A stretch of 64,000 nt of DNA from contig JAFRLB010000077.1 in NCBI GenBank assembly GCA_017431405.1, forward strand, positions 21,515 to 85,514. The letters are read 5' to 3'. The translations under genes were made by a program, and so were the position numbers. Source of the stretch: Erysipelotrichaceae bacterium. GTDB taxonomy: Bacteria > Bacillota_I > Bacilli_A > Erysipelotrichales > Erysipelotrichaceae. Of this stretch, positions 1-64,000 are shown one piece after another. The notes below the pieces were generated by a model. That model saw only the letters and a list, made by a program, of their open reading frames with translations. It was not told where the DNA came from and did no database searches. The number at the start of each line of letters is the position of its first letter. Position 1 is the stretch's first letter.

Positions 1-792
1 TACGTTACCTAAATACCTGTTGCCATCTCTCTTTACTTCCTGGGACAAGGCATGAAGAATACGCTGAACTTCTCTCTTTTCAGCTTCATAGGTATTCTGT
101 AACTCATTATTCAAAGGCACGATCTCAGCCGGTTCAATGTAGGTAGCCTGATTTGATGAAGACTGGCCATATTGAATGCCGGATACCGTGTTCTTATAGT
201 TGTTCTTGATCAGAATGACACTTCTGTCATTTCTCTTGGCAATGATGTCATCCTGTAAATACTGGCTGTTTCTGGCCATGAACTGTGACAGTCTTGAAGC
301 AACACTGCTCTGTAACTGCTTGATCTGCTTACGCAGACGCTTCAGTTCTACAGACGCGTTATCAACTACTTCATTACTTCTGGAAATGCAGGAAGTAATG
401 TGAGTAGCGGTAAGTTCCATGGCCTCTAAAGTATCAACGAGTTCCATGATCTCGTTTTTGTCACATTCGCAATTCTTGCAATAGTTCTTGATTTCTCTTA
501 TTGCATAGCTCTGGTCAGCTACTTTCAAAAGGTCCGCACACGTCAAAGTGGCATCCTTGATTGCCAGGGATACCGCGTTGCTTATGTCGTAGACTCCGCC
601 AAAAGGCATGGAGCCGTATTTTATTGTCATCTGCAGAGCCTGCTTGAGTCTTTCCAGATTTAACTTTACCGCCAGCTTACTGAAAAGCGGTTCAGTGTTT
701 TCGATAATCTGATGGCCAAGCGAGAAACTGCAGTAACTGCTTATTTGCTGCTTTATTTCCTTAAATTGTAAGCCATCGTAATTCTGTTTCAT
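1..792 (-). CDS. mutS2: Endonuclease MutS2, N-terminal part (gene runs off the window start)
   Basis: Manual translation from ATG at 792..790 gives MKQNYDGLQFKEIKQQISSYCSFSLGHQ..., open to position 1. Contains the MutS2-like block RSVILIKNNYKNTVSGIQYGQSSSNQATYIEPAEIVPLNNEL. Absent from the ORF track because there is no stop in the window. cvpA-mutS2 linkage as in Bacillus. Confidence 0.75.
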   Translation of the reverse strand, partial: MKQNYDGLQFKEIKQQISSYCSFSLGHQIIENTEPLFSKLAVKLNLERLKQALQMTIKYGSMPFGGVYDISNAVSLAIKDATLTCADLLKVADQSYAIREIKNYCKNCECDKNEIMELVDTLEAMELTATHITSCISRSNEVVDNASVELKRLRKQIKQLQSSVASRLSQFMARNSQYLQDDIIAKRNDRSVILIKNNYKNTVSGIQYGQSSSNQATYIEPAEIVPLNNELQNTYEAEKREVQRILHALSQEVKRDGNRYLGNV

Positions 793-793
793 C

Positions 794-1501
794 TTAATTT
801 CCTAAATAATTGTTTATTACATTTACATCAATGCCATAGCCTGTAAGGAATTCTCTGATGGTTTCACTTGAAACCTTGGACTTGCTTAACCAGTCTATGA
901 TACTCTTAATGTCTTCTTCGGTTAATGACAGTGGATCAGAAATCATCTTCTGAATAGCCACATTCTCACTCATTGAGTTATTAAGTATGGTACTTAAGGC
1001 TTCTGAAGCACCCTGTACGTACTTAAAGGCAGTATTTTCAATTACATCTTTTCCATTCTTTACCAATGCCCCATTTAATACCATGGTCAATACCATGAAG
1101 AAAATGAATGTTTCCAAGCCACCTAAAACAGCGCCTAAGATACCGTTAACTTCCTTAACGATTGGTATTTCGGTAATGGCCTTAAATACCGGCTTGATGA
1201 TTGCCAGTATGATGATGCAGACGATGAAGATAACCAAGAACCAGAGATAGTAATTAAGTCTGGTATAGACGATGTCTCCAACGTTTGTTTCAGAAAATGG
1301 CGCCAAAGCCTTTGGGTAAAGATTAATAATGCTGGCAATGCCATCTGCCAGTATCCAGGAAACGAAAATTGAAGCTACTACTCCAAGTATTCTCAATATG
1401 CCCCATATGAGTCCCTGCTTGTATCCCATGATCAGAGATACAATTAACCATATGGCCATGATTATATTAACCAAAGGAAATAAATTTTCCGAAATATACA
1501 T
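794..1501 (-). CDS. CvpA (colicin V production) family membrane protein
   Basis: 235 aa with multiple hydrophobic helices. Sits directly upstream of mutS2 and divergent from rnhC, like B. subtilis yshB. Confidence 0.65.
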   Translation of the reverse strand: MYISENLFPLVNIIMAIWLIVSLIMGYKQGLIWGILRILGVVASIFVSWILADGIASIINLYPKALAPFSETNVGDIVYTRLNYYLWFLVIFIVCIIILAIIKPVFKAITEIPIVKEVNGILGAVLGGLETFIFFMVLTMVLNGALVKNGKDVIENTAFKYVQGASEALSTILNNSMSENVAIQKMISDPLSLTEEDIKSIIDWLSKSKVSSETIREFLTGYGIDVNVINNYLGN

Positions 1502-1582
1502 TTTGATCCTCCTCAGATATCGACATTATAACATAACTTCCGCAAATTGCGAATTCTTGAGAATATGTGATAAGATGATGAT

Positions 1583-2428
1583 ATGAACAAGGTATATTTA
1601 GGTAATGATGAAATTATTAACAGGATAGTCAGCTCTTTTGATAAGGAGTTTTTTACTGAGCCACCACAATATGCCAGTTACCGTATTAAATATGACAACT
1701 GCATCATTACCATTTACGAAAGCAAGAAGATAATGTTCCAGGGCGAAAATGCCGGCATTTATGCCGCAACCTTTTTCCCGGAAAAAGAAGTGATCTTACC
1801 GCAATGCGGCAGTGATGAAGTAGGAACCGGTGACTACTTTGGCCCGGTATGCGTTTGTGCCTGTTATATTGATGAAAAGATCTATGACAGTATCAAGCAA
1901 TACAACATCGTTGATTCCAAGCAACTGACTGATGCTTACATTAATAAGATCGCACCTGTTTTGATAAAAAAGGTACCGCACAGCTTACTTATTCTTTCAA
2001 ACAGAAAATATAACGAGGTCATTAAGACAAATAACCTTAATAAAATCAAGGCCCGTATGCATAACAAGTGCTATCTGAATCTGATTGACAAGGGTTATAA
2101 GATGCCCGAATTAGTGGTAATAGATGATTTCTGCGGTGAAACAAAATACTATAACTACATTCGTTATGAGAAGAACATCGTCAGAAACATCACCTTCGAA
2201 ACCAAGGCTGAAAACAAGTACATTGCGGTTGCCTGTGGCGCAATCATTTCAAGATACGCCTTCTTAGAATCAATGAAGGCCATGAGTGAGCAGTATGGCG
2301 TAACCTTCCCTAAGGGCGCTGGCAAGCAGGTTACCGAATTTGCCCGTAACTTCATGAAAGATCATGATGAAAATGATTTATTGAACGTTGCCAAGTACAA
2401 CTTCAAGAATACGGAAGAGATTCTTTAA
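1583..2428 (+). CDS. rnhC: Ribonuclease HIII
   Basis: 281 aa with the RNase HII/HIII catalytic motif CGSDEVGTGDYFGP. N-terminal about 70 aa extension is typical of HIII. Confidence 0.85.
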   Translation: MNKVYLGNDEIINRIVSSFDKEFFTEPPQYASYRIKYDNCIITIYESKKIMFQGENAGIYAATFFPEKEVILPQCGSDEVGTGDYFGPVCVCACYIDEKIYDSIKQYNIVDSKQLTDAYINKIAPVLIKKVPHSLLILSNRKYNEVIKTNNLNKIKARMHNKCYLNLIDKGYKMPELVVIDDFCGETKYYNYIRYEKNIVRNITFETKAENKYIAVACGAIISRYAFLESMKAMSEQYGVTFPKGAGKQVTEFARNFMKDHDENDLLNVAKYNFKNTEEIL

Positions 2429-2429
2429 C

Positions 2430-3320
2430 ATGAAGGAAATATATGTAGGAACATACGAAGATGACGGCATTTACAAGATCAGCTGTAAAGCTGGTCATTT
2501 TACTTTGCCGGAAAAATTCTGTGACATTTCAGGCTGCAAGTATCTTTCCAGCATGGATGATAAACTGATTGCCATTTATAAGGAAGATGACGAACACTCA
2601 GGAGTAGCAGTGATAAACAAAGACGGTACAATAGAAAACACGCTGGCATTTGAAAGGATCACTTCCTGCTTCATTACTTACCATAATGGCAGGATCTATA
2701 CTGCCAATTTCCATGAAGGAACCGTAAGTGTTATTGCATATGACAATAATGAATTGAAACTGGAAAAGAAAGTATTCATTAAGGAAAAAGCCGGATGTCA
2801 TCAGGTATTATTCCATAAGGATTTGATACTGGTTAACGCCCTTTTTATGGACAAGATATACATCTATAATCAGAATTTTGATTTAATTCAGACAATTGGT
2901 TTCCCTGACGGTACCGGTCCAAGACATGGCGTATTCTCAACTGACAGAAAGTATCTCTATCTGGTTTCGGAGTTATCCAATGAAGTATTTGTCATCAGAA
3001 CAGCTGATTGGCAGATACTGAATAAAATCAGACTTACTGATGTAGAAACAGCCAGATCAGCTGCCATTCGTCTGGTAAATGACAGGCTTTATGTTTCTGT
3101 CAGAGGCACAGATAAAGTTCATGTATTAGCAGTAAAAGATGAATCATTATCATTGATTAATTGCCTTGACTGCCATGGCAAGTCACCTCGTGACATGATC
3201 GTCGTTGATGATAACATCATCTGTGCCAATCTTCAGTCAGATTCTGTAACTGTTATCAAGAATGACTCTTCATATCTGACCTTCAAGATACCAAAGGCAG
3301 TATCACTGTACACTGATTAA
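2430..3320 (+). CDS. Lactonase family beta-propeller protein (6-phosphogluconolactonase-like)
   Basis: Start trimmed to MKEIYVGTYEDDGIY. Motif GTGPRHGVFSTDRKYLYLVSELSNEVFV is typical of the Pgl/YbhE-type lactonase family. Confidence 0.55.
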   Translation: MKEIYVGTYEDDGIYKISCKAGHFTLPEKFCDISGCKYLSSMDDKLIAIYKEDDEHSGVAVINKDGTIENTLAFERITSCFITYHNGRIYTANFHEGTVSVIAYDNNELKLEKKVFIKEKAGCHQVLFHKDLILVNALFMDKIYIYNQNFDLIQTIGFPDGTGPRHGVFSTDRKYLYLVSELSNEVFVIRTADWQILNKIRLTDVETARSAAIRLVNDRLYVSVRGTDKVHVLAVKDESLSLINCLDCHGKSPRDMIVVDDNIICANLQSDSVTVIKNDSSYLTFKIPKAVSLYTD

Positions 3321-3326
3321 CCAAAT

Positions 3327-3354
3327 AAATGGGTGCTTACTCAAGCACCCATTT
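3327..3354. terminator. Bidirectional hairpin between convergent lactonase and trmK genes
   Basis: aaatgggtgctt/aagcacccattt 12-bp inverted repeat with a T-rich flank. Overlaps the last codons of trmK. Confidence 0.6.
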
Positions 3355-3993
3355 TCTTATGTCATCAAGCTGTTTCTGCAACTCTGGTCTGTCCAGATGT
3401 TCGTCACTCAAACTGCCTATTATTCTTTCCAGCTTTCTGGCCTTCTGACTGTAACATTCCAGGAAGACCTCTGATTTTTCTTCCAGTAATACCGGTCCGT
3501 ATTTGATCTGCTCTTCAGAAAGCTTCTGAATTCTCTTTGTTACAACAAGTATTTCATAATACTTGTATTCCTTAATGATTGTTTCATCAATGATGGCATA
3601 TTCATTTTCATTAAGCCACTTACGCATCTTATCAACATCGGTATTTACCTGGATGATGACTTTATCTGCTTTGGCAAACTTATCTTCAGAAGCAGTCATG
3701 ATGTCAATGACGGTATGATAGCCCATGCCTGCCATTACTATTACATCGGTAACTGTATCTATCTGTTTCAAGCCATCAGATAATACTGTTTCTATGTCAT
3801 TAAAGCCAGCTTCTGCAAAATTCTTTCGGCCCTGACTTAATGGGCCTTCCTTACTGTCGCCACAGATTATTCTTGAAGTATTACCCTTCTGTCTTAAGTA
3901 AATGGCCAGATAGCCATGATCACAGCCAACATCCGTTACACTTTCATTATCATTAATGAGATCTCCGATTGTTCTTAATCTCTTACTTATCAT
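3337..3993 (-). CDS. trmK: tRNA (adenine22-N1)-methyltransferase TrmK
   Basis: 218 aa, N-terminus MISKRLRTIGDLI...VTDVGCDHGYLAIYL. Lies downstream of the sigma genes, like B. subtilis yqfN. Confidence 0.8.
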   Translation of the reverse strand: MISKRLRTIGDLINDNESVTDVGCDHGYLAIYLRQKGNTSRIICGDSKEGPLSQGRKNFAEAGFNDIETVLSDGLKQIDTVTDVIVMAGMGYHTVIDIMTASEDKFAKADKVIIQVNTDVDKMRKWLNENEYAIIDETIIKEYKYYEILVVTKRIQKLSEEQIKYGPVLLEEKSEVFLECYSQKARKLERIIGSLSDEHLDRPELQKQLDDIRKWVLE

Positions 3994-4987
3994 AGCGTTT
4001 CTCCATGAAGTCAGAGAGATTCTGACTGTTCTTAAGTTTTAACAGATTACTGTTGATGATCTGCCTTACCCCCTCCTTGGTTAAGGAGAAGTGTTCGGCA
4101 ATCTGCTGCAAGGTCAGTGAGACATTGTCATCCAGACCAAAACGCATCCTGATGATTTGAGCATCTCTTTCTGGGATCTGTTGGAGTGATTCTCTTAAGT
4201 AATCCTGTAAGATCTTGGTATCGATCTCTTCCATGAAGTCAGTTTCATCAGCGATGATGTCATATAAGCTTATTTCACCATCATCATCCAATGGCTTATC
4301 CATGGAAATGGCATCAAAGCTGTAGTTAAGTAATTCTTCTACTTCCTCTACACTTATTTCCATTTCCTTAGCAATCATTTCACTGGTAGGTTTTTCTTCC
4401 AGTTCCTGTTCCAGTTTCTTCTGTACTCTCTTTAGCTTCTGTAATGTTTCACCCAAGTTAGCCGGTAAATATATGACATGGTTCTGGGTTATGGCTCTGC
4501 TTATGGCCTGTCTGATCCAATACTGGGCGTAGTTGGCAAACCTTACACCCTTATTTGCGTCAAAACGGTTAACAGCCTTTAATAAACCAATATTCCCTTC
4601 CTGAATCAGGTCGTTAATGGTTAACTGTGAGCCCTGATACTTACGGGCAATTGCCACTACCAATCTTAAGTTAGACTTGATCAGAGTTTCTCTGGCGATC
4701 TTATCCCCATTTTTTATTTTCTCTGCCAGGGCCACTTCCTGTTCTCTTGTCAATAAAGGATACTTGGAAATATCAACATAATAGGCGTTATCAATTGTCT
4801 CAGGAATGCTTTCATCAACCAGTTCAATGGTTAAGTCATTCTGGTTTATCCACACAATAAAATCACTGATCTGTTCATCAGTCAGCTTATATGTTTCTAT
4901 TGTCAGATCAATGTCTGTATCTTCAATTGTTCCCTTTGATTTCTTTAACAGTAACAAGGCCTGTTTAGCAGCGGTGAGTTTATTCAT
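3983..4987 (-). CDS. Second sigma-70 family (rpoD-like) RNA polymerase sigma factor
   Basis: 334 aa. Region 2 is [16 protein letters not shown]...DLIQEGNIGLLKAVNRFD...YAQYWIRQAISRAI. Region 4 is RMRFGLDD...TLQQIAEHFSLTKEGVRQI. Lacks the ARTIRIPVH segment of the primary sigma. Confidence 0.85.
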   Translation of the reverse strand: MNKLTAAKQALLLLKKSKGTIEDTDIDLTIETYKLTDEQISDFIVWINQNDLTIELVDESIPETIDNAYYVDISKYPLLTREQEVALAEKIKNGDKIARETLIKSNLRLVVAIARKYQGSQLTINDLIQEGNIGLLKAVNRFDANKGVRFANYAQYWIRQAISRAITQNHVIYLPANLGETLQKLKRVQKKLEQELEEKPTSEMIAKEMEISVEEVEELLNYSFDAISMDKPLDDDGEISLYDIIADETDFMEEIDTKILQDYLRESLQQIPERDAQIIRMRFGLDDNVSLTLQQIAEHFSLTKEGVRQIINSNLLKLKNSQNLSDFMEKRYDK

Positions 4988-5002
4988 ATTAAACTAATTA
5001 TC

Positions 5003-5031
5003 TAAAAAAAAAGCACTTTTGTGAAGTGCTT
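5003..5031 (-). terminator. Intrinsic terminator after the zinc-ribbon protein gene
   Basis: Minus strand AAGCACTTCACAAAAGTGCTT followed by T9. The stem overlaps the stop codon. Confidence 0.7.
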
Positions 5032-6217
5032 ATTTTAAATTAGTAACATCGATCCTTGTTGGTGCGCTGTCGACTTCGCCAATGTTGGCACTGCGTGAAT
5101 TGTTAGTGAAGTTCAACAGGTTTCCCAAAATGCTGGTCAGATCTAAACCGCTTGAAGTATTGTTTGTTGTGGTGGTAGTAGTCTGACCGTTAGATACCTT
5201 TTCCTTTAAGGTTGTTAAGGCCTTGTCTTCCTTGAATGAACCAACGAAGTTACTGAAGGCTGTAGCTGCACTCTGTAAGTTTTCTTCATCAGTGATCAGA
5301 CCAAAGATGTACTTACTGCCCCAGTTGATGTAAACACCACTGTTGGTATTTGTCTGTGTACCACCGCCAATTAATGAAGTTAACAAGCCCATCATGTTAT
5401 TGGCATTTGTTTGTTGGGCAGCACTGGTCAGATGGAATTCAAAGCCACCGACATCGGCACCGAGTAACAGGTAGTTGGTCTTTCTGTTAGCTGTGTACTT
5501 ATACTGCAACAAGATAGATTCATTGACTAATGAAGCCAGTTCAAATTTTAACTGTGAGTTGTTGAACTGCTTTGCCAGTTCATTGGCATCAGCCTGCCAT
5601 GCCTTCTTGGCTGTGGCATCATTCTGACCATAGTAGCTTGGTAAGGTTCCCTTTCCTACCTGAGTCAGCTTGGCATTTACGAAATAGCCGGTTAAGGAAT
5701 TAACGTATTCGTCAAATGCTGTAAGTCTCCTCATTGGTGTATTGAAGTACTTATCCATTGCCCCATCCTTATGTACTTCATCCTGAGCAATGCCGTTTCT
5801 GACATCTAAGAAGTTTTCGCCGCTTCTGACAAACATGGTAACGGTATTATCAGTATTAGTTACCTGTGCGATAGAAACAAACGGTTCTTCCTTACTCTGG
5901 AAAGTGTTCTGGATCTCAGCACCATATTTCCAGCCTGCAGGAATGTTGGCTGTACCAATGGTAGTCTTGGTAGCCGTATCAACGAACTTAACTGCCACCA
6001 TCTGTTTTCTGGCTGCTGATGTTGTACTGGTTGTAGTGTTGGTTGTTGTGTTATTGACAGTAGAAGCCGGCTTAACTGTAGAAGTCGTGGTTCCGGTTGC
6101 CTTCTTACTTGTTACTCTGGCAGCTGCTCCACATAAAGGACAGAATAAAGCATCTCTGGTACTGTCAAATTCAAACTCAGTATTACACTGACTGCATTTG
6201 TATACTCTTAAGCTCAT
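5030..6217 (-). CDS. Zinc-ribbon (FmdB-like CxxC...CxxC) protein with Thr/Asn-rich linkers, function unknown
   Basis: Start trimmed to MSLRVYKCSQCNTEFEF...FCPLCGA, preceded by the RBS AGAGGGAAAATAAT. The longer track ORF start lies inside the rpoD terminator. Confidence 0.6.
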   Translation of the reverse strand: MSLRVYKCSQCNTEFEFDSTRDALFCPLCGAAARVTSKKATGTTTSTVKPASTVNNTTTNTTTSTTSAARKQMVAVKFVDTATKTTIGTANIPAGWKYGAEIQNTFQSKEEPFVSIAQVTNTDNTVTMFVRSGENFLDVRNGIAQDEVHKDGAMDKYFNTPMRRLTAFDEYVNSLTGYFVNAKLTQVGKGTLPSYYGQNDATAKKAWQADANELAKQFNNSQLKFELASLVNESILLQYKYTANRKTNYLLLGADVGGFEFHLTSAAQQTNANNMMGLLTSLIGGGTQTNTNSGVYINWGSKYIFGLITDEENLQSAATAFSNFVGSFKEDKALTTLKEKVSNGQTTTTTTNNTSSGLDLTSILGNLLNFTNNSRSANIGEVDSAPTRIDVTNLK

Positions 6218-6265
6218 ATTATTTTCCCTCTTATTTCTTTCCTTTATTATAGCATTATCCATGAT

Positions 6266-6295
6266 AAAAAACACAACCGGTATTGGCCGATTGTG
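6266..6295 (-). terminator. Intrinsic terminator after rpoD
   Basis: Minus strand CACAATCGG-CCAATA-CCGGTTGTG followed by TTTTTT. Confidence 0.6.
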
Positions 6296-6308
6296 CTGTT
6301 ATATAATG

Positions 6309-7754
6309 TTAAACTTTATCTACGAAATCCTTTAAACGCTTGCTCTTGGTTGGATGCTTTAACTTACGTAAGGCCTTGGCTTCGATCTGTCTGATTCTTT
6401 CACGGGTTACGTTGAATTCCTTGCCAACTTCTTCAAGGGTTCTGGTTCTGCCGTCAATCAGACCGAATCTTAACTGTAAGACCTTTCTTTCACGGTCAGT
6501 TAATAACTGTAAGACGCTTTCGATTTCATCCTTTAATAACTGTCTGGTTGCGTATTCATCCGGTGATAAGGCTTCCTTGTCTTCAATGAAGTCACCTAAG
6601 TGGCTGTCATCTTCTTCACCGATTGGTGTTTCCAAAGATACTGGATCAAGAGCGATCTTCTGGATCTCTCTGACCTTTTCCGGTGATAAGGTTCCGCCTA
6701 ACTTTTCAGAGATTTCTTCAGCTGATGGTTCTCTGCCTAATTCCTGAACAAGCTGTCTCTGTACTCTGGTCAGCTTATTGATGGTTTCAACCATGTGAAC
6801 AGGGATACGAATTGTTCTGGCCTGGTCAGCGATGGCTCTGGTAATGGCCTGTCTGATCCACCATGTTGCGTAAGTAGAGAACTTAAAGCCCATTGATGGT
6901 TCAAACTTTTCAACGGCCTTAACCAAGCCCATGTTGCCTTCCTGGATCAGGTCTAAGAACAGTAAGCCTCTGCCGACATACTTCTTGGCAATGGCAACTA
7001 CCAGTCTTAAGTTACTGCTGGTTAAGATGTCCTTGGCTTCCTGAGCCTTGGCTGGGAAGTCTTCTCTCTTCTTGTATTCTTCATTCTTGGCTAATAAACT
7101 TGTACGCTTGGTTTCAAGTTTCTTCTTTTCTCTCTTGATGGCAGCGAGTTCCTTCTTTTCTTCTTCGGTTTTCTCGTTTTTGCCCTTCTTAGCCAGTTCA
7201 TTTTCTCTTTCCTGAATTTCATTCAGTCTGATTTCAATGTTTTCAACTTCAATTAAGAGTGTTGGATCACCATGAATAGTATAGGCAACCTTCTTTTCTT
7301 CTTCCGGCTTCAATAGTGGTACGCGGCCGATTTCCTTTAAGTACATCTTGACGTTATCACTGGTCTTCATTGAAGAGTTGTCAGCGTAATTTGCCTTGAG
7401 GTCGTTCAGGAATTCTTCATCGTTTTCATCAGAAAGATAGTCATCTTCATCAATGACGTCTTCATCTACGTCCAGGTCATCCAGATTATCGTCTAATACG
7501 ACATCTTCTTCCACACCGATATCAGGTGTTTCTTCTTCCAGTTCAAGCGTATCATACCAGTTCATGACACTGTCTGTTTCAGCATCAGTTAATTCCAGAG
7601 ACTGTAAGAACTTCTTGATGTTCTTATAGTCTTCATTTGAAAGGCTTAAGCCGCCAACCTGTTCGTTTATGACATCTTCCGTAATAGGATTACCGGTCTT
7701 ACTGTATTCCGCAAAGTAATCCTTTATTTTCTGTAAATTCTGTTTTTCAGCCAT
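6309..7754 (-). CDS. sigA: Primary RNA polymerase sigma factor SigA/RpoD
   Basis: 481 aa with an acidic N-terminus. Motifs: [27 protein letters not shown] and [29 protein letters not shown]. Immediately downstream of dnaG. Confidence 0.95.
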
Positions 7755-7765
7755 GTTATTACCTC

Positions 7766-9517
7766 CTATTTCGCTTTCAGTAATGTCTTACGCTGTTTGC
7801 GCAGATTAACTATTTCCTGCAGGATCCTGGCCTGCACGGTTGAATCAGTGTAGTTCTTCATCTCCTGGTTTTTCTGAGCGATCTGATCATCTATTACACT
7901 GACCTTGATTCTGTTTATGGCATCGGTAAATACCCTGTTATCGATCTTGTCTTCTATCAGATCATCATCCACTATCTCAAATACCAGAGCCTTCAGTCTT
8001 TCATTTTCCAATGAACCAACAAACTCAGCAACGTTCAGCTGATCATGATAGTTGTAATAATCGACAATGTACATTGCCAGAGTATTACTATCTCTGTTTC
8101 TCAAGAAGTTGAGTTCCTTCTTGTAAGTGTCACACATCTGCTTGGAATTAAGCATCTGTTTCAATATCGTTCTTTCCGCAATGGTCACACCATCCTTGTT
8201 TCTGGTAATGACCTCAACGGTTTCAACTTCTCTTCTTTCCGGCTTTGGTGAAACGACATTCTTATCGAATACAGTCGTCTGGAAACCGGTTAAGGAAGAC
8301 AGTCTGTTTATGTAGTTTTCTCTGTCAAAGCTGTCATTCAGCTTGTTTATCTCCTGCATTACCTTGCTGGAGAATTCCTTCTTGGACGTATAGTTTGACA
8401 GGTTATACTGCTTCTGGAAATAAGTGAAAATGAATTCGATCCAGCTGATGGCATTTGTGACCATGGTCTTTAACATGTCACCACCACCGCTGTTAACGAT
8501 CTCATCCGGGTCCTTGTCAGTACTGTTGTTAAGAACCATTACTTCAAAGCCTAAGCTCTGAGCAAGACTTCCTACCTTGTAAATGGCATTTTGTCCCGCC
8601 TTATCGCCATCAAAGCCCATTACCAGTCTGCTGGTTATTCTCTTTAAGGAAAGTAACTGGTTTCTGGTACAGCTGGTACCCATGGAGCAGACCGCATTAC
8701 TTATGCCGGCCCTATCAAAGGCAATGACATCCATTGGCCCTTCCGCCAAGACCATGAACTTGTCTCTTCTGGCGATATCCTTGGCCCTGTGGAAATTAAA
8801 CAGTACTTCACTCTTCTTGAATAACGGTGTATCTGTTGAGTTGATGTACTTGCTAGGGTTATTTGGATCCAATGTTCTGGCGGTAAAGCCGATTGGATGG
8901 CCATCCCTGTCATGAATCGGAATCATCAGACGGTCATAGAAGACGTCGGCGATTCCCCTTTCAGTTAATCTGGCCATGTTGGCTTCAATGATGTCCTTAT
9001 CCTGATAGCCCTTCTTGCTTAAGAAGTTATAAAGAACATTGCCGCCCGGATTATAGCCGAACTGATACTTTTCTATTACCTCATTAGACAGTTTGCGGTT
9101 GGTAAGATAACTCTTTACCTTTACCCCTGCCTGACTGTTTAATTCGTGCTGGCAATATATAACAGATTCTCTTAAGACCTTATGCAGGTTTGTTTCGACA
9201 AATGTATTGGTATACTCGCTGCCAAAATCATACTTATAGTCGATCAGGTCAGCGACTTTCTTTACCGCTGTAACATAATCAACATTCTCGTATTTCTGAA
9301 CGAAGCCGAAGACGTCACCGGCCGTACCACACACAAAGCACTTGAAGATCTGCTTGTCCTTGGAAATGCTTAGTGATGGGTTATGGTCATCGTGAAAAGG
9401 ACACATTGCCACATAGCCGTTACCTTTTCTGATGACTTCTATGTAGTGCCCTATTACATCTTCAATGTTGGCTTTCTGCCTTATTTCATTTATGACTTCT
9501 TCAGGTATTCTGGCCAC
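7766..9517 (-). CDS. dnaG: DNA primase
   Basis: 583 aa. Zinc finger is [26 protein letters not shown]. The TOPRIM region is EGPMDVI...DGDKAG. Confidence 0.95.
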
Positions 9518-9527
9518 CTGTATCCTC

Positions 9528-10919
9528 CTAGAATTCGATCATCTTTTCGATGTAAGCTCTTAAATCGTCAATCTTGATTCTTTCCTGAGCCATGCTGTCA
9601 CGATGTCTGACCGTTACACAGCCGTCATTTTCAGTATCGAAGTCAACGGTAATGCAGATTGGTGTACCAATGGCATCCTGTCTGCGGTATCTCTTACCGA
9701 TGCTTCCGGTTTCATCATATTCAACATCGAAGTACTTGGCTAAGTCACGGTAGATTCCCTGAGCCTTTTCACCTAACTTCTTCTGTAATGGCAAAATGGC
9801 TGCCTTAAATGGTGCCAAGGCTGGATGGAAATGCATGACGATTCTTGAATCCTTATCGCCGTTTTCCTTAACAAGTTCTTCTTCATCATATGCGTCGCAG
9901 CTGAAGGCTAAGAACAGTCTTTCAACACCTACGGCCGGTTCAACGCAATATGGTACATACTTTTCATTTGTATATGGATCTAAGTAAGATAAATCTTCCT
10001 TTGAATGATCCATGTGGCGCTTTAAGTCATAGTCAGTACGGTCAGCGATACCCCATACTTCACCCCAGCCTAAGGTTGGGAACATGTATTCGATGTCGCA
10101 AGTGCCTTTACTGTAGAATGCGAGTTCTTCCGGTGTATGGTCTCTCATTCTCATGTTTGCTTCTGTTAAGCCCAGGTTCAATAACCACTGCTTGCAGAAG
10201 TTACGCCAGTATGGATACCATTCATCATCAGTACCCGGCTGACAGAAGAATTCCATTTCCATCTGTTCAAATTCTCTGGTACGGAAAATGAAGTTACCAG
10301 GAGTGATTTCATTACGGAAACTCTTACCAACCTGGCCAATGCCGAATGGCAGTTTCTTACGCATTGATCTCTGTACGTTCTTGAAGTTTACGAACATGCC
10401 CTGTGCTGTTTCAGGACGCAGGTAAACAGTATTCTTGGCATCTTCCAATACACCCTGATATGTCTTGAACATCAGGTTGAACTGTCTGATGTCGGTAAAG
10501 TCATGTGAACCACAATGTGGACAGGCAATCTTGTTTTCCTTGATGTAGTTGACCATGTCTTCATTGCTCATGGCTTCGGTATTAACTGTACCGCCTGATA
10601 CTTCGTCGATCAGCTGGTCAGCGCGGTACCTGGTCTTACAGTTCTTACAGTCAATTAACGGATCTGAGAAATTAGCTAAGTGTCCTGTAGCTACCCAGAC
10701 TTCCGGATTCATTAAGATGGCTGACTGAATGCCAACGTTATTTGGATCTTCCTGAATGAACTTCTTCCACCAGGCCAGCTTGATGTTCTTCTTCAAGGCT
10801 ACACCTAATGGGCCGAAGTCCCATGTATTTGACAAGCCACCATAGATCTCAGAGCCCTGGAAGACAAAGCCTGAAGCCTTCAGATGGCTGGTGATCTGAT
10901 CAAATGTATATTTGCTCAT
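9528..10919 (-). CDS. glyQS: Glycine--tRNA ligase (dimeric class II type)
   Basis: Start trimmed to [39 protein letters not shown] after the RBS GGGAGGG. Confidence 0.95.
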
Positions 10920-11016
10920 AATAAAACCCTCCCTTAAACGATACAAAAAGTACCATCGCATTTTTCAAAAGTCAAGTTGATGATACATTTTTTATATATT
11001 TATTTGTTATATAGAT

Positions 11017-11736
11017 TTACAAGTTCTGAACACTGCGCCAACTCTTTAAGCGCATGCCACTGTGAGTGCACAGGAATTCAACCAGAAGTGCGCTCAGCTG
11101 GTAGTCGTTGAGATTAAGACCATACAGCTTATCATAGACTTCAAAGCTGGCTTTATTGATTATTCTGAAACGCTTCAGCATTTCCACGTCAAGCGGTTTC
11201 TGATGCAGTGTCTTATTACAGTTATGGCAGATGAAGCCGCCATCGGCGATCGAAATCGTTTCGATATTAGTTGTTGACCCACAGCTGACACATTCATCAA
11301 CTACCGGGGTAATGCCCAGCATGTTTAAAACATATACCACAAATACGTTGAAGGCCGTAAACGGTTCCTTATCACTGTTAAGTTTTTCAAGAGTAAGCTG
11401 CAGGATATCAAACATACTGTCATCTTCCAGCTGACTGATGATTTCAACTACTACGGAAGCTAGAGACAATCTGTCATAATCCGTTCTGATGCCCATGTAT
11501 TCTTTTTTTAAATTAGCACTCTTCAATAACTGAACATCCTTATTAGGATTATAGTCAAGCAGGAAATCACTGTAATCAAACATCTGACAGGCATAGGCGT
11601 TCTTACTGGACATCTTTCTTAAGGCCTTGCCATATAAGGAAAGTTTGCCATAGTCAGCCGTATAGACGGTTATTATGGCATCTGTTTCCTTTACTTCTGT
11701 TTCCCTGATTACGATTCCTGCTATTGTGTCGTTCAT
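11017..11736 (-). CDS. recO: DNA repair protein RecO
   Basis: 239 aa with a C-terminal zinc motif CVSCGS...CHNC. Conserved era-recO-glyQS order. Confidence 0.9.
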   Translation of the reverse strand: MNDTIAGIVIRETEVKETDAIITVYTADYGKLSLYGKALRKMSSKNAYACQMFDYSDFLLDYNPNKDVQLLKSANLKKEYMGIRTDYDRLSLASVVVEIISQLEDDSMFDILQLTLEKLNSDKEPFTAFNVFVVYVLNMLGITPVVDECVSCGSTTNIETISIADGGFICHNCNKTLHQKPLDVEMLKRFRIINKASFEVYDKLYGLNLNDYQLSALLVEFLCTHSGMRLKSWRSVQNL

Positions 11737-12620
11737 TCCTTATCCAAGTATCCTAACTCTTTTAACTGTGACTGCTTGTTACGCCAGTTTTCCTCTACTC
11801 TGACAAACATTTCCAGATATACCTTTGAGCCAAGTCTTTCTTCCAGTTCCTGACGGGCAAAGGTAGCTATCTTCTTTAACATCATGCCCTGCTTACCAAT
11901 TATGATGGCCTTCTGTGACTGTTTTTCAGCGACAATGACGGCTCTGATGTAAGTAACATTTGGCTTTCTGGTTACTTCTTCGATCTGTACGGCAATGGAA
12001 TGAGGAACTTCCTCTTCCGTATTCATTAAGATCTTTTCTCTGATTATTTCACCCATCATGAAGCTTTCCGGGTAATCGCTGATCATGTCACTAGGATAAT
12101 ACTGGACATCATCAGGCAGGTATTTCTTAATTGTTTCTACCAGTTCCTGGATGTTCTTACTCTTTAAGGCTGATAACGGAATGATCTCATCAAAGGCATC
12201 CTGATCAACCTTATTCAGATATTCTATGAGTTCCTGCTTGTTTAGTTTATCAACCTTGTTGATGATCAGGAACTTTGGCTTGTTTACTTTTTTAATGCTT
12301 TCAACAATGATGTCATCGCCCTTATTCCATGGCTTACTGGCATCTACCAGTAACAGAATAACATCAACATCCCCTACGGCATCATATGCTCTCTGCACCA
12401 TGGAGGCAGATAATTTCTGTTTGCTCTTATGGATGCCTGGAGTATCAATGAAAATGATCTGGCTGTCTTCCAAAGTCAGAATGCCACGGATGTTGTCTCT
12501 GGTAGTCTGTGGCTTTGGGGTGGCAATGGCTACCTTATGAGCCAGTACACTGTTTAATAATGTGCTCTTTCCGACATTTGGCTTGCCGATGAGCGCTACA
12601 AATCCTGCCTTAAATGCCAT
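11733..12620 (-). CDS. era: GTPase Era
   Basis: Start trimmed to MAFKAGFVALIGKPNVGKSTL. Has DTPG and NKVD G-motifs and a KH domain tail. Confidence 0.95.
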   Translation of the reverse strand: MAFKAGFVALIGKPNVGKSTLLNSVLAHKVAIATPKPQTTRDNIRGILTLEDSQIIFIDTPGIHKSKQKLSASMVQRAYDAVGDVDVILLLVDASKPWNKGDDIIVESIKKVNKPKFLIINKVDKLNKQELIEYLNKVDQDAFDEIIPLSALKSKNIQELVETIKKYLPDDVQYYPSDMISDYPESFMMGEIIREKILMNTEEEVPHSIAVQIEEVTRKPNVTYIRAVIVAEKQSQKAIIIGKQGMMLKKIATFARQELEERLGSKVYLEMFVRVEENWRNKQSQLKELGYLDKE

Positions 12621-13017
12621 CTTCCAAATCCTCTGGACCAAAGATTGCCGGCATCAAATCTCTTACCAGGATCTTATCTTCCTTATCCTTTGTTGCCAAA
12701 AGGATTGGAGTATCCAGATCCAGTAATTCCGTTAATACCTGACGGCAGATGCCGCAAGGCCAGGCAATGCGGTGACCATCTGATACGATTGCCAGTTTTT
12801 CTATGTCTCCCTTACGGTAACCGTTTGAATAAGCTGCGAATACGGCGCTTCTTTCACCGCAGTTAGTTGCACCATAAGATGCGTTTTCTATATTTGCACC
12901 ATAAAAGTACTTTCCATCCTTGCATAATACGCATGCACCCACATGGAAATTGGAATATGGGGCATATGAGTTCTTCATTGCCTCAAAGGCAAGGTTCAAT
13001 AATTCTCTGTCTTCCAT
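12610..13017 (-). CDS. cdd: Cytidine deaminase
   Basis: 135 aa. Zinc ligand motifs CGERSA and PCGICRQ. Confidence 0.9.
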   Translation of the reverse strand: MEDRELLNLAFEAMKNSYAPYSNFHVGACVLCKDGKYFYGANIENASYGATNCGERSAVFAAYSNGYRKGDIEKLAIVSDGHRIAWPCGICRQVLTELLDLDTPILLATKDKEDKILVRDLMPAIFGPEDLEDGI

Positions 13018-13028
13018 AAAACCTCCAA

Positions 13029-13379
13029 CTAGAACGGCAAGTGCCTGATCACAAAGGCAATGCCAACGATGGCCGCAAAGATGCTGGCGACTAAGACGCC
13101 GGCAGCAGCCATGTCCTTAATATGCTTAACCGATTTTGATATTTCCGGCTCTTCCAGATTCATGATCCTTTCAACGGTGGAATTGGTGAATTCCAGGCCA
13201 ATAATCAGAGCACAGAAAAGTAAGACAATGGCAATTTCATCCATTGTAAAATGCATTACTAATGATACGGTAATGGCAACAGCGGCACAGAAAAACTGAA
13301 TGCGAATACTGCTGTCATACTTAATACCATGTATCAGCCCCTGAAAGGCATATCTGAATTTGTTGATTATCTTTTTCAA
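13029..13379 (-). CDS. dgkA: Diacylglycerol/undecaprenol kinase
   Basis: 116 aa three-helix membrane protein in the conserved ybeY-dgkA-cdd position. Confidence 0.85.
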   Translation of the reverse strand: MKKIINKFRYAFQGLIHGIKYDSSIRIQFFCAAVAITVSLVMHFTMDEIAIVLLFCALIIGLEFTNSTVERIMNLEEPEISKSVKHIKDMAAAGVLVASIFAAIVGIAFVIRHLPF

Positions 13380-13380
13380 T

Positions 13381-13836
13381 TTAGTCGTCCTGCCCTACAA
13401 GTTTATCCAGAATCAGTTTCTGATATCTGATCATTTCCTGTTCTTCTTCCTTGGTTTGATGATCAAAGCCATTCAGATGAAGCAGGCCATGAGTAAACAG
13501 GAAACAGATTTCTCTTTTTTCGGAATGCTGATAATCTACAGCCTGTCTTCTGGCAGCGTCAATGTTAATGAAAATGTCACCTAACTCCTCAGGGATGTAA
13601 TCGATCTCATCCTTGTTATCAGCCAAGGCAAAGGAAATGACATCCGTTGGTCTGTCGATGTTACGGTAATCACGGTTGATCTGATGAATCTGCTCATCAT
13701 TAACAAAGATAACACTGACGGCTACCCTTTTCGGTAAATCAAGTACTTCTCTGGCGTTATTCAGTATTTCTCTGAAATATTCCTTGTACTTCAAATAACC
13801 ACGGTAGTCTGTCTGATTATATACATTCAATGCCAT
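13381..13836 (-). CDS. ybeY: rRNA maturation endoribonuclease YbeY
   Basis: 151 aa with the zinc motif HGLLHLNGFDH. Confidence 0.9.
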   Translation of the reverse strand: MALNVYNQTDYRGYLKYKEYFREILNNAREVLDLPKRVAVSVIFVNDEQIHQINRDYRNIDRPTDVISFALADNKDEIDYIPEELGDIFINIDAARRQAVDYQHSEKREICFLFTHGLLHLNGFDHQTKEEEQEMIRYQKLILDKLVGQDD

Positions 13837-13849
13837 ATTAAAAACCTCT

Positions 13850-14221
13850 TCATTCGGCTTTATTATAACATATGGTCAGATAATATTGGCACCAAAACGA
13901 TTTAAACAGCTTTCGGTAAATCTTCAAATCACCAATGTTTGGATCATACATGTAACAATACTTATCATCAAATTTCATGATCAGATAGTAGTGCTTCTTT
14001 TTACTGTCAAACATCAAATACGGAGTTTCGTAATAAGGTAATTCACTGCGATAGGCTTTTACTTCATAGCCGTACTCATTCATGACTTCCATCATGTTTA
14101 GGAATGACAATCCTTCTTCATTAACCCTGTATTCAAGTTTTCTGATAAGCTTTTCATCCACCTTGCCAGTAAATGATAATAACTTTCTTATACAGGATAC
14201 TCCACAATTATCCTTTATCAT
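13850..14221 (-). CDS. Stand-alone C39-like cysteine peptidase domain protein
   Basis: 123 aa. Candidate triad is NCGVSC (Cys), KKKHYYLIMKF (His) and YMYDPNIG (Asp), as in bacteriocin-processing C39 domains. Start overlaps the PIN gene stop by 14 nt. Confidence 0.5.
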   Translation of the reverse strand: MIKDNCGVSCIRKLLSFTGKVDEKLIRKLEYRVNEEGLSFLNMMEVMNEYGYEVKAYRSELPYYETPYLMFDSKKKHYYLIMKFDDKYCYMYDPNIGDLKIYRKLFKSFWCQYYLTICYNKAE

Positions 14222-14624
14222 ATAGCTTTTTTATTAACTCGACAGGTGTGATAAATAATATCTCATTTTTGAAATCTTTTGGATTCCTTGTCACGATATA
14301 GTCAACCTCAAGACTTTCAGCAACGGCAGTTTGAACAGCATCTTCATAATCACTGTAATCATAGTTGCACGCTTTTCTTAAATCTTCTCCATTTATATCA
14401 ACCACATGAACTATCAGACTTAAGTAATCATATATGATGCTTATCTGTTGGCTGTTAAGTTCCTTGCGCAAAACATAAGTACAGTCCAAAAATGACTGAA
14501 CAGTCATTGATCCTTCAATCGTACCGATTTCACACGCCTTTAGAACCTGCGATGAGGCTTGCCAAAACCCGTCTCTTTTCATGAGGACATCCAGAATAAC
14601 GTTCGTATCAATAAGACATTTCAT
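14208..14624 (-). CDS. PIN-domain (VapC-like) toxin
   Basis: Start trimmed to MKCLIDTNVILDVL. Acidic PIN residues are present (DTN..., DYEDAVQ, IVTRNPKDF). Overlaps the antitoxin stop by 17 nt. Confidence 0.8.
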   Translation of the reverse strand: MKCLIDTNVILDVLMKRDGFWQASSQVLKACEIGTIEGSMTVQSFLDCTYVLRKELNSQQISIIYDYLSLIVHVVDINGEDLRKACNYDYSDYEDAVQTAVAESLEVDYIVTRNPKDFKNEILFITPVELIKKLYDKG

Positions 14625-14850
14625 ATTTCTTAGACAATTCCTCATCCTTGAGAGATTTCAAGTCGTATTCATTTTCAATTACGCCTGTGAGCGCATCAGT
14701 AAGAAAGGACACTGCCACATCCTTGGGTATGAACCTTCCTATTTCTTTACCATTCTTTGTCACTATGACTTCATAACCGTTAACTATCATATCCATGTAT
14801 TTCCCAAAATTATTTTTTATCTCCGTTGCACTTACAATCGCTTTTACCAT
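14608..14850 (-). CDS. Phd/YefM-like antitoxin
   Basis: 80 aa, MVKAIVSATEIKNNFGKYMDMIVNGYEVIVTKNGKEIGRFIP. Immediately upstream of the PIN gene. Confidence 0.65.
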   Translation of the reverse strand: MVKAIVSATEIKNNFGKYMDMIVNGYEVIVTKNGKEIGRFIPKDVAVSFLTDALTGVIENEYDLKSLKDEELSKKYEMSY

Positions 14851-14920
14851 AATAGCCTCCTAATATTAGCTAATTTTATTATATTTATTTTAGCTAATTT
14901 GTACAACAGAGTCCTTTCCT

Positions 14921-14995
14921 CCTATACACCTTTATTATTGACTTTTGAAGATTCCTAAAAAAAGAATCCCGAAGGATTCTAATTAACACTGTCAG
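14921..14995. repeat. Direct repeat copy A (duplicate of the lpdA 3' end plus terminator)
   Basis: Aligns without gaps to 15691..15765 at an offset of 770 bp. 60 of 75 positions are identical by hand count, and 40 of 45 in the core. Confidence 0.8.
14957..14980 (-). terminator. Intrinsic terminator after relE/parE
   Basis: Minus strand AGAATCC-TTCG-GGATTCT followed by T7. Confidence 0.8.
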
Positions 14996-15022
14996 GAATA
15001 AGTTTAAAGGTGTCATGTTATT

Positions 15023-15337
15023 TTATCTCACAAGTTTAAAATAGTTTCTCCTGGTATCGACAATATGGTATAGTACCACTTCCTGATTAACATTGATCTT
15101 GTAAAACACCATGTGGTGCTTAGTTATTACCAAGGCTCTGAACCCCTGTTTACTTAAAGTTCTGTTTTTAGGAACTACTCCAGCTTCTGGGAAAGTCTTC
15201 AGCACCTCCATTGCTTCTTCAATTTTTGAAAGATAATTCAGTGCAATATCTTTACTATGCGATGAAGTAGCGATGTAGTAAATAATATTGAATAATTCCT
15301 CATCAAACTTATCTGTTCTTACTAATGTATAGCTCAT
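15023..15337 (-). CDS. RelE/ParE family type II toxin
   Basis: 104 aa with a typical ParE/RelE layout (..TFPEAGVVPKN...FRALVITKHHMVFYKI..VVLYHIVDTRRNY). Abuts the antitoxin gene, sharing one base with its stop codon (15337). Confidence 0.75.
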   Translation of the reverse strand: MSYTLVRTDKFDEELFNIIYYIATSSHSKDIALNYLSKIEEAMEVLKTFPEAGVVPKNRTLSKQGFRALVITKHHMVFYKINVNQEVVLYHIVDTRRNYFKLVR

Positions 15338-15621
15338 CAGAACTCCATTGATTCAATTTTCTTACGGATACTGGTAAATGAATCAGAAAGTGGTGCCACT
15401 CTACCTTCCCTGACATCTTCTTCTGCGTCTGCCAGATTTCTCATCAGTTCAAGTTCATCCATTATTTCCCGATATTTTTCCAGATCCAGAATAACTGAAT
15501 CGCCTTTACCGTTTACTGTGAGTATGGTCGCAACATTCTTATCTCTGCATTCCTTTACAACTTCACTGTACTTATTTCTCAATTCTGAAGACGGTCTTAT
15601 GATCTCTGTCATTTTTCTCAC
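15337..15621 (-). CDS. Phd/YefM family antitoxin
   Basis: 94 aa, ...SELRNKYSEVVKECRDKNVATILTVNGKGDSVILDLEKYREIMDE. Confidence 0.75.
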   Translation of the reverse strand: MRKMTEIIRPSSELRNKYSEVVKECRDKNVATILTVNGKGDSVILDLEKYREIMDELELMRNLADAEEDVREGRVAPLSDSFTSIRKKIESMEF

Positions 15622-15690
15622 CTCTATATCAATATTTTATCACGATATTGATACCAAAGCAAAATAAATCTGTGCAATTGACCCTACCTC

Positions 15691-15765
15691 CCTATACATC
15701 TTTATGACCGTCATGAAAAAAATCCTAAAAAAAGAATCCCTGAGGATTCTAATTAACACAGTCGG
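15691..15765. repeat. Direct repeat copy B (authentic lpdA 3' end plus terminator)
   Basis: See copy A. Contains the last codons of lpdA (..DCVN stop) and its terminator. Confidence 0.8.
15727..15750 (-). terminator. Intrinsic terminator after lpdA
   Basis: Minus strand AGAATCC-TCAG-GGATTCT followed by T7. Confidence 0.8.
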
Positions 15766-17089
15766 CTACCATCTCTACAATTGTTGGATGTGGATGAACA
15801 ACTTCTCTTAATTCGCTGACTGTCATTTTTTTCTGTATTACTACTGCCAGTTCACCGATCAGATTGGTTGCGTCTTCACATATCAATTGTGCCCCAATGA
15901 TCTGTTCATTATCACCATTGATGATCAGCTTAAGGTAACCACTGTCAGCCTGTTCTATCAGGCACTTGCCATTGGCACCGGTCAAAGTCTTTTTGGTTAT
16001 GACATTTATTCCCTGCTCCTTAGCCTGACTTTCAGTTAAGCCTACTGAAGCCATTTCCGGATCAGTATAGACACATGCAGGAATCAAGCTGTCATCTACA
16101 CTCTTTTCATTACCTTGGATAACATCAATGACATTTCTGGCCTGGGCCATAGCAGTATGCGCAAGCTGAATGTTACCGCTGCGGCAGTCACCAATGGCAT
16201 AGATGCCCCTGATGTTTGTCTCGTAATTCTCGTCTGTAACAATGCCCCTGTTCATTGTAACTTCAATGCCTTTGAACAGTTCAGCCACATTGGCCTTTCT
16301 GCCTGTTGCACAAAGCACTGCGTTACTTAAGACAGTCTTTTCATTACCGCTCTTATCAAGATATGTTGTTAACTTGCCTTCAGCAGTATTTTCAATATTT
16401 TTAACCTGGGCTTTTGTGAAGATTTCAGCGCCTTTTTTCTTCAGATAGACACTGATTCGGGTTGCCAGTTCCCTATCCATGTTGGGAATTAACTGATCAG
16501 CCATTTCCAGAATGGTTACTTTCTTATTAAGGTTCAGATATACGCTGGCTATCTCCAGGCCAATGACCCCACCGCCGATGATTGTCAGGCTGTCTGCCAA
16601 TTCAACATCCCTTTCCAGAATGTCATCAGAAGTAATTGCCAGTTCAATGCCATCAATTGGCGGTATGGCGACTGTTGAGCCTGTACAGATGACAATGTTA
16701 CCGGCTTCATATTCTTCGCCATTACATTCGATCGTATTGTTTCCCATAATTACGGCCGAACCGTTTATCACGGTTATCTTCTTACTCTTAAGACCTTTTT
16801 CAATGCCGCTTCTTAAAGTATCAACAACGTTGTTCTTCCTGTTTAATACCGCACCATAGTCAAAACTCTTATCACTTACACTTATTCCTATTTCAGCCAG
16901 CTTATCCAGTTTTTCATAGGCTACGGCACTGTGTAACAAGCTCTTGGTTGGAATGCAGCCACGATTAAGACAGGTGCCGCCGATCTTATCCTTTTCAAAT
17001 AAAATCACACCCAAACCATTTTCAACGGCCTTGAAGGCAGCTCTATAGCCAGCCGGACCTCCTCCGATTATTGCCAGATCATATTTCAT
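15749..17089 (-). CDS. lpdA: Dihydrolipoyl dehydrogenase (L-protein)
   Basis: 446 aa. Has GGGPAGY and the redox disulfide motif GGTCLNRGCIPTK. Confidence 0.9.
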   Translation of the reverse strand: MKYDLAIIGGGPAGYRAAFKAVENGLGVILFEKDKIGGTCLNRGCIPTKSLLHSAVAYEKLDKLAEIGISVSDKSFDYGAVLNRKNNVVDTLRSGIEKGLKSKKITVINGSAVIMGNNTIECNGEEYEAGNIVICTGSTVAIPPIDGIELAITSDDILERDVELADSLTIIGGGVIGLEIASVYLNLNKKVTILEMADQLIPNMDRELATRISVYLKKKGAEIFTKAQVKNIENTAEGKLTTYLDKSGNEKTVLSNAVLCATGRKANVAELFKGIEVTMNRGIVTDENYETNIRGIYAIGDCRSGNIQLAHTAMAQARNVIDVIQGNEKSVDDSLIPACVYTDPEMASVGLTESQAKEQGINVITKKTLTGANGKCLIEQADSGYLKLIINGDNEQIIGAQLICEDATNLIGELAVVIQKKMTVSELREVVHPHPTIVEMVADCVN

Positions 17090-17093
17090 CTGC

Positions 17094-18062
17094 TTAACCT
17101 CCTAATAGAAGACTTATGACATCTCTTTCTTCGTCATTATCAGCTATTTCATATAATGTTGAATCAATTCTTCTGCCCTTAAGCTTTGAAGGCAGTTTTA
17201 TTAATTCATTTGTATTAAGACTGTCAGTATAAATGGCTGAATTACTTATCAAGCCAGCTTCTTCGCTGTACTTGACAGTTACCGTGCCCCAGGAAAAACG
17301 CTGTTCCTTTTCCTTATCAAAAGTTTCAGGCCTGTCATATTTCCACTGGCTGGAAGCGAACCTATCAGCCCTTCTTCTTATTTCATCCTTATCAAGATCT
17401 TCTTCACTTAATATGGTTGGATTTGAATTATAGGTTTCAATGAAGCTCATGATCAGTTCATTCTTCAATTCATTAACCGTAATTGAACTGTTCAGTTCAT
17501 TTAGATTTATTATCCTGCTTCTGACTGATTCAACCTTTTTACTTGCCAGTTTCTTCTTACTGACATTCAGATAATCAGTAAGACTGTTTTCATTGACAGA
17601 TACCATGATGGTGCCATGATGCAGACTGTTCTTATTTGTATGGTAATAGGCGTGGCCGGAAAACTTTCTGCCGTCAATCGTCAGATCATTACGCCCATTT
17701 ACTTCCGCCTTTATGTTTAATTTTTTTAAAGCATTAAGTATTACCTCATCCTGTTTTGCCAGATCAAAGTCAGCATCGGAAGTAATGAAGGTAAAATTCA
17801 GGTTACCTGTATCATGGTAAACGGCACCACCGCCTGAAAGTCTTCTGGCCAAATGACCGCCATCTTCTTCCAGTTTCTGAATGTTTACTTCATTGTAACT
17901 GCTCTGATTTCTGCCTATGACTACCGTTCTTTCATTCTGCCACAGATACATGGTCATACTATTAACAGGAAGAGTATCCAAAAGATACTCTTCCAAGGCA
18001 ATGTTATGATATGGATCAAATGAATCAGTTTCGATGTAGAAAAGTTTACTGATCATTTTCAA
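17094..18062 (-). CDS. lplA: Lipoate-protein ligase A
   Basis: 322 aa, RRLSGGGAVYHDTGNLNF motif. Overlaps the gcvPB stop. Confidence 0.85.
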   Translation of the reverse strand: MKMISKLFYIETDSFDPYHNIALEEYLLDTLPVNSMTMYLWQNERTVVIGRNQSSYNEVNIQKLEEDGGHLARRLSGGGAVYHDTGNLNFTFITSDADFDLAKQDEVILNALKKLNIKAEVNGRNDLTIDGRKFSGHAYYHTNKNSLHHGTIMVSVNENSLTDYLNVSKKKLASKKVESVRSRIINLNELNSSITVNELKNELIMSFIETYNSNPTILSEEDLDKDEIRRRADRFASSQWKYDRPETFDKEKEQRFSWGTVTVKYSEEAGLISNSAIYTDSLNTNELIKLPSKLKGRRIDSTLYEIADNDEERDVISLLLGG

Positions 18063-19491
18063 ACTCGTAACGTAAGATTGGCTTACGGGCAGCTTCTACC
18101 TCATCCGGTCTTCTGATCAGACAGTTATGAGGAGCTTCGTGCAGATACTCAGGATCTTCATGAGCCATCCTGGCTATTTCAATGAATATTTCAGCGGCTT
18201 CATCCAGAGTTTCCTTACTTTCGGTTTCCGTTGGCTCCAGCATTAATGCTTCATGAACGATTAATGGGAAGTACATTGTCGGAGGATGAATACCGAAGTC
18301 AAGAGACTGCTTGGCAACATCCATGGCACTTACACCTGTTTCGTGTTTCATCTTATCAAGAGACAAGACGAATTCATGCATGCAGATCTGATCATAGGCT
18401 ACATCATAGTAACCCTTTAACTTGTTCATTAAGTAGTTGGCATTTAATACCGCATTACAGCTGGCTTCCTTAATGCCTTCCTTACCTAATGACTTGATAT
18501 AGGTCAAAGCCTTAACGACAACCAGGAAGTTACCGTAGAAGCTTCTTACCTTACCCATTGAATTCTCGGCAACATCGAGATAATAGTTACCGTCCATGTT
18601 TTTACTTACCGTATATTTTGGTAAGAACTGCTTTAAGAATTCCTTACAGCCTACCGGGCCTGAACCAGGACCGCCACCGCCATGCGGTGTGCCAAAGGTC
18701 TTATGCAGATTCAGATGGATACAGTCAAAGCCCATGTCACCAGGTCTGACAGTTCCCATGATCGCATTCATGTTGGCACCATCGTAGTAACATAAGCCAC
18801 CGGCTTCATGTACTATTCTGGTTATTTCAAGGATATTAGGATCAAATAAACCTAAGGTGTTTGGGTTTGTCAACATTAACCCTGCTGTATCTTCGCCAAC
18901 CGCATTTCTCAAGGCTTCCAGATCAACGCCACCGTTTTCATTTGAAGGTACGTTAATTACCTTAAAGCCGGCCATTGTGGCACTGGCTGGGTTTGTACCA
19001 TGAGCTGAATCCGGCACGATGATGTTGACTCTCTTTGTGTCGTTACGGCTCTGATGATACTTTCTGATCAACAGTAAACCGGTATATTCGCCATGAGCAC
19101 CAGCCGCCGGCTGGAATGTCATGTCATCCATGCCTGTTATTTCACATAACAGTTCCTTAGCTTCATAGATTACCTGCAAGGCACCCTGTAAAGTTGACTG
19201 TGGCTGTAAAGGGTGAATGGCAGTAAAGCCTTCAAGTGCTGCAGCCTCTTCATCAATTCTAGGGTTGTACTTCATGGTACAGCTGCCTAACGGGTAGAAG
19301 CCGTCATTTACACCATGAGCCTGCTTGGCAAGCCTGGTATAATGTCTTGATAAATCTACTTCACTTATCTGCGGTAAACGCAGTTCTTCTTTTCTTAATA
19401 ATGATTCATCAAATGAATACTCAGGTACATCACATGGCGGTATCAGATTCATTCTTCTGTTTTCCTTACTTAATTCAAATAACAGTTTCAT
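18046..19491 (-). CDS. gcvPB: Glycine dehydrogenase (decarboxylating) subunit 2
   Basis: 481 aa. PLP lysine region is HLNLHKTFGTPHGGGGPG. Confidence 0.95.
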   Translation of the reverse strand: MKLLFELSKENRRMNLIPPCDVPEYSFDESLLRKEELRLPQISEVDLSRHYTRLAKQAHGVNDGFYPLGSCTMKYNPRIDEEAAALEGFTAIHPLQPQSTLQGALQVIYEAKELLCEITGMDDMTFQPAAGAHGEYTGLLLIRKYHQSRNDTKRVNIIVPDSAHGTNPASATMAGFKVINVPSNENGGVDLEALRNAVGEDTAGLMLTNPNTLGLFDPNILEITRIVHEAGGLCYYDGANMNAIMGTVRPGDMGFDCIHLNLHKTFGTPHGGGGPGSGPVGCKEFLKQFLPKYTVSKNMDGNYYLDVAENSMGKVRSFYGNFLVVVKALTYIKSLGKEGIKEASCNAVLNANYLMNKLKGYYDVAYDQICMHEFVLSLDKMKHETGVSAMDVAKQSLDFGIHPPTMYFPLIVHEALMLEPTETESKETLDEAAEIFIEIARMAHEDPEYLHEAPHNCLIRRPDEVEAARKPILRYEFENDQ

Positions 19492-19493
19492 GA

Positions 19494-20804
19494 TTATAAC
19501 GCCTCCTTAATGATGCTGATCATTTCATCGATTTCGGCCTTGCTGTTCATTTCCGTGCAGCACCATAAAATGTTGTTGCTGATTGGTAAACCTGCCAGAT
19601 ATCCCTTTTCAGCCAGCTGCTGAACGATCTGGCGGCATTCTCTTGGACAGCTCATGTAGAACTCATTGAAGAATGGTTTGTCTGAAATAAGTTCAAAGCC
19701 CTTGATCTTACTTAACTCTGCAGCCAGATAATGAGCATTTGAAGCACTGTTTTTAGCCACCTGTCTGATGCCGTCAGGTCCCATGGCGGCACAGTATACA
19801 GAAGCAGTCATGGCACATAATGCTTCATTTGAGCAGATGTTGGAAGAGGCTTTTTCTCTTCTGATGTGCTGTTCTCTGGCCTGTAAGGTCAATACGAAAC
19901 ATCTGTTTCCCTTGGCATCCTTTGTCTGACCAACGATTCGGCCAGGCAGTTTTCTCATTAATTCCTTCTTACAGGTCATGATGCCCAGGTATGGACCGCC
20001 AAAGCTTAATGGCAAGCCTAAAGGCTGACCTTCAGCAACACAGATATCGGCATCAACTTCCTTAGCATTCTTTAATAATGCCAAGGCAATTGGGTTAGTT
20101 GAAAAGATTACCTTTGCCCCAGCATCATGTGAAATCCTGCTGATTTCTTCAACATCTTCTATGATGCCATAGAAGTTAGGTGACTGAACTAACACACCGG
20201 CAACATTTTCATTAAGTTTTTCCTTCAGGTCATCAAGATCCATGGCGAAGTCCTTACTCTTAACATAGATGATGTTAATGTTACGGCTTTCGCAATAGGT
20301 TTTGATTACCCCCATGGTTCCGATATTGATGCAGTCAGAAACAAGTACATCACTTCTCTTACGCTCTTGAACCATCATGATTGCTTCGGCAGCGGCTACT
20401 GCCCCATCATATACAGAAGCATTGGAAACATCCAGACCGGTCAGTTCACACATCTGAGTCTGGTATTCAAATATTGACTGTAAGATACCCTGAGATATTT
20501 CAGCCTGATATGGTGTGTAGCTTGTTAAGAATTCTTCCTTTGAAGTAACGCTCTTTACGATGGCTGGAATATAATGGTTATAAGCGCCAGCTCCTCTGAA
20601 AATATGCCTGTACACCGTATTCTTATCAGCCAGAGCCTTCATTTCCCTGATTACTTCCAGTTCACTCTTGCCCTCAGGAATGTTTAACTCCTTCAGCTTG
20701 GCTTCTTCAGGAACGGCAGCGTAAAGGTCATCCATTGACTTTAAGCCAATGGATTCCAACATTTCCTGCTGCTCCTGTTTAGTATTAACAACGTAACCGG
20801 ACAT
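19494..20804 (-). CDS. gcvPA: Glycine dehydrogenase (decarboxylating) subunit 1
   Basis: Start trimmed to MSGYVVNTKQEQQEMLESIGL. Has YTPYQAEISQG. Confidence 0.95.
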   Translation of the reverse strand: MSGYVVNTKQEQQEMLESIGLKSMDDLYAAVPEEAKLKELNIPEGKSELEVIREMKALADKNTVYRHIFRGAGAYNHYIPAIVKSVTSKEEFLTSYTPYQAEISQGILQSIFEYQTQMCELTGLDVSNASVYDGAVAAAEAIMMVQERKRSDVLVSDCINIGTMGVIKTYCESRNINIIYVKSKDFAMDLDDLKEKLNENVAGVLVQSPNFYGIIEDVEEISRISHDAGAKVIFSTNPIALALLKNAKEVDADICVAEGQPLGLPLSFGGPYLGIMTCKKELMRKLPGRIVGQTKDAKGNRCFVLTLQAREQHIRREKASSNICSNEALCAMTASVYCAAMGPDGIRQVAKNSASNAHYLAAELSKIKGFELISDKPFFNEFYMSCPRECRQIVQQLAEKGYLAGLPISNNILWCCTEMNSKAEIDEMISIIKEAL

Positions 20805-20805
20805 G

Positions 20806-21183
20806 TTATGCCTCGTTTGCACAGACTTCTTCGTATGCCTCAGCGTCTAACAGTTCCTCAGTTCCTGTAACATCTTCAACCTTGATCAGCCATGCGTTGT
20901 AGCAATCTTCATTGATCATGGCAGTATTTTCCAGTAACTCATCATTAACTGCTGCTACCTTGCCGGTAACTGGTGAATAGACATCGCTGACAGCCTTTAC
21001 TGACTCAACATCGCCGAATACTTCACCGGCTGTTACTTCATCACCTACTAACGGCAGATTAAGAAAGACGATGTCGCCCAATGCGTCCTGAGCAAAATCA
21101 GTCAGTCCTACAACGAACAGGCCATCTTCCTCTTTAACCCATTCATGAGTCTTAGTGTATTTCAATTCCTTTGGATTATTCAT
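20806..21183 (-). CDS. gcvH: Glycine cleavage system H protein
   Basis: 125 aa. Lipoyl-lysine motif ESVKAVSDVYSP. Confidence 0.95.
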   Translation of the reverse strand: MNNPKELKYTKTHEWVKEEDGLFVVGLTDFAQDALGDIVFLNLPLVGDEVTAGEVFGDVESVKAVSDVYSPVTGKVAAVNDELLENTAMINEDCYNAWLIKVEDVTGTEELLDAEAYEEVCANEA

Positions 21184-21205
21184 ATTCTTCTCCTCTCCTC
21201 TGTTT

Positions 21206-22294
21206 CTATTTCTTTCTGCTGTAGAACGGTAATGCGATGACTTCAGACTTGATCATGCGTCCTCTGACATCTACCTCTACAACAGTTCCTAACTCTTCAT
21301 ATTTCCTGTCAATTAAAGCCATGGCTACGGCCTTGCCTAAGTATGGACAATGGGTGCCGCTGGTAGTATGGCCAATCTTTTCACCATTAACATAAATGTC
21401 CTGATGTTCTCTTAAGATACCTCTGTCAATTGGCTGTAAACCAACTCTGCAGATCTTTGGTTCGCCTCTCTGTAACAGTGCTTCCTTACCGATGAATTCT
21501 TCCTTATTCATCTTTACGCCGAAGTTAAGTCCTGTTTCAAGCGGTGAAATTTCATCATCCATTTCATGACCGTATAACGGCATTGAAGCTTCAAGTCTTA
21601 AGGTATCTCTGGCTCCTAAGCCGCAAGGTATCAAGCCAAACTCTTCGCCTGCTTCTCTTAAGGTCTTCCATAACTTTTCAGCATTTTCCTTGGCTGTATA
21701 GATCTCATATCCTGCCTCACCTGTATAACCGGTAAAGGAAATGATGCAATCCATGCCGTTAATGTTGACACTCTCAATTGCCGTATAGTTCTTCATTGGA
21801 ATGCATTCCTCAGGCAACAGTTTCTTCATGATGTCTATTGCTCTTGGACCCTGTAAGGCAACCTGAGCCAGACTGTCAGAAATGTCTTCAATTACGGTAC
21901 CTGGAAGAATGTTCTTCTTCATGTGTTCAAAGTCCTTATGTCTGTTAGAAGCATTGACTACAACAAAGTAATAGTCATCCGCGAACTTATAGACGATTAA
22001 GTCATCAACACATCCGCCGTTTTCATTGCACATTACTGAATATCTGACTCTGCCGATATTCATGTTGGTAAAGTCATTGGTCAGAATGTGATTTAAGGAA
22101 GCCAGGGCGGTTTCTCCCCTGAAGGTTATTTCTCCCATGTGGGATACATCAAAAAGCCCGCAGGCTTCTCTGACAGCCATGTGTTCCTTGATTACACCGG
22201 TAGCGTACTGTACCGGTAACAGGTAACCGGCAAAAGGTACGATCTTACCTCCTTCAGCCACATGGACATCATATAACGGTGTCTTTAGTTCCAT
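21206..22294 (-). CDS. gcvT: Aminomethyltransferase (T-protein)
   Basis: 362 aa, LFDVSHMGE motif. First gene after the glycine riboswitch. Confidence 0.95.
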   Translation of the reverse strand: MELKTPLYDVHVAEGGKIVPFAGYLLPVQYATGVIKEHMAVREACGLFDVSHMGEITFRGETALASLNHILTNDFTNMNIGRVRYSVMCNENGGCVDDLIVYKFADDYYFVVVNASNRHKDFEHMKKNILPGTVIEDISDSLAQVALQGPRAIDIMKKLLPEECIPMKNYTAIESVNINGMDCIISFTGYTGEAGYEIYTAKENAEKLWKTLREAGEEFGLIPCGLGARDTLRLEASMPLYGHEMDDEISPLETGLNFGVKMNKEEFIGKEALLQRGEPKICRVGLQPIDRGILREHQDIYVNGEKIGHTTSGTHCPYLGKAVAMALIDRKYEELGTVVEVDVRGRMIKSEVIALPFYSRKK

Positions 22295-22310
22295 AAATAT
22301 TCTCTCCTAT

Positions 22311-22343
22311 TAAAAACAGAGGCAGTTAAAAATCCTGCCTCTG
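22311..22343 (-). terminator. Riboswitch expression-platform terminator
   Basis: Minus strand CAGAGGCAG-GATTTTTAA-CTGCCTCTG followed by TTTTT. The 5' arm overlaps the 3' strand of aptamer-2 P1. Confidence 0.75.
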
Positions 22344-22490
22344 TATCTTACCTGAAAGATTCTCCCTGTTAGGGATTGCTTCTTTGGTGCTTACGCTCTC
22401 CAGAGTTTGTCCAAAACCGGTTCTTTTGCCTGAGAGTTCTTGCTTGCCCCTTCGGCTCTGAATTAAATCAGTCTCTCCCGGTTTCTTCAG
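22330..22490 (-). promoter_or_regulatory. Tandem glycine riboswitch (two aptamers)
   Basis: Aptamer 1 on the minus strand: CCGGGAGAGAC...GCCGAAGGGGCAA...CTCAGGCAAAAGAACCGG. Aptamer 2 on the minus strand: CTCTGGAGAGCG...CACCAAAGAAGCAA...CAGGGAGA...CAGAG. Confidence 0.8.
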
Positions 22491-22513
22491 CCATTATTCT
22501 GTTTTCTACGAAT

Positions 22514-22542
22514 ATTCTAGCATTTTGACTTCTCGATAACAA
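22514..22542 (-). promoter_or_regulatory. Candidate sigma-A promoter of the riboswitch-gcv operon
   Basis: Minus strand TTGTTA, 17 nt spacer, then TGC-TAGAAT (extended -10). Confidence 0.45.
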
Positions 22543-22551
22543 TTGAAGAAA

Positions 22552-23484
22552 TCACTGTTTTTCGTAGGCCTCAATGATTTTCTGAACCAATGGATGTCTG
22601 ACGACATCTTTTCTGCTCATTTCGATGATGGCTATTTCATCAATGTCCTTAACTATGCTTATGGCCTTTACCAGGCCTGATGGCTTACTTGCCGGTAAGT
22701 CAACCTGAGTTACGTCACCGGTAATGATCATCTTGGAATTAAAGCCAAGTCTGGTCATGAACATCTTTATCTGCATGCCGGTCGTATTCTGCGCTTCATC
22801 AAGAATTACAACGGCATCATTAAGAGTTCTGCCTCGCATGTAGGCCAAAGGTGCTACTTCAATTACACCCTTTTCCATCATTTTCTCAACATTTGCCTGA
22901 CCGAATATTTCGGCAAATGAATCATAGATTGGAATCAGATACGGGTCTACCTTTTCCTTTAAGTCGCCAGGTAAGAAACCTAGTGATTCCCCTGCTTCAA
23001 CAACAGGTCTGGTTACAATAATCTTTCTTATCAAGCCCTGTTTCAATAAGTTACTGGCGTATACTACGGCTAAGAATGTCTTGCCGGTACCGGCTGGGCC
23101 GGTAACGATGGTAATGTCATGTTTTTCAAAGGCCTCGTAAAGTGTCTTCTGACCTTTGGTTCTTAAATAAAAACTTCTGGACCCATAGCCGTTAGCTATC
23201 GGCTTCTTATAAAAAGAACTGGTTGAACCATTATTTAACAATGTGACAACATCTTCAGTGGCAATGTGCTTCTTTGACTTATAGATCTCTACCATTTCCC
23301 TGAAGATGTTTTCTGCTTCAGCCTTCTTACTTTCATCGGTAACAAAGACCTGATTGTCTTCAACACCAAGCTGGCATTTCAGACTCTCCGCAATCAGTTT
23401 CAGATTACCATCACCATTACCGAACACGTTCATGATGGTATCCACATCGTAATTATTCAGTTCCCAGACAATGTATTTTTCCAA
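22552..23484 (-). CDS. phoH: PhoH family ATPase
   Basis: 310 aa with Walker A GPAGTGKT. This is the conserved partner of ybeY in Firmicutes. Confidence 0.9.
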   Translation of the reverse strand: MEKYIVWELNNYDVDTIMNVFGNGDGNLKLIAESLKCQLGVEDNQVFVTDESKKAEAENIFREMVEIYKSKKHIATEDVVTLLNNGSTSSFYKKPIANGYGSRSFYLRTKGQKTLYEAFEKHDITIVTGPAGTGKTFLAVVYASNLLKQGLIRKIIVTRPVVEAGESLGFLPGDLKEKVDPYLIPIYDSFAEIFGQANVEKMMEKGVIEVAPLAYMRGRTLNDAVVILDEAQNTTGMQIKMFMTRLGFNSKMIITGDVTQVDLPASKPSGLVKAISIVKDIDEIAIIEMSRKDVVRHPLVQKIIEAYEKQ

Positions 23485-23524
23485 TTATTAATCCCTCACT
23501 CTTTTCTATTATTATAGCACCTTG

Positions 23525-24337
23525 TCAGTCAAAGTAGTAACTGAACCTGTTTCTTTGATATTTCAGAATGCTAATCACCCTGTCTCTCAGTTTTTTTTCA
23601 TAAATAACAGCTGATTGAACTACACTTTCAATTTCTTCTTCAGAGAATGAAAAAGTCATATTTAAACCATATAACTCCTCAAAAGCATCCAGTTGTTTTT
23701 CAAAGCTTTCGTCAAACGATTTTGATTTCACTGATCTGCATGCTGAACCGATATCAATATCACATGGATATGAATACATCATGTCTGATAGTAGTGCTGC
23801 TCCATTATCAAAGACAGGTGCAAATCTATATTGTTCAGTCACCCTGTTTCTTATTAGTGCTATGTTATGAAAATGTCTGTCATCATTCAGAAACATTGCG
23901 TCAATGACGATAATTTTTGACAGATACTCCCCTAAGCCGTCAAAGCCACACAGTGTTTGAAAAATATCTACTGTTTTTCTGACTCTTTCCTTAACTGTAC
24001 TGATTTGCGAAATATAACTGGTAAGCGATTCACCAGCATATAGTTGGAATAGTCTTTCCAGAGTAATCAGTTCTTCATCAGGGCTAAGAAAACTAATGCT
24101 TTTGCATCCATTGAAAACAATATTACCTATTTTAAGTTTTTCCAGCTGATAATCAACGTATTCATCACTTTTTAAAGAAGAGTGTTTTAATAACTCAGCA
24201 ATGACATATTCACTAAGTCCTTCATAACCCAATGCATCAGCTTTATACCATACATCATCTTCAACCCATTTAAACTGATTTCCCCTGCTTGAGTGGTTAT
24301 AAAACCGCTTTGAAGCATCACTGAACTGCTTAGTCAT
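23525..24337 (-). CDS. Short HipA-like Ser/Thr kinase (C-terminal kinase core only)
   Basis: Start trimmed to MTKQFSDASK after the RBS AGGAGAAAGA. Catalytic-loop-like LNDDRHFHNIALI and Mg-site-like FAPVFDNGAALL. Confidence 0.7.
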   Translation of the reverse strand: MTKQFSDASKRFYNHSSRGNQFKWVEDDVWYKADALGYEGLSEYVIAELLKHSSLKSDEYVDYQLEKLKIGNIVFNGCKSISFLSPDEELITLERLFQLYAGESLTSYISQISTVKERVRKTVDIFQTLCGFDGLGEYLSKIIVIDAMFLNDDRHFHNIALIRNRVTEQYRFAPVFDNGAALLSDMMYSYPCDIDIGSACRSVKSKSFDESFEKQLDAFEELYGLNMTFSFSEEEIESVVQSAVIYEKKLRDRVISILKYQRNRFSYYFD

Positions 24338-24884
24338 TCTTTCTCCTCTCAATAACGAGTCTGTAGCTGTCTCCTTCCATGCGTCCTCCAGTTTGAGCAA
24401 TTATGCTATAAACATCATAAAACGGTAATTCTCTTAAACTTAATTCCAGTTTCAGCTTATCCCTTTCATTTGGGAAACAGCGGCTCTTCAGAAAGTTCTC
24501 ATAATCTTCAAATGAAACATTTGTCTTATTGCCAAATGCTCTTCTTACTATTTCATCAGTATAATTCTTTATTTTTATCTTTCTGTTTAATTCATCAACA
24601 TCAATTACCGTAGTGACAGTATTACCATCAAGGTAGTATAACCTTAAAGGATAAACCAGCTCAGGAAGCTCATATTTAATAAGTAATTCAGAATTATCTT
24701 TTAATGTGTTTAATAAAACAGCAGCTGCCCCCATAACAGGAAGATCACTCTGTTCCCACTTTTCTATCGTTTTAACTGAACAGCCCACAATTCCGGCAAG
24801 TTCTGGTCTGGTAAGCTGATACTTTTTTCTGAAGTTTCTTATATCCGCACTGCTAATAGTCTTGGTAAAAGTATATTCTTTCAT
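24330..24884 (-). CDS. XRE-family HTH protein with a C-terminal HipA-N/HipS-like domain (putative antitoxin)
   Basis: 184 aa. HTH is LTRPELAGIVGCSVKTIEKWEQ. The tail FLKSRCFPNERDKLKLELSLRELPFYDVYSIIAQTGGRMEGDSYRL resembles the HipA N-terminal subdomain. Overlaps the kinase start by 8 nt. Confidence 0.65.
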   Translation of the reverse strand: MKEYTFTKTISSADIRNFRKKYQLTRPELAGIVGCSVKTIEKWEQSDLPVMGAAAVLLNTLKDNSELLIKYELPELVYPLRLYYLDGNTVTTVIDVDELNRKIKIKNYTDEIVRRAFGNKTNVSFEDYENFLKSRCFPNERDKLKLELSLRELPFYDVYSIIAQTGGRMEGDSYRLVIERRKND

Positions 24885-24971
24885 ATCATATCACCTTCTA
24901 AAGTTATTAAACTATATTTTAGTGATTTATACAATATACTTTACTATTTTTTAGGTGTTTATCATTCATGG

Positions 24972-24999
24972 CATAAATAAAACCGCATTTCTGCGGTTT
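24972..24999 (-). terminator. Intrinsic terminator after rpsU
   Basis: Minus strand AAACCGCA-GAAA-TGCGGTTT followed by TATTTAT. Confidence 0.7.
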
Positions 25000-25005
25000 C
25001 ATTAA

Positions 25006-25182
25006 CTATTTCTTTCTAGCTTTACGTGCAGCCTCGGATTTCAGTTTTCTACGAACGCCTGGTTTTACGTAATATTCTCTTTTGCGAGCTTCAGCAAGGG
25101 TACCATTACGACTAACTTGTCTTTTGAAACGACGTAATGCATCATCCAAAACTTCGTTCTCCTTAAGAACTACTTTTGCCAT
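25006..25182 (-). CDS. rpsU: 30S ribosomal protein S21
   Basis: Manual translation gives [58 protein letters not shown] (58 aa). It is below the ORF-track length cutoff. RBS GGGAGGG lies upstream. Confidence 0.9.
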
Positions 25183-25299
25183 TCTTCTAACCCTCCCTTC
25201 TGAAACTAGCTTTAAACCGATATTTATTTTATACTAATGCCCCTTTAATTGCAATATCATTTCGCCCGATTATGTGAAAATTGTGGGCACTTTAATTAG

Positions 25300-27213
25300 C
25301 TAGAGTGCAGAAATCAGATTCAGTTCTTCCAGAAGTCTGATCAGTGCGGCAGCTGACTTGGTTACATCCTTGCCGCATTCAATATTACATCTTCTGATGA
25401 TTTCATTTTCACTGCGCTTACCGTCAATATAGTTTATGACTTTGTCCTGAATATCGAATAAGGCAAACATGTCATTGCCCATTACCTTTTGGAATTCTTC
25501 AAGCTGTTTCTTATAGCCTAAAGCTTCATAGTCGCTGAACTGCTGAATAGGTCCTACAAAGTTACGCTTATAGACTGTTTCATAGCCTTCAGTCTGTGGA
25601 TATTCATCCTTTAAGTCATATAATCTGATCCAGTTATCAAACATGTCGGAAACATGCTGCTTCTGACTGCTTGTATCGTAATCACCGACAAGCTTTGTGA
25701 CAGTGTCGCAACATGAAATGAAGTAATCCTTCATGATGAACATTAATGAACCGAAGGTTGCCTTATCGATCTTGCCGTTCAGATATGCAGAAGTTGCCTT
25801 GAACTTGTCAGCCAGAATGTTTTCTTCCTGCTTGTTGAACAGATATGGCACATCTTCTTTCTTGATGTTAGCCAAGTTCCAGGCAAAGTTGATGGCTGTA
25901 AGACATGAGAACTTCAATACCTGAGGATCAATGACATCTAATGTATCAGTAGCGGTGTGGTAGTTTAAGTCCGGCCACTGGCCCAGCATGCAACAAGGAA
26001 TATTAATTGTAGGATCACAATATACCGTATGGTCACTGCCGCCACTGTGTGGTTCAACACGGTGATTGGTTAATGATACTGGATCATCGGCTAAGGAATA
26101 AGCTTCCTTACCGGCTTCATCCATTGCCAGCATGCACATTTCATTATTCATTGAAGGTGTTGAGTAAGGTGTCTTGGTCAGGGTGATCGGACCATAGAAA
26201 CGGGTCTGCTTGCCACCTACCATGTCCAGATTCATTGCCCCTAAGCCCTTTGCATATTCATTATGATCGCTCAAGTAGGCAAAGGTACCGGTAAACTCAG
26301 GAATTAAGGTCAGCTTGATGGTATGCTGAGGCTGTTCAATTTTTCCTTCCTTAATTAATGTATTCATGACATTCATGGCTTCAATGGTAGCTGATACGCC
26401 AGACGCATTGTCATTGCATGAGCTTCTTGGATGACATAAGTGAGCAGAAAGATAAACCGTCTTATCATCCTTACCGTTAATGGTTACTTCAACTATTTCA
26501 ATGTGGCCATTGTATAGGGCAGAATCAATGTATGGTTTAACCTTAAGATAGACTTTTTCCTCATTCCATTTTTTACGGCACATTTCGGCTAACTGATCAC
26601 CCATCTTTGGTGATAATACAAAGCCTCTGGCTTCAGGTTCGCCAGCTACATGAGTATGCCAGTATGAAGTATAGGTAAGTGAATTGTACAGATCACTTCT
26701 CTTACGGCTCTTGGTTTCCATGATGTAGTCAGTAACTACACCAAGAGCACCCTTTTCATATACCCAGTTGTACTGTCTGATGTGACCTCTGATGAAGACA
26801 AACTTACCATTCAGATCTACATCAGCATAATCATCCTTATTACTGCCCTTATCAAGCAAAACCAGATCAACCGGTTCATTTCTCTTATCTATTGGATAGC
26901 TCTTTTGAATTACGGAAATAGCTTCAGCTGAATAATCAGCTAATCTCATCTCTGGATCAACCAAGTCTAAGGTAGCTTCCTTAACAGACCATTCCTTAAA
27001 CATCTTGCTCTGTAAGTACCAGACATCAGGATCTGCCTCATATGACAGAATCTTAGCGTCCAAGCCATACTTCTGGCATAGCTTAAGAACATGATTGGCA
27101 GCTTCACGATACATTGGTGAAGCCTGAATACGATGATAGTTAGATACTTCCTTGACTACGTTTAATAGTCTCTTTTCCGAAACAGCATTTTTGAAAATCA
27201 ATGAATCCTGCAT
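25300..27213 (-). CDS. M28-like metallopeptidase / DUF4910-type aminopeptidase-like protein with a C-terminal winged-helix-like tail
   Basis: 637 aa with the motif HLCHPRSSCNDNASGVS, which is characteristic of this family. Confidence 0.55.
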   Translation of the reverse strand: MQDSLIFKNAVSEKRLLNVVKEVSNYHRIQASPMYREAANHVLKLCQKYGLDAKILSYEADPDVWYLQSKMFKEWSVKEATLDLVDPEMRLADYSAEAISVIQKSYPIDKRNEPVDLVLLDKGSNKDDYADVDLNGKFVFIRGHIRQYNWVYEKGALGVVTDYIMETKSRKRSDLYNSLTYTSYWHTHVAGEPEARGFVLSPKMGDQLAEMCRKKWNEEKVYLKVKPYIDSALYNGHIEIVEVTINGKDDKTVYLSAHLCHPRSSCNDNASGVSATIEAMNVMNTLIKEGKIEQPQHTIKLTLIPEFTGTFAYLSDHNEYAKGLGAMNLDMVGGKQTRFYGPITLTKTPYSTPSMNNEMCMLAMDEAGKEAYSLADDPVSLTNHRVEPHSGGSDHTVYCDPTINIPCCMLGQWPDLNYHTATDTLDVIDPQVLKFSCLTAINFAWNLANIKKEDVPYLFNKQEENILADKFKATSAYLNGKIDKATFGSLMFIMKDYFISCCDTVTKLVGDYDTSSQKQHVSDMFDNWIRLYDLKDEYPQTEGYETVYKRNFVGPIQQFSDYEALGYKKQLEEFQKVMGNDMFALFDIQDKVINYIDGKRSENEIIRRCNIECGKDVTKSAAALIRLLEELNLISAL

Positions 27214-27320
27214 GTGAGTTCTCCTTTTCTATTGTGGTTGGTATTATTGTTAACATTGTAACATTTTTGAATCATATGTGTTAAATAACGCTCCAGGAGA
27301 CATAATTACAGAAGAAAGCA

Positions 27321-27349
27321 TAAAAAAAGTCTTTTCAGCTGAAAAGACT
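27321..27349 (-). terminator. Intrinsic terminator after deoC
   Basis: Minus strand AGTCTTTTCAGCTGAAAAGACT followed by T7. Confidence 0.8.
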
Positions 27350-27355
27350 ATCATG

Positions 27356-28009
27356 TTATTTCTTACTTCCCTCAATAATGGCGATACCGGCACTGCAGCC
27401 TAGTCTTGAAGCACCAGCTTCAATCATCTTCTTGGCATCTTCATAAGTTCTGATGCCGCCAGCTGCCTTGACTAATAAGCCTGTACCCTTAACGGCTTCA
27501 GCCATTAATCTTACATCGTGTTCATTGGCGCCAGCTGTTGAGAAACCGGTTGAAGTCTTAACGAATGTTGCTCCGGCTGCTACGGCACACTTACATGCCT
27601 GTACCTTTTCTTCATCAGTTAAAAGACATGTTTCGATGATGACCTTTACAGTCTTGCCTGCTGCGGCGTTTACTACTGCGGCAATGTCATCTGTTACGTA
27701 ATCAGTATTGCCTTCCTTTAAGGCTCCGATGTTGATTACCATGTCAAACTCATCTGCCCCATTTCCCAAGGCTTCCTTGGTTTCGTAAGCCTTACTTACA
27801 GAATCCATGGCACCCAATGGGAAACCAATGACGGTACATACCTTTACGTCAGTATCCTTTAACAGACTCTTACAATATGCTACATAACAGCTGTTAACAC
27901 AGACACTGGCAAAATCATTTTCCTTAGCTTCGCCGCAGAGCTTTGCGATCTGAGCTCTTGTGGCATCAGCCTTTAATAATGTGTGGTCAATATATTTACT
28001 CAGTTTCAT
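27356..28009 (-). CDS. deoC: Deoxyribose-phosphate aldolase
   Basis: 217 aa, IDHTLLK...VCV...FVKTSTGF (Schiff-base Lys). Confidence 0.9.
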
Positions 28010-29469
28010 TATTTCAGATCTCCTTCGTCATATATTTCGTGAATTGCCTTGATGGCGGCATCCCTGTCACTGACACACGGTGTTCTGCCATCCTGGAAAT
28101 AATAGTACTCTTCATCACCCTTACCAAGTAACATTACGGTATCACCAGGGTTAGCCAGTTCAATGGCCTGTCTTACGGCCTGTTCTCTGTCCTTCATGAA
28201 CATGCAGACGGCCTTTGACATGCCCTTTCTGATGTCTTCAGCGATCTTGGCTGGATCTTCCCATCTAGGATCATCTGTTGTTAAGATGACAACGTCACTG
28301 TTTTCATCAGCGATCTGGCCCATGATAGGTCTCTTCTTGGTATCTCTTGCTCCTGCACAACCAAAGATGGTAATGATTCTGTTGCCCTTCTTGGTAACGG
28401 CCTTGGCAAATTCAAATACCTTTTCAAAGGCATCAGGTGTATGAGCATAGTCAACTAAGACATTGAACTTCTGACCTTCGTTGATGGTTTCCATTCTGCC
28501 CAATACTCTTGGCATTGTTCTTAATAATGGAATGAACTGGTCAAATTCATAACCTGCTTCATGCATGAAGCCGATTACGTTTAATAAGTTGTAAACATTG
28601 AGCATGGCAATTAAGTTTGTCCATACCGGATATCTCGTGCCATCATATACCAGATTGAATTCGGTATGATCAGCGAACAACCTTACATTAGTTGCTCTGT
28701 AGGTTGCCGGCTGGTTTACGGCATATGATACTACAGGTATGGTAGCTTCGTTCATTAATCTGGCACCATATGGATCATCAATGTTGACGATGCCGATACG
28801 GTTATCAATACTGCTCTTTAAGAACAGTTTCTTCTTGGCATTGAAGTAGTTTTCATAGTTACCGTGGTAGTCCAGATGGTCATGGGTCAGGTTGGTATAG
28901 CTGACGTAGTCAAAGGCTACAGAATCAACTCTGTGTTCTTCCAGACCAATTGAGCTTACTTCCATGGCTACAGCCTTACAGCCTCTGTCATACATGTCCT
29001 TGCATGTCTTGTGTAATAAAACTGTATCAGGTGTAGTAAGCGGGTTTTCACTGATCTCTTCTGTATCTTCCAGAATTCCCAAGGTACCGATGTAGCCGCA
29101 TGGTACAAACTGGTGAACCAGATATCTGGTCATCCAGGCAATTGAACTCTTGCCATTTGTTCCGGTAACACCAAATACTGTCATCTTCTTTGTTACATCA
29201 CCATAGAAGGCAGCGGTAAATTCATTTAAGGCCTTAATGGTATCTTCTACCATTAAGTAAGTAACACCTGGAACATAATTTTCCAATTGTTTAGAGTGAA
29301 CAATGCAGATGGCCCCATTGCTGATGGCCTGATCGACGAAATCATGACCGTCATGAACCATGCCCGGAATACAGAAAAAGATGCCGTTTTCGCATTTCTT
29401 TCTGGAATCTGTCATTACTGTCTCAACATTGAGATCAGGTGCATTTTCAAACATTTCTGCTATATTCAT
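28009..29469 (-). CDS. murE: UDP-N-acetylmuramoyl-L-alanyl-D-glutamate--diamino acid ligase MurE
   Basis: 486 aa. Motifs [15 protein letters not shown] and [10 protein letters not shown]. Confidence 0.9.
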
Positions 29470-30746
29470 AGTATTTCTCCAATCAAATAATCTTCTTTCA
29501 TATCCTTATAGCGGACATTTACCATCTTATGTAAAAGTGATGTATCATCGCTCTTTATCTTAACCATTACATACTCGCTGTTATGGCCCTGCAGGTATCC
29601 GTCCTTACTGATTTCAAGTAATACTTTTCCCTGTTTTCCCCTGAAATCATTAACGAAACAATTGTATAACCCGTCTGATAAGTTTGTCAATTCACTGACC
29701 CTCTGACGTTTAATGGTTTCCGGTATCTGATTTTTCATAACGGCAGCCGGGGTATGCTTCTTGGCCGCATATGGGAAGACATGCAGGAATGAGAAGTTAA
29801 CATCTTTAATGAACTGCTTGGTATCATTGAAGTTTTCTTCGCTTTCACCTGGGAAGCCAACTATGACATCGCTTGAGATGCTCACAGAAGGAACCATGGC
29901 TCTGATTTCCTTTATCCTGTTAAGATATTCAGCAGTTGTATAAGGCCTGTTCATGGCCTTTAAAACAGCGTCACAGCCGGTTTGAGATGGGATGTGCAGA
30001 TGTCTGGCGATTCTTTCATCCCTGCTCATTAATTCAACACGTTCATCGGTTACTTCCGTCATTTCAATTGAGGAAATTCTCAATCTTTCCAGACCTTTCA
30101 CTTCATCAAGCAGCCTCTTTACCAGCGTTGTAAAATCGGTATCGCCATATTTGTATCTGCCGGTATGAATGCCTGTCAGCACCAGTTCCTTATGGCCGTT
30201 TTCAACTAACTTCTGAGCTATCTCAATTACCTTGTCAGGATCAAGACATCTTTCCCTGCCTCTGGCATATGGTATTACACAATAGGTACAGAACTGATTA
30301 CATCCATCCTGTATCTTCAGATAGGCTCTGGTCTGCTTGTAGCTTTCCAGCATCATTTCTTCAAACGGACAGCCTTTCAGATCTTCAACCAGGGAGATCT
30401 TCTCTCCTGTTTCCAGGAATCTGTCGATCAACTGTGGAATCTCCTTTTTATGGGAGCTTCCTACTAAGATGTCAACATCTTCAAAGATGCTCTTATCTTC
30501 TGCCTCCATCTGTACATAACAGCCCACAACACAAAGCACACAGTCCTTATTCAGTTTTCTGGCTCTGTGCATCATCTGCCTGCTCTTACTGCCGGCAACA
30601 TTGGTTACCGTACAGCTGTTAATGATGTAGATGTCTGCGTACTGGCCCCATTTTACTTCCTCATATTTCTTTGAAAGCTCCTGCTGGTACCAGTTAGCTT
30701 CATAGTTATTGACCTTACACCCTAAGTTACATATCGCAAATTTCAT
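29466..30746 (-). CDS. mtaB: tRNA t6A37 methylthiotransferase MtaB (radical SAM)
   Basis: Start trimmed to MKFAICNLGCKVNNYE. Radical SAM motif is CNQFCTYC. rsmE-mtaB order as in Bacillus yqeU-yqeV. Confidence 0.85.
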   Translation of the reverse strand: MKFAICNLGCKVNNYEANWYQQELSKKYEEVKWGQYADIYIINSCTVTNVAGSKSRQMMHRARKLNKDCVLCVVGCYVQMEAEDKSIFEDVDILVGSSHKKEIPQLIDRFLETGEKISLVEDLKGCPFEEMMLESYKQTRAYLKIQDGCNQFCTYCVIPYARGRERCLDPDKVIEIAQKLVENGHKELVLTGIHTGRYKYGDTDFTTLVKRLLDEVKGLERLRISSIEMTEVTDERVELMSRDERIARHLHIPSQTGCDAVLKAMNRPYTTAEYLNRIKEIRAMVPSVSISSDVIVGFPGESEENFNDTKQFIKDVNFSFLHVFPYAAKKHTPAAVMKNQIPETIKRQRVSELTNLSDGLYNCFVNDFRGKQGKVLLEISKDGYLQGHNSEYVMVKIKSDDTSLLHKMVNVRYKDMKEDYLIGEIL

Positions 30747-30747
30747 C

Positions 30748-31455
30748 TTAATCTCCATATGCGTCAATGACGCTTAAGGCATACATGCCCGCTGTTTCTG
30801 CCCTTAGTATCCTCTTACCCAATGAAACACAGGTAAAGCCGATTTCATTAAGGTAATCTATTTCGCTTTTTTCAAAGCCGCCCTCTGGCCCGGCCAGTAT
30901 GAGAATGTTACCGTCAGAAATGTAATCTCTTAATTTTCTGCACTCTTCATTTTCATAGGCCACCAGATTAATGTCCTGCTTGTACTTTTCAATGTTCTTT
31001 AACTTAACTGGTTCAACGACCTCACACAAGCTTGTACGGTTTGACTGCTGACAAGCTTCAAGAGTTATCTTGTTCCATCTTTCAAGTTTCTTTTTTATTT
31101 CCTTATCATCCAGATGAATGATCGTTCTTCTGGTTTCCAAAGGTACTATTACATCAGCCCCTAATTCAGCAGCCTTCTGTAACAGTAATTCCCATTTGTC
31201 CTTCTTGATCATGGCAGCGCCATAAACTATCTTTCTGTCTTTTTCTTCAGAAGCATCTTCTTCATCAATGTAGACAAATGTCTTTCTGTCCACGTATCTG
31301 ATGTGACCAAGAAAGGCCTGCGAATTAACATCAACGATTCTCACAGGCTCATCTTCGCTCATTCTTAGTACGCTCTTAACATGATGAGCCTGATTTTCAT
31401 CAAGCTCATACATATCATTGCACTTCAATTCTTCCTTAACAAAAAACTGACGCAT
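30748..31455 (-). CDS. rsmE: 16S rRNA (uracil1498-N3)-methyltransferase RsmE
   Basis: 235 aa with the family-typical N-terminus MRQFFV and C-terminal GPEGGF...LGKRILRAETA. Confidence 0.85.
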   Translation of the reverse strand: MRQFFVKEELKCNDMYELDENQAHHVKSVLRMSEDEPVRIVDVNSQAFLGHIRYVDRKTFVYIDEEDASEEKDRKIVYGAAMIKKDKWELLLQKAAELGADVIVPLETRRTIIHLDDKEIKKKLERWNKITLEACQQSNRTSLCEVVEPVKLKNIEKYKQDINLVAYENEECRKLRDYISDGNILILAGPEGGFEKSEIDYLNEIGFTCVSLGKRILRAETAGMYALSVIDAYGD

Positions 31456-32186
31456 TATTTATTTTCACCCTCCAAAGCCATCTGCTTCAAAGTCTTTATT
31501 TCATGTGGTTTTAATCTTCTGTAACTGCCAACTGGCATCTGATCATCTCTGACACAGCCATATTGGGTTCTATGTAATTTACTGACTTCATAACCCAGAG
31601 TTTCCATCATTCTTCTGATCTGACGGTTTCTGCCTTCAGTGATGGTGATGTCCAGACTGGTTCTTTCATTTGGAATGTCCTGGTTAGTGATCTTGACAAC
31701 TGCCGGTAAGGTCTTGATGCCATCATCAAGAGTTACGCCTTCTGATAAGTGCTTTACATCCATCTTGCTTACAAGGCCCTTAACTGTTACGTGATAGGTC
31801 TTTGGCAAGTGATACTTAGGATGCATGAGCATGTTGGCGAAATTACCGTCATTGGTTAATATGATCAGGCCTGAAGAATCATAGTCAAGTCTTCCTACCG
31901 GATAGATCCTGGCTTCGGTTTCAACCAGATCAGTAACCTGGGCCCTGCCGTGTTCATCATTGACACTGCAGATGTATTTTCTTGGCTTATTCACCAGATA
32001 GTATTCCAGCTCTTCATGTGGTAATGGCTTACCGTCAACGGTAATGACATCACTTTTTTCTACCTGGGAGCCTAACTTGTCCACAACAACACCATTGACC
32101 TTAACCTTGCCGGCTACGATCAATTCTTCAGCTTTTCTTCTGCTTGTCAGCCCACTGGCTGCGATAACTTTCTGTAATCTTTCCAT
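31455..32186 (-). CDS. rluB: 23S rRNA pseudouridine synthase RluB family
   Basis: 243 aa. Has an S4 domain (SRRKAEELIVAGKVKVNG) and the catalytic GRLDYDSSGL. Confidence 0.85.
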   Translation of the reverse strand: MERLQKVIAASGLTSRRKAEELIVAGKVKVNGVVVDKLGSQVEKSDVITVDGKPLPHEELEYYLVNKPRKYICSVNDEHGRAQVTDLVETEARIYPVGRLDYDSSGLIILTNDGNFANMLMHPKYHLPKTYHVTVKGLVSKMDVKHLSEGVTLDDGIKTLPAVVKITNQDIPNERTSLDITITEGRNRQIRRMMETLGYEVSKLHRTQYGCVRDDQMPVGSYRRLKPHEIKTLKQMALEGENK

Positions 32187-32734
32187 TAGTCAAACAAATC
32201 TCTTTCTGCTTCGCTAACCTGCTGATAGTCAGGTAATTCAGGTAATTCATCCAAGCTCTTTAACTTAAATGTATCCATGAACTGTTCGGTTACTTCATAG
32301 GTAAATGGTCTTCCGGCAACTTCCAGTCTGCCTGCTTCTCTGATCAGATTTCTGGCCAAAAGCTTTCTGATCATCATGTCACAGCCAACACCTCTGATCT
32401 CTTCGATCTCAACTCTGGTTACCGGCTGCTTGTAGGCAATTATTGCCAGTGTTTCCAAGGCAGCTGGTGAGAAGCCTCTTACTTCACTGTGCTCAAACAG
32501 TTTCTTACAGTATTCATGGGAAATGGCCTTACTGACAAGTTTGTATCTGCCGCCATAACATACCATTTCAATGCCTCTGGTTTCATCTTCAGTATATTTT
32601 ACGCCTAATTCATCCAGGGCCCTCTGGGTATCTTCTTCACTTAATTCCAGAGTTGCGGCTAATTGCGGCAAGGTAATGCCGTCATCACCAACAACATATA
32701 ATATTCCTTCTATGATAGCTGAAAGGTTATTCAT
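32186..32734 (-). CDS. scpB: Segregation and condensation protein B
   Basis: 182 aa, EGILYVVGDDGITL...LETLAIIAYKQPVTRVEIEEIRGV. Confidence 0.9.
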   Translation of the reverse strand: MNNLSAIIEGILYVVGDDGITLPQLAATLELSEEDTQRALDELGVKYTEDETRGIEMVCYGGRYKLVSKAISHEYCKKLFEHSEVRGFSPAALETLAIIAYKQPVTRVEIEEIRGVGCDMMIRKLLARNLIREAGRLEVAGRPFTYEVTEQFMDTFKLKSLDELPELPDYQQVSEAERDLFD

Positions 32735-33455
32735 AACTTACTCCCTTAGTAAAATATACTTCATCATTCTTAACGGTAAAGGTTACCTGTCCTTCATGGA
32801 CTAATTCCAGTAATGAGAGGAAAGTAACGACTACCAGATATACGTTCTTACAGTCTTCCATGGTCTGGCTCATCGTAAAGTTGCCATTCCATTCCCTGAT
32901 CTTTGTTCTTAGCTGTTTCTTACGGTCATCAACACTGATCTCCTTGGTAGTGATGCTGACCTCATAAGGCTGTTCCAGCTGGAAACGTTTCAGGCATTTC
33001 TGCATGGCCTTAATCAGTTCATATGGTGATGTTTCCTTGAAACTGTCATCATAAACGGTCCATTCATTAGCTATTTCACTGACTGGCTTATCATGCATCA
33101 ACAGTCTTTCGTTATACAGTTCTTCAAACTGTGAAGAGATTTCCTTATACTTCTGATACTCAATCAGTCTTCTGACTAACTGTTCAGATTCATCTTCTTC
33201 ATAGTTGTCTTCCAAATCGTCCTTATCGTTAGGCAATAACTTCTTGCTCTTGTACTCAATTAAAGTAGCTAATTCAACCATGTACTCGCTGGCAATATCC
33301 AGATGCAGATCCTGCATAGCTCTGATATAGGCCAGATACTGGTCAGTCAGTTTAACGATGTCCAAGGCAAAAAGATCCAGCTCACCTTCCTTGATAAGGT
33401 GCAGCATCAGATCTAATGGTCCGTCAAACTGGTCTATGTTAACTTTAAAATCCAT
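32727..33455 (-). CDS. scpA: Segregation and condensation protein A
   Basis: Start trimmed to MDFKVNIDQFDGPLDLMLHLI. The alternative ATG at 33461 is possible. Confidence 0.9.
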   Translation of the reverse strand: MDFKVNIDQFDGPLDLMLHLIKEGELDLFALDIVKLTDQYLAYIRAMQDLHLDIASEYMVELATLIEYKSKKLLPNDKDDLEDNYEEDESEQLVRRLIEYQKYKEISSQFEELYNERLLMHDKPVSEIANEWTVYDDSFKETSPYELIKAMQKCLKRFQLEQPYEVSITTKEISVDDRKKQLRTKIREWNGNFTMSQTMEDCKNVYLVVVTFLSLLELVHEGQVTFTVKNDEVYFTKGVSYE

Positions 33456-33528
33456 CGTCATTACCTCGGTGTAAGTATACCACAAACACACTGATAATGC
33501 GATGGATTCAAAGTTACTGTAATATAAG

Positions 33529-34335
33529 TTAAACTAGCACATGCTTAAACAGATAATCACCAAGACCGCCTTCGACACATGTAAGATCGGTGACATCTTC
33601 ACTAATCTTCTTTGTTTCCTCCATGCCATCCTTCAGGCAGATGCCATGACATATCTTCAGCATTTCATCATCGTTTTCACTGTCGCCAAAGGCCATGACT
33701 TCATCAAGAGAAAAGTTTTCCATTTCACAGATTCTTCTTAGGGTGTGCCCTTTTGAGGTTTCCGGATGAACAAATTCAAGAACCGTCTTCTGAGTCTGAA
33801 CTAAAACCCATTTATCAGACTTGTGTTTTTCAACAAATTTTCTTACTTCAGGTACCATTTCTTCTTCCACGCGATAGATAAGTTTTGCGTTTGGTTTCTG
33901 CCATACAGGCCCCAGCTCTGAAGTAAGATAGATCTTCAGTTTATTTCTGCGGCAACTTGCTTCGGCTTCTGCGTCACTTCTGTCCATTAACATGCCATCC
34001 TGCCAGTAAACAAACGGATTAAGGTGGAATGGTTTCATCATGTCACAAAGTTCCTTAATGGTTTCGCCGGATAACAGTTCATATTCATGTACCTTATTTC
34101 TGGTACGGTCAAGTAATTCTGCCCCATTCATGCCTAAGACAAACGGCTGTTTGAAAGTAAGATTCCAGCCATCTTCAACGACCTTCAGATTATAGAGATT
34201 CTTTCCTGAAGCCAGGCAGAAAGGTATTCCTCTTCTGTGCAGTTCATAAAGAGCTTCCCTGTTTCTTTCCGGAAGCTTTTCACCTGTAGGTGCCAATGTA
34301 TTGTCATAATCAGCGATAACTAATTTAATATTCAT
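33529..34335 (-). CDS. Cof-type HAD-IIB family phosphatase
   Basis: 268 aa, DYDNTL nucleophile motif and GDSENDDEM. Confidence 0.75.
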   Translation of the reverse strand: MNIKLVIADYDNTLAPTGEKLPERNREALYELHRRGIPFCLASGKNLYNLKVVEDGWNLTFKQPFVLGMNGAELLDRTRNKVHEYELLSGETIKELCDMMKPFHLNPFVYWQDGMLMDRSDAEAEASCRRNKLKIYLTSELGPVWQKPNAKLIYRVEEEMVPEVRKFVEKHKSDKWVLVQTQKTVLEFVHPETSKGHTLRRICEMENFSLDEVMAFGDSENDDEMLKICHGICLKDGMEETKKISEDVTDLTCVEGGLGDYLFKHVLV

Positions 34336-34540
34336 GAAAATACCTCAGTTAGTACATATTTTACCACTTAGGCATGCTAATTGCATCCAACATGAAACAA
34401 ACATTCACCACAATATGTAAGTATTTGAAGCATTTGTTAATATTTGATGTTTTTTTCAGTTTTATTGTGATATATTTAAAGTATCTTTTATTTTTAATTT
34501 AATATATCTATAATAAAATAAAAATTGGGGGTGTTTTATT

Positions 34541-35326
34541 ATGATTGCTTCAGAAAGACGTATTTACATTTTAGGCAAACTATCCGAAAGAGGAACAATC
34601 TCTTTAACTGAAACAGCTAAAGAGCTACACACATCAGTAGCTACTGTACGCCGTGACTTTGATTCCCTGGCAAAGGAAGATTACATTGAAAGAGTTCATG
34701 GCGGACTTATTCTTAAGGAATCAATGTTCCTGCAGAAAAACATGTATAACAATAACGCCGCCTTGGCCTTGAAGCAAAGACAGAAGAGCAACGAGGCTGA
34801 AAAGCGTGTTGTTGCGCAGGCAGCTGCTTCCCTGGTTAACGATGGCGATTTCATTTATCTTGACACAGGTACATCAATTGCCGCAATCGTTGATTTCTTA
34901 CTGGATAAGAAGATCAGCATCGTTACTCCTAACCTTCTGATATTGGACAGAATCAGAGAACTGGAAGTTGAAATGGATATCGTTCTGATTGGCGGCAAGT
35001 GTAACATTTCCCATGGCTCAACGGTTGGTCCTATTTCCGTACAGTTCATTCAGCAGTTCAATTTCGACAAGGCATTTTTTGGATGCTACGCAATTGATCT
35101 GGCAACCAACATGGCATATGATGATGGCCCTGACTCCTGTTTCCTGAAGGTCAATGCCTTTAACAATACCAATGACAGCTACCTGTTAGCCGATTCATCA
35201 AAGCTAAACAAGAAATCATTCTACAAGTTTACGGAAATATCAAAGTTCAAGAACGTTTTCTGTAACACACCAAAGAACAGCGACTATCGTTTGCCATCAA
35301 ATTTCATAACATTGGACGTTAAATAA
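34541..35326 (+). CDS. DeoR family transcriptional regulator
   Basis: 261 aa. N-terminal HTH is ERRIYILGKLSERGTISLTETAKELHTSVATVRRDFDSL, followed by a C-terminal sugar-phosphate sensor domain. Confidence 0.85.
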   Translation: MIASERRIYILGKLSERGTISLTETAKELHTSVATVRRDFDSLAKEDYIERVHGGLILKESMFLQKNMYNNNAALALKQRQKSNEAEKRVVAQAAASLVNDGDFIYLDTGTSIAAIVDFLLDKKISIVTPNLLILDRIRELEVEMDIVLIGGKCNISHGSTVGPISVQFIQQFNFDKAFFGCYAIDLATNMAYDDGPDSCFLKVNAFNNTNDSYLLADSSKLNKKSFYKFTEISKFKNVFCNTPKNSDYRLPSNFITLDVK

Positions 35327-35404
35327 ACAAATGCGGCTTTCTTACGGAAGGCCGTTTTTAATACAGACATTAATCTCAACGGTTACGTATTAGAAAGGAA
35401 GAAA

Positions 35405-36868
35405 ATGAACAGACCACAGACAATCATCACTACCGACATGGAAGTCGACGACATGAATTCCCTGATTCATTTATGTCTCTACTTAAATGAATTTGATTTA
35501 TTAGGTGTCATTTACACCTCCAGCCAGTACCATTTCCTGGGCGATGGCACTCACACTCTGGGTGAAATATCGCCAAATTACCGCTGCAGCGGGCCAAATG
35601 GAATGGTAAGACCAAGAGTAATACACGGACCAGACCCGGCGGCCAAAGATCTTTATGACTTCAGGCCATTTGAAAAAGGCTGGATCGAAAACCTCTGGAA
35701 TAATCAATACCGTGAAGCGTATGAAAACCTGAAAAAGCATGCCGAAGGCTACCCTACTCCAGAATATCTTCTGAGCATTACCAAGTATGGCAACATTGAA
35801 TTTGAAGGTGATGTCCGTTTTGATACTGAAGGATCAAAAATGATTGAAGAAGAGCTTTTAAAGGAAAAGGAAGACATTTTGTACCTGCAGTCCTGGGGTG
35901 GCGTAAATACCATTGTCAGAAGCCTCTTGTCAATTTACCAGCAGTATCATGAAACTGATAAATGGCAGGACATCTATGACAGGATCATCAGACGTGTAAG
36001 ATTATTAGGTGTATTCAACTTCATGGGTCAGGATAACAGCTATCTTGATAACCGCATTAACGAGCTTTACCCGGACTTAGTAATCATGGCAACCCAGCAT
36101 GTTTATGGCGTCTACAGCTTTGATAAGGTCGTACCTGATGACTGTGCATACATGTTTGAGGCTGACTGGATGAAGAAAAACATCCATGACGGTAACGGAC
36201 CGTTAATGGAAATGTACCACCTTTATGGTGATGGCCAGTATGTGCCTGGTGAAGCTGAGTTATATCAGTTTGGCATTAACTCAACACTGGACTTTGGTAA
36301 GCCTGGCATACCTCCTGTAAAATACGAACCATTTACCTTCTTAGCTGAAGGAGACAGTAATACATACATTCCATTAATCAGCTTTGGTACTGATGGCCTG
36401 ACTGATGAAGAATCGCCTACCCTGTTAGGTTACTTCCGAAAGGAAAAAGATCTGGAAAAGGTTGACCGCAATACTAAGAACGCCTGCTTCATAAAAGCTT
36501 ATCAGGAAGACTTCGCCGTAAGAGCAAAGTGGTGTGTAAGTGAATTTGAAGATGCCGTTCACCCGTTAAAGGTAACACTGAACAAGAATGTTACATATGC
36601 CGTACCTGCTGAAGTAATAAGTCTTAAGTCTATGATCAAGGACTATGACGGTAAAGGTTATACAGTCAAATGGCAGTTAATGCCGCAATACTCAAGATAT
36701 CATGGTAATGGCAGAGTATACATTTCGCATAAGAACAGCGTTGATACATCAGTCATCATCCCGGCTGACTGTAAACCTGGCGACATGTTCTTCATTCTCC
36801 TGGAAGCCAGAAACAAGGCAGATATACCAACTACCAGATATGCTCAGGTAAAAATCATAGTTATATAA
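35405..36868 (+). CDS. DUF1593-type (nucleoside-hydrolase-like N-domain) protein
   Basis: 487 aa with the N-terminus IITTDMEVDDMNSLIHLCLYLNEFDLLGVIYTSS, typical of DUF1593. Confidence 0.55.
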   Translation: MNRPQTIITTDMEVDDMNSLIHLCLYLNEFDLLGVIYTSSQYHFLGDGTHTLGEISPNYRCSGPNGMVRPRVIHGPDPAAKDLYDFRPFEKGWIENLWNNQYREAYENLKKHAEGYPTPEYLLSITKYGNIEFEGDVRFDTEGSKMIEEELLKEKEDILYLQSWGGVNTIVRSLLSIYQQYHETDKWQDIYDRIIRRVRLLGVFNFMGQDNSYLDNRINELYPDLVIMATQHVYGVYSFDKVVPDDCAYMFEADWMKKNIHDGNGPLMEMYHLYGDGQYVPGEAELYQFGINSTLDFGKPGIPPVKYEPFTFLAEGDSNTYIPLISFGTDGLTDEESPTLLGYFRKEKDLEKVDRNTKNACFIKAYQEDFAVRAKWCVSEFEDAVHPLKVTLNKNVTYAVPAEVISLKSMIKDYDGKGYTVKWQLMPQYSRYHGNGRVYISHKNSVDTSVIIPADCKPGDMFFILLEARNKADIPTTRYAQVKIIVI

Positions 36869-36874
36869 AAATAC

Positions 36875-36894
36875 CGGCGGACAATTGTCCGCCG
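36875..36894. terminator. Bidirectional terminator between convergent genes
   Basis: Perfect 20-nt palindrome cggcggacaattgtccgccg with T-rich flanks on both strands. Confidence 0.75.
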
Positions 36895-36899
36895 TTGTT

Positions 36900-38009
36900 T
36901 TATCTTTCGTAGAACCACTCACCATTTATCATGGTCTTAAGAACATTCAGGTCCTTATCCATTAATACCAGATCAGCCTTTCTGCCAACCTCGATTTTAC
37001 CTCTGTCCTTAAGCAGGTAAGCTTCAGCGGCATTCTCAGTAAATATCTTACCGATGGTTTCAAGTGAGAAGCCATGAGCATACATCGTACGCATGTTTTC
37101 ATCAAAGGTATGACAGCCCGTAACCAGCTTGCCATTGACATCTCTTACCGCGCCATCCTTAATAAATACCTTCATGCCGAACATGTCATATTCACCTTCC
37201 GGCTTACCCATTAATGGTGAAGAATCCGATACTGCCACAACATGGTCATCACCTTTCATCTTCAGAATCAGCTGAATGAATTCCGGGGATACATGGATAC
37301 AGTCACCGTTTAGCTGCAGGTAAAGATCCTTTTCCAGTAAACACTGTAATACTGCACTTGATACATGATGGTCTAATAACGGGAAGCCATTTGGATAGTG
37401 GTCAGTCAGTCTAGCTCCGTTTTTAACAGCGTCTCTGACATCTTCACTTGTTCCTTCGGTAAAGCCTATTAGCGGTAATACCCCGTTTTCCCTCAGCCAT
37501 CTGGTCCAGCTGCGGTCCGGATCCAATTCAGGAGCATACAGAACTGCCCTGACATCTGACAGATCCCCATCGGCCAGTTCAAGCGTATCTTCCTTACTTG
37601 GAGCTACACTTATTGGATAATAAGGAATTGAACGGTGCTTATAATCGGTATAAAGGAAGATACCGATGACTTCAGCACCGGGAACATTCTTGGTTGCTCT
37701 TATTGTTCTGAGTCTGTGCTTTGTTTCCTCATCATGCTTGACAATAGGTGTCGGTATGTAGGCCGTAACACCATATTGCGGTAAGGTACGGGCGATCTCC
37801 TGCATCTTTTCCAGCGAGTCACCGCAATAGGCTTCACAAGCCCCATGGAAATGAGCGTCAATGAAGCCGGCGAACAGATAACAGCCGCTTGCGTCAAAGC
37901 CCTCTTCTACAATGTCCTTGGAGATCTCCGTTATTAGCCCCTTCTCCGTTCTGACATCACAATCATAAAAACTGCCGTTAATAAATACCTTTGCGTTCTT
38001 TATTATCAT
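36900..38009 (-). CDS. Amidohydrolase, NagA-like (N-acetylhexosamine-6-phosphate deacetylase family, divergent)
   Basis: 369 aa with the metal motif GFIDAHFHG. Overall NagA-like length, but it lacks the usual HLFNAM-type segment. Confidence 0.6.
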   Translation of the reverse strand: MIIKNAKVFINGSFYDCDVRTEKGLITEISKDIVEEGFDASGCYLFAGFIDAHFHGACEAYCGDSLEKMQEIARTLPQYGVTAYIPTPIVKHDEETKHRLRTIRATKNVPGAEVIGIFLYTDYKHRSIPYYPISVAPSKEDTLELADGDLSDVRAVLYAPELDPDRSWTRWLRENGVLPLIGFTEGTSEDVRDAVKNGARLTDHYPNGFPLLDHHVSSAVLQCLLEKDLYLQLNGDCIHVSPEFIQLILKMKGDDHVVAVSDSSPLMGKPEGEYDMFGMKVFIKDGAVRDVNGKLVTGCHTFDENMRTMYAHGFSLETIGKIFTENAAEAYLLKDRGKIEVGRKADLVLMDKDLNVLKTMINGEWFYER

Positions 38010-38017
38010 ATTTCCTC

Positions 38018-39691
38018 CTAAGCCAGATACTTCTCACAGAAATACAGGAAAGCTCCGGCTGATGATGTAAAACTAGGCAGATGCTGGCCCTTGCCGCTTA
38101 AGGCACTGAAACATTCATAACTGCCTGATTTTCTGAAAGCGAAACAATAGGACATCATTATCCTTTCGGCGGTAGCCATTTCACCGCATTCATATAAGTT
38201 ATCTACCAGTGGAACGGTATAGTAGTGGAATACTGAACCACGGAAGTATCCGTCTTCTTCATACTTTTCACTTTGCTTAGCCTCGGAAGAAAGACCGTAA
38301 TCACTCATGTAGTCTCTCTCCAAGACGCCGATCCACTTCTTTCTCAAGCCTAATGGTAATCTGTCTTTTAGTAACAACAACGTATAAGGAATTATAGACT
38401 TTGTCTTTATCTCCTTACCGGTGATGCTTTCTCTTACACAAGGCAATCCTTCATCATTGACGAAATACTTAATGGCTTTCTGAGCTAAGATGTCAGCCTG
38501 CTCCTTCCAGTAAATTGATATTTTCCAGTTACCCAAGGTATCAGCTAAGATGCTTAAGGTATCCATGGCTTCAACCAGGTAACAAGTCAGATCTGGAGAA
38601 TCAACAGGACCGGCAAAATCAAATACCGTCGCATTATCCATGCAGGATTCATTGCCATGGTGATATTCACAAATGCCATCGTGATTGCCATCCTTATATA
38701 ACTGCCAGAATTCTATCTGTTTCTTAATGCCGTTATAGAGAATTGAAGCCTCTTCATAGCTGAGAGTATACCTCTTGATCAACTGGCGTAAGAACATGCC
38801 CTGTCCCGGCGGTTTCATGAACATCCAGCGCATGTTACTGTCGTCCATTGAACCGGGAATCGTTCCTATTTCATCCTGATGCTCAAAGAAGGATATTATC
38901 TGATTTAAGGCCAGCTTATTGTCAATTCCCACTAAGCCATACATTGGGAAGCCGGCATCAAATGACCATACGCAGTTAAGGTCATGGTTACTGGCTAAAA
39001 CAAGGTCACGCTTCTGTAATCCTTCAGCCTTGATAACACTTGACCAGAGTATGTATGCGGCATATCTGACATCATCCTGCCAGTCAGGTAATGATACCCT
39101 GTAGCCGCTGGCAAACATGTCAAAGACAAGTTCGGTGTTCTCAACACATTTTTCAAATTCAGTCTTGTCCCATAAGCAGCGATTCATGTTGTGCTTTACT
39201 TCCTGAATGCGGAAGGTATAGGCTTTTTCTCTGGATCTGATGACTAACTTGCAGACAAGGTTATTCTTGTCTTCATAATTATTCAATAAGAAAATGTCAG
39301 CTGAATCGCTGTAAACGATGTATTTGGTAAAAGTCTTGTAACTGTTAACAACGTAATAATAGCCTGTCTCATCCTTATTTCTGAAGGCATAGTCAAACTG
39401 ATTCGCCGGTGCAAAATCCAGTTCTATTACGGCCTCAGCCGTTCCCTGGAAGACAACTGTCGACTCATCGGAATAAGTAACGTTTACTACCTTGTCATCC
39501 TTACTGATGCTGGTCATAGGGAAACTAAGGTCAAGTTTCTGCTCTCCCTCGCCCAGAAGATTTACCGTCATTACATCAGCGATGTGAGTTGTCTTAGCCA
39601 TACCGTGCTTGGTATGCATGACCAGGTTACCGTCATTGTTTCTGAAAGACATGTATGAGCCGTAATAGCTGAAAAAATCAATCTGCTTCAT
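38018..39691 (-). CDS. Putative (alpha/alpha)6-barrel glycoside hydrolase (GH63/GH37-like)
   Basis: 557 aa. The segment HHGNESCMDNATVFD resembles the ESGMDNSPR catalytic-acid motif of six-hairpin glycosidases. Confidence 0.5.
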   Translation of the reverse strand: MKQIDFFSYYGSYMSFRNNDGNLVMHTKHGMAKTTHIADVMTVNLLGEGEQKLDLSFPMTSISKDDKVVNVTYSDESTVVFQGTAEAVIELDFAPANQFDYAFRNKDETGYYYVVNSYKTFTKYIVYSDSADIFLLNNYEDKNNLVCKLVIRSREKAYTFRIQEVKHNMNRCLWDKTEFEKCVENTELVFDMFASGYRVSLPDWQDDVRYAAYILWSSVIKAEGLQKRDLVLASNHDLNCVWSFDAGFPMYGLVGIDNKLALNQIISFFEHQDEIGTIPGSMDDSNMRWMFMKPPGQGMFLRQLIKRYTLSYEEASILYNGIKKQIEFWQLYKDGNHDGICEYHHGNESCMDNATVFDFAGPVDSPDLTCYLVEAMDTLSILADTLGNWKISIYWKEQADILAQKAIKYFVNDEGLPCVRESITGKEIKTKSIIPYTLLLLKDRLPLGLRKKWIGVLERDYMSDYGLSSEAKQSEKYEEDGYFRGSVFHYYTVPLVDNLYECGEMATAERIMMSYCFAFRKSGSYECFSALSGKGQHLPSFTSSAGAFLYFCEKYLA

Positions 39692-39708
39692 ATACTACCC
39701 TTCTTTCC

Positions 39709-41589
39709 TTAGATATTGGCAGCCAGGAAATAAGCATCCTCATTAGCGTCTTTGATCTTTCCCGGATTTGTACAGTCACCGATCATGTGGACACTGTATT
39801 CACCGGTAAAGAAACTGAATGCTTCATCTCTTCTGGCCTTTAATCCTGTCGCAATGATTACACAATCTGCCTTTTCATTAATCTCTTTCCCGTCAGCAGC
39901 AACATAGCTGACAGACTTTTTATTTATCTGAGTGACCTTTACATTTGTTTCGGTTGTAAGAGTCTTGCAAAGTGCCAGTTGCTGATCAAGGACGATGTCA
40001 TAGTAAATACTGTCCTGACGGTGCAGTTTATCGCCAGCTTCAAGTATTCTTACCTTTCTGCCTCTTCTGGCTAACTCAATGCCTAGTTCACAGCCTATCG
40101 TGCCGCCACCGATGATGATGACGTTTTCACCAACTTCATCAAGCTTAGGATATACGTCCAATGCACCAACAGCGTTTTCAACACCCTTGATTGGCGGGCA
40201 AGACTGTTCAGAGCCAATGGCAACAATTACTTCGTCAGGGTTTAATGCCTTAACGGTTTCATTTGTTACAGGAGTATTGAGGAATACCCTGATATCTGAC
40301 TTTTCGACCTGTCTGATGAGGTAATTGCGGTAGTTTCTGATATCCTGTTTTGCATCATCATAATCAGAATATTTTAATAAGCCACCAAGTCTGTCTTCCT
40401 TTTCATACAGGAAAACCTCATGACCTCTGTCTTTGGCAACAAGCGCGGCATTCATGCCGGCCACCCCACCGCCGATGATCATGACTTTCTTCTTTATTTC
40501 GGCCTTTACCGGATGCTCAGGAATGTAGTTATAACGCCAAGGTCTGACATTTACGGAACAGCTTCTGCTTCTTCTGTCAGTTGACCAGTGCATGCAGTAT
40601 GTACATCTGATGCATGGTCTGATGTCCTCATCATTGCCTTCCTTAGCCTTCTTTATCCAGTAAGCATCAGCCAGTAAAGGTCTGCCCAAGTAAACCAGGT
40701 CACAATAGCCTTCCTTAATCAATTCATTGGCTTCAGCAGGAGTCATTACTGAACCGACTACTGAAACAGCGATCTTACTGACACTTTCCTTGACCTTACG
40801 GGCGTATTCCCTATTGGTACAGTGCGGTTCAAATGCTGACTGGGCCATGTGAACGTTTGCACCCTTATCCATGTCTAACCCGGCAGATATGTTAACCATG
40901 TCAATGTATGGCTCACAATCCTTAACGAAACGTACGACATCTTCAAATTCAATGCCGTTTTCAATCCACTCATTAGCACTTAAGCGCATGTCGATCGGAT
41001 AATCTGATCCAACATATTCTCTTACTTTCTTAACACAGGCCAATGGGAAACGGGCACGGTTTTCATATGAACCGCCATATTCATCAGTTCGATGGTTAAT
41101 AGCCGGTGATAAGAACTGCGGTATTAACCAGCCATGAGCAAAATGCAGAACCACGATGTCAAAGCCGAAGTTCTTGGCTTCCAAGGCACTTCTGCCCCAT
41201 GATTCAGCTATTTCATCCATGTCTTTTTTCTGTAACTGCTTTACGTGTACTCCCTCAGGGTTGATTTCATCATTAGGTCCCCAGGTTTCATCATTTCTGT
41301 TCCACAAGCCCGGATGCATTAATTCGGCGCCAACATAGCTGCCGCCGGATTTATAGTAATCAAGTTTGTCTTTTGTTTCATAGCGCTGCGGTTTGGCAAA
41401 AGGATATGGCATGTCAAACCAGCGGGCACTTTTGTGATCAATGCCCATGGAGCCAATGTAATTGATTGCGGCCCCTGATTTCATTTTTTCCGGTGTTTCC
41501 GTATCATCAGTGAAAGGAGCGGCAATTATTCTGTTCGGCAACATGAGACTGTTAATTCTGATAGGGCTGAATAATTCCTTGAATTTCAT
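39709..41589 (-). CDS. Fe-S flavoenzyme of the OYE / 2,4-dienoyl-CoA reductase / enoate reductase (FadH, BaiH-like) family
   Basis: 626 aa. Has an N-terminal OYE TIM barrel, a Cys cluster RPCIRCTYCMHW...CSVN, and C-terminal GGGVAGM and GGGTIGCE dinucleotide folds. Confidence 0.8.
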   Translation of the reverse strand: MKFKELFSPIRINSLMLPNRIIAAPFTDDTETPEKMKSGAAINYIGSMGIDHKSARWFDMPYPFAKPQRYETKDKLDYYKSGGSYVGAELMHPGLWNRNDETWGPNDEINPEGVHVKQLQKKDMDEIAESWGRSALEAKNFGFDIVVLHFAHGWLIPQFLSPAINHRTDEYGGSYENRARFPLACVKKVREYVGSDYPIDMRLSANEWIENGIEFEDVVRFVKDCEPYIDMVNISAGLDMDKGANVHMAQSAFEPHCTNREYARKVKESVSKIAVSVVGSVMTPAEANELIKEGYCDLVYLGRPLLADAYWIKKAKEGNDEDIRPCIRCTYCMHWSTDRRSRSCSVNVRPWRYNYIPEHPVKAEIKKKVMIIGGGVAGMNAALVAKDRGHEVFLYEKEDRLGGLLKYSDYDDAKQDIRNYRNYLIRQVEKSDIRVFLNTPVTNETVKALNPDEVIVAIGSEQSCPPIKGVENAVGALDVYPKLDEVGENVIIIGGGTIGCELGIELARRGRKVRILEAGDKLHRQDSIYYDIVLDQQLALCKTLTTETNVKVTQINKKSVSYVAADGKEINEKADCVIIATGLKARRDEAFSFFTGEYSVHMIGDCTNPGKIKDANEDAYFLAANI

Positions 41590-41591
41590 AT

Positions 41592-42428
41592 TTAATCTCC
41601 CTGTAAGTATGTTTTTTCTAGCCAGTTAGCTACCCCGTCATCATTATTGGAATCAGTGACTTCGTCAGCGTGCTGCTTTACGATGTCGAAGGCATTATCC
41701 ATGGCTACCGCATAACCGCATAAGTCAAGAATGCCAATGTCGTTTTCACCATCACCAATGGCAACGGCATCTTCAGCCGTCAAACCTTCTCTTTCAAATA
41801 CTTCCTTTAAGGCACCGATCTTGGATATGCCCTTGCGCTGTACATCCAGCATGTTTGGCAATACCATGGCAGCCTCATACTGTGGCGGTACATGTTTCTG
41901 TAAATCTAAAAGGATCTTATGGGTAGAGATGTAGACCATCTTGGCAACTCCCTCTCTTGGAACTTCTGACAGTTTATGAATTTCAATAGGCTTTCGCATG
42001 AAAATGACCATTTTCATGATCTTCATCTGCATCAGTGTACGCATTGTGTTATAAAGGATCTTCCCCTTCAGATTTGCTGCATTGACACTCCATCTGTCTG
42101 CGTCAGCACGCATTACACAGGCATACTTATTTCCTAACTGAACAAGTTCTTCAACCTGCTCAGGTTCCAGTATTTCATGGCTCTGTACTTCACCGGTACG
42201 CATGTCAGTAATGTACTGACCGTTTATCGTACAGGCATAGTCATAAGTATCTTCAGGCAGTTCGGCATCTTCCAGTATTTTTGTTGTTCTGCCAGTATTC
42301 AGAACCAGTAAGATACCCTTTTTTCTTACCTTACGCATGACATCAATGGTTTTCTTTGATGCCTTGCCATTATCGCCTACTAATGTTCCATCAATATCTA
42401 ATGAAACCAGTTTATATTTCCTGTTCAT
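41592..42428 (-). CDS. Cof-type HAD-IIB phosphatase
   Basis: 278 aa, SLDIDGTL and GDGENDIGIL motifs. Confidence 0.75.
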   Translation of the reverse strand: MNRKYKLVSLDIDGTLVGDNGKASKKTIDVMRKVRKKGILLVLNTGRTTKILEDAELPEDTYDYACTINGQYITDMRTGEVQSHEILEPEQVEELVQLGNKYACVMRADADRWSVNAANLKGKILYNTMRTLMQMKIMKMVIFMRKPIEIHKLSEVPREGVAKMVYISTHKILLDLQKHVPPQYEAAMVLPNMLDVQRKGISKIGALKEVFEREGLTAEDAVAIGDGENDIGILDLCGYAVAMDNAFDIVKQHADEVTDSNNDDGVANWLEKTYLQGD

Positions 42429-42437
42429 CTCGTCCCC

Positions 42438-43085
42438 TTATTGTTTATTTTTCATGTAAGTATCTTTCAGTTTCTGCTGGAAAACAGCGTAGTGCTGTTG
42501 TCCGGCCTTTTCATACTTAGACATGTTCTTTTTATCTTTCTTGTTTTCGTAGATTTTCGCAATAAGAAAGTCTGAAGCATACTTGTATTCTTCAGGCATC
42601 TTTTCATTCTGAGCGAGTAGTGTTTCCAGATCCTTGTCGCTTTTTTCAATGTAGATCCGGTAAATCTGTTCCAATGAATCTATATAACCGGCGTTTTCAC
42701 TATCTTTGACTTCTCTTAATTTTTCCAGGGCTAACGTTGAGTATTCTCTGTTTTCCTTATAAACAAAATAGTTAAATATCATTGTAAAAACAGAATACTG
42801 TTCATTTTTCTTCATTCCGGCTTTTTTAAAACCATCAGTCAGTTTCTTAGCCTCATCATACTTGTCCTGTCTGACAGCTGATGTCAGTTTCATGAAATTA
42901 CGGTTGAAAACTGACAGAAAATACTTGTTGGCAAAAGAGTCGATTTCCTGGTCAAATGCCTTATAGTCGCCCTTTTCCAATAGTGCTCCCATTTTTTCCG
43001 ATTGTTTTTTTCTGAATGTCACAAAGAGAAAATCCAGAATTGCTCCGATAATAATCAAAATACCGGTTATATAGATATACTTCAT
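42438..43085 (-). CDS. Membrane-anchored helical-repeat protein, unknown function
   Basis: Start trimmed to MKYIYITGILIIIGAILDFLFV (single TM) after the RBS GAGGA. The rest is Lys/Glu-rich and helical. Confidence 0.4.
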   Translation of the reverse strand: MKYIYITGILIIIGAILDFLFVTFRKKQSEKMGALLEKGDYKAFDQEIDSFANKYFLSVFNRNFMKLTSAVRQDKYDEAKKLTDGFKKAGMKKNEQYSVFTMIFNYFVYKENREYSTLALEKLREVKDSENAGYIDSLEQIYRIYIEKSDKDLETLLAQNEKMPEEYKYASDFLIAKIYENKKDKKNMSKYEKAGQQHYAVFQQKLKDTYMKNKQ

Positions 43086-43111
43086 ATTTCTAATCCTCAC
43101 TTATCAAGAAT

Positions 43112-43172
43112 GGTGCACAGACAAAATTCTGTTTGTGCACCATGTAATTATTGTGTTTTGTTCAGACAAAAC
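43112..43172 (-). terminator. Two hairpins after GRE-1 (weak terminator or processing site)
   Basis: ggtgcacagac/gtttgtgcacc (11 bp, one mismatch) and gttttgt/acaaaac. Only a weak T-tract follows. Confidence 0.3.
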
Positions 43173-43189
43173 TATTATTGTTTCTAAAA

Positions 43190-45463
43190 CTATACCTGAT
43201 CGTACATTGTTCTGGACAGTAACTCTAACTGTACGCTCTTGTCCAGGTTGACGAATACGGCAGAGAATCCTGATACACGAACGATCAGGTTCTGGTGGTT
43301 CTCCGGATGTACCATTGCGTCTTCAAGAGCATGGTGATCAATTACAGTTACCATTAACTGACAGCCGCCCTTCTTGAAATAACCCTTGAACAACATGCCG
43401 ATCTTATCAATGTTGTCCTTGAAGAAGTTCTTCTGGAACTTGATGTTCTGAACCTGGCCAACCTGCCAATGAGCATCAAACTTAGCCAGTGAATTGAGCA
43501 TGGCTGTTGGACCGCTCTTGTCAGCGCCACCCTGTGGGTTGTTAGACGGGTTCATGAAGGTCTTGGCCTTTCTGCCATCAGGTGAAGCCCAGGTCTTTAA
43601 GCCCCAGCTGGTATTCTGCTGGTTATTGATGATAACGATGCCATAGTGATGTAAGCCGTGTCTTGGACCAGCTTCATAGTTTTCCTTACCAACTAATTCA
43701 AAGAGGTCATTAGCGATCTTATCAACCGGTTCGCAATCGTTACCATACTTTTCACAGTCCTTCATGTCCTGCTGCATCTGTTCGTATCCTTCAAAGTCAG
43801 CTAATAATGCGTTATTAACTTCTCTTAAGGTGTACTTCTTCTGATCAAACACTAACTTCTTTAAGGCATATAATGAGTCTGAACAGTTGATGTTGCCATA
43901 GGTTTCATTACAGCCGCCTAAGTACTTGATGCCGCCGCCTAATACAGGTTTGCCTCTTTCGATACAATCCTGCATCATGGCACTTACCATCAGATAACTC
44001 ATTTCATTATTCTGCATGATGTATGAATTAGCCTGAGATGTGGCAATGATGTCTGTCATGTACTTGATGAAGTCTGAGAAGTCATTCCAGAACTGTTCAT
44101 ATGTTTCGTATTCTTCCAGTTTCTTTAACTTGAAGTCACCTGCTTTATAACGGTTATCATATGGGTCAATACCTTCATTTAAGAAGATGGTCAAACTCTT
44201 TAACAGGTTATGACCGGCATTTGGTGTACCTACTGTCATGCCCTGTAAGTTCATTTCGCCACAGCCAAACATTGCGTACTGTTCAGCTTCCTTTTCAGAA
44301 ACTCTCATACAGTTAGCCAGGCCTGGAACATGTACTTCATCGTTATAAAGTGTTGGGAATGTAGCACCATCTGCCAAACATTCCATAGCCTTATCCCAGA
44401 TGTCCTTTGGTGTATCTTCATATAGTCTCAAGGTAAACTGAGGTTCTACCTGACGCATTTCCTTACATACGTCAAGGCAGATTCTGGCGAATTCATCAGC
44501 GGCCTTTGGATTATGTCTGCCTCTGCCGCCAACGATCAATCTACCGTTAACAGTGGTTCTCTTGTTTTCAATTAATACCCACAATGAACGAACCAGGTCG
44601 TGTGCTTCTTCCCTGGTAATGAAGCCACTTTCAAGGTCAGCTACCAGATAATCACCAACTACTTCATCAAGTCGGCCATAGTTGATACAACCTGCCAGGT
44701 ATGCGTAAATCCATACACAGTGTAAGGCATCAATGAAGTGAACCGGCTTGTCAACTCTGATTCTCTTTAAGGAATCCTGCATTCTGACAAGTTCATATTT
44801 TCTCTTTTCACTGGCTGTCGGTAACATTCCATCAATCATGTTGATGTAGTGGTCACAGACAACTGTGAACAGATCCATTGCCTCATAAGTAGCCTTTAAG
44901 AAGTTATTGTCAGGTTCTTCTTCGATTCTCTTGGCAATCATTTCCTTCATGCCCTTTACACCGTTGGCACAGAACTTCTTATAATCAAGCATCATGCCTG
45001 AAAGTCTGATACCGAGTAATAAAGGTTCATCTTCTGAATTACTTGGAATAGGTGTTGGGTATACGCCTTTGAAACGTTCGCCAATGGTATTGCCGGTGAA
45101 GTAATCTTCGATTTTGTTCATGCGTTCGATCAGATCAGGATCATCTGTTGATTCACGCAGTAAGTTCAGGTTTCTGTAATGGCAATAGTAACCTACGCCA
45201 CCTACTGAAGTAACACAACCAAAGCCAACCGGCAAGTAGTCAACACGGCATGCCAGCATATCCTTTTCCATGATGCTTCTGCACAGGAATGGATACATTA
45301 ATTTCAGGGCTTCCAATTCTCTGAAGTTCTTATCCATGTCCTTGGTGCGCTCCATCATTTCGATGAAGCTTTCCATCCAGACAACCTGCTGTTCAACAGT
45401 TTTTTCAGCTTTTAACTTGGATTCTATTTCTGCATTAGTTTTTGCATATACTTTCTTTGCCAT
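43190..45463 (-). CDS. Glycyl radical enzyme paralog GRE-1 (type A)
   Basis: 757 aa. C-terminal glycyl motif is NLIVRVSGFSAVFVNL (Gly codon at 43268..43270). The thiyl loop is MFGCGEMNLQG. Confidence 0.9.
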   Translation of the reverse strand: MAKKVYAKTNAEIESKLKAEKTVEQQVVWMESFIEMMERTKDMDKNFRELEALKLMYPFLCRSIMEKDMLACRVDYLPVGFGCVTSVGGVGYYCHYRNLNLLRESTDDPDLIERMNKIEDYFTGNTIGERFKGVYPTPIPSNSEDEPLLLGIRLSGMMLDYKKFCANGVKGMKEMIAKRIEEEPDNNFLKATYEAMDLFTVVCDHYINMIDGMLPTASEKRKYELVRMQDSLKRIRVDKPVHFIDALHCVWIYAYLAGCINYGRLDEVVGDYLVADLESGFITREEAHDLVRSLWVLIENKRTTVNGRLIVGGRGRHNPKAADEFARICLDVCKEMRQVEPQFTLRLYEDTPKDIWDKAMECLADGATFPTLYNDEVHVPGLANCMRVSEKEAEQYAMFGCGEMNLQGMTVGTPNAGHNLLKSLTIFLNEGIDPYDNRYKAGDFKLKKLEEYETYEQFWNDFSDFIKYMTDIIATSQANSYIMQNNEMSYLMVSAMMQDCIERGKPVLGGGIKYLGGCNETYGNINCSDSLYALKKLVFDQKKYTLREVNNALLADFEGYEQMQQDMKDCEKYGNDCEPVDKIANDLFELVGKENYEAGPRHGLHHYGIVIINNQQNTSWGLKTWASPDGRKAKTFMNPSNNPQGGADKSGPTAMLNSLAKFDAHWQVGQVQNIKFQKNFFKDNIDKIGMLFKGYFKKGGCQLMVTVIDHHALEDAMVHPENHQNLIVRVSGFSAVFVNLDKSVQLELLSRTMYDQV

Positions 45464-45472
45464 AAGTCCTCC

Positions 45473-47773
45473 TTATACGCGATCGTACATTGTTCTTGAT
45501 AACAGTTCCTCCTGAACGCTTCTGTCAAGGTTAACGAATACTGCTGAGAAGCCTGAAACACGAACGATAAGGTTCTGATAGTTTTCAGGATGGATCATTG
45601 CTTCTTCAAGAGCGTGGTGGTCAATGACAGTTACCATTAACTGACAGCCGCCCTTCTTGAAGTATGTCTTGAACAGCATTCCGATCTTCTCAATGTTTTC
45701 CTTGAAGAAATTCTTCTGGAACTTGATGTTCTGAACCTGACCAACCTGCCATTTGGCATCAAACTTAGCCAGTGAGTTCAGCATTGCGGTAGGACCGCTT
45801 TTATCTGCACCACCCTGTGGGTTGTTAGATGGGTTTAAGAATACAGTTGAGTTACGGCCATCAGGTGAAGCACCTGTTACCTTACCCCAAGATGTATTAC
45901 CCTGGTTGTTAATGATTACGATACCATAGTAATGTAAGCCCTTTTCGATGCCTAAACGACGGATGTTATAAGAAATCAGTTCGAATACGTCGTTAGCAAT
46001 CTTGTCAACGGCATCAATGTCGTTACCATACTTTTCGCAATCCTTCATATCCTGCTGCATCTGTTCGTAGCCCTTGAAGTCAGCTAATAATGCATTATTA
46101 ACTTCTCTTAAGGTGTACTTCTTTTCATCAAATACCAACTTCTTTAATGCATATAAAGAGTCAGAACAGTTGATGTTACCGAAGGTTTCACAGCAGCCAC
46201 CTAAGTACTTAACGCCGCCATCCAATAAGGCCTTGCCTCTTTCGATACAGCAGTTAGTTAAGATACTTGGGAATAAGAAGCTTACTTCTTCATTCATTAA
46301 CTTGTATGAGTCTACCTGACCCTGAGCACAGCGGTCAGCGTAGTAGATGATCAGCTTAGAGAAGTCTTCAAACAGTTCTTCGTATGTCTGAATTTCTTCT
46401 AACTTCTTGATCTTAACCGGTCCGATACGGTTAACGTTATCAATTGGGTCAACGCCACCATTTAAGTAAATGGTCAGTGCCTTAGTTAAGTTGATAACTG
46501 AGTTAGGTGTACCAATGCCCATTCCTACCAATGTCTGTTCACCACAGCCAAACATTACATACTGTTCGGCATCCTTTTCCGGTACTCTCATACAGTGAGT
46601 CAAACCTGGAACGTGAACTTCGTCATTGTATAATGTTGGGAATGTTGCACCTACTGCCAGACATTCCATGGCCTTATCCCAGATGTCCTTTGGTGTATCT
46701 TCATATAATCTCAAGGTGAACTGAGGTTCAACCTGTCTTGCTTCGTAACAGACATCCAGACAGATTCTGGCAAATTCATCAGCAGCCTTAGGATTTCTAC
46801 GGCCACGTCCGCCAACCATGATACGTCCGTTAACAGTTGTTCTCTTGTTTTCAATTAAGGTCCATAAGCTTCTGACGATCTTATGAGCATATTCTCTGGT
46901 GATGAAGCCTGTTTCAAGGTCCTTTACCAGATATTCGCCTACTACATCGTCAAGACGGCCATAGTTAATACAGCCTGCCAGTAATGCGTACATCCATACT
47001 GCTTCAAGAGCATCCAGGAAATGTTCTGGCTTATTGTAACGAATTGTAGATAATGAATCGATCATTCTCTGTAATTCTACTTTTCTCTGTTCTGTAGCTG
47101 TTTCCTTATCCTTTGTTAACATGTCGATGTAGTAATCACAGCACTTGGTAAACAGATCCAAAGCTTCTAATGAACACTGTAAGAATTCATTGTCAGGTTC
47201 TTCATTTAATCTGTCCTGAATTTCCTTCTTTAAGCCAACGATACCTAAGTCACATAACTTGTTATAGTCAAGCATCATGCCGCTCAAACGGGCACCGGCA
47301 CTAACTGCGGCGTGCTGACCATTAGCTACACCATAGCCGGTAACGATGATGCCATCGGTATAACGGTCAGTAAACTTAACACGGGTGTCTTCTACATGCC
47401 AGTACTTTTCCAGCTCTTCTACTCTTCTGATCATGTCTGGATCAGTTAAGCTGTTTTTAAATACGTTCAGGTTGTAGAAGTGACAGTAGTGACCTACACC
47501 GCCTACTGAAGTAACACAGCCAAAACCAACTGGTAAGAAGTCCATACGACCGGCAATAAGGTCATTTGGCTGAACAGTTCTTAAAAGTCTTGGCATTAAG
47601 ATCTTAAGTCCTTCAATTTCTCTTCTTGGTCTGCTTAAACCAGCCGTTTCCTTATGCTTGGCGGTATAAGCTTCCATGATCTCCAGCTGTTCTTCTGGAG
47701 TCTTTTCAATTGCGAGTTTTTTCTCAATTTCTACATTTGGATGGATAGTAAGTTTCTCCGATTCCTTTGTCAT
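45473..47773 (-). CDS. Glycyl radical enzyme paralog GRE-2 (type B)
   Basis: 766 aa with RVSGFSAVFVNL and MFGCGEQTLVG. 9-nt gap to GRE-1. Confidence 0.9.
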   Translation of the reverse strand: MTKESEKLTIHPNVEIEKKLAIEKTPEEQLEIMEAYTAKHKETAGLSRPRREIEGLKILMPRLLRTVQPNDLIAGRMDFLPVGFGCVTSVGGVGHYCHFYNLNVFKNSLTDPDMIRRVEELEKYWHVEDTRVKFTDRYTDGIIVTGYGVANGQHAAVSAGARLSGMMLDYNKLCDLGIVGLKKEIQDRLNEEPDNEFLQCSLEALDLFTKCCDYYIDMLTKDKETATEQRKVELQRMIDSLSTIRYNKPEHFLDALEAVWMYALLAGCINYGRLDDVVGEYLVKDLETGFITREYAHKIVRSLWTLIENKRTTVNGRIMVGGRGRRNPKAADEFARICLDVCYEARQVEPQFTLRLYEDTPKDIWDKAMECLAVGATFPTLYNDEVHVPGLTHCMRVPEKDAEQYVMFGCGEQTLVGMGIGTPNSVINLTKALTIYLNGGVDPIDNVNRIGPVKIKKLEEIQTYEELFEDFSKLIIYYADRCAQGQVDSYKLMNEEVSFLFPSILTNCCIERGKALLDGGVKYLGGCCETFGNINCSDSLYALKKLVFDEKKYTLREVNNALLADFKGYEQMQQDMKDCEKYGNDIDAVDKIANDVFELISYNIRRLGIEKGLHYYGIVIINNQGNTSWGKVTGASPDGRNSTVFLNPSNNPQGGADKSGPTAMLNSLAKFDAKWQVGQVQNIKFQKNFFKENIEKIGMLFKTYFKKGGCQLMVTVIDHHALEEAMIHPENYQNLIVRVSGFSAVFVNLDRSVQEELLSRTMYDRV

Positions 47774-47791
47774 AAGTTTCTTTCCCTCTTT

Positions 47792-50065
47792 CTATACTCG
47801 GTCGTACATTGTTCTAGATAATAATTCCTGCTGTACGCTCTTATCTAAGTTAACAAATACTGCTGAGAAGCCTGAAACACGAACAATTAAGTTCTGGTAT
47901 TTCTCTGGATGTACCATGGCTTCTTCCAGGGCATGGTGGTCAATAACGGTTACCATTAACTGACAGCCGCCCTTCTTGAAATATGTCTTGAACAGCATTC
48001 CGATCTTTTCCAGGTTTTCCTTGAAGAAGTTCTTCTGGAACTTGATGTTCTGTACCTGGCCAACCTGGAAGTGAGCATCAAACTTAGCCAGTGAGTTCAG
48101 CATGGCTGTTGGACCGCTCTTATCAGCGCCACCCTGCGGGTTGTTTGATGGGTTTAGGAAGACACCGGCATTTCTGCCATCAGGTGAAGCACCGGTCTTC
48201 ATGCCCCAGGTCGTATTACCCTGGTTATTAATGATAACGATGCCATAGTGATGTAAGCCAAATCTTGGACCTGCCTCATAGTTTGCCTTGGCAACAAGTT
48301 CAAACAGATCGTTGGCAATCGTATCAACTGAGTCGATGTCGTTACCATATTTTTCGCAATCCTTCATGTCCTGCTGCATCTTTTCATAACCCTTGAAGTC
48401 AGCTAATAAGGCATTATTTACTTCTCTCAAGGTATATTTCTTTTCGTCAAATACCAACTTCTTAAGTGCATATAATGAGTCTGAACAATTGATGTTGCCG
48501 TATGTTTCATTACAGCCGCCAAGGTACTTGATACCGCCATCTAAGACAGCCTTGCCACGGGCTATGCAATCCTGCATCATGCAGCTGACAAATAAGAAGC
48601 TCATCTCTTCATTCAGCATCTTGTAGCAGTTTGCCTGGGAAGATACGATGCAGTCTGTCTGCCACTTGATGAACTCTGAGAAGTCATTCCAGAACTGTTC
48701 ATATGTTTCGTATTCTTCCAGTTTCTTTAACTTGAAGTCACCTGCTCTGTATACATTGTCATAAGGGTCAACACCGTCATTCATGAAGATGTTGAGGGCC
48801 TTTACCAGGTTATGGCCGCCATTAGGTGTGCCAACGGTCATGCCCTGTAAGTTCATTTCGCCGCAGCCAAACATTGCGTACTGCTCAGCTTCCTTTTCAG
48901 AAACTCTCATGCAATGTGCCAAGCCTGGAACATGAACTTCGTCATTGTATAAGGTTGGGAATGTTGCACCATCTGCCAGGCATTCCATGGCCTTATCCCA
49001 GATGTCCTTTGGTGTATCTTCATATAGTCTCAAGGTGAACTGAGGTTCAACCTGTCTCATTTCCTTACATACATCAAGACAGATCCTTGCGAATTCATCG
49101 GCGGCCTTAGGATTCTTACGGCCTCTGCCGCCAACGATCAGTCTGCCATTTACGGTAGTTCTCTTATTTTCAATTAATACCCATAAGCTTCTTACCAGAT
49201 CATGAGCTTCTTCTCTGGTCAGGAAACCTGATTCAAGGTCATTAACCAAGAAATCACCGACTACATCATCAAGACGGCCATAGTTGATGCATCCTGCCAA
49301 GTAGGCATAGATCCAGATGCAATGAAGTGCATCGATGAAATGTACAGGCTTATCAACTCTGATTCTCTTTAAGGAATCCTGAATTCTGACAAGTTCATAC
49401 TTTCTCTTTTCTGTAGCTGTCGGTAACATGCCATCGATCATATCAATGTAATGGTCACATACTGCCGTAAAGAGATCCATTGCCTCATAGGAAGCCTTAA
49501 GGAAGTTATTGTCAGGTTCCTCTTCAATTCTTCTGGCCAGTTCTTCCTTCATGCCCTTTACGCCATTGGCACAGAACTTGTTATAGTCAAGCATCATGCC
49601 GCTTAAACGGATGACACCCAGAGTTGAACCGTTATCGGAACCGTCAATGTATGGTTTGCCATACTTCTGGTCAAAACGTTCAACAATGGTATTTCCTGTA
49701 TAGTAGTCTTCAATCTTATTCAATCTTTCAATCAGATCAGGATCGTCTGTTGATTCACGTAATAAGTTTAAATTTCTGTAGTGGCAGTAATAACCAACGC
49801 CACCTACTGAAGTAACACAACCAAAGCCAACCGGCAAATAGTCAACTCTGCATGCCAGCATGTCCTTGTCCATGATGCTTCTGCATAGGAATGGATACAT
49901 TAACTTCAAAGCTTCAAGTTCTCTGAAGCTCTTATCCATGTCTTTGGTACGTTCCAGCATGTCGACGAAGCTTTCCATCCAGGCAACCTGCTGTTCAACA
50001 GTTTTTTCAGCCTTAAGTTTTGCTTCTATTTCAACATTGGTTTTCTGATAGACTTTTTTAGCCAT
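47792..50065 (-). CDS. Glycyl radical enzyme paralog GRE-3 (type A')
   Basis: 757 aa with RVSGFSAVFVNL and MFGCGEMNLQG. The N-terminus is nearly identical to GRE-1. Confidence 0.9.
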   Translation of the reverse strand: MAKKVYQKTNVEIEAKLKAEKTVEQQVAWMESFVDMLERTKDMDKSFRELEALKLMYPFLCRSIMDKDMLACRVDYLPVGFGCVTSVGGVGYYCHYRNLNLLRESTDDPDLIERLNKIEDYYTGNTIVERFDQKYGKPYIDGSDNGSTLGVIRLSGMMLDYNKFCANGVKGMKEELARRIEEEPDNNFLKASYEAMDLFTAVCDHYIDMIDGMLPTATEKRKYELVRIQDSLKRIRVDKPVHFIDALHCIWIYAYLAGCINYGRLDDVVGDFLVNDLESGFLTREEAHDLVRSLWVLIENKRTTVNGRLIVGGRGRKNPKAADEFARICLDVCKEMRQVEPQFTLRLYEDTPKDIWDKAMECLADGATFPTLYNDEVHVPGLAHCMRVSEKEAEQYAMFGCGEMNLQGMTVGTPNGGHNLVKALNIFMNDGVDPYDNVYRAGDFKLKKLEEYETYEQFWNDFSEFIKWQTDCIVSSQANCYKMLNEEMSFLFVSCMMQDCIARGKAVLDGGIKYLGGCNETYGNINCSDSLYALKKLVFDEKKYTLREVNNALLADFKGYEKMQQDMKDCEKYGNDIDSVDTIANDLFELVAKANYEAGPRFGLHHYGIVIINNQGNTTWGMKTGASPDGRNAGVFLNPSNNPQGGADKSGPTAMLNSLAKFDAHFQVGQVQNIKFQKNFFKENLEKIGMLFKTYFKKGGCQLMVTVIDHHALEEAMVHPEKYQNLIVRVSGFSAVFVNLDKSVQQELLSRTMYDRV

Positions 50066-50077
50066 TGAGATCCTCCT

Positions 50078-52375
50078 TTATACCTTGTCGTACATGGTTC
50101 TGGACAGTAACTCCAGCTGTACGTTCTTAGATAAGTTAACAAATACGGCTGAGAATCCTGATACACGGACAATTAAGTTCTGATGGTTTTCCGGATGTAT
50201 CATGGCATCCTCTAATGCATGGTGGTCAATTACGGTTACCATCAACTGACAGCCACCCTTCTTGAAGTAGCCCTTGAACAGTAAGCCGATCTTTTCAATG
50301 TTATCCTTGAAGAAGTTCTTCTGGAACTTGATGTTCTGTACCTGACCTACCTGATAATGTGGGTCAAACTTAACCAGTGAGTTAAGCATTGCGGTTGGGC
50401 CGCTCTTATCAGCGCCACCCTGTGGGTTATTGGATGGGTTCATGAATACTCTTGAATTACGTCCATCCGGTGAAGCACTGGTGCTGTTGCCCCATAAGGT
50501 ATTGGTCTGGTTATTAATGATAACGATGCCATAGTAATGTAAGCCCATTTCCGGACCCATTTCATAGTTACGCTTAGCTACTAAGTTATAGACATCGTTG
50601 GCAATTTCATCTGCGTATGGATCATCATTGCCATATTTTGGTGCATCCTTCAGATCCTGCTGCATCTGTTCATAACCGACAAAGTCTGCCAGTAAGGCAT
50701 TATTGATTTCTCTTAAGGTATATTTCTTATCTTCAAAGACAAGTTTCTTAATGGCTACCAATGAGTCAGAAGCATTGATATTACCATAGGTTTCATTACA
50801 GCCGCCTAAGTATCTGACGCCGCCATCCAATAATGGCTTGCCTCTGGCAATACAGTCATTCATCAGGTTACTTACAAACAGGAATGAAACCTGAGTGTTC
50901 ATGAAGTGGTAACCCATTACCTGCTGCTTAACACACATGTCATTGTAGTAGTCACTGAGCTTGCAATAGTCTTCCCAGAACTCTTCGTATGTATGATAGT
51001 CTTCCAGTTTTCTTAAGATGACCGGACCAGCCTTATAACGGCCGTCAATTGGGTCAACGCCTTCATTCATCTGAATGGTGACTAACTTTAACAGGTTGAT
51101 TACGGCGTTTGGTGTACCTACGGTATAGGTCTGTAAGTTCATTTCGCCGCAGCCAAACATTGCGTACTGTTCAGCTTCCTTTTCCGGTACTCTCATGCAA
51201 TGTGCCAAGCCAGGAATGGTTACTTCATCGTTGTATAATGTCGGGAATGTAGCGCCATCAGCTAAACAATCCATTGCCTTATCCCAGATGTCCTTAGGTG
51301 TATCTTCATATAATCTCAGAGTAAACTGAGGTTCTACCTGTCTCATTTCCTTACATACATCAAGACAGATTCTAGCGAATTCATCTGCAGCAGCTGGGTT
51401 TCTGCGGCCACGGCCACCAACGATCAGTCTGCCGTTAACGGTTGTTCTCTTATTTTCAATTAATACCCATAAGCTTCTGACGATCTTATGAGCTTCTTCC
51501 TTTGTTAAATAACCTGATTCAAAGTCCTTAACCAGATAATCACCTAAGACATCATCAAGACGGCCATAGTTGATACAGCCGGCTAATAATGCATAGAGCC
51601 ATGTTGCTTCCAGGGCATCCATGAAATGAACAGGCTTATCTGTTCTGATCGTACATAAGGAATCCTTGATTCTCTGCAATTCATACTTTCTCTGTTCATC
51701 AGCTGTTTCCATGTCTTTATCAATCATGTCGATATAGTAGTCACAGCAGACTGTAAACAGATCCATTGCTTCTAATGAACACTGTAAGAATTCATTATCT
51801 GGTTCTTCTTCCAGTCTCTTTTTAATTACATTCTTTAAACCGGTAATACCTAGGTCACACAGCTTGTTATAGTCAAGCATCATGCCACTTAATCTAGGAC
51901 CTGCTGTAATAGGTGCGTTGTATATTGTCTGCATGTTATCGCCATAGACGACTTCAGGACGATAGTTACGGCTGTACTGGGTTCTGGTATCATACTTTGT
52001 CCAGTATTCATCTAAAGCGTCGATGCGTTTTAACAGATCTTCTTCTTCGATGCTGTCACGTAATTTATATAAATTGGCAAAGTGGCAATAATGACCTACC
52101 CCGCCAACAGAGGTTACTGCGCCAAATCCAATCGGCAGAAAATCCATTCTTCCTGCCAGTAAATCATCAGGTAAAATGGTTCTTAAAAGTCTTGGATATA
52201 TTACTTTCAAGCACTCCAGTTCTCTTCTTGACTTACTGGATTGAGAGAACTTGCGGTGCGTCTCGGTATATAATTCCATAATTTCAACCTGTTCTCTTGG
52301 AGATTTTTCACAGGCCAGTTTTGATTTGATTTCTACATTTGTATGCTCTCTCAGTTTTCTTGTTGCTAAAGACAT
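50078..52375 (-). CDS. Glycyl radical enzyme paralog GRE-4 (type B')
   Basis: 765 aa with RVSGFSAVFVNL and MFGCGEMNLQT. The N-terminus is GRE-2-like. Confidence 0.9.
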   Translation of the reverse strand: MSLATRKLREHTNVEIKSKLACEKSPREQVEIMELYTETHRKFSQSSKSRRELECLKVIYPRLLRTILPDDLLAGRMDFLPIGFGAVTSVGGVGHYCHFANLYKLRDSIEEEDLLKRIDALDEYWTKYDTRTQYSRNYRPEVVYGDNMQTIYNAPITAGPRLSGMMLDYNKLCDLGITGLKNVIKKRLEEEPDNEFLQCSLEAMDLFTVCCDYYIDMIDKDMETADEQRKYELQRIKDSLCTIRTDKPVHFMDALEATWLYALLAGCINYGRLDDVLGDYLVKDFESGYLTKEEAHKIVRSLWVLIENKRTTVNGRLIVGGRGRRNPAAADEFARICLDVCKEMRQVEPQFTLRLYEDTPKDIWDKAMDCLADGATFPTLYNDEVTIPGLAHCMRVPEKEAEQYAMFGCGEMNLQTYTVGTPNAVINLLKLVTIQMNEGVDPIDGRYKAGPVILRKLEDYHTYEEFWEDYCKLSDYYNDMCVKQQVMGYHFMNTQVSFLFVSNLMNDCIARGKPLLDGGVRYLGGCNETYGNINASDSLVAIKKLVFEDKKYTLREINNALLADFVGYEQMQQDLKDAPKYGNDDPYADEIANDVYNLVAKRNYEMGPEMGLHYYGIVIINNQTNTLWGNSTSASPDGRNSRVFMNPSNNPQGGADKSGPTAMLNSLVKFDPHYQVGQVQNIKFQKNFFKDNIEKIGLLFKGYFKKGGCQLMVTVIDHHALEDAMIHPENHQNLIVRVSGFSAVFVNLSKNVQLELLSRTMYDKV

Positions 52376-52423
52376 AGTATCACTCGCTTTCTTCAGTTGT
52401 GGATAGTTTATAAATACAGTTAC

Positions 52424-52457
52424 AGCTGTCCCTAATATTTTCCAATTAAGGACAGCT
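52424..52457 (-). other. Conserved intercistronic hairpin after NanE-like gene 1
   Basis: 13-bp stem agctgtccctaat/attaaggacagct with one wobble pair. No T-tract follows. Confidence 0.5.
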
Positions 52458-52476
52458 TATTTTCAGATTTTTATGC

Positions 52477-53256
52477 TTATTCAGCCTTGTTTTCAGTTAC
52501 ATCACCGAACCAGATCATTTCATCCTTATGCCAGTCTGTGGTGTAGCGGTTCAATGCGTCAGTAAACTTTCTGACGATCAAGTGTGGACGGGTAATTGCA
52601 CTGCCGACAACGATGGCATCTGCACCCATGTACATAGCCTTGACAGCATCCATTGGGTATTCAATATTGCCTTCCATGACAACGAATGCTCTTTCTCTTA
52701 AGCCCTTTGCCATTCTGGCAACTGCGCCATAATCAGGACGCTTGTAGCCAAGAGCCTTAGATTCCTTAGTAATACCCATACATGTTGTAGCAACGATATC
52801 AGCACCTAAGTCAATTGCATGTTCAGCATTTTCGTATGAATCGATATCAGCGAAAATTAATGCATCAGGAATTTCCTTCTTGATTTCCTTGATCAGATCA
52901 CAGCGTGGAACGCCCTTATGGTTAGGTAACTGAGTAGCGTCTAATGCGATGATCTGAGCACCAGCATCATATAATGCCTTGGCATGTTCGATAGTTGGAG
53001 TCATGATTATTGTGCCAACTGTATCGTAATAGATCTTGTGTAAGCCTACGATCGGCAGATTAACTGCAGCGTGAATAGCAGCTACCTGTTCTGGCTTGTT
53101 TGCACGGATACCAACAGCTCCGCCATATTCAGCAGCTCTTGCCATCATAACAACAGTTCTGCCGTCATTATGAATTGGGTCATGTGGTTCAGTCTGGCAT
53201 GAAACGATCATTCCGCCTCTCATGCTGTCTAATAATGCCTTCTTATCAATACTCAT
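52477..53256 (-). CDS. NanE-family putative N-acylmannosamine-6-phosphate 2-epimerase, paralog 1
   Basis: 259 aa. Motifs: MIVSCQ, GGAVGIRAN, LPIVGLHK, TPT, ALDAT, EGNI, VVGSAITRP. All are NanE hallmarks. Confidence 0.8.
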   Translation of the reverse strand: MSIDKKALLDSMRGGMIVSCQTEPHDPIHNDGRTVVMMARAAEYGGAVGIRANKPEQVAAIHAAVNLPIVGLHKIYYDTVGTIIMTPTIEHAKALYDAGAQIIALDATQLPNHKGVPRCDLIKEIKKEIPDALIFADIDSYENAEHAIDLGADIVATTCMGITKESKALGYKRPDYGAVARMAKGLRERAFVVMEGNIEYPMDAVKAMYMGADAIVVGSAITRPHLIVRKFTDALNRYTTDWHKDEMIWFGDVTENKAE

Positions 53257-53324
53257 TATTTTTTTCCTTTCTTGTTTTACATGAACAAAGAGGCTCTGTG
53301 AGCCATTCCTCTTTATAGATTTAC

Positions 53325-53356
53325 AGCTGCCCTTTGCCAGGCGGCAAAGGACAGCT
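53325..53356 (-). other. Conserved intercistronic hairpin after NanE-like gene 2
   Basis: 14-bp stem agctgccctttgcc/ggcaaaggacagct with one wobble pair. Its flanks are homologous to the 52424 hairpin. Confidence 0.5.
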
Positions 53357-53369
53357 TATTCAGTTTTGA

Positions 53370-54143
53370 TTATTCAGCTTTTGTTACATCGCCATACCAT
53401 GTGGCTTCTGCTTCATGCCAGTCTGTGGTGTAGCGGTTCAGAGCGTCAGTGAACTTCTTAACGATTAAGTGTGGACGAGTAATTGCACTACCAACTACGA
53501 TAGCATCAACACCCATGTACATAGCCTTGATTGCATCTTCAGGAGTTTCAATGTGACCTTCCATAACAACGAAAGCTCTGTCCTTTAAGCCCTTAGCTAA
53601 TCTTGCTACTGCAGCGTAGTCTGGACGCTTGTAGCCCTGAGCCTTTGATTCAGGAGTGCCGCCCATACATGTTGTAGCAACGATATCAGCACCTAATTCG
53701 ATTGCGTGTTCAGCATTTTCGTATGTGTCGATATCAGCGAAGATCAGTGCATCTGGGATTTCCTTCTTGATTTCCTTGATCAGGTCGCAACGTGGTACAC
53801 CTAAATGGTTCAGACGCTGTGTGCTGTCTAAGGCAATGATCTGTGCACCAGCTTCATATAAAGCCTTAGCATGTTCAATGGTTGGAGTCATGATAATTTC
53901 GCCCATTGTATCGTAGTAGATCTTATGTAAGCCTACGATTGGCAGTTTAACTGCAGCATGGATAGCAGCAACCTGTTCAGGCTTGTTTGAACGGATACCA
54001 ACAGCTCCACCATATTCAGCAGCTTTTGCCATAGTAACAACTGTCCTTCCCTCATCATGGATAGGGTCATGAGGTTCGGTCTGGCATGAAACGATCAATC
54101 CACCTCTCATGCTGTCTAAAAGTGCCTTTTTGTCAAAACTCAT
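53370..54143 (-). CDS. NanE-family putative N-acylmannosamine-6-phosphate 2-epimerase, paralog 2
   Basis: 257 aa with the same motif set as paralog 1 and most positions identical to it. Confidence 0.8.
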   Translation of the reverse strand: MSFDKKALLDSMRGGLIVSCQTEPHDPIHDEGRTVVTMAKAAEYGGAVGIRSNKPEQVAAIHAAVKLPIVGLHKIYYDTMGEIIMTPTIEHAKALYEAGAQIIALDSTQRLNHLGVPRCDLIKEIKKEIPDALIFADIDTYENAEHAIELGADIVATTCMGGTPESKAQGYKRPDYAAVARLAKGLKDRAFVVMEGHIETPEDAIKAMYMGVDAIVVGSAITRPHLIVKKFTDALNRYTTDWHEAEATWYGDVTKAE

Positions 54144-54201
54144 TTTCTGTTTTACCTTCTTTCTATTTTGATATAGAGTGAATCTATTTATGGCCTAAAT
54201 C

Positions 54202-55116
54202 TTAACCGCCTGCCTGAACCTTGAGTCCCAGCTTATCGCCAAGAGCTTCATAATGCTTCAGGTCAGCCTTGCTCATCATCTTTGTACCCTTTAAGGCATA
54301 ATCACGGCCTAACTGTTCATACTTGTTTTCGCCTAAGTTATGGTAAGGTAAAAGATTTACTTCAGGTATGTTCAGACTGGCTGCCATTTCAATGATGGCT
54401 GTCAGTACTTCTTCTTCATAGTTGTAACCAGGGATAACCGGTACACGGATAACGATCTTTTCAGCGGCGATCTCTGCCAGCTTACGTAAGTTTTCCTGGA
54501 TTCTCCAGCCGTTACCACCGGTGATTTCCTTGATCTTTTCAGGAGTTGACTGCTTCATGTCGAACAGGAACTTGTCAATTAAAGGTTCTGCCTTCTTCAT
54601 TTTTTCCCAATCAGTATCGCCTGTTGTTTCAACAGCTGTGCTGATGCCTAATTCCTTGGCTCTCTGTAAGATGTTGTAGAAGAAATCAAACTGTACGAAT
54701 GGTTCACCACCAGATACGGTAATACCGCCGCCTGATACATCGTAGTAATCCTTGTCTCTGGAAATGTAATCAATTACTTCATCAACAGTCTTGATGTCAC
54801 CGATGAAGTTGATTGCCTTACCCGGACAGTTTCTTTCACAGGTTTTACAGCCAATACACTTGCTGCGGTCAAATTCCAGATGATCACCGACAATTGTAAT
54901 GGCATGCTGTGGACAGTTACGTGCACATGTTCCACACTTCAAGCATTTCTTAACGTTGTACATCAGCTGTGGTTTGATCTGCTGAGATTCTGGGTTTGCA
55001 CACCAAGGACATCTTAATGGACATCCCTGAATGAAAACTGTTGTTCTGATACCAGGACCATCATGGATGGCAAATCTTTCCATTTCCATGACACTACCCT
55101 TAACTACGTCTGCCAT
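54202..55116 (-). CDS. Glycyl radical enzyme activating enzyme (radical SAM, with ferredoxin-like insert)
   Basis: Start trimmed to MADVVKGSVMEMERFAIHDGPGIRTTVFIQGCPLRCPWCANPES after the RBS GGAGG. Also has CLKCGTCARNCP and CIGCKTCERNCP clusters. Confidence 0.9.
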   Translation of the reverse strand: MADVVKGSVMEMERFAIHDGPGIRTTVFIQGCPLRCPWCANPESQQIKPQLMYNVKKCLKCGTCARNCPQHAITIVGDHLEFDRSKCIGCKTCERNCPGKAINFIGDIKTVDEVIDYISRDKDYYDVSGGGITVSGGEPFVQFDFFYNILQRAKELGISTAVETTGDTDWEKMKKAEPLIDKFLFDMKQSTPEKIKEITGGNGWRIQENLRKLAEIAAEKIVIRVPVIPGYNYEEEVLTAIIEMAASLNIPEVNLLPYHNLGENKYEQLGRDYALKGTKMMSKADLKHYEALGDKLGLKVQAGG

Positions 55117-55176
55117 AATTACCTCCATTTGCAACTTTTTGATTGTTTTTAAACTTTTATATTCAATTTCACCAAT

Positions 55177-55205
55177 AATATAACATTTTTACCCTTTATT
55201 GTATA
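55177..55205 (-). promoter_or_regulatory. Candidate promoter of the activase-NanE-GRE operon
   Basis: Minus strand TATACA, 17 nt spacer, then TGT-TATATT (extended -10). The -35 overlaps the GTATATACAT motif. Confidence 0.35.
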
Positions 55206-55393
55206 TACATTTGCCAGTGAAATTGCATATTCTTTCATAATAAATCAATTTGTGACATTATGCATTTTTAGCACAAACATTCACAGTAATTAAAGCTCCA
55301 CTGGAATTACCAACAGAGCTTTAATTCTCTCTGAAACCAGCTGTGATTTCAGAATGGTAAACCAGATGATTTTTGACTCATCCAATTGAAGTT

Positions 55394-56029
55394 CTATACG
55401 TATTTTTCAACTTCCAGGATGGAAGTGATTATTACATCAGCTTCCTGCTGTCTGGCAAAGCCATCAACATCTCTTAAGGCAATTGTAAACGCCCCGGCCG
55501 CCTTGCCAGCCCTGATGCCTAATGGTGAATCCTCAATTACTATTGCCTCTTCAGGTAAGACATTATGATCTCTGATCGCTTCTTCAAAAACGAATGGATC
55601 AGGCTTGATATGCCCTGTTTCCGTACCGCTGTAGAACTTATCGAAATAATGCATCAGATTTGTTTTTTCCAGGATATCGCGGCCAATTACCGGTACGGCA
55701 TTGGTAGCGATGCTGCATGGAATGTTTTTGTTTTTTAAATAGATAAGCAGTTCTTCAATGTTCTCTGTCAGAAGCTCATGCGGATCTTCCGGATAATACT
55801 TGAACCAAGGTCCGTGAATCTTATCCCAATTTCTATATGCCTCCTGATTGCCGAAAGTAGCATCCATGACATTACGGAAATCCAGATGACTGACACCCAT
55901 GAAATTTGAGATGTCATCATGTGTATAACTTACCCCTGCCTCATCGAGTTGCTTCATGAATACACGCATGTTAAGCGTTTCAGTCTGGGCAATTACACCG
56001 TCAAAGTCAAATATTACCAGCTTAATCAT
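55394..56029 (-). CDS. HAD-IA family hydrolase (beta-phosphoglucomutase / sugar phosphatase-like)
   Basis: Start trimmed to MIKLVIFDFDGVIAQTE after the RBS GGAGGG. Confidence 0.75.
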   Translation of the reverse strand: MIKLVIFDFDGVIAQTETLNMRVFMKQLDEAGVSYTHDDISNFMGVSHLDFRNVMDATFGNQEAYRNWDKIHGPWFKYYPEDPHELLTENIEELLIYLKNKNIPCSIATNAVPVIGRDILEKTNLMHYFDKFYSGTETGHIKPDPFVFEEAIRDHNVLPEEAIVIEDSPLGIRAGKAAGAFTIALRDVDGFARQQEADVIITSILEVEKYV

Positions 56030-56249
56030 AATACCCTCCAAATACACTCTTAATAGTATATACAATATATCACATTACCATTTTAATGTATATACATATA
56101 ACTGATTATTTATCACAATATATAAAAAATCTGCCTTTTATAAAAAGCAAATAATTATTTAATATGTTTAAAACTCACATTTTTTCAAAATTAGTATATA
56201 CATTTATAATAATCTGTTATACTGATGTACAAAAAGAGGTAAAGAACTT

Positions 56250-56834
56250 ATGAGATTGGCTATTGATATTGACGGATGCATGACAGATGACAACAGATTC
56301 AGACTTGAACAGCATGGAAAATACTTATACGAACACAACCTGCCGGAAATGGATCTGCCATACGAAAGCGAGATAAAATGTGGCTATTTTACTGAAGAAC
56401 AGGTAAACGAATTCTGGAATGCCACATTCTTTGAATACATCGAAAACGTGCAGCCTTTGTTATATGTTTCTGAAGTCATGCATAAGCTTAAGGAAGACGG
56501 CCATACAATTTTCATCTGTACAGGCCGTGTCGGTTCTACCAGGCAGGACGAATATGGCGAAAAAGTAAGAAACATTACCATTAACTGGTTAAAGAAATAC
56601 GACATTGTTTATGATGATATCATTTTTTCGGGTTTTCCTAAGATCAATTACATACGTCCATACAACTGCGATCTGTTTGTTGAAGACAATACACGTACTG
56701 CTACAATACTGGCTAAGGAAATGCCCGTGCTCTTATTTGATAATCCTTATAACGTTAACTACGAATGTGATAATGTAACCAGGATATTCAGCTGGTACGA
56801 CATTTACCGCCACATAAAAGAAGGAACCTACTAA
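56250..56834 (+). CDS. HAD-superfamily 5'(3')-nucleotidase-like protein (NT5C type)
   Basis: 194 aa, MRLAIDIDGCMTD nucleophile motif, with length and layout like the NT5C family. Confidence 0.5.
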   Translation: MRLAIDIDGCMTDDNRFRLEQHGKYLYEHNLPEMDLPYESEIKCGYFTEEQVNEFWNATFFEYIENVQPLLYVSEVMHKLKEDGHTIFICTGRVGSTRQDEYGEKVRNITINWLKKYDIVYDDIIFSGFPKINYIRPYNCDLFVEDNTRTATILAKEMPVLLFDNPYNVNYECDNVTRIFSWYDIYRHIKEGTY

Positions 56835-56877
56835 AAAAAGCAGTCCCCTGAGATCATTCCTCAGGGGATTGCTTTTG
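56833..56877. terminator. Bidirectional terminator between convergent genes
   Basis: Stem tcccctgag/ctcagggga, extended by agca/tgct. A7 lies upstream and T4 downstream. Confidence 0.7.
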
Positions 56878-56937
56878 TCTATAGTGACTATATCAGATTA
56901 TAGTCAGTTTTTATGAGTGCAATATTATGAATTGATT

Positions 56938-57798
56938 TTATAATACGTGTAATACTACACCGATGACTGAACATAAGATGATACCAAGAATGATCTGCCA
57001 TGGTTTTGCATGTTTTACTCTGATGAGATTCAGCATCCACAGAGTAAACAATACAGGCAGGATCTTTGGTACGATTGAGTCAATCAGTGACTGAACATTA
57101 AATGCGATATCGCCATCTGGGCCAGAATATGTGTATCCTAACTTGATGTTGATATTAACAAATGATGTTGTCATAGCGCCCATGGTCATCAAACCTACGA
57201 TAGTAGCATACTGTGTAATTAATGGAATGATACCTGTTTCAGCAGCACTTCTTAAGAACTGTGAACCACCGTTCCATGCCATGATTGGTAAAACGTGACG
57301 TACAATAGCACTTGGGATATTGTATGAAACGAAGTAGATGATTGGACCTAAGATGCTTCCCTGTAATGAGTAACCAACAGCTAAACCTGTTGATAAGATC
57401 TTGAAAGATCCCCAGAACAGAGAGTCACCGATACCAGATAATGGGCCCATTAATGCAGCTCTAACACCGTTGATAGAAGCTACATCGTAATCTGGATTCA
57501 TAGATGCTTCCTTTTCCATTGATGCGATTAAGCATGCTAAGAATGGAGCAACCTGTGGTGTAATATTGAAGAAGCCGTCTTCACGTAAGTAAGCAGTGAT
57601 TCTGTCCTGCTTTGAATGACCTCTTGCATCACTGTAGTATTCTTCAATGACTGGAGCCATTGAGTTAACGAATGCTACGCCCTGCATTGTTTCATAGTTG
57701 AATGCAGTATTAACACGTGCAGCACGCCAGATAGTTTCGTTAACAACTTTCTTGTCAACGCTATCTAAGTATAACAGACTATTTTTCTTCTCACTCAT
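56938..57798 (-). CDS. PTS mannose/fructose/sorbose family IID component
   Basis: 286 aa with a typical IID N-terminal cytoplasmic region and C-terminal helices. Overlaps the IIC stop. Confidence 0.85.
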   Translation of the reverse strand: MSEKKNSLLYLDSVDKKVVNETIWRAARVNTAFNYETMQGVAFVNSMAPVIEEYYSDARGHSKQDRITAYLREDGFFNITPQVAPFLACLIASMEKEASMNPDYDVASINGVRAALMGPLSGIGDSLFWGSFKILSTGLAVGYSLQGSILGPIIYFVSYNIPSAIVRHVLPIMAWNGGSQFLRSAAETGIIPLITQYATIVGLMTMGAMTTSFVNINIKLGYTYSGPDGDIAFNVQSLIDSIVPKILPVLFTLWMLNLIRVKHAKPWQIILGIILCSVIGVVLHVL

Positions 57799-58582
57799 CG
57801 AATAAGTCCTCCTCTCCGCCTGCAGCCTTTACAGTTGCAGGAGCAGCTGTACGGCCGAAGTTGTAGTTAACTAAGCAGTACAGAACACCAGCGGCAGCAA
57901 CACCCAGCATTGGGATGCCTAAGTAAGCTGCTAAGAACCAACCTAACCAGTAGAATACAGCTGTCTTGTTAGACCAGATGATATTCAGGATCAGGGCGAT
58001 ACCAATAGCAGGAATGAAGCCTGTAGCTGTTGATAAGCCTGTCATTAACCACTGTGGTAATGAAGCGATGAACTGTTCAACAGCACCTGAGTTACCACTT
58101 GCAGCGATTAAAGCAACACCTAAGAGTACATGAATTGAAGCAGCCATGTTATGAACAGCGATGATCAAGTACTGTAAAGCATGCAGTTTCTTTGGCTCAG
58201 CCTGTTCACAAAGAGCAGTAACTCTAGGGTTGAAGAATGATTCCAGGGTTAATACAACTGGAGCCCACTGAGCACCTAATAAAGCTACAGGTACTGCAAG
58301 GGCAACAGCTGCCTCCTGGTCGACGCCTAACAGGATAACCATTGCTGTAGCGATGGCGGTACCAGCTACTGAGTCCTGAGGCATTGTAGCACCAATGTTG
58401 ATAGCACCAAGGAACAATAATTCAAGTGAACCACCAAGTGTAATACCAGTTGTGATATCACCTAATACTGCTCCGACGAATGTGCCTACAAATATTGGCT
58501 GCGACAAAAATGTGTAACCAAACCATGTATTCGCTAAGTTACTGAAAATAACCACGATATACACTAATAAAGCATTTAGCAT
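57791..58582 (-). CDS. PTS mannose/fructose/sorbose family IIC component
   Basis: 263 aa polytopic protein, ...LGDITTGITLGGSLELLFLG... typical of IIC(Man). Confidence 0.85.
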   Translation of the reverse strand: MLNALLVYIVVIFSNLANTWFGYTFLSQPIFVGTFVGAVLGDITTGITLGGSLELLFLGAINIGATMPQDSVAGTAIATAMVILLGVDQEAAVALAVPVALLGAQWAPVVLTLESFFNPRVTALCEQAEPKKLHALQYLIIAVHNMAASIHVLLGVALIAASGNSGAVEQFIASLPQWLMTGLSTATGFIPAIGIALILNIIWSNKTAVFYWLGWFLAAYLGIPMLGVAAAGVLYCLVNYNFGRTAAPATVKAAGGEEDLFDE

Positions 58583-58603
58583 TTCGTTCTCCTTTCTATG
58601 AAA

Positions 58604-59101
58604 TTATAAATTTTTCAAAATGCTATCCAAGTTCACTTTGGCATCAGACGGAATTGTACGGGAGTCAACATTATCATTGCCAACCAGTTCAACGATTCTC
58701 TTCAAACAAACAATGTCGTCGTCATCGAAAATCATGCCCTTCCACAGTTGTTTCCCATCTTTTTTCTTCTGGGCGCCGCCAACATTAACTGTGCCGACAT
58801 TTTCCGGACCGATTCCCTCAATGAACTTAACTGTGTCACGCAAATTTTTGCATACGCCGAAAAGTTGCATGTCAGCAGTTTTTGGGTTTTTTACCAATTC
58901 GATTGCTTCATCAATAGTTCTGATGGCAATTTTCATGCCCTGAGGCTTTGCCAGCTTAACTGCCATTTTACCGATTTCATCATTTACCAATGCATCATTA
59001 GCAATAAGGATCGCATTTGGTGCAATGATGTTCAGCCATGACATAGCTACCTGTCCGTGAATCAATCTGTAATCAGTACGTAATACTTTAACTTTTGCCA
59101 T
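58604..59101 (-). CDS. PTS mannose family IIB component
   Basis: 165 aa. The phospho-His motif is LRTDYRLIHGQV. Confidence 0.85.
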   Translation of the reverse strand: MAKVKVLRTDYRLIHGQVAMSWLNIIAPNAILIANDALVNDEIGKMAVKLAKPQGMKIAIRTIDEAIELVKNPKTADMQLFGVCKNLRDTVKFIEGIGPENVGTVNVGGAQKKKDGKQLWKGMIFDDDDIVCLKRIVELVGNDNVDSRTIPSDAKVNLDSILKNL

Positions 59102-59147
59102 AAATGATTCCTCTCTTTCAAAGTATTATTATCTGTAATAGGTCCCC

Positions 59148-59879
59148 TTACCTATTATTTCTGATTTCATCTACGGTTATACCCAGAACAACCGGTGTTG
59201 ACTTAAAACCAATGCCCATTCTGTCTATACCCATATCTACCAATTCAAGGAAGTGCTCACGGGTACGTATTGCCCCGCTGCCCTTGATCTTGCATCTGCC
59301 CTTTGCCCCAGCCATCATAGCCTGGACAACTTCATTAGATGCACCTACTGATGGAGCGCCGGTGAAGAATCCGGTAGATGACTTAACAAAGTCAGCACCT
59401 GCTTCAGCAACCAGATCAGCACCTTTTTCTATCTGTTCAAGTGTTAATGAATCTGTTTCCAGGATGACTTTCAGTTCAGAGCCCATCTGATGACAGGCAT
59501 CCGCAACTTCCTTTACATCCTTCTGGAAGCGTTCATATTCACCACTTCTTAATAAGCCATAGTTAGAAACAACATCGATTTCATCAACCTTGCACTTATC
59601 AAGAACGATTCTCATCTGTTCAATCTTTGATTCTGTTGTACTGGTTCCAAACGGGAAGTCTACTACTACGCAGATCCCGGTATTTGTCCCCTTGGTCATT
59701 TCAATGGCGATGTCCAGATATGAAGGATTGATGCAAACGGTCTTGCAATTGAAGTCGATGCCTTCCTGGATATATCTCTTTACATCATCCTGGGTAAATT
59801 CTGGTTTTAATACTGACTGGTCAATGTATCTTCCTAATTCCTGCCATGTCATTTCACAAGCTTTTTTATCAGGTTTCAT
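59148..59879 (-). CDS. DeoC/LacD-family class I aldolase (second DeoC-like paralog)
   Basis: 243 aa. Motifs IDQSVLKPE, VCINPSY, and the Schiff-base Lys in ADFVKSSTGF. Confidence 0.8.
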   Translation of the reverse strand: MKPDKKACEMTWQELGRYIDQSVLKPEFTQDDVKRYIQEGIDFNCKTVCINPSYLDIAIEMTKGTNTGICVVVDFPFGTSTTESKIEQMRIVLDKCKVDEIDVVSNYGLLRSGEYERFQKDVKEVADACHQMGSELKVILETDSLTLEQIEKGADLVAEAGADFVKSSTGFFTGAPSVGASNEVVQAMMAGAKGRCKIKGSGAIRTREHFLELVDMGIDRMGIGFKSTPVVLGITVDEIRNNR

Positions 59880-59889
59880 TGTTCTCCCC

Positions 59890-60516
59890 CTATTCTTCGT
59901 CTACAAATTCACTTGCCACTTTCGGCATAATTACTATCTTGAATTCGCCATTTTCATAACGGAACTTTGTTATTGAACCGTTCGGGAAGATGTGCTTAGG
60001 GTCCCCGCCTAATACGTCTTCCATGGCTTTTAATACTCTGTTAATGAGAACTAAAGAGAAGTTACCGTGTGATACTAATAAGATATTGTCATTGTCGTTA
60101 GCTTCTTCAACATACTGATTTAAGGCTTCACGGCATCTGACTTCAATTTCATCACTGGTTTCACCACCAATGTCAGCCCAGCGTTCCTCTCTTTTTCTGG
60201 CCCAGAAATCATCGATGTCTATTGTCTTACCTGGCTTGCCATCATATAAGCCGAAATTCTTTTCTCTGATTCTGGTGTCCTGTTCCAGTTTTAAGTATGG
60301 ATGGTATTGTAAAACGATCTCAGCAGTTTCTATTGCTCTTGACAATGTGCTGGCGATCGCTCTGTTAAACTTGATATTCTTCAAAGATTCAGCAGCATCC
60401 TGAGCCTGTTGTTTACCATGCTCATTTAAGTCTGTAGGAGAAATACCACTAATGATGCCATTTGCGTTGGCAATAGTTTCACCGTGTCTTACCAAAAAGA
60501 AATTTACAGTCTTCAT
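59890..60516 (-). CDS. Histidine phosphatase family protein (phosphoglycerate mutase-like)
   Basis: Start trimmed to MKTVNFFLVRHGETIAN (RHG motif) after the RBS GGAG. Also has LLVSHGN. Confidence 0.8.
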   Translation of the reverse strand: MKTVNFFLVRHGETIANANGIISGISPTDLNEHGKQQAQDAAESLKNIKFNRAIASTLSRAIETAEIVLQYHPYLKLEQDTRIREKNFGLYDGKPGKTIDIDDFWARKREERWADIGGETSDEIEVRCREALNQYVEEANDNDNILLVSHGNFSLVLINRVLKAMEDVLGGDPKHIFPNGSITKFRYENGEFKIVIMPKVASEFVDEE

Positions 60517-60886
60517 AAATTTACTCCACAACCGTTTCAATCAATTTCCATATCACCCAAATGATTGCGGTTTTTAAAGATCTTTAGTGTTTACTACCCT
60601 TTTCAATTGTTAAAAACATCAATTTATATCGAATATTATTCGTTTTTTGCTTCTTTTTTTCACATTTAAAAGCTTTGTTGTCTATATTATTTCACCATTT
60701 TGCGTGTTTGTCTAGTTTTTCTAATCTTTTGTGACGCTTTTTGTTATTGTAACTAGCTCATTTGTTTACATTATTACCATGATACAACCATAAATTCAAC
60801 ATAATTGCATCATTGATGAATCACTGTGAAATATTTTAATCTATTTTGTTGCATTATCTATCAAAATATGCAAATATAAAGATGTA

Positions 60887-60985
60887 CTTTTATCTAGAGT
60901 TGCGGGAGAGAATTAGCTCTGTGAACGCACACCAACCTTTAGTCAATAAAAGGTGGTACTGCTAATACCGATGAAAGAGAAGAAA
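60887..60985 (+). promoter_or_regulatory. SAM-I (S-box) riboswitch
   Basis: CTTTTATCTAGAG..GGGAGAGAATTAGCTCTGTGAA..CCAACC-CTTT..AAAGG-TGGTACTGCTAATACC-GATGAAAGAG matches the S-box core with compensatory changes. Lies upstream of metK. Confidence 0.7.
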
Positions 60986-61016
60986 CATTAAAAGAAATAT
61001 TAGGATCTTCTCTTTT
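60974..61016 (+). terminator. Putative riboswitch terminator
   Basis: AAAGAGAAGA ... TCTTCTCTTT 10-bp stem ending in a U-run. Overlaps the 3' strand of P1. Confidence 0.5.
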
Positions 61017-61052
61017 AGGGAAGATTTTTGTTAAAAAGGAGGAGAAACTAAT

Positions 61053-62141
61053 ATGAAATCTTTTATGTTTACTAGTGAAAGTGTTACAGATGGACATCCT
61101 GATAAAGTATGTGACCAGATAGCTGATGCTATTTTAGATGAAGCAATTCGCCAGGATCCGGAATCACACATGGCTGTTGAAGCATCTATTAAAGATGAAT
61201 TAGTCATGATTTTCGGTGAAGCAAATACCAAGGCAACCTTAAACTTTGAAAAGATTGCCAAGGATGTAATCAAGGACATTGGATATGAAGAAGAGTACAG
61301 AGTAATAACCAAGGTTGGAGTACAGTCACCTGAAATCAATACAGCCGTTGCCAATAACGTTGTATCAGCCGGTGACCAGGGCATGATGTTCGGATATGCT
61401 TCAAATGAAACACCGGCATTAATGCCTGCTCCTATTTATTACGCACATTTATTATCAAAACGTCTTTCTGATTTTAAGAAGGAAGATAACAGAATCAAAC
61501 CCGACGGCAAGACTCAGGTAACTGTTGAGTATGAAGACGGCAAGGTAAAGAGAATCGAATGTATCGTAGTAAGTGCTCAGCATGATAAGAATCTTTCTCA
61601 TAAGGAATTAAAGGAACTGATCATGAAATATGTCATCAAGCCAACGCTTCCAGCAGAACTGCTTGATGAAAATACAAAATACTACATTAATCCATCCGGA
61701 TCATTCGCCATTGGCGGTTCCTGGGGCGATTCAGGAACAACCGGCAGAAAGATCATCGTTGATACCTATGGCGGCATGGGCAGAGTCGGCGGTGGCTGCT
61801 TCTCAAGTAAGGATCCTAGCAAGGTAGACAGAAGCGCTGCTTACTATTGCCGTTACGTAGCCAAGAACATTGTTGCTCATGGCTTAGCTGACAAGTGTGA
61901 AATTCAGGTTGCCTATGCCATCGGCATGAATGAACCATTATCTTTATACATTGATACATTCGGAACAAATCATGTTACTGAAGAAGACATTACAGCCTAC
62001 GTTAACAGAAACTTCGATTTCAAGGTTTCTAACATCATTGATGAACTTGATCTGAAGCGTCCTATCTACAGACAGACAACTAACTTCGGTCACTTTGGCC
62101 ACCCTGAGTCAAGCTGGGAACAGATTAAGGAAACAAAATAG
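61053..62141 (+). CDS. metK: S-adenosylmethionine synthase
   Basis: 362 aa. Motifs: FTSESVTDGHPDKVCDQIADAILD, GDQGMMFGYA, GRKIIVDTYGG, DPSKVDRSAAY. Confidence 0.95.
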   Translation: MKSFMFTSESVTDGHPDKVCDQIADAILDEAIRQDPESHMAVEASIKDELVMIFGEANTKATLNFEKIAKDVIKDIGYEEEYRVITKVGVQSPEINTAVANNVVSAGDQGMMFGYASNETPALMPAPIYYAHLLSKRLSDFKKEDNRIKPDGKTQVTVEYEDGKVKRIECIVVSAQHDKNLSHKELKELIMKYVIKPTLPAELLDENTKYYINPSGSFAIGGSWGDSGTTGRKIIVDTYGGMGRVGGGCFSSKDPSKVDRSAAYYCRYVAKNIVAHGLADKCEIQVAYAIGMNEPLSLYIDTFGTNHVTEEDITAYVNRNFDFKVSNIIDELDLKRPIYRQTTNFGHFGHPESSWEQIKETK

Positions 62142-62151
62142 GTAAACAAGT

Positions 62152-62928
62152 ATGATAGATGCTCTGAAATGTACATTCGTTTTATGGCTATATGGCCTGT
62201 TTGATACAACACTCAATTGCTGGGGCGTTTTTCAGAGACCATTAGTCGCCGGTACCTTAACGGGTCTTTTACTAGGTGACTTAAAAACCGGTGTCATGAT
62301 GGGAGCTACAATTGAGGGCATTTACATGGGTGTATCAAATGTTGGCGGCGCTGCCCCTTCCGAACCATGTTCAGCTACCATTATTTCAGTCGCCTTCTCA
62401 ATTCTGACTGGCGCTGATGTATCGGCCGGCATTGCTTTGGCAGTTCCAATCGGAACCCTGATGCAGCAGGTCAATAACATGTTCTTCCCTGTGTGGGGTT
62501 CATTAGCACCTTATTGGGAAAGACTTGCCAGCTCGGGTAATACAAAGAAATATAAGCTTCAGCTGTTGTTATTTGATGCCTTCATAGGCAGGTTACCAAG
62601 CTACATCATCATGTTCTTAAGTATTGCCTTCGGCATTGAAGGTTTACAGATAGTATTCTCAAAATTACCAGACTGGTTATTAAGAGGCTTGAGTGCTACA
62701 AGCAGCATGATGGCTGCCGTAGGCTTCGCTAATCTGATCAGAATAATCTGGTCAAATGAAATTGGCGCATTCTTCTTTGTAGGATATATATTCGCGAAGT
62801 ATCTGCATTTAGATACTTTACCTATCGCCATATTATTAGGCGTAGTCGCCATTTATACCTTCTACATTGAAAAGAGAAATATTGAAATGCCTGTTTTAGC
62901 AGAAAGTGAGGAGACTAAAGATGAGTAA
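62152..62928 (+). CDS. PTS mannose family IIC component (second locus)
   Basis: 258 aa polytopic protein, RPLVAGTLTGLLLGDLKTGVMMGATIEGIYMG. Starts 10 nt after the metK stop. Confidence 0.8.
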   Translation: MIDALKCTFVLWLYGLFDTTLNCWGVFQRPLVAGTLTGLLLGDLKTGVMMGATIEGIYMGVSNVGGAAPSEPCSATIISVAFSILTGADVSAGIALAVPIGTLMQQVNNMFFPVWGSLAPYWERLASSGNTKKYKLQLLLFDAFIGRLPSYIIMFLSIAFGIEGLQIVFSKLPDWLLRGLSATSSMMAAVGFANLIRIIWSNEIGAFFFVGYIFAKYLHLDTLPIAILLGVVAIYTFYIEKRNIEMPVLAESEETKDE

Positions 62929-63733
62929 CGCCTTGACTAAGGACGAGAAAAAAATCCTCCGTAACATGTACATCAATTCAAACTCCTGCTTCATATGCTT
63001 CAACATGGTAAAGATGGAAGGCAATGGTTTCTGTTTAACCATGGTACCTGCCATTAATGATGTCTATAAGGACAATGAAGAATTAAGAAAAGATGCTTTA
63101 AGAAGACATAACGGCTTCTTTAATACCCATGCCGTATTCGTTCCTTTAATTGCCGGCTTATGTTACGCAATGGAAAAGGAAAAGAAAAGCAGTGCCGTTG
63201 ATGCTGAAGTAATTGACAGTATCAAGGCAGCCTTGATGGGACCTACCGCAGCCATTGGTGACTCTTTCTTCTATAACTGTGTAAGAGTAATCGCCGCAGG
63301 TATCGGTATTGGCATTGCTTCAAGCGGCAACCCGCTTGGCGTAATTCTGTTCATCTTACTGTATGGCGGTTCACAGATGATCATCAGATGGGAATTATTG
63401 GTATTAGGCTATCAGACAGGTGGCAACTTCATTAAGCGACTGTTTGAAAACGGACTTATTGATATTCTTACCAAGTGTTCATCAATAGTTGGTATCGGCA
63501 TGGTTGGTGCCTTAGTTGCCCAATTAGTAAACGTACCGCTTAATCTTGTTATTAATGTCAGTGGCGCAGAAGTAAACTTCGGAGAGATCCTTGATTCGAT
63601 CTTCCCGGGCATATTGTCAATTGCCTTGGTATTCGGAATGGTTGGACTACTGAAGAAAGGCATGTCCCCTTCTTCACTAATCATCCTGTTAATGGTGGTA
63701 TCAATAGCCCTGGCATTCATTGGTGTTTTTTAA
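62921..63733 (+). CDS. PTS mannose family IID component (second locus)
   Basis: Start trimmed to MSNALTKDEKKILRNMY after the RBS GAGGAG. Confidence 0.8.
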   Translation: MSNALTKDEKKILRNMYINSNSCFICFNMVKMEGNGFCLTMVPAINDVYKDNEELRKDALRRHNGFFNTHAVFVPLIAGLCYAMEKEKKSSAVDAEVIDSIKAALMGPTAAIGDSFFYNCVRVIAAGIGIGIASSGNPLGVILFILLYGGSQMIIRWELLVLGYQTGGNFIKRLFENGLIDILTKCSSIVGIGMVGALVAQLVNVPLNLVINVSGAEVNFGEILDSIFPGILSIALVFGMVGLLKKGMSPSSLIILLMVVSIALAFIGVF

Positions 63734-63854
63734 AACAGTTAAAACCAAACTGTTAAATATCTATAGCTGGCCAGCATAGTTTAATTCATGAATTAAAAAA
63801 TCATTGGTTAAGTATGTATTTTCATTATGCATAAAACAACTGAGGGAGAATTTT

Positions 63855-64000
63855 ATGGAAATAATTAAACTGATACCGGCTTGTAAGGACTACCTCTGGG
63901 GAGGTACGAAATTAAAAACAGAATATAACAAGAAGACTGATCTGGAAAAACTGGCAGAGACCTGGGAAATATCTGTTCACCGTGACGGTGCTTCTCTGGT
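63855..64000 (+). CDS. manA: Mannose-6-phosphate isomerase class I, N-terminal fragment (runs off the window end)
   Basis: Manual translation gives MEIIKLIPACKDYLWGGTKLKTEYNKKTDLEKLAETWEISVHRDGASL. The WGG...E.WE.S.H pattern is typical of type I PMI. RBS GAGGGAG. Confidence 0.7.
   Translation, partial: MEIIKLIPACKDYLWGGTKLKTEYNKKTDLEKLAETWEISVHRDGASL

Follow-up and report, generated by a model that had tools for sequence, protein, structure and literature searches.

PflD and YbiW, the glycyl radical enzymes (GREs) of E. coli that lie next to phosphotransferase system (PTS) components, are C-O lyases of 1,5-anhydromannitol-6-phosphate and 1,5-anhydroglucitol-6-phosphate, the product being split by an aldolase, and GRE eliminases and isomerases are typified by a CXE motif (PMC13450708). 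The first-pass annotation of the locus described here had cited both enzymes as orphans; that description is outdated, as both have been assigned as anhydro-sugar-6-phosphate C-O lyases (PMC13450708). The E. coli gene order that it cited, with PflD and YbiW beside PTS components and an aldolase, was correct on checking. Given the assigned functions and this gene order, the precedent for a GRE-PTS-aldolase association is therefore stronger than had been assumed. The GREs of the present locus are not members of the PflD or YbiW families.

The window, a 64,000-nucleotide stretch of a contig from a gut bacterium of the Erysipelotrichaceae, contains a carbohydrate gene span at positions 34541 to 60516. 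All genes previously named there were found at, or a few codons from, their annotated positions by ORF, Pfam, and NCBIfam analysis. The features of the span and its flanks are as follows:

33529..34335, minus strand: Cof-type HAD-IIB sugar-phosphatase-like protein, just outside the span (PF08282, 140.9 bits)
34541..35326, plus strand: DeoR-family regulator with HTH and sugar-phosphate sensor domains (PF00455 and PF08220)
35405..36868, plus strand: Sde182_NH-like (formerly DUF1593) protein, convergent with the GRE operon (PF07632, 146.5 bits)
36875..36894, both strands: bidirectional terminator-like hairpin (8-bp stem, 7 GC pairs, T-rich tails on both strands)
36900..38009, minus strand: NagA-like amidohydrolase, at the end of the GRE operon (TIGR00221, 159.5, below the cut-off of 225.65)
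38018..39691, minus strand: MGH1-like (GH63-like, six-hairpin) glycoside hydrolase (PF22422, 75.7 bits)
39709..41589, minus strand: OYE/FadH-type Fe-S flavoenzyme (PF00724 and PF07992, Pyr_redox)
41592..42428, minus strand: Cof-type HAD-IIB phosphatase (TIGR00099, 151.7 against a cut-off of 137)
42438..43100, minus strand: 220-aa protein, N-terminal membrane helix followed by a helical body rich in Lys and Glu
43110..43143: hairpin separating GRE4 from the tail genes (14-bp stem, coding strand without a T-tract)
43190..45463, minus strand: GRE4, 757 aa (PF02901 and PF01228), 87% identical to GRE2
45473..47773, minus strand: GRE3, 766 aa (PFL-like and Gly_radical Pfam domains), the earliest-branching of the four
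47792..50065, minus strand: GRE2, 757 aa (PFL-like and Gly_radical Pfam domains)
50078..52375, minus strand: GRE1, 765 aa (PFL-like and Gly_radical Pfam domains)
52477..53256, minus strand: NanE-like epimerase 2, 259 aa (NF002231, 212.6 against a cut-off of 189)
53370..54143, minus strand: NanE-like epimerase 1, 257 aa (NF002231, 218.2)
54202..55116, minus strand: GRE-activating radical-SAM enzyme (TIGR02494, 332.9 against a cut-off of 174)
55394..56029, minus strand: HAD-IA hydrolase, beta-phosphoglucomutase-family-like (PF13419, 112.8 bits)
56250..56834, plus (opposite) strand: HAD-like NT5C-type protein (PF06941, 22.3, below the cut-off of 24.8)
56844..56868, minus strand: terminator-like hairpin at the end of the PTS/aldolase operon (10-bp stem, then a T-run)
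56938..57798, minus strand: PTS mannose-family IID (PF03613, 243.6 bits)
57791..58582, minus strand: PTS mannose-family IIC (PF03609, 193.7 bits)
58604..59101, minus strand: PTS mannose-family IIB, without an upstream IIA (PF03830, 119.3 bits)
59148..59879, minus strand: class I aldolase, DERA-type, belonging to a separate subtype, 'DeoC2' (TIGR00126, 169.6 against a cut-off of 117.3)
59890..60540, minus strand: histidine-phosphatase-superfamily protein (His_Phos_1), first gene of the PTS/aldolase operon (PF00300, 135.3 bits)
62152..63733, plus strand: second mannose-family IIC/IID pair, after metK, continuing beyond the window
G000:C94:91287-93563, minus strand: GRE5, outside the window (about 69773-72049 in window coordinates)

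The span comprises at least three transcription units rather than one. Terminator-like hairpins lie only at 56868-56844 and 36894-36875, the latter ending the DeoR/Sde182 unit on one side and the GRE operon on the other. Between the activase and the NagA-like gene, the intergenic gaps are 2-113 nt (8 nt before the NagA-like gene), and the ATG codons of the activase (position 55116) and of the HAD-IA gene (position 56029) are each preceded by GGAGG; the latter gene is probably its own transcription unit. Counting against the pathway proposed below, the aldolase and PTS genes form an operon separate from the GREs here, and GTATATAC palindromes occur upstream of the GRE operon, with none found upstream of the PTS operon. 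The island extends past the right edge of the window: the second IIC/IID pair is followed by a manA-type PMI and an aldo-keto reductase, and further right the minus strand carries a 340-aa protein, a YdjC-like protein, a GntR regulator, a Cof HAD, and GRE5, which lies 5.8 kb past the window end and brings the GREs of the island to five. We moderately favour the reading that these adjacent units form an island devoted to catabolising at least one hexose-like sugar.

The GRE core consists of a single activase, a pair of NanE-like epimerases, and four oxygen-sensitive GREs in tandem, each of about 760 aa and with pairwise identities of 67-87%. The Gly loop RVSGFSA and the Cys loop FGCGE are present in all four GREs of the window, and Cys409 and Glu411 of GRE1 align with Cys433 and Glu435 of glycerol dehydratase; by sequence, both loops typical of radical eliminases/isomerases, Gly and Cys-x-Glu, are kept in these GREs. 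None has a close match to any curated GRE model or solved structure. Of 290 alignment columns with at least 93% conservation across 75 other family members, 73 differ in one or more paralogues of the window, several of them around the Cys loop, and GRE3 has its own Cys-loop neighbourhood, FGCGEQTLVGMGIGTPN. Codon 170 of the GRE2 orthologue in a sister MAG is TAG, and AAG in the window. A whole-genome search identified the activase as the single copy of its type in the assembly, and the Gly loop is identical in all GRE paralogues, which agrees with known activase specificity; we infer that one activase serves all five GREs. The two NanE-like genes are about 85% identical to each other. With the roles of the NanE catalytic residues taken from PMC8482478, both epimerases have all six, and these are invariant in 63-65 of 65 GRE-linked NanE-like proteins. 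In place of the acetamide-contact Tyr, epimerase 1 has Gly and epimerase 2 has Ile.

Neighbourhood statistics were calculated over 81 GRE loci, which contained the activase (72/81), a NanE-like gene (61/81), a ROK kinase (34/81), DeoR (25/81, with the DeoR of the window falling in the same BLAST cluster), Cof HADs (12/81, with which the protein at 33529..34335 groups), and a Man-type PTS (8-9 of 81). The core across these loci is the activase and the NanE-like gene, accompanied by a ROK kinase or a Man-type PTS and by a DeoR or AraC regulator; the ROK partners scored 251-257, just below the glucokinase subfamily cut-off of 260, and the PMI partners are true manA. In the clade nearest to the GREs of the window, the genes form one operon, LevR-IIA-IIB-IIC-IID-NanE-GRE-activase. 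The neighbourhood and co-occurrence statistics indicate that the gene grouping exceeds chance, and the locus frequencies, with this single operon, support the earlier proposal that PTS uptake, a C2-epimerase step, and a radical enzyme form one set.

As the first-pass annotation stated, the window holds no IIA gene: the search for IIA(Man) (PF03610) was blank there, and the wider search it had proposed found none in the 83%-complete assembly. Three IIB genes do occur in that assembly, along with HPr and EI, and each of the eight congeners searched carries 2-3 IIA genes; an assembly gap is therefore the likely cause. All equivalog models fell below cut-off for IID, and the best one for IIC was AgaW (137.6 against 300).

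The aldolase was correctly distinguished from the housekeeping deoC at 27356, to which DeoC2 is only 32% identical. It retains D102, K167, and K201, and a 4-residue insertion follows the KxSTGF loop. Across 60 sampled genera of Erysipelotrichaceae, DeoC2 was present in 16/16 GRE-positive against 5/44 GRE-negative genomes (Fisher p = 1.4e-10), and orthologues (60-62% identical) adjoin a GRE in two unrelated loci (L043 and L077), with a further one beside a different 801-aa GRE (L092). These data favour the proposed aldolase step within the family; however, the link is not universal. Outside Erysipelotrichaceae, 11 of 30 GRE genomes contain DeoC2 and 19, including most Bacteroidota, do not, and it also occurs without a GRE, for instance in Citrobacter and in five genomes of the family; DeoC2 is therefore not an obligate GRE partner.

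Other parts of the earlier interpretation fared less well. The OYE flavoenzyme, glycosidase, NagA-like protein, and 220-aa membrane protein are species-specific additions to the GRE operon. Beyond shared operon placement in this species, no support was obtained for a deacetylation step by the NagA-like protein, for enone reduction, or for the glycosidase; among the 16 GRE-positive family genomes, the OYE-type gene was found in none and the MGH1-like glycosidase in one. The flavoenzyme has a CxxCxxC...C motif in the alignment and appears by sequence to resemble BaiCD and bilirubin reductase, BaiCD being the best model (363 bits, cut-off 825). The glycosidase had no relative in PDB or NCBIfam searches, and the 220-aa protein, confined to this species, matched no Pfam or NCBIfam family. 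The Sde182_NH-like gene had no NCBIfam model matches and did not recur in the other GRE loci of the 81-locus comparison.

The HAD complement, three in the span and a fourth upstream, was as annotated: two Cof-type proteins (41592-42428 and 33529-34335), one HAD-IA (55394-56029; TIGR02009 85.5, under cut-off), and one HAD-like protein (56250-56834), with visible DIDG, TGR, and ED motifs (DxD, T, ED) and no match in a PDB search. The Cof protein at 41592..42428, whose type recurs in 12 of the 81 loci, shares that type with E. coli YbiV, which adjoins ybiW, the match being local only (34% over 79 aa). The Cof and HAD phosphatases probably remove dead-end sugar phosphates. For the His_Phos_1 gene, all equivalog models were under cut-off.

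In the proposed pathway, a Man-type PTS, linked to the GRE module by comparative genomics, would import the sugar, which the first-pass annotation suggested could be an amino or anhydro sugar, and phosphorylate C6, with IIA probably encoded on unassembled DNA. The NanE-like enzymes, judging by the retained ManNAc-6-phosphate 2-epimerase residues, may then invert the C2 configuration in an aldose-6-phosphate in open-chain form. The single activase would install the glycyl radical in each GRE, and, as the motifs suggest, a thiyl radical of the Cys-Gly-Glu loop would take hydrogen from a hydroxyl-bearing carbon with expulsion of a group on the neighbouring carbon, a 1,2-elimination (dehydration) by analogy with glycerol dehydratase, CutC, and YbiW. 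The resulting deoxy compound would be a 2-deoxy-aldose phosphate, either at once or following a single ketoreduction, and the co-occurring DERA-type aldolase could cleave this phosphate to acetaldehyde plus a shortened sugar phosphate. The general architecture, a PTS followed by an epimerase and a GRE acting on sugar-6-phosphate, seems probable; the aldolase step is tentative, at slightly below even chances, and the specific 2-deoxy-aldose phosphate chemistry is doubtful. Redox-neutral elimination on an aldose-6-phosphate does not directly give a 2-deoxy-aldose, so an extra reductase step must be assumed. To our knowledge, the sugar-phosphate GREs characterised to date are ring-opening isomerases only, with no eliminases.

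The module of a NanE-like epimerase, a GRE, and an activase is widespread, and culturable relatives such as Faecalicoccus pleomorphus DSM 20574 and Mediterraneibacter hominis NSJ-55 carry it; in the present species it is amplified, with two divergent epimerases and five GREs. Pocket residues are altered in both the GREs and the epimerases, which suggests that the paralogues may handle different stereoisomers or C2 substituents.

The window corresponds to contig C94:21515-85514 in a metagenome-assembled genome (MAG) that has a size of 1.84 Mb and is 83% complete, and the same genes were found at 99% identity in a MAG from roe-deer jejunum. ORF listing together with Pfam and NCBIfam scans recovered every gene that the first-pass annotation had listed for a carbohydrate island at 34541-60516, and showed three tightly packed units on the minus strand. 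The features are as follows, in the direction of the minus strand.

59890-60540, minus: histidine phosphatase, PTS/aldolase unit
59148-59879, minus: DERA-type aldolase (DeoC2), PTS/aldolase unit
down to 56938, minus: PTS-Man IIB, IIC and IID, PTS/aldolase unit
56868-56844: stem-loop with a T-run, end of the PTS/aldolase unit
55394-56029, minus: lone HAD-IA gene, facing a HAD-like NT5C-type gene on the plus strand
54202-55116, minus: activase, opening an 18-kb run with gaps of 2-113 nt; two NanE-like epimerase genes follow
52375 down to 43190, minus: four tandem glycyl radical enzyme (GRE) genes, GRE1-GRE4, same run
after GRE4, minus: 220-aa membrane-anchored protein, Cof-type HAD phosphatase and OYE/FadH-type Fe-S flavoenzyme, same run
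down to 36900, minus: MGH1-like glycosidase and NagA-like amidohydrolase, last genes of the run
36875-36894: bidirectional hairpin closing the 18-kb run, on which a DeoR gene and a Sde182_NH-like gene converge from the plus strand

In the tail of the 18-kb run, after GRE4, the intergenic gaps measure 2-89 nt and contain no T-tract terminator. The 220-aa gene had no family match, and its predicted product looks like a membrane-anchored helical protein. Between GRE4 and this gene lies a hairpin with a perfect 14-bp stem (43110-43143), lacking a T-tract on the coding strand, which could be an RNA processing or attenuation site dividing the GRE genes from the tail genes. The palindrome core GTATATAC occurs four times (55200-55209, 56055-56064, 56087-56096, and 56193-56202), always ahead of the GRE operon or within the divergent HAD region; no copy was found upstream of the PTS/aldolase operon, and its count over the whole window is not above chance. 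The palindrome could serve as an operator for only part of the island.

The island extends beyond the window. The metK gene is followed after 10 nt by a second, orphan Man-type IIC/IID pair (window 61053-63733 with metK included), and genes for a manA-type phosphomannose isomerase (PMI) and an aldo-keto reductase (AKR) are located on the same strand, past the window end. Also past the window, on the minus strand, is a fifth GRE gene (GRE5, G000:C94:91287-93563 of the source assembly, approximately window 69773-72049; also L098:9279-11585). It encodes 768 aa, is 65% identical to GRE1, has neither an activase nor a NanE-like gene of its own, and is followed by genes for a Cof HAD phosphatase, a GntR regulator, a YdjC-like deacetylase, and a 340-aa protein without a family.

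All four window GREs contain the superfamily domains PF02901 (E 1e-103 to 1e-114) and PF01228, are 67-87% identical, and carry the Gly loop RVSGFSA and the Cys loop FGCGE. Cys409 and Glu411 aligned on Cys433 and Glu435 of glycerol dehydratase and were unchanged across 22 aligned family members, with a single Cys in a Cys-x-Glu (CXE) motif and not Cys-Cys. Such a loop defines the GRE 1,2-eliminases and the newer GRE isomerases (PMC13450708). The activase, encoded in the same operon, scored 332.9 with TIGR02494 (cut-off 174) and is present in one copy in the genome. No curated NCBIfam GRE model fitted GRE1-GRE4: the broad PFL2-3 subfamily reached 268-291 bits against a cut-off of 678, and the CutC, HypD, HpfG/HpsG, and PflD models gave 194-260 bits against cut-offs of 1000-1109. 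The best solved structure in the PDB was glycerol dehydratase (233 bits), and the YbiW/PflD chains (8ID0, 8ID7, and 8YJO) scored 157-198 bits. Membership in the PflD/YbiW group was rejected on the NF007437 scores (194-234 against a cut-off of 1109), the separation of the two groups in the tree, with a clade on a long branch, and the coexistence of a PflD-like enzyme with a GRE of the window type in one Erysipelotrichales locus. In the alignment of the active sites with glycerol dehydratase, YbiW, and PflD, only the Cys and Glu could be placed. All other contact positions coincided with gaps or with motifs of general conservation, so the sequence does not reveal the substrate. A pattern scan of one genome per species detected 345 relatives in Bacillota, Bacteroidota, and Actinomycetota, and a protein search returned more than 1600 clusters, among them very common human-gut Parabacteroides proteins. 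No characterised GRE linked to a NanE-like gene was found in literature searches, and a June 2026 review of GREs (PMC13450708) describes no enzyme of this kind.

The two NanE-like proteins scored 212.6 and 218.2 with NF002231 (cut-off 189) and retain the catalytic Gln, Arg, Lys, Asp, Glu, and Arg. These six catalytic and binding residues, whose roles were taken from ManNAc-6-P 2-epimerase (PMC8482478), were unchanged in 63-65 of the 65 GRE-linked sequences, which argues for genuine C2 proton chemistry, presumably on an open-chain aldose-6-phosphate. With the NanK/NanE step of sialic-acid catabolism, the GRE-linked type shares the TIM-barrel epimerase, the six residues, and a ROK kinase gene often just upstream. 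Relative to canonical NanE, it has a C-terminal tail of about 20 aa, an aromatic residue (Tyr/Trp) preceding the catalytic Lys, and a YGY motif replacing SGY. Neither the island nor the sampled loci contained a DHDPS/NanA-type gene. Of the 65 linked copies, 63 keep the Tyr in contact with the acetamide methyl group, whereas the two window copies have Gly or Ile there; a second N-acetyl-contact position (Phe/Tyr after the catalytic Lys) is Ile in the window copies, with His, Met, and Ile at nearby positions of the pocket. A third NanE-like gene of the genome (G000:C105:13257-14003; L107:7258-8004) is of the consensus GRE-linked type (GLYK, YGY, and the C-terminal tail). It is located away from any GRE, adjoins a carboxylesterase gene, and is near split transketolase genes.

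To compare gene neighbourhoods, 81 loci (80 fetched and the window) were subjected to ORF calling and BLAST clustering (E < 1e-15, at least 60% coverage); the resulting counts are approximate owing to the crude ORF caller. The GRE was accompanied by an activase in 72 of these loci, a NanE-like gene in 61, a ROK kinase in 34, an AraC regulator in 31, a DeoR regulator of the window's own cluster in 25, a GFO_IDH_MocA oxidoreductase in 23, a 738-aa GH94-superfamily-like protein in 15, a Cof HAD phosphatase in 12, and PTS-Man IIB, IIC, and IID in 8-9. PMI, NagB-like, and DeoC-type aldolase genes each occurred in five loci, and AP_endonuc_2 and 3-keto-disaccharide hydrolase genes were also frequent. 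The GH94-like neighbour had no PDB or NCBIfam relative, and the PMI partners scored above the manA equivalog cut-off. The ROK partners of the linked loci are glucokinase-like and not NanK-like, with 251-257 bits for the glucokinase subfamily (cut-off 260) and 119-141 bits for the NanK models (cut-offs 283 and 450). The OYE flavoenzyme, glycosidase, NagA-like, Sde182-like, and histidine phosphatase genes did not recur with the GRE in the other loci. In two unrelated genomes, corrinoid methyltransferase genes (RACo, B12-binding, MtaB, and URO-D-type) are located directly downstream of the GRE-activase pair (L015:15938-20592, in the same contig region as L002, and L033:14191-18400, the latter with a GH38 alpha-mannosidase and a PTS EIIC). 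Methyl-ether sugars, possibly methylated mannose-type substrates, were considered on this basis; the two loci are too sparse, and the lead was set aside.

In the phylogenetic tree, the window clade falls inside a 12-member branch, in four loci of which (L009-L011 and L015) a sigma-54/LevR-type activator precedes the order IIA-IIB-IIC-IID-NanE-GRE-activase. Owing to this conserved order, the link between PTS, epimerase, and GRE rests on more than proximity in one genome. The window contains IIB, IIC, and IID, and the best model for IIC was AgaW (N-acetylgalactosamine). The first-pass annotation had recorded no IIA gene in the window and pointed to the rest of the genome: the assembly, 83% complete, likewise gave no PF03610 match for IIA(Man), but the gene is present in all eight congeners examined, each with 2-3 stand-alone copies. 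HPr, EI, and three IIB(Man) genes were detected in the assembly, none with an adjacent IIA, and in the GRE operons of relatives IIA adjoins IIB. A true absence appears less likely than an assembly gap, because all congeners have IIA; the missing gene is best explained as lying in the unassembled 17% of the genome. The other two Man-type PTS sets (G000:C64:20648-21082, L104, and G000:C20:15204-15641, L106) are also without an adjacent IIA, and the latter is preceded by genes for a GNAT acetyltransferase and a PIG-L/LmbE-type deacetylase.

The aldolase DeoC2 retains D102, K167 (Schiff base), and K201, which are invariant in the alignment, and scored 169.6 with TIGR00126 (cut-off 117.3). Its identity with the E. 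coli and housekeeping DeoC proteins is only 27-32% (32% with the one encoded at 27356); relative to these, it has a 4-residue insertion after the Schiff-base loop, and KGSG replaces KAAGG. The gene lies among those for sugar transport, kinases, GREs, and oxidoreductases rather than among nucleoside genes. Orthologues with 60-62% identity are located beside a NanE-linked GRE in two unrelated loci (L043 and L077), and another, on an Acetivibrionales contig, adjoins the gene for a GRE of another kind (801 aa), which is accompanied by a PfkB kinase. Within Erysipelotrichaceae (one genome per genus), the GRE was detected in 16 of 60 genera, always as a single copy. DeoC2 was present in all 16 GRE-positive genomes and in 5 of the 44 GRE-negative ones (Fisher one-sided p = 1.4e-10, a value that overstates the evidence since related genomes are not independent). 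By the same test, a conserved role with the GRE was rejected for the OYE flavoenzyme (0/16 GRE-positive genomes) and the glycosidase (1/16), so the aldolase signal is no general effect of sugar-rich genomes. Outside the family, DeoC2 was found in 11 of 30 GRE genomes and most Bacteroidota lack it; the aldolase step is thus lineage-dependent. The island contains no Fsa/TalC-type aldolase, having the DERA type instead, and the sole TAL_FSA match in the genome is a 360-aa open frame on another contig (C70). In Christensenella timonensis (L091:4297-11008), where no GRE is present, DeoC2 adjoins a gene for a 704-aa OYE/FadH-type flavoenzyme, divergent from AP_endonuc_2, PfkB, and GFO genes; this flavoenzyme and that of the window are of the same type and only 28% identical.

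The species encodes five GREs with identical Gly loops and one activase. The copy number did not exceed one in 60 other genera, and within the genus five copies were found only in the genome representing the same species (G008), whose GRE2 has the TAG codon described below. The window GREs, together with the orthologue of the fifth GRE in a sister MAG (L008), form a species-specific clade. Duplication of a heteromeric pair in the order A-B-A'-B', as the lengths of 765, 757, 766, and 757 aa might suggest, is not supported, the tree being (GRE3,(GRE1,(GRE2,GRE4))). Alignment with 75 other family members gave 290 columns conserved to at least 93% among them; at least one window paralogue departs from this conservation in 73 of the columns, with several of the changes around the Cys loop and some common to all five paralogues. 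Combined with the pocket changes of the epimerases, these substitutions point to an altered or broadened substrate range and not to simple gene dosage. In the sister MAG RGIG4363, the GRE2 orthologue (L007:2353-4626; window 47792-50065) has TAG at codon 170, compared with AAG in the window, and carries 70 base differences in 2274, against a protein identity of 99-100% for its neighbours. Relaxed selection on the youngest duplicate, or gene conversion, could account for this divergence.

The E. coli enzymes PflD and YbiW, which lie next to PTS components and an aldolase, had been cited as precedent for such an association. The precedent holds in a stronger form: these are no longer two orphan enzymes and belong to an established pathway, in which YbiW is the 1,5-anhydroglucitol-6-P C-O lyase and PflD is the 1,5-anhydromannitol-6-P C-O lyase (PMC13450708). 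The anhydroglycolysis loci (ybiV-ybiW-ybiY/fsaA and frwCB-pflDC-frwD) share with the island a PTS, a GRE with its activase, an aldolase, a Cof-type phosphatase, a sugar 6-phosphate as substrate (predicted for the island), the CXE loop, and several GREs for related substrates. However, the window GREs form a separate clade and lack a loop of about 10 residues after the ENxRTTVNGR segment; the PTS is of the Man type and not fructose-type Frw, the aldolase is of the DERA type and not Fsa, and the island has an obligatory NanE-like epimerase that is missing from the E. coli loci. The glycerol and diol dehydratases (1R8W and 5I2A) are the best-scoring solved relatives, sharing the catalytic Cys/Glu register and the Gly loop. 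They offer a chemical precedent, in that they dehydrate a vicinal diol and give an aldehyde bearing an adjacent CH2, a product type that DERA-type aldolases cleave. In the window, the GREs are surrounded by sugar-phosphate genes and not by microcompartment or 1,3-propanediol genes. The glycerol contacts His164, Asp447, and Tyr339 are not kept in the window GREs, His164 aligning with Gly and the other two falling in gaps. The roles of these residues come in part from PMC13450708.

The chain of import with 6-phosphorylation, C2 epimerisation, a radical step, and aldol cleavage, as drawn in the first-pass annotation, is the best-supported reading of the island. For deacetylase, enone-reductase, and glycosidase steps, the support is operon position in this one species. 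Taken together, the conserved aldose-6-phosphate epimerase, the diol-dehydratase-like CXE enzyme, and the DERA-type aldolase favour, as predicted functions, a radical elimination ending in a 2-deoxy-aldose phosphate; the route may require a ketoreduction, for which the GFO or AKR neighbours are candidates. The NanE-linked GREs would then represent a new reaction class, radical 1,2-eliminases acting on aldose-6-phosphates or derived alditol-6-phosphates with loss of the C2 substituent, be it a hydroxyl, amide, amine, or ether. Before the radical step, the configuration at C2 would be set by the NanE-like partner, and the dedicated DERA-like aldolase would split the 2-deoxy sugar phosphate into acetaldehyde and a tetrose phosphate. 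With all of these details combined, we put this proposal forward tentatively and consider it somewhat unlikely to be right in full. A variant of anhydroglycolysis, which we judge unlikely, would instead make the GREs ring-opening C-O lyases (isomerases) for the stereoisomers of 1,5-anhydro-alditol-6-phosphate that PflD and YbiW refuse, with the 1-deoxy-ketose-6-phosphate split by a DeoC-type aldolase and not by Fsa. The sole characterised sugar-phosphate GREs catalyse such a reaction, accompanied by a PTS, a Cof phosphatase (YbiV), and an aldolase, and the CXE loop, the glucokinase-like ROK partner, and the DeoC2 orthologue beside the 801-aa GRE would all fit. The GFO_IDH_MocA, AP_endonuc_2, and 3-keto-disaccharide hydrolase families, frequent neighbours of the GRE, are part of oxidative cleavage of glycosides and anhydro-sugars. 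However, a NanE-type epimerase requires an open-chain aldehyde and an acidic C2-H, both absent from an anhydro-alditol, and the aldehyde- and phosphate-binding residues of the NanE-like proteins are all invariant. DERA-type aldolases take acetaldehyde-type donors rather than hydroxyacetone, and the PflD model remained far below its cut-off. Moreover, in the Erysipelotrichales locus L042 (13215-20736), a NanE-linked module lies back to back with genes for a PflD-like GRE, its dedicated activase, and an Fsa-like aldolase, and there is in addition a canonical NanE gene accompanied by a separate DeoR; the NanE-linked module therefore duplicates neither anhydroglycolysis nor sialic-acid catabolism.

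The same locus bears on an amino-sugar route of the NanK/NanE type, in which N-acyl-hexosamine-6-phosphate would be the GRE substrate and might, for instance, lose its C2 amide or amine in a radical reaction, with the NagA-like and YdjC-like deacetylases serving the same flux. Scores above the NanE subfamily cut-off, the acetamide-contact Tyr of most linked copies, NagB-like genes in five loci, the two deacetylase-like genes of the island, and AgaW as the best IIC model are consistent with it. Against this, the Tyr is lost in both window copies, the ROK partners are glucokinase-like, no nanA is nearby, and the NagA-like gene, non-recurrent, is below the NagA cut-offs (TIGR00221, 159.5 against 225.65; NF008371, 99 against 483). 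Hydrolytic NagA/NagB chemistry suffices for these sugars, so that a radical enzyme seems unnecessary, and this route appears quite improbable. It and anhydro-sugar ring opening nevertheless both stay live as alternatives to the elimination. The 26 kb might also comprise independent neighbouring sugar operons, with only the activase, NanE-like, and GRE genes forming a pathway and the PTS/aldolase operon and tail genes serving other substrates. Terminator-like sites separate the units, the PTS operon lacks the palindrome found upstream of the GRE operon, DeoC2 and an OYE-type gene form a GRE-less cluster of their own in Christensenella, and the five non-recurrent island genes named above (those for the OYE flavoenzyme, glycosidase, NagA-like protein, Sde182-like protein, and histidine phosphatase) also fit this view. 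Such a juxtaposition is equally hard to favour, however, as the PTS-Man genes share an operon with the GRE in the closest relatives, DeoC2 accompanies the GRE in 16/16 family genomes, and the tail genes follow GRE4 at short intervals with no T-tract terminator.

GREs carry out chemistry otherwise inaccessible to anaerobes, and newly assigned clades have given gut pathways for choline, hydroxyproline, sulfonates, and anhydro-sugars. The island combines an importer, an epimerase, a GRE, and a DERA-type aldolase in a proposed chain whose aldolase tracks the GRE perfectly within Erysipelotrichaceae. If the NanE-linked GREs are indeed radical 1,2-eliminases, they would provide an undescribed anaerobic route for sugars beyond hydrolytic chemistry, which the five GREs and two re-tooled epimerases would widen to several substrates in this species. 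The five paralogues and the two epimerases with altered pockets, behind one activase, represent a natural specificity experiment. Once known, the substrate would add a carbohydrate route to metabolic models of the gut microbiome and possibly a new GRE reaction type.

Follow-up and report, generated by a model that had tools for sequence, protein, structure and literature searches.

The four tandem glycyl radical enzyme (GRE) genes of this gut Erysipelotrichaceae bacterium are best explained, with a probability of about 0.6, as a fourfold, lineage-specific expansion of a widespread, uncharacterised GRE subfamily. The partner epimerase is expanded twofold, and the array probably encodes co-expressed, substrate-diversified GREs of the Cys-x-Glu eliminase/isomerase type that act on hexose-like 6-phosphates. 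Direct observations cover the gene content, the motifs, the distinctness of the family, its synteny, and how old the duplicates are and what selection acts on them. Few enzyme families are as abundant in gut microbiomes as GREs, and whole clades still lack a function (PMC13450708). The array points to an undescribed anaerobic breakdown route for unusual sugars. To our knowledge, YbiW and PflD are the only known sugar-phosphate GREs; the locus singles out what would be a third such clade, itself widespread and with a cleanly conserved context of kinase or PTS, NanE-like epimerase, GRE and activase. Cultured carriers of this NanE-linked GRE family exist and are open to testing. Positions are those of the window, the whole 64,000-nucleotide stretch of DNA that was analysed.

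Four intact GRE genes lie downstream of a single activase gene

An earlier note on this DNA had described four consecutive minus-strand GRE open reading frames (ORFs) of 757, 766, 757 and 765 aa. These were re-found, intact and separated by spacers of 9, 18 and 12 nt:

43190..45463 (-), GRE paralog A: 757 aa; Cys401-Gly-Glu403; radical Gly732
45473..47773 (-), GRE paralog B: 766 aa; Cys410-Gly-Glu412; radical Gly741
47792..50065 (-), GRE paralog C: 757 aa; Cys401-Gly-Glu403; radical Gly732
50078..52375 (-), GRE paralog D: 765 aa; Cys409-Gly-Glu411; radical Gly740
43110..43143 (-), hairpin with a 14-bp stem directly 3' of GRE A: weak candidate for the transcript end

Each of the three spacers contains a Shine-Dalgarno-like GGAGG or GAGGG. 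Frameshifts or internal stops were found in 0 of the 4 GREs, and the catalytic motifs are kept in all of them. The Pfam profiles that had been proposed as a check matched A-D with E values of 1e-103 to 1e-114 (PF02901) and 1e-23 to 1e-25 (PF01228). The glycyl-radical fingerprint at the C-terminus, which includes the radical Gly given above, reads LIVRVSGFSAVFVNL; the GRE superfamily motif RVxG[FWY] occurs in A-D as RVSGFSAVFVNL, and the catalytic Cys lies on an FGCGE loop. Cys-x-Glu on the Cys loop, rather than the Cys-Cys of formate lyases, defines GRE 1,2-eliminases and isomerases (PMC13450708). The loop has C-G-E in A-D and C-G-E or C-T-E family-wide, and the earlier assignment to the Cys-x-Glu type, as opposed to PFL, is borne out. 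In scans of the region, promoter-like and terminator-like sites were no more common than in shuffled sequence, so the operon boundaries are suggested rather than defined.

The same-strand genes upstream are, as had been noted, one radical SAM activase and two NanE-family genes, and further genes of sugar metabolism flank the array:

34541..35326 (+), DeoR-family regulator
41592..42428 (-), Cof-type HAD sugar phosphatase
52477..53256 (-), NanE-like sugar-6-phosphate 2-epimerase copy 1: 259 aa; 85% identical to copy 2
53370..54143 (-), NanE-like sugar-6-phosphate 2-epimerase copy 2: 257 aa; assigned by family HMM
54202..55116, from ATG (-), sole GRE-activating radical SAM enzyme: 304 aa; ferredoxin-like insert
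55394..56065 (-), HAD hydrolase of the beta-phosphoglucomutase/sugar-phosphatase subfamily
56938..59101 (-), mannose-family PTS block: IID 56938-57798, IIC 57791-58582, IIB 58604-59101
59148..59879 (-), DERA-like class I aldolase: TIGR00126 170 bits, cut-off 117
59890..60540 (-), histidine phosphatase superfamily protein: first gene of the upstream operon

Both NanE-like proteins pass NF002231 (213-218 bits, cut-off 189), and the C. perfringens NanE residues R43, K66, D126, E180 and R208 all align as kept in copy 2. The activase scores 333 bits against TIGR02494 (cut-off 174). Note that the mechanical ORF list carries the activase on to a TTG at 55134. At locus L091 a homologous HAD gene likewise follows the activase. 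The aldolase keeps the equivalents of D102, K167 and K201 (Schiff-base Lys and Asp/Lys relay). The neighbouring genes that were examined include none for NanA, a sialidase or a transporter of sialic acid.

The array is old and maintained by selection

An assembly artefact, in which the array would be a collapsed or duplicated repeat, is refuted. The paralogs are just 68-82% identical in DNA, and other assemblies, including one from a second species, carry the same array. Gene order is identical in L001, L002 and L011 (97.5-98.6% nucleotide identity) and in L094 (82.6%), whose samples and assembly pipelines differ. Two shorter contigs from JGI metagenomes, L095 and L096, hold parts of the array.

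Protein identity among the four GREs is 67-87%, with 87% between A and C and 67-69% between A and B or D. In the tree, A-D and their orthologs are monophyletic and C is the sister of A. Paralog pairs have dS values of 1.06-1.65, and low-dS tracts are absent. Between orthologs, dN/dS amounts to 0.03-0.06 in every GRE, in both NanE copies and in the activase; strong purifying selection acts on all four GRE copies. Although synonymous sites have diverged, the paralogs remain 88-96% identical in the C-terminal glycyl-radical domain, which fits a shared activase. Gene conversion as the origin of the conserved blocks was rejected, pS being 0.3-0.9 inside them.

A and C depart from the family at many positions that are 95-100% conserved across it, and B keeps the ancestral family residues, those of D being ancestral-like. 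Only sequences of the A and C type (6 of the 119 matched) have His where CutC has Tyr506. With active-site positions mapped via sequence alignment, not model coordinates, this His is predicted to sit at the active site. The paralogs also vary at Cys+3/+4 and Cys+6 to +8. The earlier proposal of a substrate-diversified family is consistent with this sequence evidence (dS of at least 1.06, ortholog dN/dS of 0.03-0.06 and the changes in A and C), from which we infer that the specificities differ. The array may be read as a natural specificity series, with ancestral-like B and D set against derived A and C and their new, predicted active-site His. One activase for four GRE targets also bears on the question of activase specificity.

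The same data weigh on whether the copies serve dosage, all four catalysing one reaction and being retained either to sustain a high flux or to replace enzyme that oxygen has cleaved. Such spare copies would sit well with the probable single operon, its 9-18 nt spacers and its one activase, and with canonical active-site motifs that are the same in A-D. However, the proteins differ by 13-33% with dS near saturation, and gene-conversion tracts are absent. Moreover, the second species has an ortholog of each copy (dN/dS 0.03-0.06), and A and C carry replacements at family-invariant positions and beside the Cys loop. We therefore regard dosage as improbable.

What sets this organism apart is the expansion rather than the family

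We found 345 loci of the family in reference genomes of Bacillota, Bacteroidota, Actinomycetota and Spirochaetota. In the core module, a single GRE and a single activase are joined by a NanE-like epimerase and by either a ROK kinase or a Man-type PTS. Gene-context counts were drawn from 79 other family loci in several phyla. All 79 have a single family GRE, and one GRE per activase, cited earlier as typical of characterised GRE loci, proves to be the family rule; the array of four copies thus represents a genuine expansion within its lineage. The activase adjoins the GRE in 69 of these loci, and a NanE-like gene is present in 59-68, at a median gap of 3 nt ahead of the GRE. ROK kinases occur in 30 loci and Man-type PTS genes in 10; Gfo/Idh/MocA proteins (17), Cof-type HAD phosphatases (10) and regulators of the DeoR (26, adjoining the GRE) and AraC (29) families recur as well. 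DERA-like genes are infrequent (about 5-8 of 80 loci); orthologs of the window aldolase, 54-61% identical, adjoin the GRE in four other loci, and these aldolases form a GRE-linked subfamily in at least three phyla. The nearest sister subclade (L013 and L091) is without NanE. Because the NanE-linked family is widespread and normally single-copy, the organism-specific trait is the expansion, a context that was absent from the earlier note.

Its view that the substrates are sugar phosphates is in keeping with the conserved context of ROK kinase or Man-type PTS, NanE-like epimerase, HAD phosphatases and DERA-like aldolase, which suggests this substrate class.

Could the four GREs instead act together, catalysing one elimination after another on a shared scaffold or forming mixed dimers or tetramers? 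A-D are probably tightly co-transcribed, the two epimerase copies could act at different steps, and GREs are generally dimeric (PMC13450708). On the other hand, a single GRE is enough in 79 of 79 other family loci, and consecutive GRE steps occur in no characterised GRE pathway (PMC13450708). Sequential or hetero-oligomeric action thus appears unlikely, about on a par with dosage. As a separate point, the probable co-transcription of the four copies speaks against substrate-separate regulation, a point that counts against the preferred reading of substrate-diversified paralogs.

The family falls outside the characterised GRE subfamilies

By eye, A-D had not been assignable to any characterised GRE subfamily, and profile searches agree: they score 168-291 bits with NCBIfam models whose cut-offs lie at 678-1150. 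The YbiW/PflD equivalog PRK09983 gives 194-234 bits (cut-off 1109), the CutC, HypD, HpfG/HpsG, IAD, HPAD and PFL1 equivalogs 88-260 bits (cut-offs 994-1150), and the PFL2/glycerol dehydratase subfamily TIGR01774 268-291 bits (cut-off 678). An AF2 model of paralog B (pLDDT 84) was compared with the PDB by Foldseek. TM scores of 0.80-0.83 were obtained to all solved eliminases alike, with no eliminase preferred. A full-text literature search yielded no paper characterising a NanE-linked GRE.

Within the family, 61 sequences have CGE in the Cys loop and 58 have CTE. The earlier statement that characterised eliminases have GCVE holds for the sequences compared, with GCVE in glycerol dehydratase (GD) and PflD and GCIE in YbiW. 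Where GD, PflD and YbiW have the general-acid His of strand beta-1 (His164 in GD), the invariant ARLSGMMLDY has Gly, so a simple dehydratase or ether-lyase mechanism may not transfer.

The B12-independent glycerol and 1,2-propanediol dehydratases (1R8W, 5I2G) are the top PDB matches in sequence (only 235-243 bits) and fold (TM 0.83). Common to both groups are the Cys-x-Glu loop and the ferredoxin-like insert of the activase. In contrast to these enzymes, to which identity is 23-24%, the array has Gly for GD His164, Cys for Ser282 and Asn for Asp447, and lies among sugar-phosphate genes, without microcompartment or diol genes.

Comparison with YbiW and PflD

YbiW and PflD are described in PMC13450708, citing Ma et al. 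2024, as C-O lyases of 1,5-anhydroglucitol-6-P and 1,5-anhydromannitol-6-P, or 'GRE isomerases'. Like the array GREs they are PFL-like, have a Cys-x-Glu loop, and use hexose-like 6-phosphates supplied by a PTS, which for the array is the probable substrate class. In both cases genes for an activase dedicated to the GREs, for an aldolase and for a Cof/HAD sugar phosphatase adjoin. The array layout parallels E. coli ybiW-ybiY-ybiV-fsaA and frw-pflDC-fsaB, the Cof-type HAD gene being analogous to ybiV beside ybiW. Differences from YbiW and PflD include the loop, which is CGE/CTE in the family rather than CVE/CIE, a deletion of ~10 residues ahead of the LIVGG strand in the array GREs, a PTS of the Man rather than the Frw type, and an obligate-looking NanE-like partner.

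A non-orthologous form of this anhydroglycolysis would have the array GREs cleave 1,5-anhydroglucitol-6-P, 1,5-anhydromannitol-6-P or other anhydrohexitol 6-phosphates, with paralogs covering different epimers, so that the function would already be known in kind. The shared order of PTS, GRE, activase, aldolase and HAD phosphatase genes favours it. Moreover, the Gfo/Idh/MocA partner of 17 loci matches 1,5-anhydro-D-fructose reductase weakly (53-65 bits) among its best PDB matches, and the ROK kinase resembles glucokinase. However, identity of A-D to YbiW and PflD is 22-26%, and PRK09983 stays far below its cut-off. The His of their GHIIIDY/AHLAVNF is Gly in ARLSGMMLDY of the array, and the array is associated with an aldolase of the DERA rather than the FSA type. 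A carbonyl-free anhydroalditol is beyond epimerisation by the established NanE mechanism. Locus L087 holds a true PflD-type cluster with FsaA, the only FSA gene seen, alongside a cluster of the NanE-linked family, which argues that the two are not redundant. We consider anhydroglycolysis rather unlikely, though somewhat less so than dosage or joint action.

A possible radical route for hexose-like 6-phosphates

The preferred reading of substrate-diversified paralogs would involve the following steps, of which we infer the order. A hexose-like 6-phosphate would be supplied by the mannose-type PTS, a role that other taxa would give to a ROK kinase resembling glucokinase, and the NanE-like enzyme would invert a stereocentre adjoining a carbonyl. 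The single activase would install the glycyl radical on every GRE. The thiyl radical of the GRE would then take H from a carbinol carbon while the loop Glu deprotonates the hydroxyl, and loss of an adjacent C-O (possibly C-N) leaving group would yield a deoxy-carbonyl sugar phosphate. This product would be split by the DERA-type aldolase, giving acetaldehyde and tetrose 4-phosphate in the case of a 2-deoxy-aldohexose 6-phosphate. The HAD and Cof phosphatases may ease sugar-phosphate stress, and the four GREs would be co-transcribed isozymes that differ in substrate or stereoisomer preference.

Anhydrohexitol 6-phosphates, hexitol 6-phosphates, 2,5-anhydrohexitols, N-acetylhexosamine 6-phosphates and Heyns/Amadori 6-phosphates were considered as substrates. 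We do not commit to any of them, because none could be fitted into one scheme with the NanE step, the loss of the His and an aldolase of the DERA type. Note that no single candidate chemistry accounts for the role of NanE, which counts against the preferred reading, as do the absence of NanE from the sister subclade, the Gly in place of the general-acid His and the low frequency of DERA-like genes.

More tentatively, the NanE-linked GREs may carry out a third, undescribed radical sugar-phosphate chemistry, for example from a hexose-like 6-phosphate to a 2-deoxy-aldose phosphate that the DERA-type aldolase converts to acetaldehyde and tetrose 4-phosphate. The four paralogs and two epimerases would then form a hub for stereoisomeric or differently substituted substrates via one activase. 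If true, this possibility, to which we give clearly less credence than to the preferred reading, would define a new branch of 'radical glycolysis'.

Partner enzymes and lineage-specific genes

The epimerase step resembles the NanK-NanE step of sialic acid catabolism, in which a ROK kinase or PTS precedes a NanE-family barrel, here with all known catalytic residues. Compared with canonical NanE, the GRE-linked proteins form a separate subgroup, scoring ~150 bits against Pfam NanE versus 227 for the canonical NanE of L087, and are 25-30 residues longer. Since both kinds coexist in L087, the GRE-linked specificity may differ from ManNAc-6-P/GlcNAc-6-P. The aldolase resembles DeoC (DERA) in its TIGR00126 score and in its Schiff-base Lys and Asp/Lys relay. 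Unlike E. coli DeoC, to which it is 26% identical, it belongs to a GRE-associated subgroup and lies outside a nucleoside (deoABD) context.

The partner proteins of GH94-like and GH63-like type had no match when their sequences were searched against the PDB. The GH63-like protein is encoded downstream of the array, in a minus-strand block at 36900..41589:

39709..41589 (-), OYE/FAD flavoenzyme
38018..39691 (-), GH63-like hydrolase
36900..38009 (-), NagA-like amidohydrolase

This trio is confined to the lineage of the window, being found again in L011; L002 ends after the flavoenzyme.

Layout of the GRE array and its surroundings

The minus-strand genes from about 60540 to 36900 probably form two operons, with one plus-strand gene between them and others at their flanks:

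61053-63733, plus, metK (S-adenosylmethionine synthetase) and, 10 nt later, a second Man-type PTS IIC and IID
59890-60540, minus, histidine phosphatase (upstream operon, first gene)
59148-59879, minus, DERA-like aldolase (upstream operon), followed by Man-type PTS IIB, IIC and IID
56250-56834, plus, 194-aa gene between the operons
55394-56065, minus, beta-PGM-type HAD (downstream operon, first gene; the operon runs to the NagA-like gene)
54202-55116, minus, activase
53370-54143, minus, NanE-like
52477-53256, minus, NanE-like
50078-52375, minus, GRE D, 765 aa
47792-50065, minus, GRE C, 757 aa
45473-47773, minus, GRE B, 766 aa
43190-45463, minus, GRE A, 757 aa
42438-43100, minus, 220-aa protein with hydrophobic N-terminus, directly 3' of GRE A
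41592-42428, minus, Cof-type HAD
36900-41589, minus, OYE/FAD flavoenzyme, GH63-like hydrolase and NagA-like amidohydrolase, 3' of the GREs
35405-36868, plus, Sde182 nucleoside-hydrolase-like protein, adjoining the preceding three genes
nearby, plus, DeoR regulator

The array was found as the earlier note had described it: four consecutive minus-strand GRE genes, with two NanE-family genes and a single GRE activase, which carries a ferredoxin-like insert, 5' of them on the same strand. A Shine-Dalgarno-like sequence, GGAGG or GAGGG, lies in each of the spacers between A, B, C and D, which are 9, 18 and 12 nt long. For the activase, the ATG at 55116 is the most likely start, matching the call in an independent assembly. 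All four GRE ORFs are free of frameshifts and contain both FGCGE and the glycyl-radical motif LIVRVSGFSAVFVNL, so that the note's statement of intact genes without motif loss stands. In Pfam, each matched both the glycine-radical domain and, at E 1e-103 to 1e-114, the PFL-like domain. The 220-aa protein behind GRE A had no match in Pfam or NCBIfam, and its position is kept in L002 and L011, two loci of the same species-level lineage.

A similar hairpin lies 3' of each NanE copy (52376-52476 and 53257-53369), beginning AAGCTGTCC... and ending ...GGACAGCTG or ...GGGCAGCTG. NanE together with its 3' stem-loop was thus the unit that duplicated; processing, stability and attenuation are candidate roles for the hairpin.

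A-D fit no named GRE family

A-D, which the earlier note could not assign by eye to any characterised GRE subfamily, fitted no named family. Their top NCBIfam model, that of the broad PFL2/glycerol-dehydratase subfamily, gave 268-291 bits where its cut-off is 678, and they scored far under every cut-off of the CutC, HypD, HpfG, HpsG, PflD (PRK09983), IAD, HPAD and PFL1 models. The best PDB sequence matches were glycerol and propanediol dehydratases (216-243 bits). An AlphaFold2 model of B (pLDDT 84) superposed with TM 0.80-0.83 and 20-24% identity on every solved eliminase, isomerase and decarboxylase alike. YbiW and PflD of E. coli, the only sugar-phosphate GREs known (PMC13450708), share 22-26% identity with A-D.

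Members of the NanE-linked subfamily to which A-D belong have the motif DxLPxGFGxVTSxGGVGHYC near the N-terminus and, elsewhere, ARLSGMMLDY, AG[CV]INYGRLDD, IEN[KR]RTTVNGR (succeeded by a deletion of ~10 residues), FGC[GT]E, GTPN, IVI[IS]NNQ and NPSNNPQGGADKxGPTA. The general-acid His of glycerol dehydratase is retained in PflD and YbiW, whereas in the subfamily the Gly of ARLSGMMLDY occupies this position. The Cys loop also differs in its middle residue, as the earlier note had pointed out: it is CVE in glycerol dehydratase and PflD and CIE in YbiW, but CGE in A-D and, across the subfamily, CGE (61 sequences) or CTE (58).

The layout of the window parallels that of ybiV-ybiW-ybiY-fsaA and frwCB-pflDC-fsaB of E. 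coli, with a PTS, GRE, activase, aldolase and Cof-type phosphatase in each. That A-D are non-orthologous enzymes with a YbiW/PflD-like function is an unlikely, though not negligible, alternative.

A conserved single-GRE unit in other bacteria

A protein search returned more than 1500 relatives, every one annotated merely as 'pyruvate formate lyase family protein'. Scanning one genome per species yielded 345 loci. For the best 80 of these, ORFs were called and searched with the window proteins, and the other neighbours were clustered. These 80 loci come from Bacillota (Erysipelotrichaceae, Lachnospiraceae, Oscillospiraceae, Enterococcus, Listeria and Lacticaseibacillus), Bacteroidota, Actinomycetota and Spirochaetaceae.

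Genes neighbouring the GRE in the 79 loci outside the window lineage
Activase: 69/79
NanE-like gene, 5' of the GRE at a median gap of 3 nt: 59-68/79
Glucokinase-like ROK kinase, just upstream of NanE: 30/79
AraC regulator: 29/79
DeoR regulator: 26/79
Sugar ABC transporter: 18/79
Gfo/Idh/MocA oxidoreductase: 17/79
GH94-like protein: 14/79
Man-type PTS: 10/79
Cof HAD: 10/79

Direct look-up showed the same NanE-GRE-activase core in Enterococcus hulanensis, Propionispora vibrioides and Clostridium vincentii. Thus, what is conserved is a single GRE with a single activase and a NanE-like epimerase, together with either a kinase or a PTS. In four loci belonging to different phyla, the GRE is adjoined by a DERA-like aldolase that shares 54-61% identity with that of the window. 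The window enzyme (TIGR00126, 170 bits; cut-off 117) shares only 26% identity with E. coli DeoC but keeps the catalytic Asp/Lys/Lys.

None of the 79 loci had more than one GRE of the subfamily; the expansion to four GREs and two NanE copies is confined to the window lineage. Sequential or hetero-oligomeric action of the paralogs, in which the copies would work together, is disfavoured because a single GRE suffices everywhere else.

The June 2026 superfamily review (PMC13450708) contains no enzyme of the NanE-linked kind, nor did a full-text literature search, whose coverage leaves out some key primary papers, find one. The array belongs to a GRE subfamily that is uncharacterised but has defined, conserved partners, and it is unique in placing four copies under one activase. 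It leaves the general understanding of GREs unchanged; the subfamily is a promising starting point for finding new radical sugar chemistry. The single-copy module is carried by cultured bacteria, among them E. hulanensis, P. vibrioides, C. vincentii, Listeria immobilis, Faecalicoccus pleomorphus DSM 20574, Mediterraneibacter hominis and Peptacetobacter hominis.

In an Erysipelotrichales bacterium (L087, 5007-20736), 16 kb hold three gene groups. One is a module of DeoR, NanE-like gene, GRE and activase; another combines a divergent PflD-type GRE, its activase and an FSA aldolase; in the third, a second DeoR accompanies a canonical NanE, which scored 227 bits with the Pfam NanE model. The whole resembles an island serving related sugar phosphates. 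The module's position beside a true PflD-FsaA cluster shows that the two kinds of GRE are not redundant, and the co-occurrence of the canonical and the GRE-linked NanE in this locus shows that these, too, are distinct.

Age and maintenance of the four copies

Protein identity among the paralogs is 67-71% (87% for A and C) and DNA identity 68-82%. All pairs have dS of 1.06-1.65, near saturation, and dN/dS of 0.09-0.22. Two blocks, at residues about 300-400 and in the C-terminal 120, reach 88-98% protein identity with pS still at 0.3-0.9, indicating that they are held by selection; recent gene conversion as their source is ruled out by the same values.

Three other assemblies of the species-level lineage (L001, L002 and L011; 97.5-98.6% nucleotide identity) have this array, including both NanE copies and the single activase, as does a second lineage (L094; 82.6%), and two shorter JGI contigs (L095 and L096) each carry part of it. 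Between the two lineages, the activase, both NanE copies and all four GREs each show dN/dS of 0.03-0.06 at dS 0.8-1.6. An assembly duplication, which the earlier note had named as a possible refutation, is excluded by the old divergence of the copies and by their recurrence in other assemblies. Together with the low dN/dS, this shows that all four copies are functional genes that have long been maintained. Dosage or the keeping of spare copies is an unlikely explanation, given the age, divergence and copy-specific constraint of A-D.

The MAG RGIG4363, from roe deer jejunum, is close to the source bacterium, a member of the Erysipelotrichaceae. In a 97%-identical strain (L011:2353-4626; MAG contig JAFUCG010000032.1), codon 169 of paralog C is an in-frame stop, the only one in the gene (NGV*GMKEE for NGVKGMKEE), and there is no indel; this is either a pseudogene of that strain or an error in the MAG consensus. 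The window, L001, L002 and L094 all have an intact C.

Origin and divergence of the paralogs

In a neighbour-joining tree, A-D and their close orthologs formed one clade, ((A,C),D),B. Its sister was a fifth GRE (L012: JAFUCG010000076.1, 2703-5021) from the same MAG as L011, 64% identical to B and adjoining a Cof HAD and a GntR regulator; neither NanE nor activase was visible within its 7.4-kb contig. The next group outward was a PTS-linked subclade without NanE (L091, L092, L093 and L013; 60-64% identity), with the order PTS IIA-IIB-IIC-IID, GRE, activase, HAD and an adjoining sigma-54 gene. A Tn916-like integrase and excisionase are adjacent in L091 and L093, so this subclade may be mobile.

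Compared with 113 more distant subfamily members, A and C deviate at many sites conserved at 95-100% (for example, Y36F, H40M/L, G75C, H95Y, W125F/Y, D129T, K131G/V, Q257H and Y478M/Q), while B and D retain the ancestral residues. Clade-specific changes common to A-D include Y378F and, immediately before the Cys loop, P407M. Behind the loop Cys, positions +3/+4 are MN in A, C and D and QT in B; positions +6 to +8 are QGM in A and C, VGM in B and QTY in D. Position +17, which we take to align with the active-site Tyr506 of CutC structures, aligns with Phe in PflD and Ile in YbiW. It is His only in A/C-type sequences (6 of 119 motif-matched sequences) and Ile, Leu, Met or Val in the other 113. 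With dN/dS of 0.09 between A and C and 0.04 among their orthologs, these replacements indicate a putative new specificity that was retained, rather than decay. The glycyl-radical domain is nearly invariant across A-D, as would fit recognition of all four by the single activase.

Proposed chemistry

A-D are intact Cys-x-Glu GREs with one activase, and PTS, NanE-like, aldolase and phosphatase genes surround them, in keeping with the sugar-phosphate setting first suggested from sequence. NanE enzymes act by deprotonation-reprotonation, and the NanE-like proteins keep residues R43, K66, D126, E180 and R208 of C. perfringens NanE. A PTS or ROK kinase would phosphorylate a hexose-like compound at C6, and the NanE-like enzyme would invert a stereocentre alpha to a carbonyl by that route. 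Cys-x-Glu GREs share a mechanism of thiyl hydrogen abstraction, Glu deprotonation and loss of a vicinal leaving group (PMC13450708). Here, the thiyl radical would take hydrogen from a carbinol carbon and the loop Glu would deprotonate the hydroxyl, with loss of a vicinal C-O or C-N leaving group. The DERA-type aldolase would then cleave the deoxy-carbonyl product, and the phosphatases may limit toxic sugar-phosphate build-up.

The DERA-type partner points to a 2-deoxy-aldose phosphate, giving acetaldehyde and tetrose 4-phosphate; an FSA-type partner would instead point to a 1-deoxy-ketose, the YbiW/PflD product. None of the named substrates considered could be reconciled with NanE, the missing His and the aldolase in a single, fully consistent scheme. 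1,5-Anhydro-D-fructose reductase ranks among the best PDB hits of the Gfo partner from other loci; this match and the L087 module beside the PflD-FsaA cluster are weak hints of anhydro-sugar metabolism.

Further neighbouring genes

Four putative phosphatases lie around the array: the Cof HAD, the beta-PGM-type HAD, the histidine phosphatase and the 194-aa protein, which has a DIDG motif at its N-terminus and no hit in Pfam or NCBIfam. For the hydrolysis of sugar phosphates, this is an unusually large set.

The flavoenzyme is BaiCD/enoate-reductase-like with Fe-S (363 bits; cut-off 825), and the NagA-like amidohydrolase scored 160 bits (cut-off 226). The GH63-like protein, like the GH94-like partner of other loci, has no sequence relative in the PDB. 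These three genes and the Sde182-like gene accompany the array only in the window lineage.

SAM is the co-substrate of the activase. The block of metK and the second PTS is divergent from the aldolase/PTS operon, with the same arrangement in L002; a link of metK to the array through SAM may be coincidental. In E. coli K-12 (4615000-4621000), deoC directly adjoins yjjI (DUF3029) and yjjW (putative glycyl-radical activase), another case of a DERA gene beside a glycyl-radical-type system.

Follow-up and report, generated by a model that had tools for sequence, protein, structure and literature searches.

Organization of the tandem GRE genes

The window, that is, the whole stretch of 64,000 nucleotides analyzed here from a gut Erysipelotrichaceae bacterium, carries on its minus strand four glycyl radical enzyme (GRE) genes in tandem over about 9.2 kb (43190-52375), in the operon order A1-B1-A2-B2. 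Numbered by window coordinate, GRE-1 to GRE-4 correspond to B2, A2, B1, and A1, respectively.

50078..52375, minus strand, A1 (GRE-4), 765 aa, first GRE of the operon; open reading frame and translation, PF02901 and PF01228
47792..50065, minus strand, B1 (GRE-3), 757 aa, derived B type; open reading frame and translation, PF02901 and PF01228
45473..47773, minus strand, A2 (GRE-2), 766 aa, putative earliest-branching member of the array; open reading frame, PF02901 and PF01228
43190..45463, minus strand, B2 (GRE-1), 757 aa, last GRE of the operon; open reading frame, PF02901 and PF01228
54202..55134, minus strand, GRE activase of the PFLE/PFLC type; TIGR02494, 332.9 bits

The catalytic residues are Cys409/Glu411 and Gly740 in A1 and Cys401/Glu403 and Gly732 in B1, and the surroundings of the Cys loop are most altered, among the array members, in A2 (GCGEQTLVGMGI). 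An AF2 model of B1 (pLDDT 89, pTM 0.90) matches GRE folds at TM ~0.85. Both A-to-B junctions are alike, with TAA followed by GGAGGA and then ATGGC. A fifth GRE copy lies ~20 kb from the four-gene array, and the activase, the only one found assembly-wide, presumably serves all five GREs of the subfamily. The neighborhood is of the sugar-phosphate type, comprising a mannose-type PTS, two NanE genes, DeoC, a NagA-like gene, and HAD phosphatases; no microcompartment genes were found at the locus. The four GREs, which are oxygen-sensitive radical enzymes, belong to one uncharacterized, NanE/PTS-linked branch of glycyl radical enzymes.

At least four assemblies carry the array; it is present in G008/L026 (the sister genome, hereafter designated G8, with the window genome designated G0), L024/L032, and L025; the sources for all genomes compared are metagenome-assembled genomes (MAGs) or metagenome scaffolds. 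Gene order and C-terminal tail types are repeated in G008/L026, at 97-98% identity, and in the cluster members P0134, P0137, and P0138, all of them independent assemblies from other samples. In another genome (Y), the order is A1-B1-B2, without A2 in between. Orthologs differ by dN of 0.03-0.07 and dS of 0.8-1.6, synonymous sites being near saturation even between orthologs, and all paralogs are under strong purifying selection (dN/dS ~0.05). The array is an old, lineage-specific tandem expansion.

Mosaic relationships along the genes

The initial annotation had described the four genes as pairing differently in different regions, and the segment-wise comparison bore this out. In codons 1-250, nucleotide identity was 0.82-0.90 for B1-B2, 0.60-0.77 for A1-A2, and 0.45-0.71 for the A-versus-B pairs, so that the N-terminal pairing of B1 with B2 is clear and that of A1 with A2 weak. 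Over the whole protein, 65 amino-acid informative sites support the A/B split and 5 and 8 the remaining two patterns, and the site patterns are clustered along the protein (permutation, p=0.0009). The predicted re-pairing of the tails, A1 with B2 and B1 with A2, was found in the last ~120 residues, where five informative sites (649, 695, 706, 727, and 735) favor it and one favors the A/B split.

43193..43549, minus strand, C-terminal glycyl-radical-domain segment of B2 (alignment codons 651-769, segment S6); segment tree and AU test
45476..45832, 47795..48151, and 50081..50437, minus strand, its homologs in A2, B1, and A1, respectively

The relationships of this segment are reticulate, the above pairing being that of the window genome, and tail sequence types follow neither orthology nor class, being common to different paralog classes and species. 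At least one common tail state, the Gly706 of A1 and B2, which arose on different codon backgrounds, is nevertheless a parallel change and not a conversion. Around FDEKKY...NNQGNT (segment S4), A2 groups with B1 as had been noticed, and the AU test on this segment, with A2 grouped with B, was not significant; the A2-B likeness is largely a shared ancestral state, with A1 as the diverged copy.

The central block is indeed almost invariant in the four GREs (9 variable positions in ~86 residues), and the A/B distinction collapses in the tree of the surrounding core.

51188..51517, minus strand, conserved core of A1 (alignment codons 291-400, segment S2)
48902..49231, 46583..46912, and 44300..44629, minus strand, its homologs in B1, A2, and B2, respectively

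Relative to an unlinked GRE copy (E), core and tail segments are shallower than the rest of the gene, the ratio of the A-B distance to the distance to E being 0.41 in the core versus 1.0-1.3 in variable segments. The core is, however, conserved throughout the family.

Divergence is concentrated, as described, in a few segments, with peaks at codons ~101-175 and ~451-525. A signature loop precedes the barrel strand β1 (RLSGMMLDY).

49616..49672, minus strand, signature loop of B1; secondary structure from the AF2 model
51902..51973, 47297..47371, and 45014..45070, minus strand, its counterparts in A1, A2, and B2, respectively

Each of the four paralogs has its own version of this loop, which is kept among its orthologs. 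The proposed diversification of specificity loops is not an ongoing process, because the variable segments are fixed and kept among orthologs (dN 0.02-0.12). These variable parts may set substrate or partner specificity.

Evidence for sequence exchange

The GRE paralogs have exchanged sequence, and the mosaic is non-random. A four-gamete PHI-type test was significant for the four genes (p=0.003) and for ten array genes of three genomes (p=0.001), and not significant for the four genes when only third codon positions were used (p=0.16). Segment trees are incongruent along the gene, with no single consistent topology; in AU tests, the S1 data reject the S2, S4, and S6 trees, and the C-terminal S6 data reject the whole-gene tree (p=0.0009). 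Fragments also survived Bonferroni correction in a GENECONV-like test, which is liberal and flagged a B1-E fragment as well.

Exact shared runs were compared with a null in which synonymous matches were shuffled among codons for identical residues.

43347..43378, 45630..45661, and 47949..47980, minus strand, identical 32-nt string encoding FKKGGCQLMV; exact match
48675..48746 (B1) and 44073..44144 (B2), minus strand, 72-nt exact repeat, the longest exact inter-paralog run

The 32-nt string, present as reported initially, is not beyond chance, since this null predicts, for each pair, a longest exact run of 28-40 nt (95th percentile, 38-56 nt). The 72-nt B1-B2 run in G0 (p=0.002) and a 65-nt A1-B2 run in genome Y (p=0.001) are over-long. 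In scaffold L031, a perfect B2/B1 chimera switches inside the common 72-nt run, after which the A2 start is repeated.

51275..51398, minus strand, A1 stretch replaced by B1-like sequence in the sister genome; homologous B1 stretch, 48989..49112
49442..49499, minus strand, cluster of ~10 substitutions private to B1 of the window genome, matching no other paralog or ortholog

The counterpart of the former stretch in G8 is a clear, recent gene-conversion footprint. Between the A1 genes of G0 and G8, 15 differences fall within 124 nt, whose 90-nt flanks are identical in the two. Over 86 nt, A1 of G8 deviates from its own B1 at a single site, and the match includes three G8-specific synonymous changes. 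Moreover, double changes between G0 and G8 were concerted in 15 cases and anti-concerted in 2 in the array, compared with 9 and 6 for copy E. Paralogs within a genome are 0.014 (1.4%) more alike than those between genomes, with a compositional effect of ~0.005 that is seen also with copy E. The claim that recombination homogenized the core stands in part: short patches, 40-120 nt long, are contributed by gene conversion, but conversion is patchy and mostly old, because the core is conserved family-wide, synonymous sites are near saturation, and the within-genome excess is so small. With this near-saturation, old conversion is neither datable nor cleanly separable from constraint.

Duplication history and alternative explanations

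A different origin had been suggested at the outset, in which an A-B unit was duplicated once to give A-B-A-B, the core was homogenized by recombination, and A and B might pair as heterodimers. The alternating gene order and the like junctions agree with this, and the nucleotide tree, unrooted or rooted with E, is ((A1,A2),(B1,B2)) with 82% support, a grouping favored, not significantly, by the first 100 codons. Scaffold L031 also hints at duplication of an [A2-B] unit via unequal crossing-over, and A and B differ most in the region of the N-terminal helices, from which GRE dimer interfaces are built (PMC13450708). However, the protein tree rooted with 15 outgroups, a full-length tree that averages across a recombinant alignment, is (A2,(A1,(B1,B2))), and the alternatives are rejected, ((A1,A2),B) by the AU test with p=0.004; none of the rooted hypotheses taken by single segments was individually significant. 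The dN values (0.23 for A1-A2 versus 0.09 for B1-B2), the gene order in genome Y, and the single-gene state of the subfamily at other loci also speak against this scheme, and GREs are described as homodimers, the word heterodimer being absent from a 2026 review. The unit duplication is contradicted by the rooted tree and dN values, and this scheme as a whole is quite improbable. The B type, which departs from family-invariant residues, is a derived lineage, and the A1-A2 resemblance is in good part a retained ancestral state; the order of duplication would have been A2 first, then A1, and then the B lineage.

The patchwork might also have formed with no recombination, through uneven constraint, synonymous saturation, lineage-specific acceleration (in the B type and in codons 540-600 of A1), and parallel substitution at a few sites. 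Much of the above is compatible with such an origin: the family-wide core conservation, the saturation itself, the ancestral S4 pattern, the parallel Gly706, the ordinary 32-mer, the small within-genome excess, and the third-position test. It is nevertheless unlikely, as it leaves unexplained the B1 patch in A1 of G8 with its lineage-specific synonymous changes and unchanged flanks, the preponderance of concerted double changes, the over-long 72- and 65-nt runs, the rejection of the whole-gene tree by the C-terminal segment, and the tail types shared across paralog classes and species against orthology. Least credible is an artefact in which metagenome assemblers jumped between near-identical paralog stretches. 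All sources are indeed MAGs or metagenome scaffolds, and the L031 chimera with its repeated A2 start is just what a mis-join would produce, but gene order and tail types recur independently (in G8 and in P0134, P0137, and P0138), the paralogs are just ~70-82% identical with exact runs of at most 72 nt, and the mosaic is seen at amino-acid sites kept among orthologs.

An old tandem expansion with successive duplications, purifying selection, and occasional short-tract conversion is probably the explanation of the patchwork. Accumulating in the above order, with a fast-evolving B lineage finally giving B1 and B2, the copies would each have been fixed by strong purifying selection, retaining their own N-terminal region, signature loop before β1, and helix after the Cys loop. 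The catalytic core and C-terminal glycyl radical domain stay near-identical, probably through common chemistry and the need of a single activase to recognize all copies. Because core and tail stretches remain alike, RecA-type recombination could occasionally paste tracts of ~40-120 nt from paralog to paralog, and the same recombination may also give unequal crossing-over; the outcome would be a patchwork along the whole gene, with trees that vary from segment to segment. Tandem gene families are known to undergo gene conversion between their members, which is an ordinary route in their evolution. In the GRE array, distinct signature parts would thus be kept while core and tail stretches are occasionally copied between old duplicates.

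Comparison with known systems

The best sequence and fold matches are the B12-independent glycerol and 1,2-propanediol dehydratases (PDB 1R8W, 5I2G), with which the GREs here share the barrel fold (TM 0.85), Cys loop, Gly loop, Cys-x-Glu motif, the fingerprint RVSGF...Q...R, and a dedicated activase encoded nearby. They differ from these enzymes in the low identity (24%), in the replacement of His164 and Ser282 of the glycerol dehydratase by Gly156 and Cys259, and in a sugar-phosphate neighborhood instead of microcompartment genes. YbiW and PflD, the C-O lyases (GRE isomerases) of 1,5-anhydroglucitol-6-P and 1,5-anhydromannitol-6-P (PDB 8ID7, 8ID0; PMC13450708), are likewise full-length PFL-like proteins with a single Cys and the Cys-x-Glu motif, encoded with PTS and aldolase genes. 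Being paralogs whose substrates are sugar phosphates epimeric at C2, the two offer a plausible analogy for several GRE paralogs beside two NanE-type C2-epimerases. However, identity to them is only 21-25%, the scores with the PflD NCBIfam model, 194-234 bits, lie below its cut-off of 1109, and YbiW and PflD are two unlinked genes, compared with four array copies and a fifth here. The single-copy NanE-linked cassettes (PTS EIIABCD-NanE-GRE-activase) are of the same subfamily (50-62% identity) and have the same partner genes; they carry one GRE, whereas here four lie in tandem with a fifth ~20 kb off, accompanied by a duplicated NanE and a single activase.

Inter-paralog gene conversion and partly concerted evolution are known for tandem bacterial paralogs such as tufA/tufB and tandem outer-membrane or pilin families; among GREs, no case of gene conversion was found in the literature searched. 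Unlike in those systems, homogenization in the GRE array is weak and mostly old, as seen from the 1.4% excess, and the copies, at 70-82% identity, fall short of near-identity. As in those systems, neighboring paralogs acquire short tracts from one another, trees are incongruent along the gene, and exchange is concentrated in the regions of highest identity, divergence persisting where selection keeps the copies different.

Four glycyl radical enzyme genes and one presumably shared activase

Four open reading frames for glycyl radical enzymes (GREs) lie head-to-tail on the minus strand of the window, separated by spacers of 9–18 nt, and share an operon with upstream genes for a GRE activase and a NanE-family pair. 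These genes, together with a fifth GRE paralog of the same assembly (E), are as follows.

Features of the GRE array and paralog E
54202–55134, upstream of the GREs in the same operon: GRE activase (TIGR02494, 332.9 bits; cut-off 174)
52477–54143, same operon: a neighbouring pair of NanE-family paralogs of 259 and 257 aa, both above the NF002231 cut-off
50078–52375, minus: A1, 765 aa, first GRE in operon order
47792–50065, minus: B1, 757 aa, second
45473–47773, minus: A2, 766 aa, third
43190–45463, minus: B2, 757 aa, fourth
G000:C94:91284-93566 (locus L005 1495-3801), minus, outside the window: paralog E, 768 aa, 63% identical to B1

All four array proteins match PF02901 (346–383 bits) and PF01228 (81–89 bits), corresponding to a PFL-like barrel and a C-terminal glycine-radical domain, and all four contain the Cys loop FGCGE (Cys-x-Glu) and the Gly loop RVSGFS. 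The GRE fingerprint, described as RVxG[FWY]x6-8[FL]x4Qx2[IV]x2R with the catalytic Cys on the Cys loop (PMC13450708), occurs in each of them as RVSGFSAVFVNL(D/S)K(S/N)VQxELLSR, with Leu replacing [IV]. Moreover, an AlphaFold (AF2) model of B1 (pLDDT 89, pTM 0.90) aligns along its entire length with solved GREs, with TM scores of 0.83–0.86 at 18–25% identity. None of the curated NCBIfam equivalogs scored (GD/PD, CutC, HypD, HpsG/HpfG, IAD, HPAD, PflB and PflD) exceeded its cut-off, the best matches reaching 188–291 bits against cut-offs of 678–1150. The array GREs are thus members of the glycyl radical enzyme (PFL-like) superfamily and belong to an uncharacterised subfamily.

The activase is the sole PFLE/PFLC-type protein to exceed its cut-off in the assembly, which is 83% complete, as against five PFL-like GREs, and this one enzyme would serve all five. 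Paralog E lies about 20 kb from the array without an activase of its own, between a malic enzyme gene before it and a Cof-type HAD phosphatase and a GntR regulator after it. The only other glycine-radical protein of the assembly, on contig C20, adjoins a weak activase-like match; as a guess, the two could be an anaerobic ribonucleotide reductase and its activase.

The NanE epimerase is duplicated alongside the GREs, and both copies also occur in the related loci L024 and L031. The neighbourhood further contains a mannose-type PTS, DeoC, HAD phosphatases, a BaiCD-like flavoenzyme, an MGH1-like glycosidase and a NagA-like gene. Just downstream of the B2 stop codon, at 43113–43140 (minus), lies a short inverted repeat, GTGCACA...TGTGCAC, that lacks a clear T-run; the start of the next gene is at 43100.

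Mosaic relationships along the gene

The initial annotation described N-terminal halves and C-terminal tails that pair the four paralogs differently, and this description held in alignment; its GRE-1 to GRE-4, counted along the window, are B2, A2, B1 and A1, respectively. In the N-terminal halves the pairing of B1 with B2 is strong and that of A1 with A2 weak, whereas of the six informative amino-acid sites in the final ~120 residues, five re-pair A1 with B2 and B1 with A2; the FDEKKY...NNQGNT block likewise places A2 with B1. The central block is near-invariant (nine variable positions in ~86 residues), divergence is concentrated at codons ~101–175 and ~451–525, and the identical 32-nt string is present at its three reported places. 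Among 287 four-taxon informative nucleotide sites, the pattern separating A from B prevails in codons 1–270, 421–510 and 601–690, and elsewhere both other patterns equal or exceed it.

This mosaic is beyond chance. Amino-acid site patterns are clustered (p = 0.0009), and a four-gamete PHI-type test on the four genes gave p = 0.003, with p = 0.017 for codon positions 1 and 2 and p = 0.16 for the saturated third positions; the same test on ten array genes from three genomes gave p = 0.001. Maximum-likelihood trees of six alignment segments (S1–S6) differ and do not show the single topology along the whole gene that would have spoken against a mosaic origin. In codons 1–290 and 401–520 the orthologs group cleanly and the A/B splits are deep, whereas the core (291–400) and the C-terminal domain (651–769) yield shallow trees in which the ortholog groups dissolve. 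In AU tests, the whole-gene tree is rejected by the C-terminal data (S6; p = 0.0009), and the N-terminal data (S1) reject the trees of the core (S2), of S4 and of S6; the result for the core is borderline (p = 0.054) and S4, around codons 540–600, is not significant. The A–B protein distance relative to the distance to E is 1.0–1.3 in the variable segments and 0.41 in the core and tail.

Footprints of exchange and limits on conversion

A clear footprint separates A1 of the window genome (G0) from that of its sister genome (G8). The two differ at 15 sites within alignment nt 990–1113 and at none in the 90 nt on each side, and inside this patch G8 A1 is identical to G8 B1 over 86 nt with a single exception, the match including three synonymous changes that G8 B1 carries relative to G0 B1. 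Paired G0/G8 changes in two array paralogs were concerted in 15 cases and opposite in 2, compared with 9 and 6 for pairings with the unlinked copy E. Two exact runs exceeded a null in which synonymous matches were shuffled among identical-residue codons, also after correction, namely 72 nt between B1 and B2 of G0 (p = 0.002) and 65 nt across the Cys loop between A1 and B2 of the related assembly Y (p = 0.001). Sequence types of the tail are common across paralog classes and species and do not follow orthology. Several fragments of 25–72 nt passed Bonferroni correction in a GENECONV-like permutation test, which is liberal in that it also flagged a B1–E fragment. Taken together, these sequence comparisons indicate that the GRE paralogs have recombined.

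A separate cluster of ~10 substitutions in 58 nt of B1 (49442–49499), one of them amino-acid-changing, is unique to this genome and matches no paralog, ortholog or copy E; it is either a mutation cluster or a tract from a donor outside the compared sequences.

The initial annotation had gone further and ascribed the homogeneous core to such recombination; the exchange is real, but its homogenising effect was overstated. Mean identity is 0.718 between paralogs within genomes and 0.704 between genomes, and this excess of 0.014 speaks against strong ongoing concerted evolution. The largest within-genome excess, for the adjacent B1 and A2, is +0.03 to +0.055 in conserved segments. Part of the within-genome excess may be compositional. 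The 32-nt string was discarded as evidence of conversion, because under the shuffling null the longest exact match to be expected is 28–40 nt per pair; the string recurs in other genomes and paralog pairs and thus reflects constraint or preferred codons. The identity of A2 with B in codons 540–600 was considered as a B-to-A2 conversion, which was rejected as the main cause because the outgroup E has the same states (AU test not significant), so that A1 is the diverged copy there. Similarly, Gly706 of A1 and B2 is encoded by GGC and GGT on GCC and GCT backgrounds, and was dropped as a conversion. High conservation of the core block extends to 52 further family members. It follows from these observations collectively that most of the core invariance is due to purifying selection and that conversion has been confined to short, scattered tracts, for the most part old.

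One further locus bears on the scale of exchange. In L031, a scaffold of ENA ERZ28654617, A1, B1 and A2 are identical to those of the window, and the fourth gene (16913–19747) is a perfect chimera equal to B2 up to nt 1322 and to B1 from nt 1395. The switch falls inside the 72-nt shared run (window 44073–44144 and 48675–48746), and beyond the chimera come the B1–A2 spacer and the beginning of a second A2, where the contig breaks off. The chimeric protein occurs in one assembly only, and the locus represents either duplication of an [A2–B] unit by unequal crossing-over or an assembler mis-join across the 72-nt repeat. Because the chimera and the second A2 suggest such exchange, one may speculate, as a long shot, that the array is a natural module-shuffling system, in which recombination in the core and glycine-radical domain joins differing N-terminal and signature-loop modules to differing C-terminal halves (the signature loop being the paralog-specific stretch just before barrel strand β1) and [A2–B] units expand and contract by unequal crossing-over. 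If this were true, the GREs of gut populations would include functional chimeras whose substrate ranges are new and which possibly act as mixed A/B dimers served by one activase.

Relatives, age and duplication history of the array

The same array occurs in the sister genome G008 (G8), an Erysipelotrichaceae MAG from roe-deer jejunum, at 97–98% identity, and in two further assemblies, X and Y, at 82–88% identity. In G008 (C69; L007/L026), codon 170 of B1 is an in-frame TAG; the gene is intact in the near-identical assemblies P0009 and P0138, which makes the TAG either a nonsense mutation confined to this strain or an error of sequencing. X (L024/L032) contains A1-B1-A2 and a B2 ortholog truncated by a stop after codon 305 (…LIENKRTTV*). 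Two independent assemblies agree on this stop (L024 10344–11261 and L032 6929–7846), which suggests that the fourth copy of this lineage is decaying. Y (L025, GCA_054285925.1, 1116–7978) contains NanE-A1-B1-B2 with no A2 between B1 and B2; since the contig extends no further than B2, A2 may have been lost or be located elsewhere.

The family is large (>1500 relatives at E ≤ 1e-150). Other genera have a single copy, and distant members (55–62% identity) stand alone in PTS EIIABCD-(NanE)-GRE-activase cassettes, a pattern that identifies the fourfold array as a lineage-specific expansion. In three loci of other lineages (L027, L029 and L030) the single-copy subfamily member lies beside a sigma-54 gene, L027 also having a sigma-54-dependent PRD-containing activator; the window showed no such regulator, and a DeoR-type gene (34541–35326) lies close to the array.

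Orthologs of G0, X and Y show dN of 0.03–0.07 and dS of 0.8–1.6. Identical residues use the same codon in 59–71% of cases between orthologs, compared with ~49% expected at saturation; the values are 60–67% for within-genome paralogs and 55–58% for copy E. These data show that synonymous sites are saturated, for which reason dating of events by dS was abandoned, that the array is older than these species, and that purifying selection acts strongly on every copy, including its ‘variable’ segments (ortholog dN there, 0.02–0.12).

An origin by duplication of a single A–B unit, as initially proposed, did not survive rooted analysis (FastTree and a 25-taxon IQ-TREE run). The full-length protein tree with 15 outgroups gave (A2,(A1,(B1,B2))); AU tests rejected ((A1,A2),B), the grouping expected from such a unit (p = 0.004), as well as ((A2,B),A1) (p = 0.021), and the divergences of the two pairs are unequal (dN, 0.23 for A1–A2 vs 0.09 for B1–B2). 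No segment taken alone is decisive for rooting; the first 100 codons are the only ones that lean to (A1,A2). The B type departs from family-invariant residues (H92Y, G72C, W122Y/F, D126T, E248H and Y469Q/M) that the A types keep, so that the A1–A2 likeness is mostly a retained ancestral state. The branching order (A2,(A1,(B1,B2))), which corrects the earlier duplication history, is proposed with moderate confidence, as the rooted tree averages over a recombinant alignment.

Fixed and exchangeable parts

The location of the differences was assessed by proxies, namely predicted secondary structure, paralog variability by structure class and alignment to glycerol dehydratase (GD). Of the positions in predicted strands, 28% vary among the paralogs, as against 47% of those in predicted helices. 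The divergence peak at 451–500 is one long predicted helix (B1 455–487), and that at 101–150 consists of predicted helices and the loop leading into barrel strand β1, which exists in four versions, each kept among its orthologs. In GREs, described as homodimers, N-terminal helices build the dimer interface, the active site is formed by barrel strands and two loops, and the C-terminal domain must flip out to reach the activase (2026 review, PMC13450708). GD His164 and His281-Ser282 align opposite B1 Gly156 and Gly258-Cys259, and GD Cys433/Glu435, Asp447 and Tyr640 opposite Cys401/Glu403, Asn415 and Val610. Most of these B1 positions are invariant within the array, and few type-specific differences lie near them: GCGEMNLQ(T/G)(Y/M)TV after the Cys loop in A1 and B vs GCGEQTLVGMGI in A2, GTPN(A/S)VI in A types vs GTPN(G/A)GH in B types, and NNQ(T/G/G/Q)NT, which differs among the paralogs.

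The exchangeable parts would presumably be those serving the shared chemistry and the shared activase, and the fixed, distinct parts may confer substrate or partner specificity. The result thereby separates fixed from exchangeable parts in a fourfold-expanded, uncharacterised sugar-phosphate radical enzyme, whose catalytic core and activase-docking domain act like interchangeable modules. Four conserved signature regions (the pre-β1 loop, the post-Cys-loop helix, the Cys-loop surroundings and NNQxNT) would mark four maintained specialisations, and their positions are concrete swap targets for the substrate search in a large orphan family. Our literature search on gene conversion in GREs or tandem GRE paralogs found no relevant paper. 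Gene conversion among tandem paralogs is itself a well-known process, and as an evolutionary phenomenon the mosaic of this array is ordinary.
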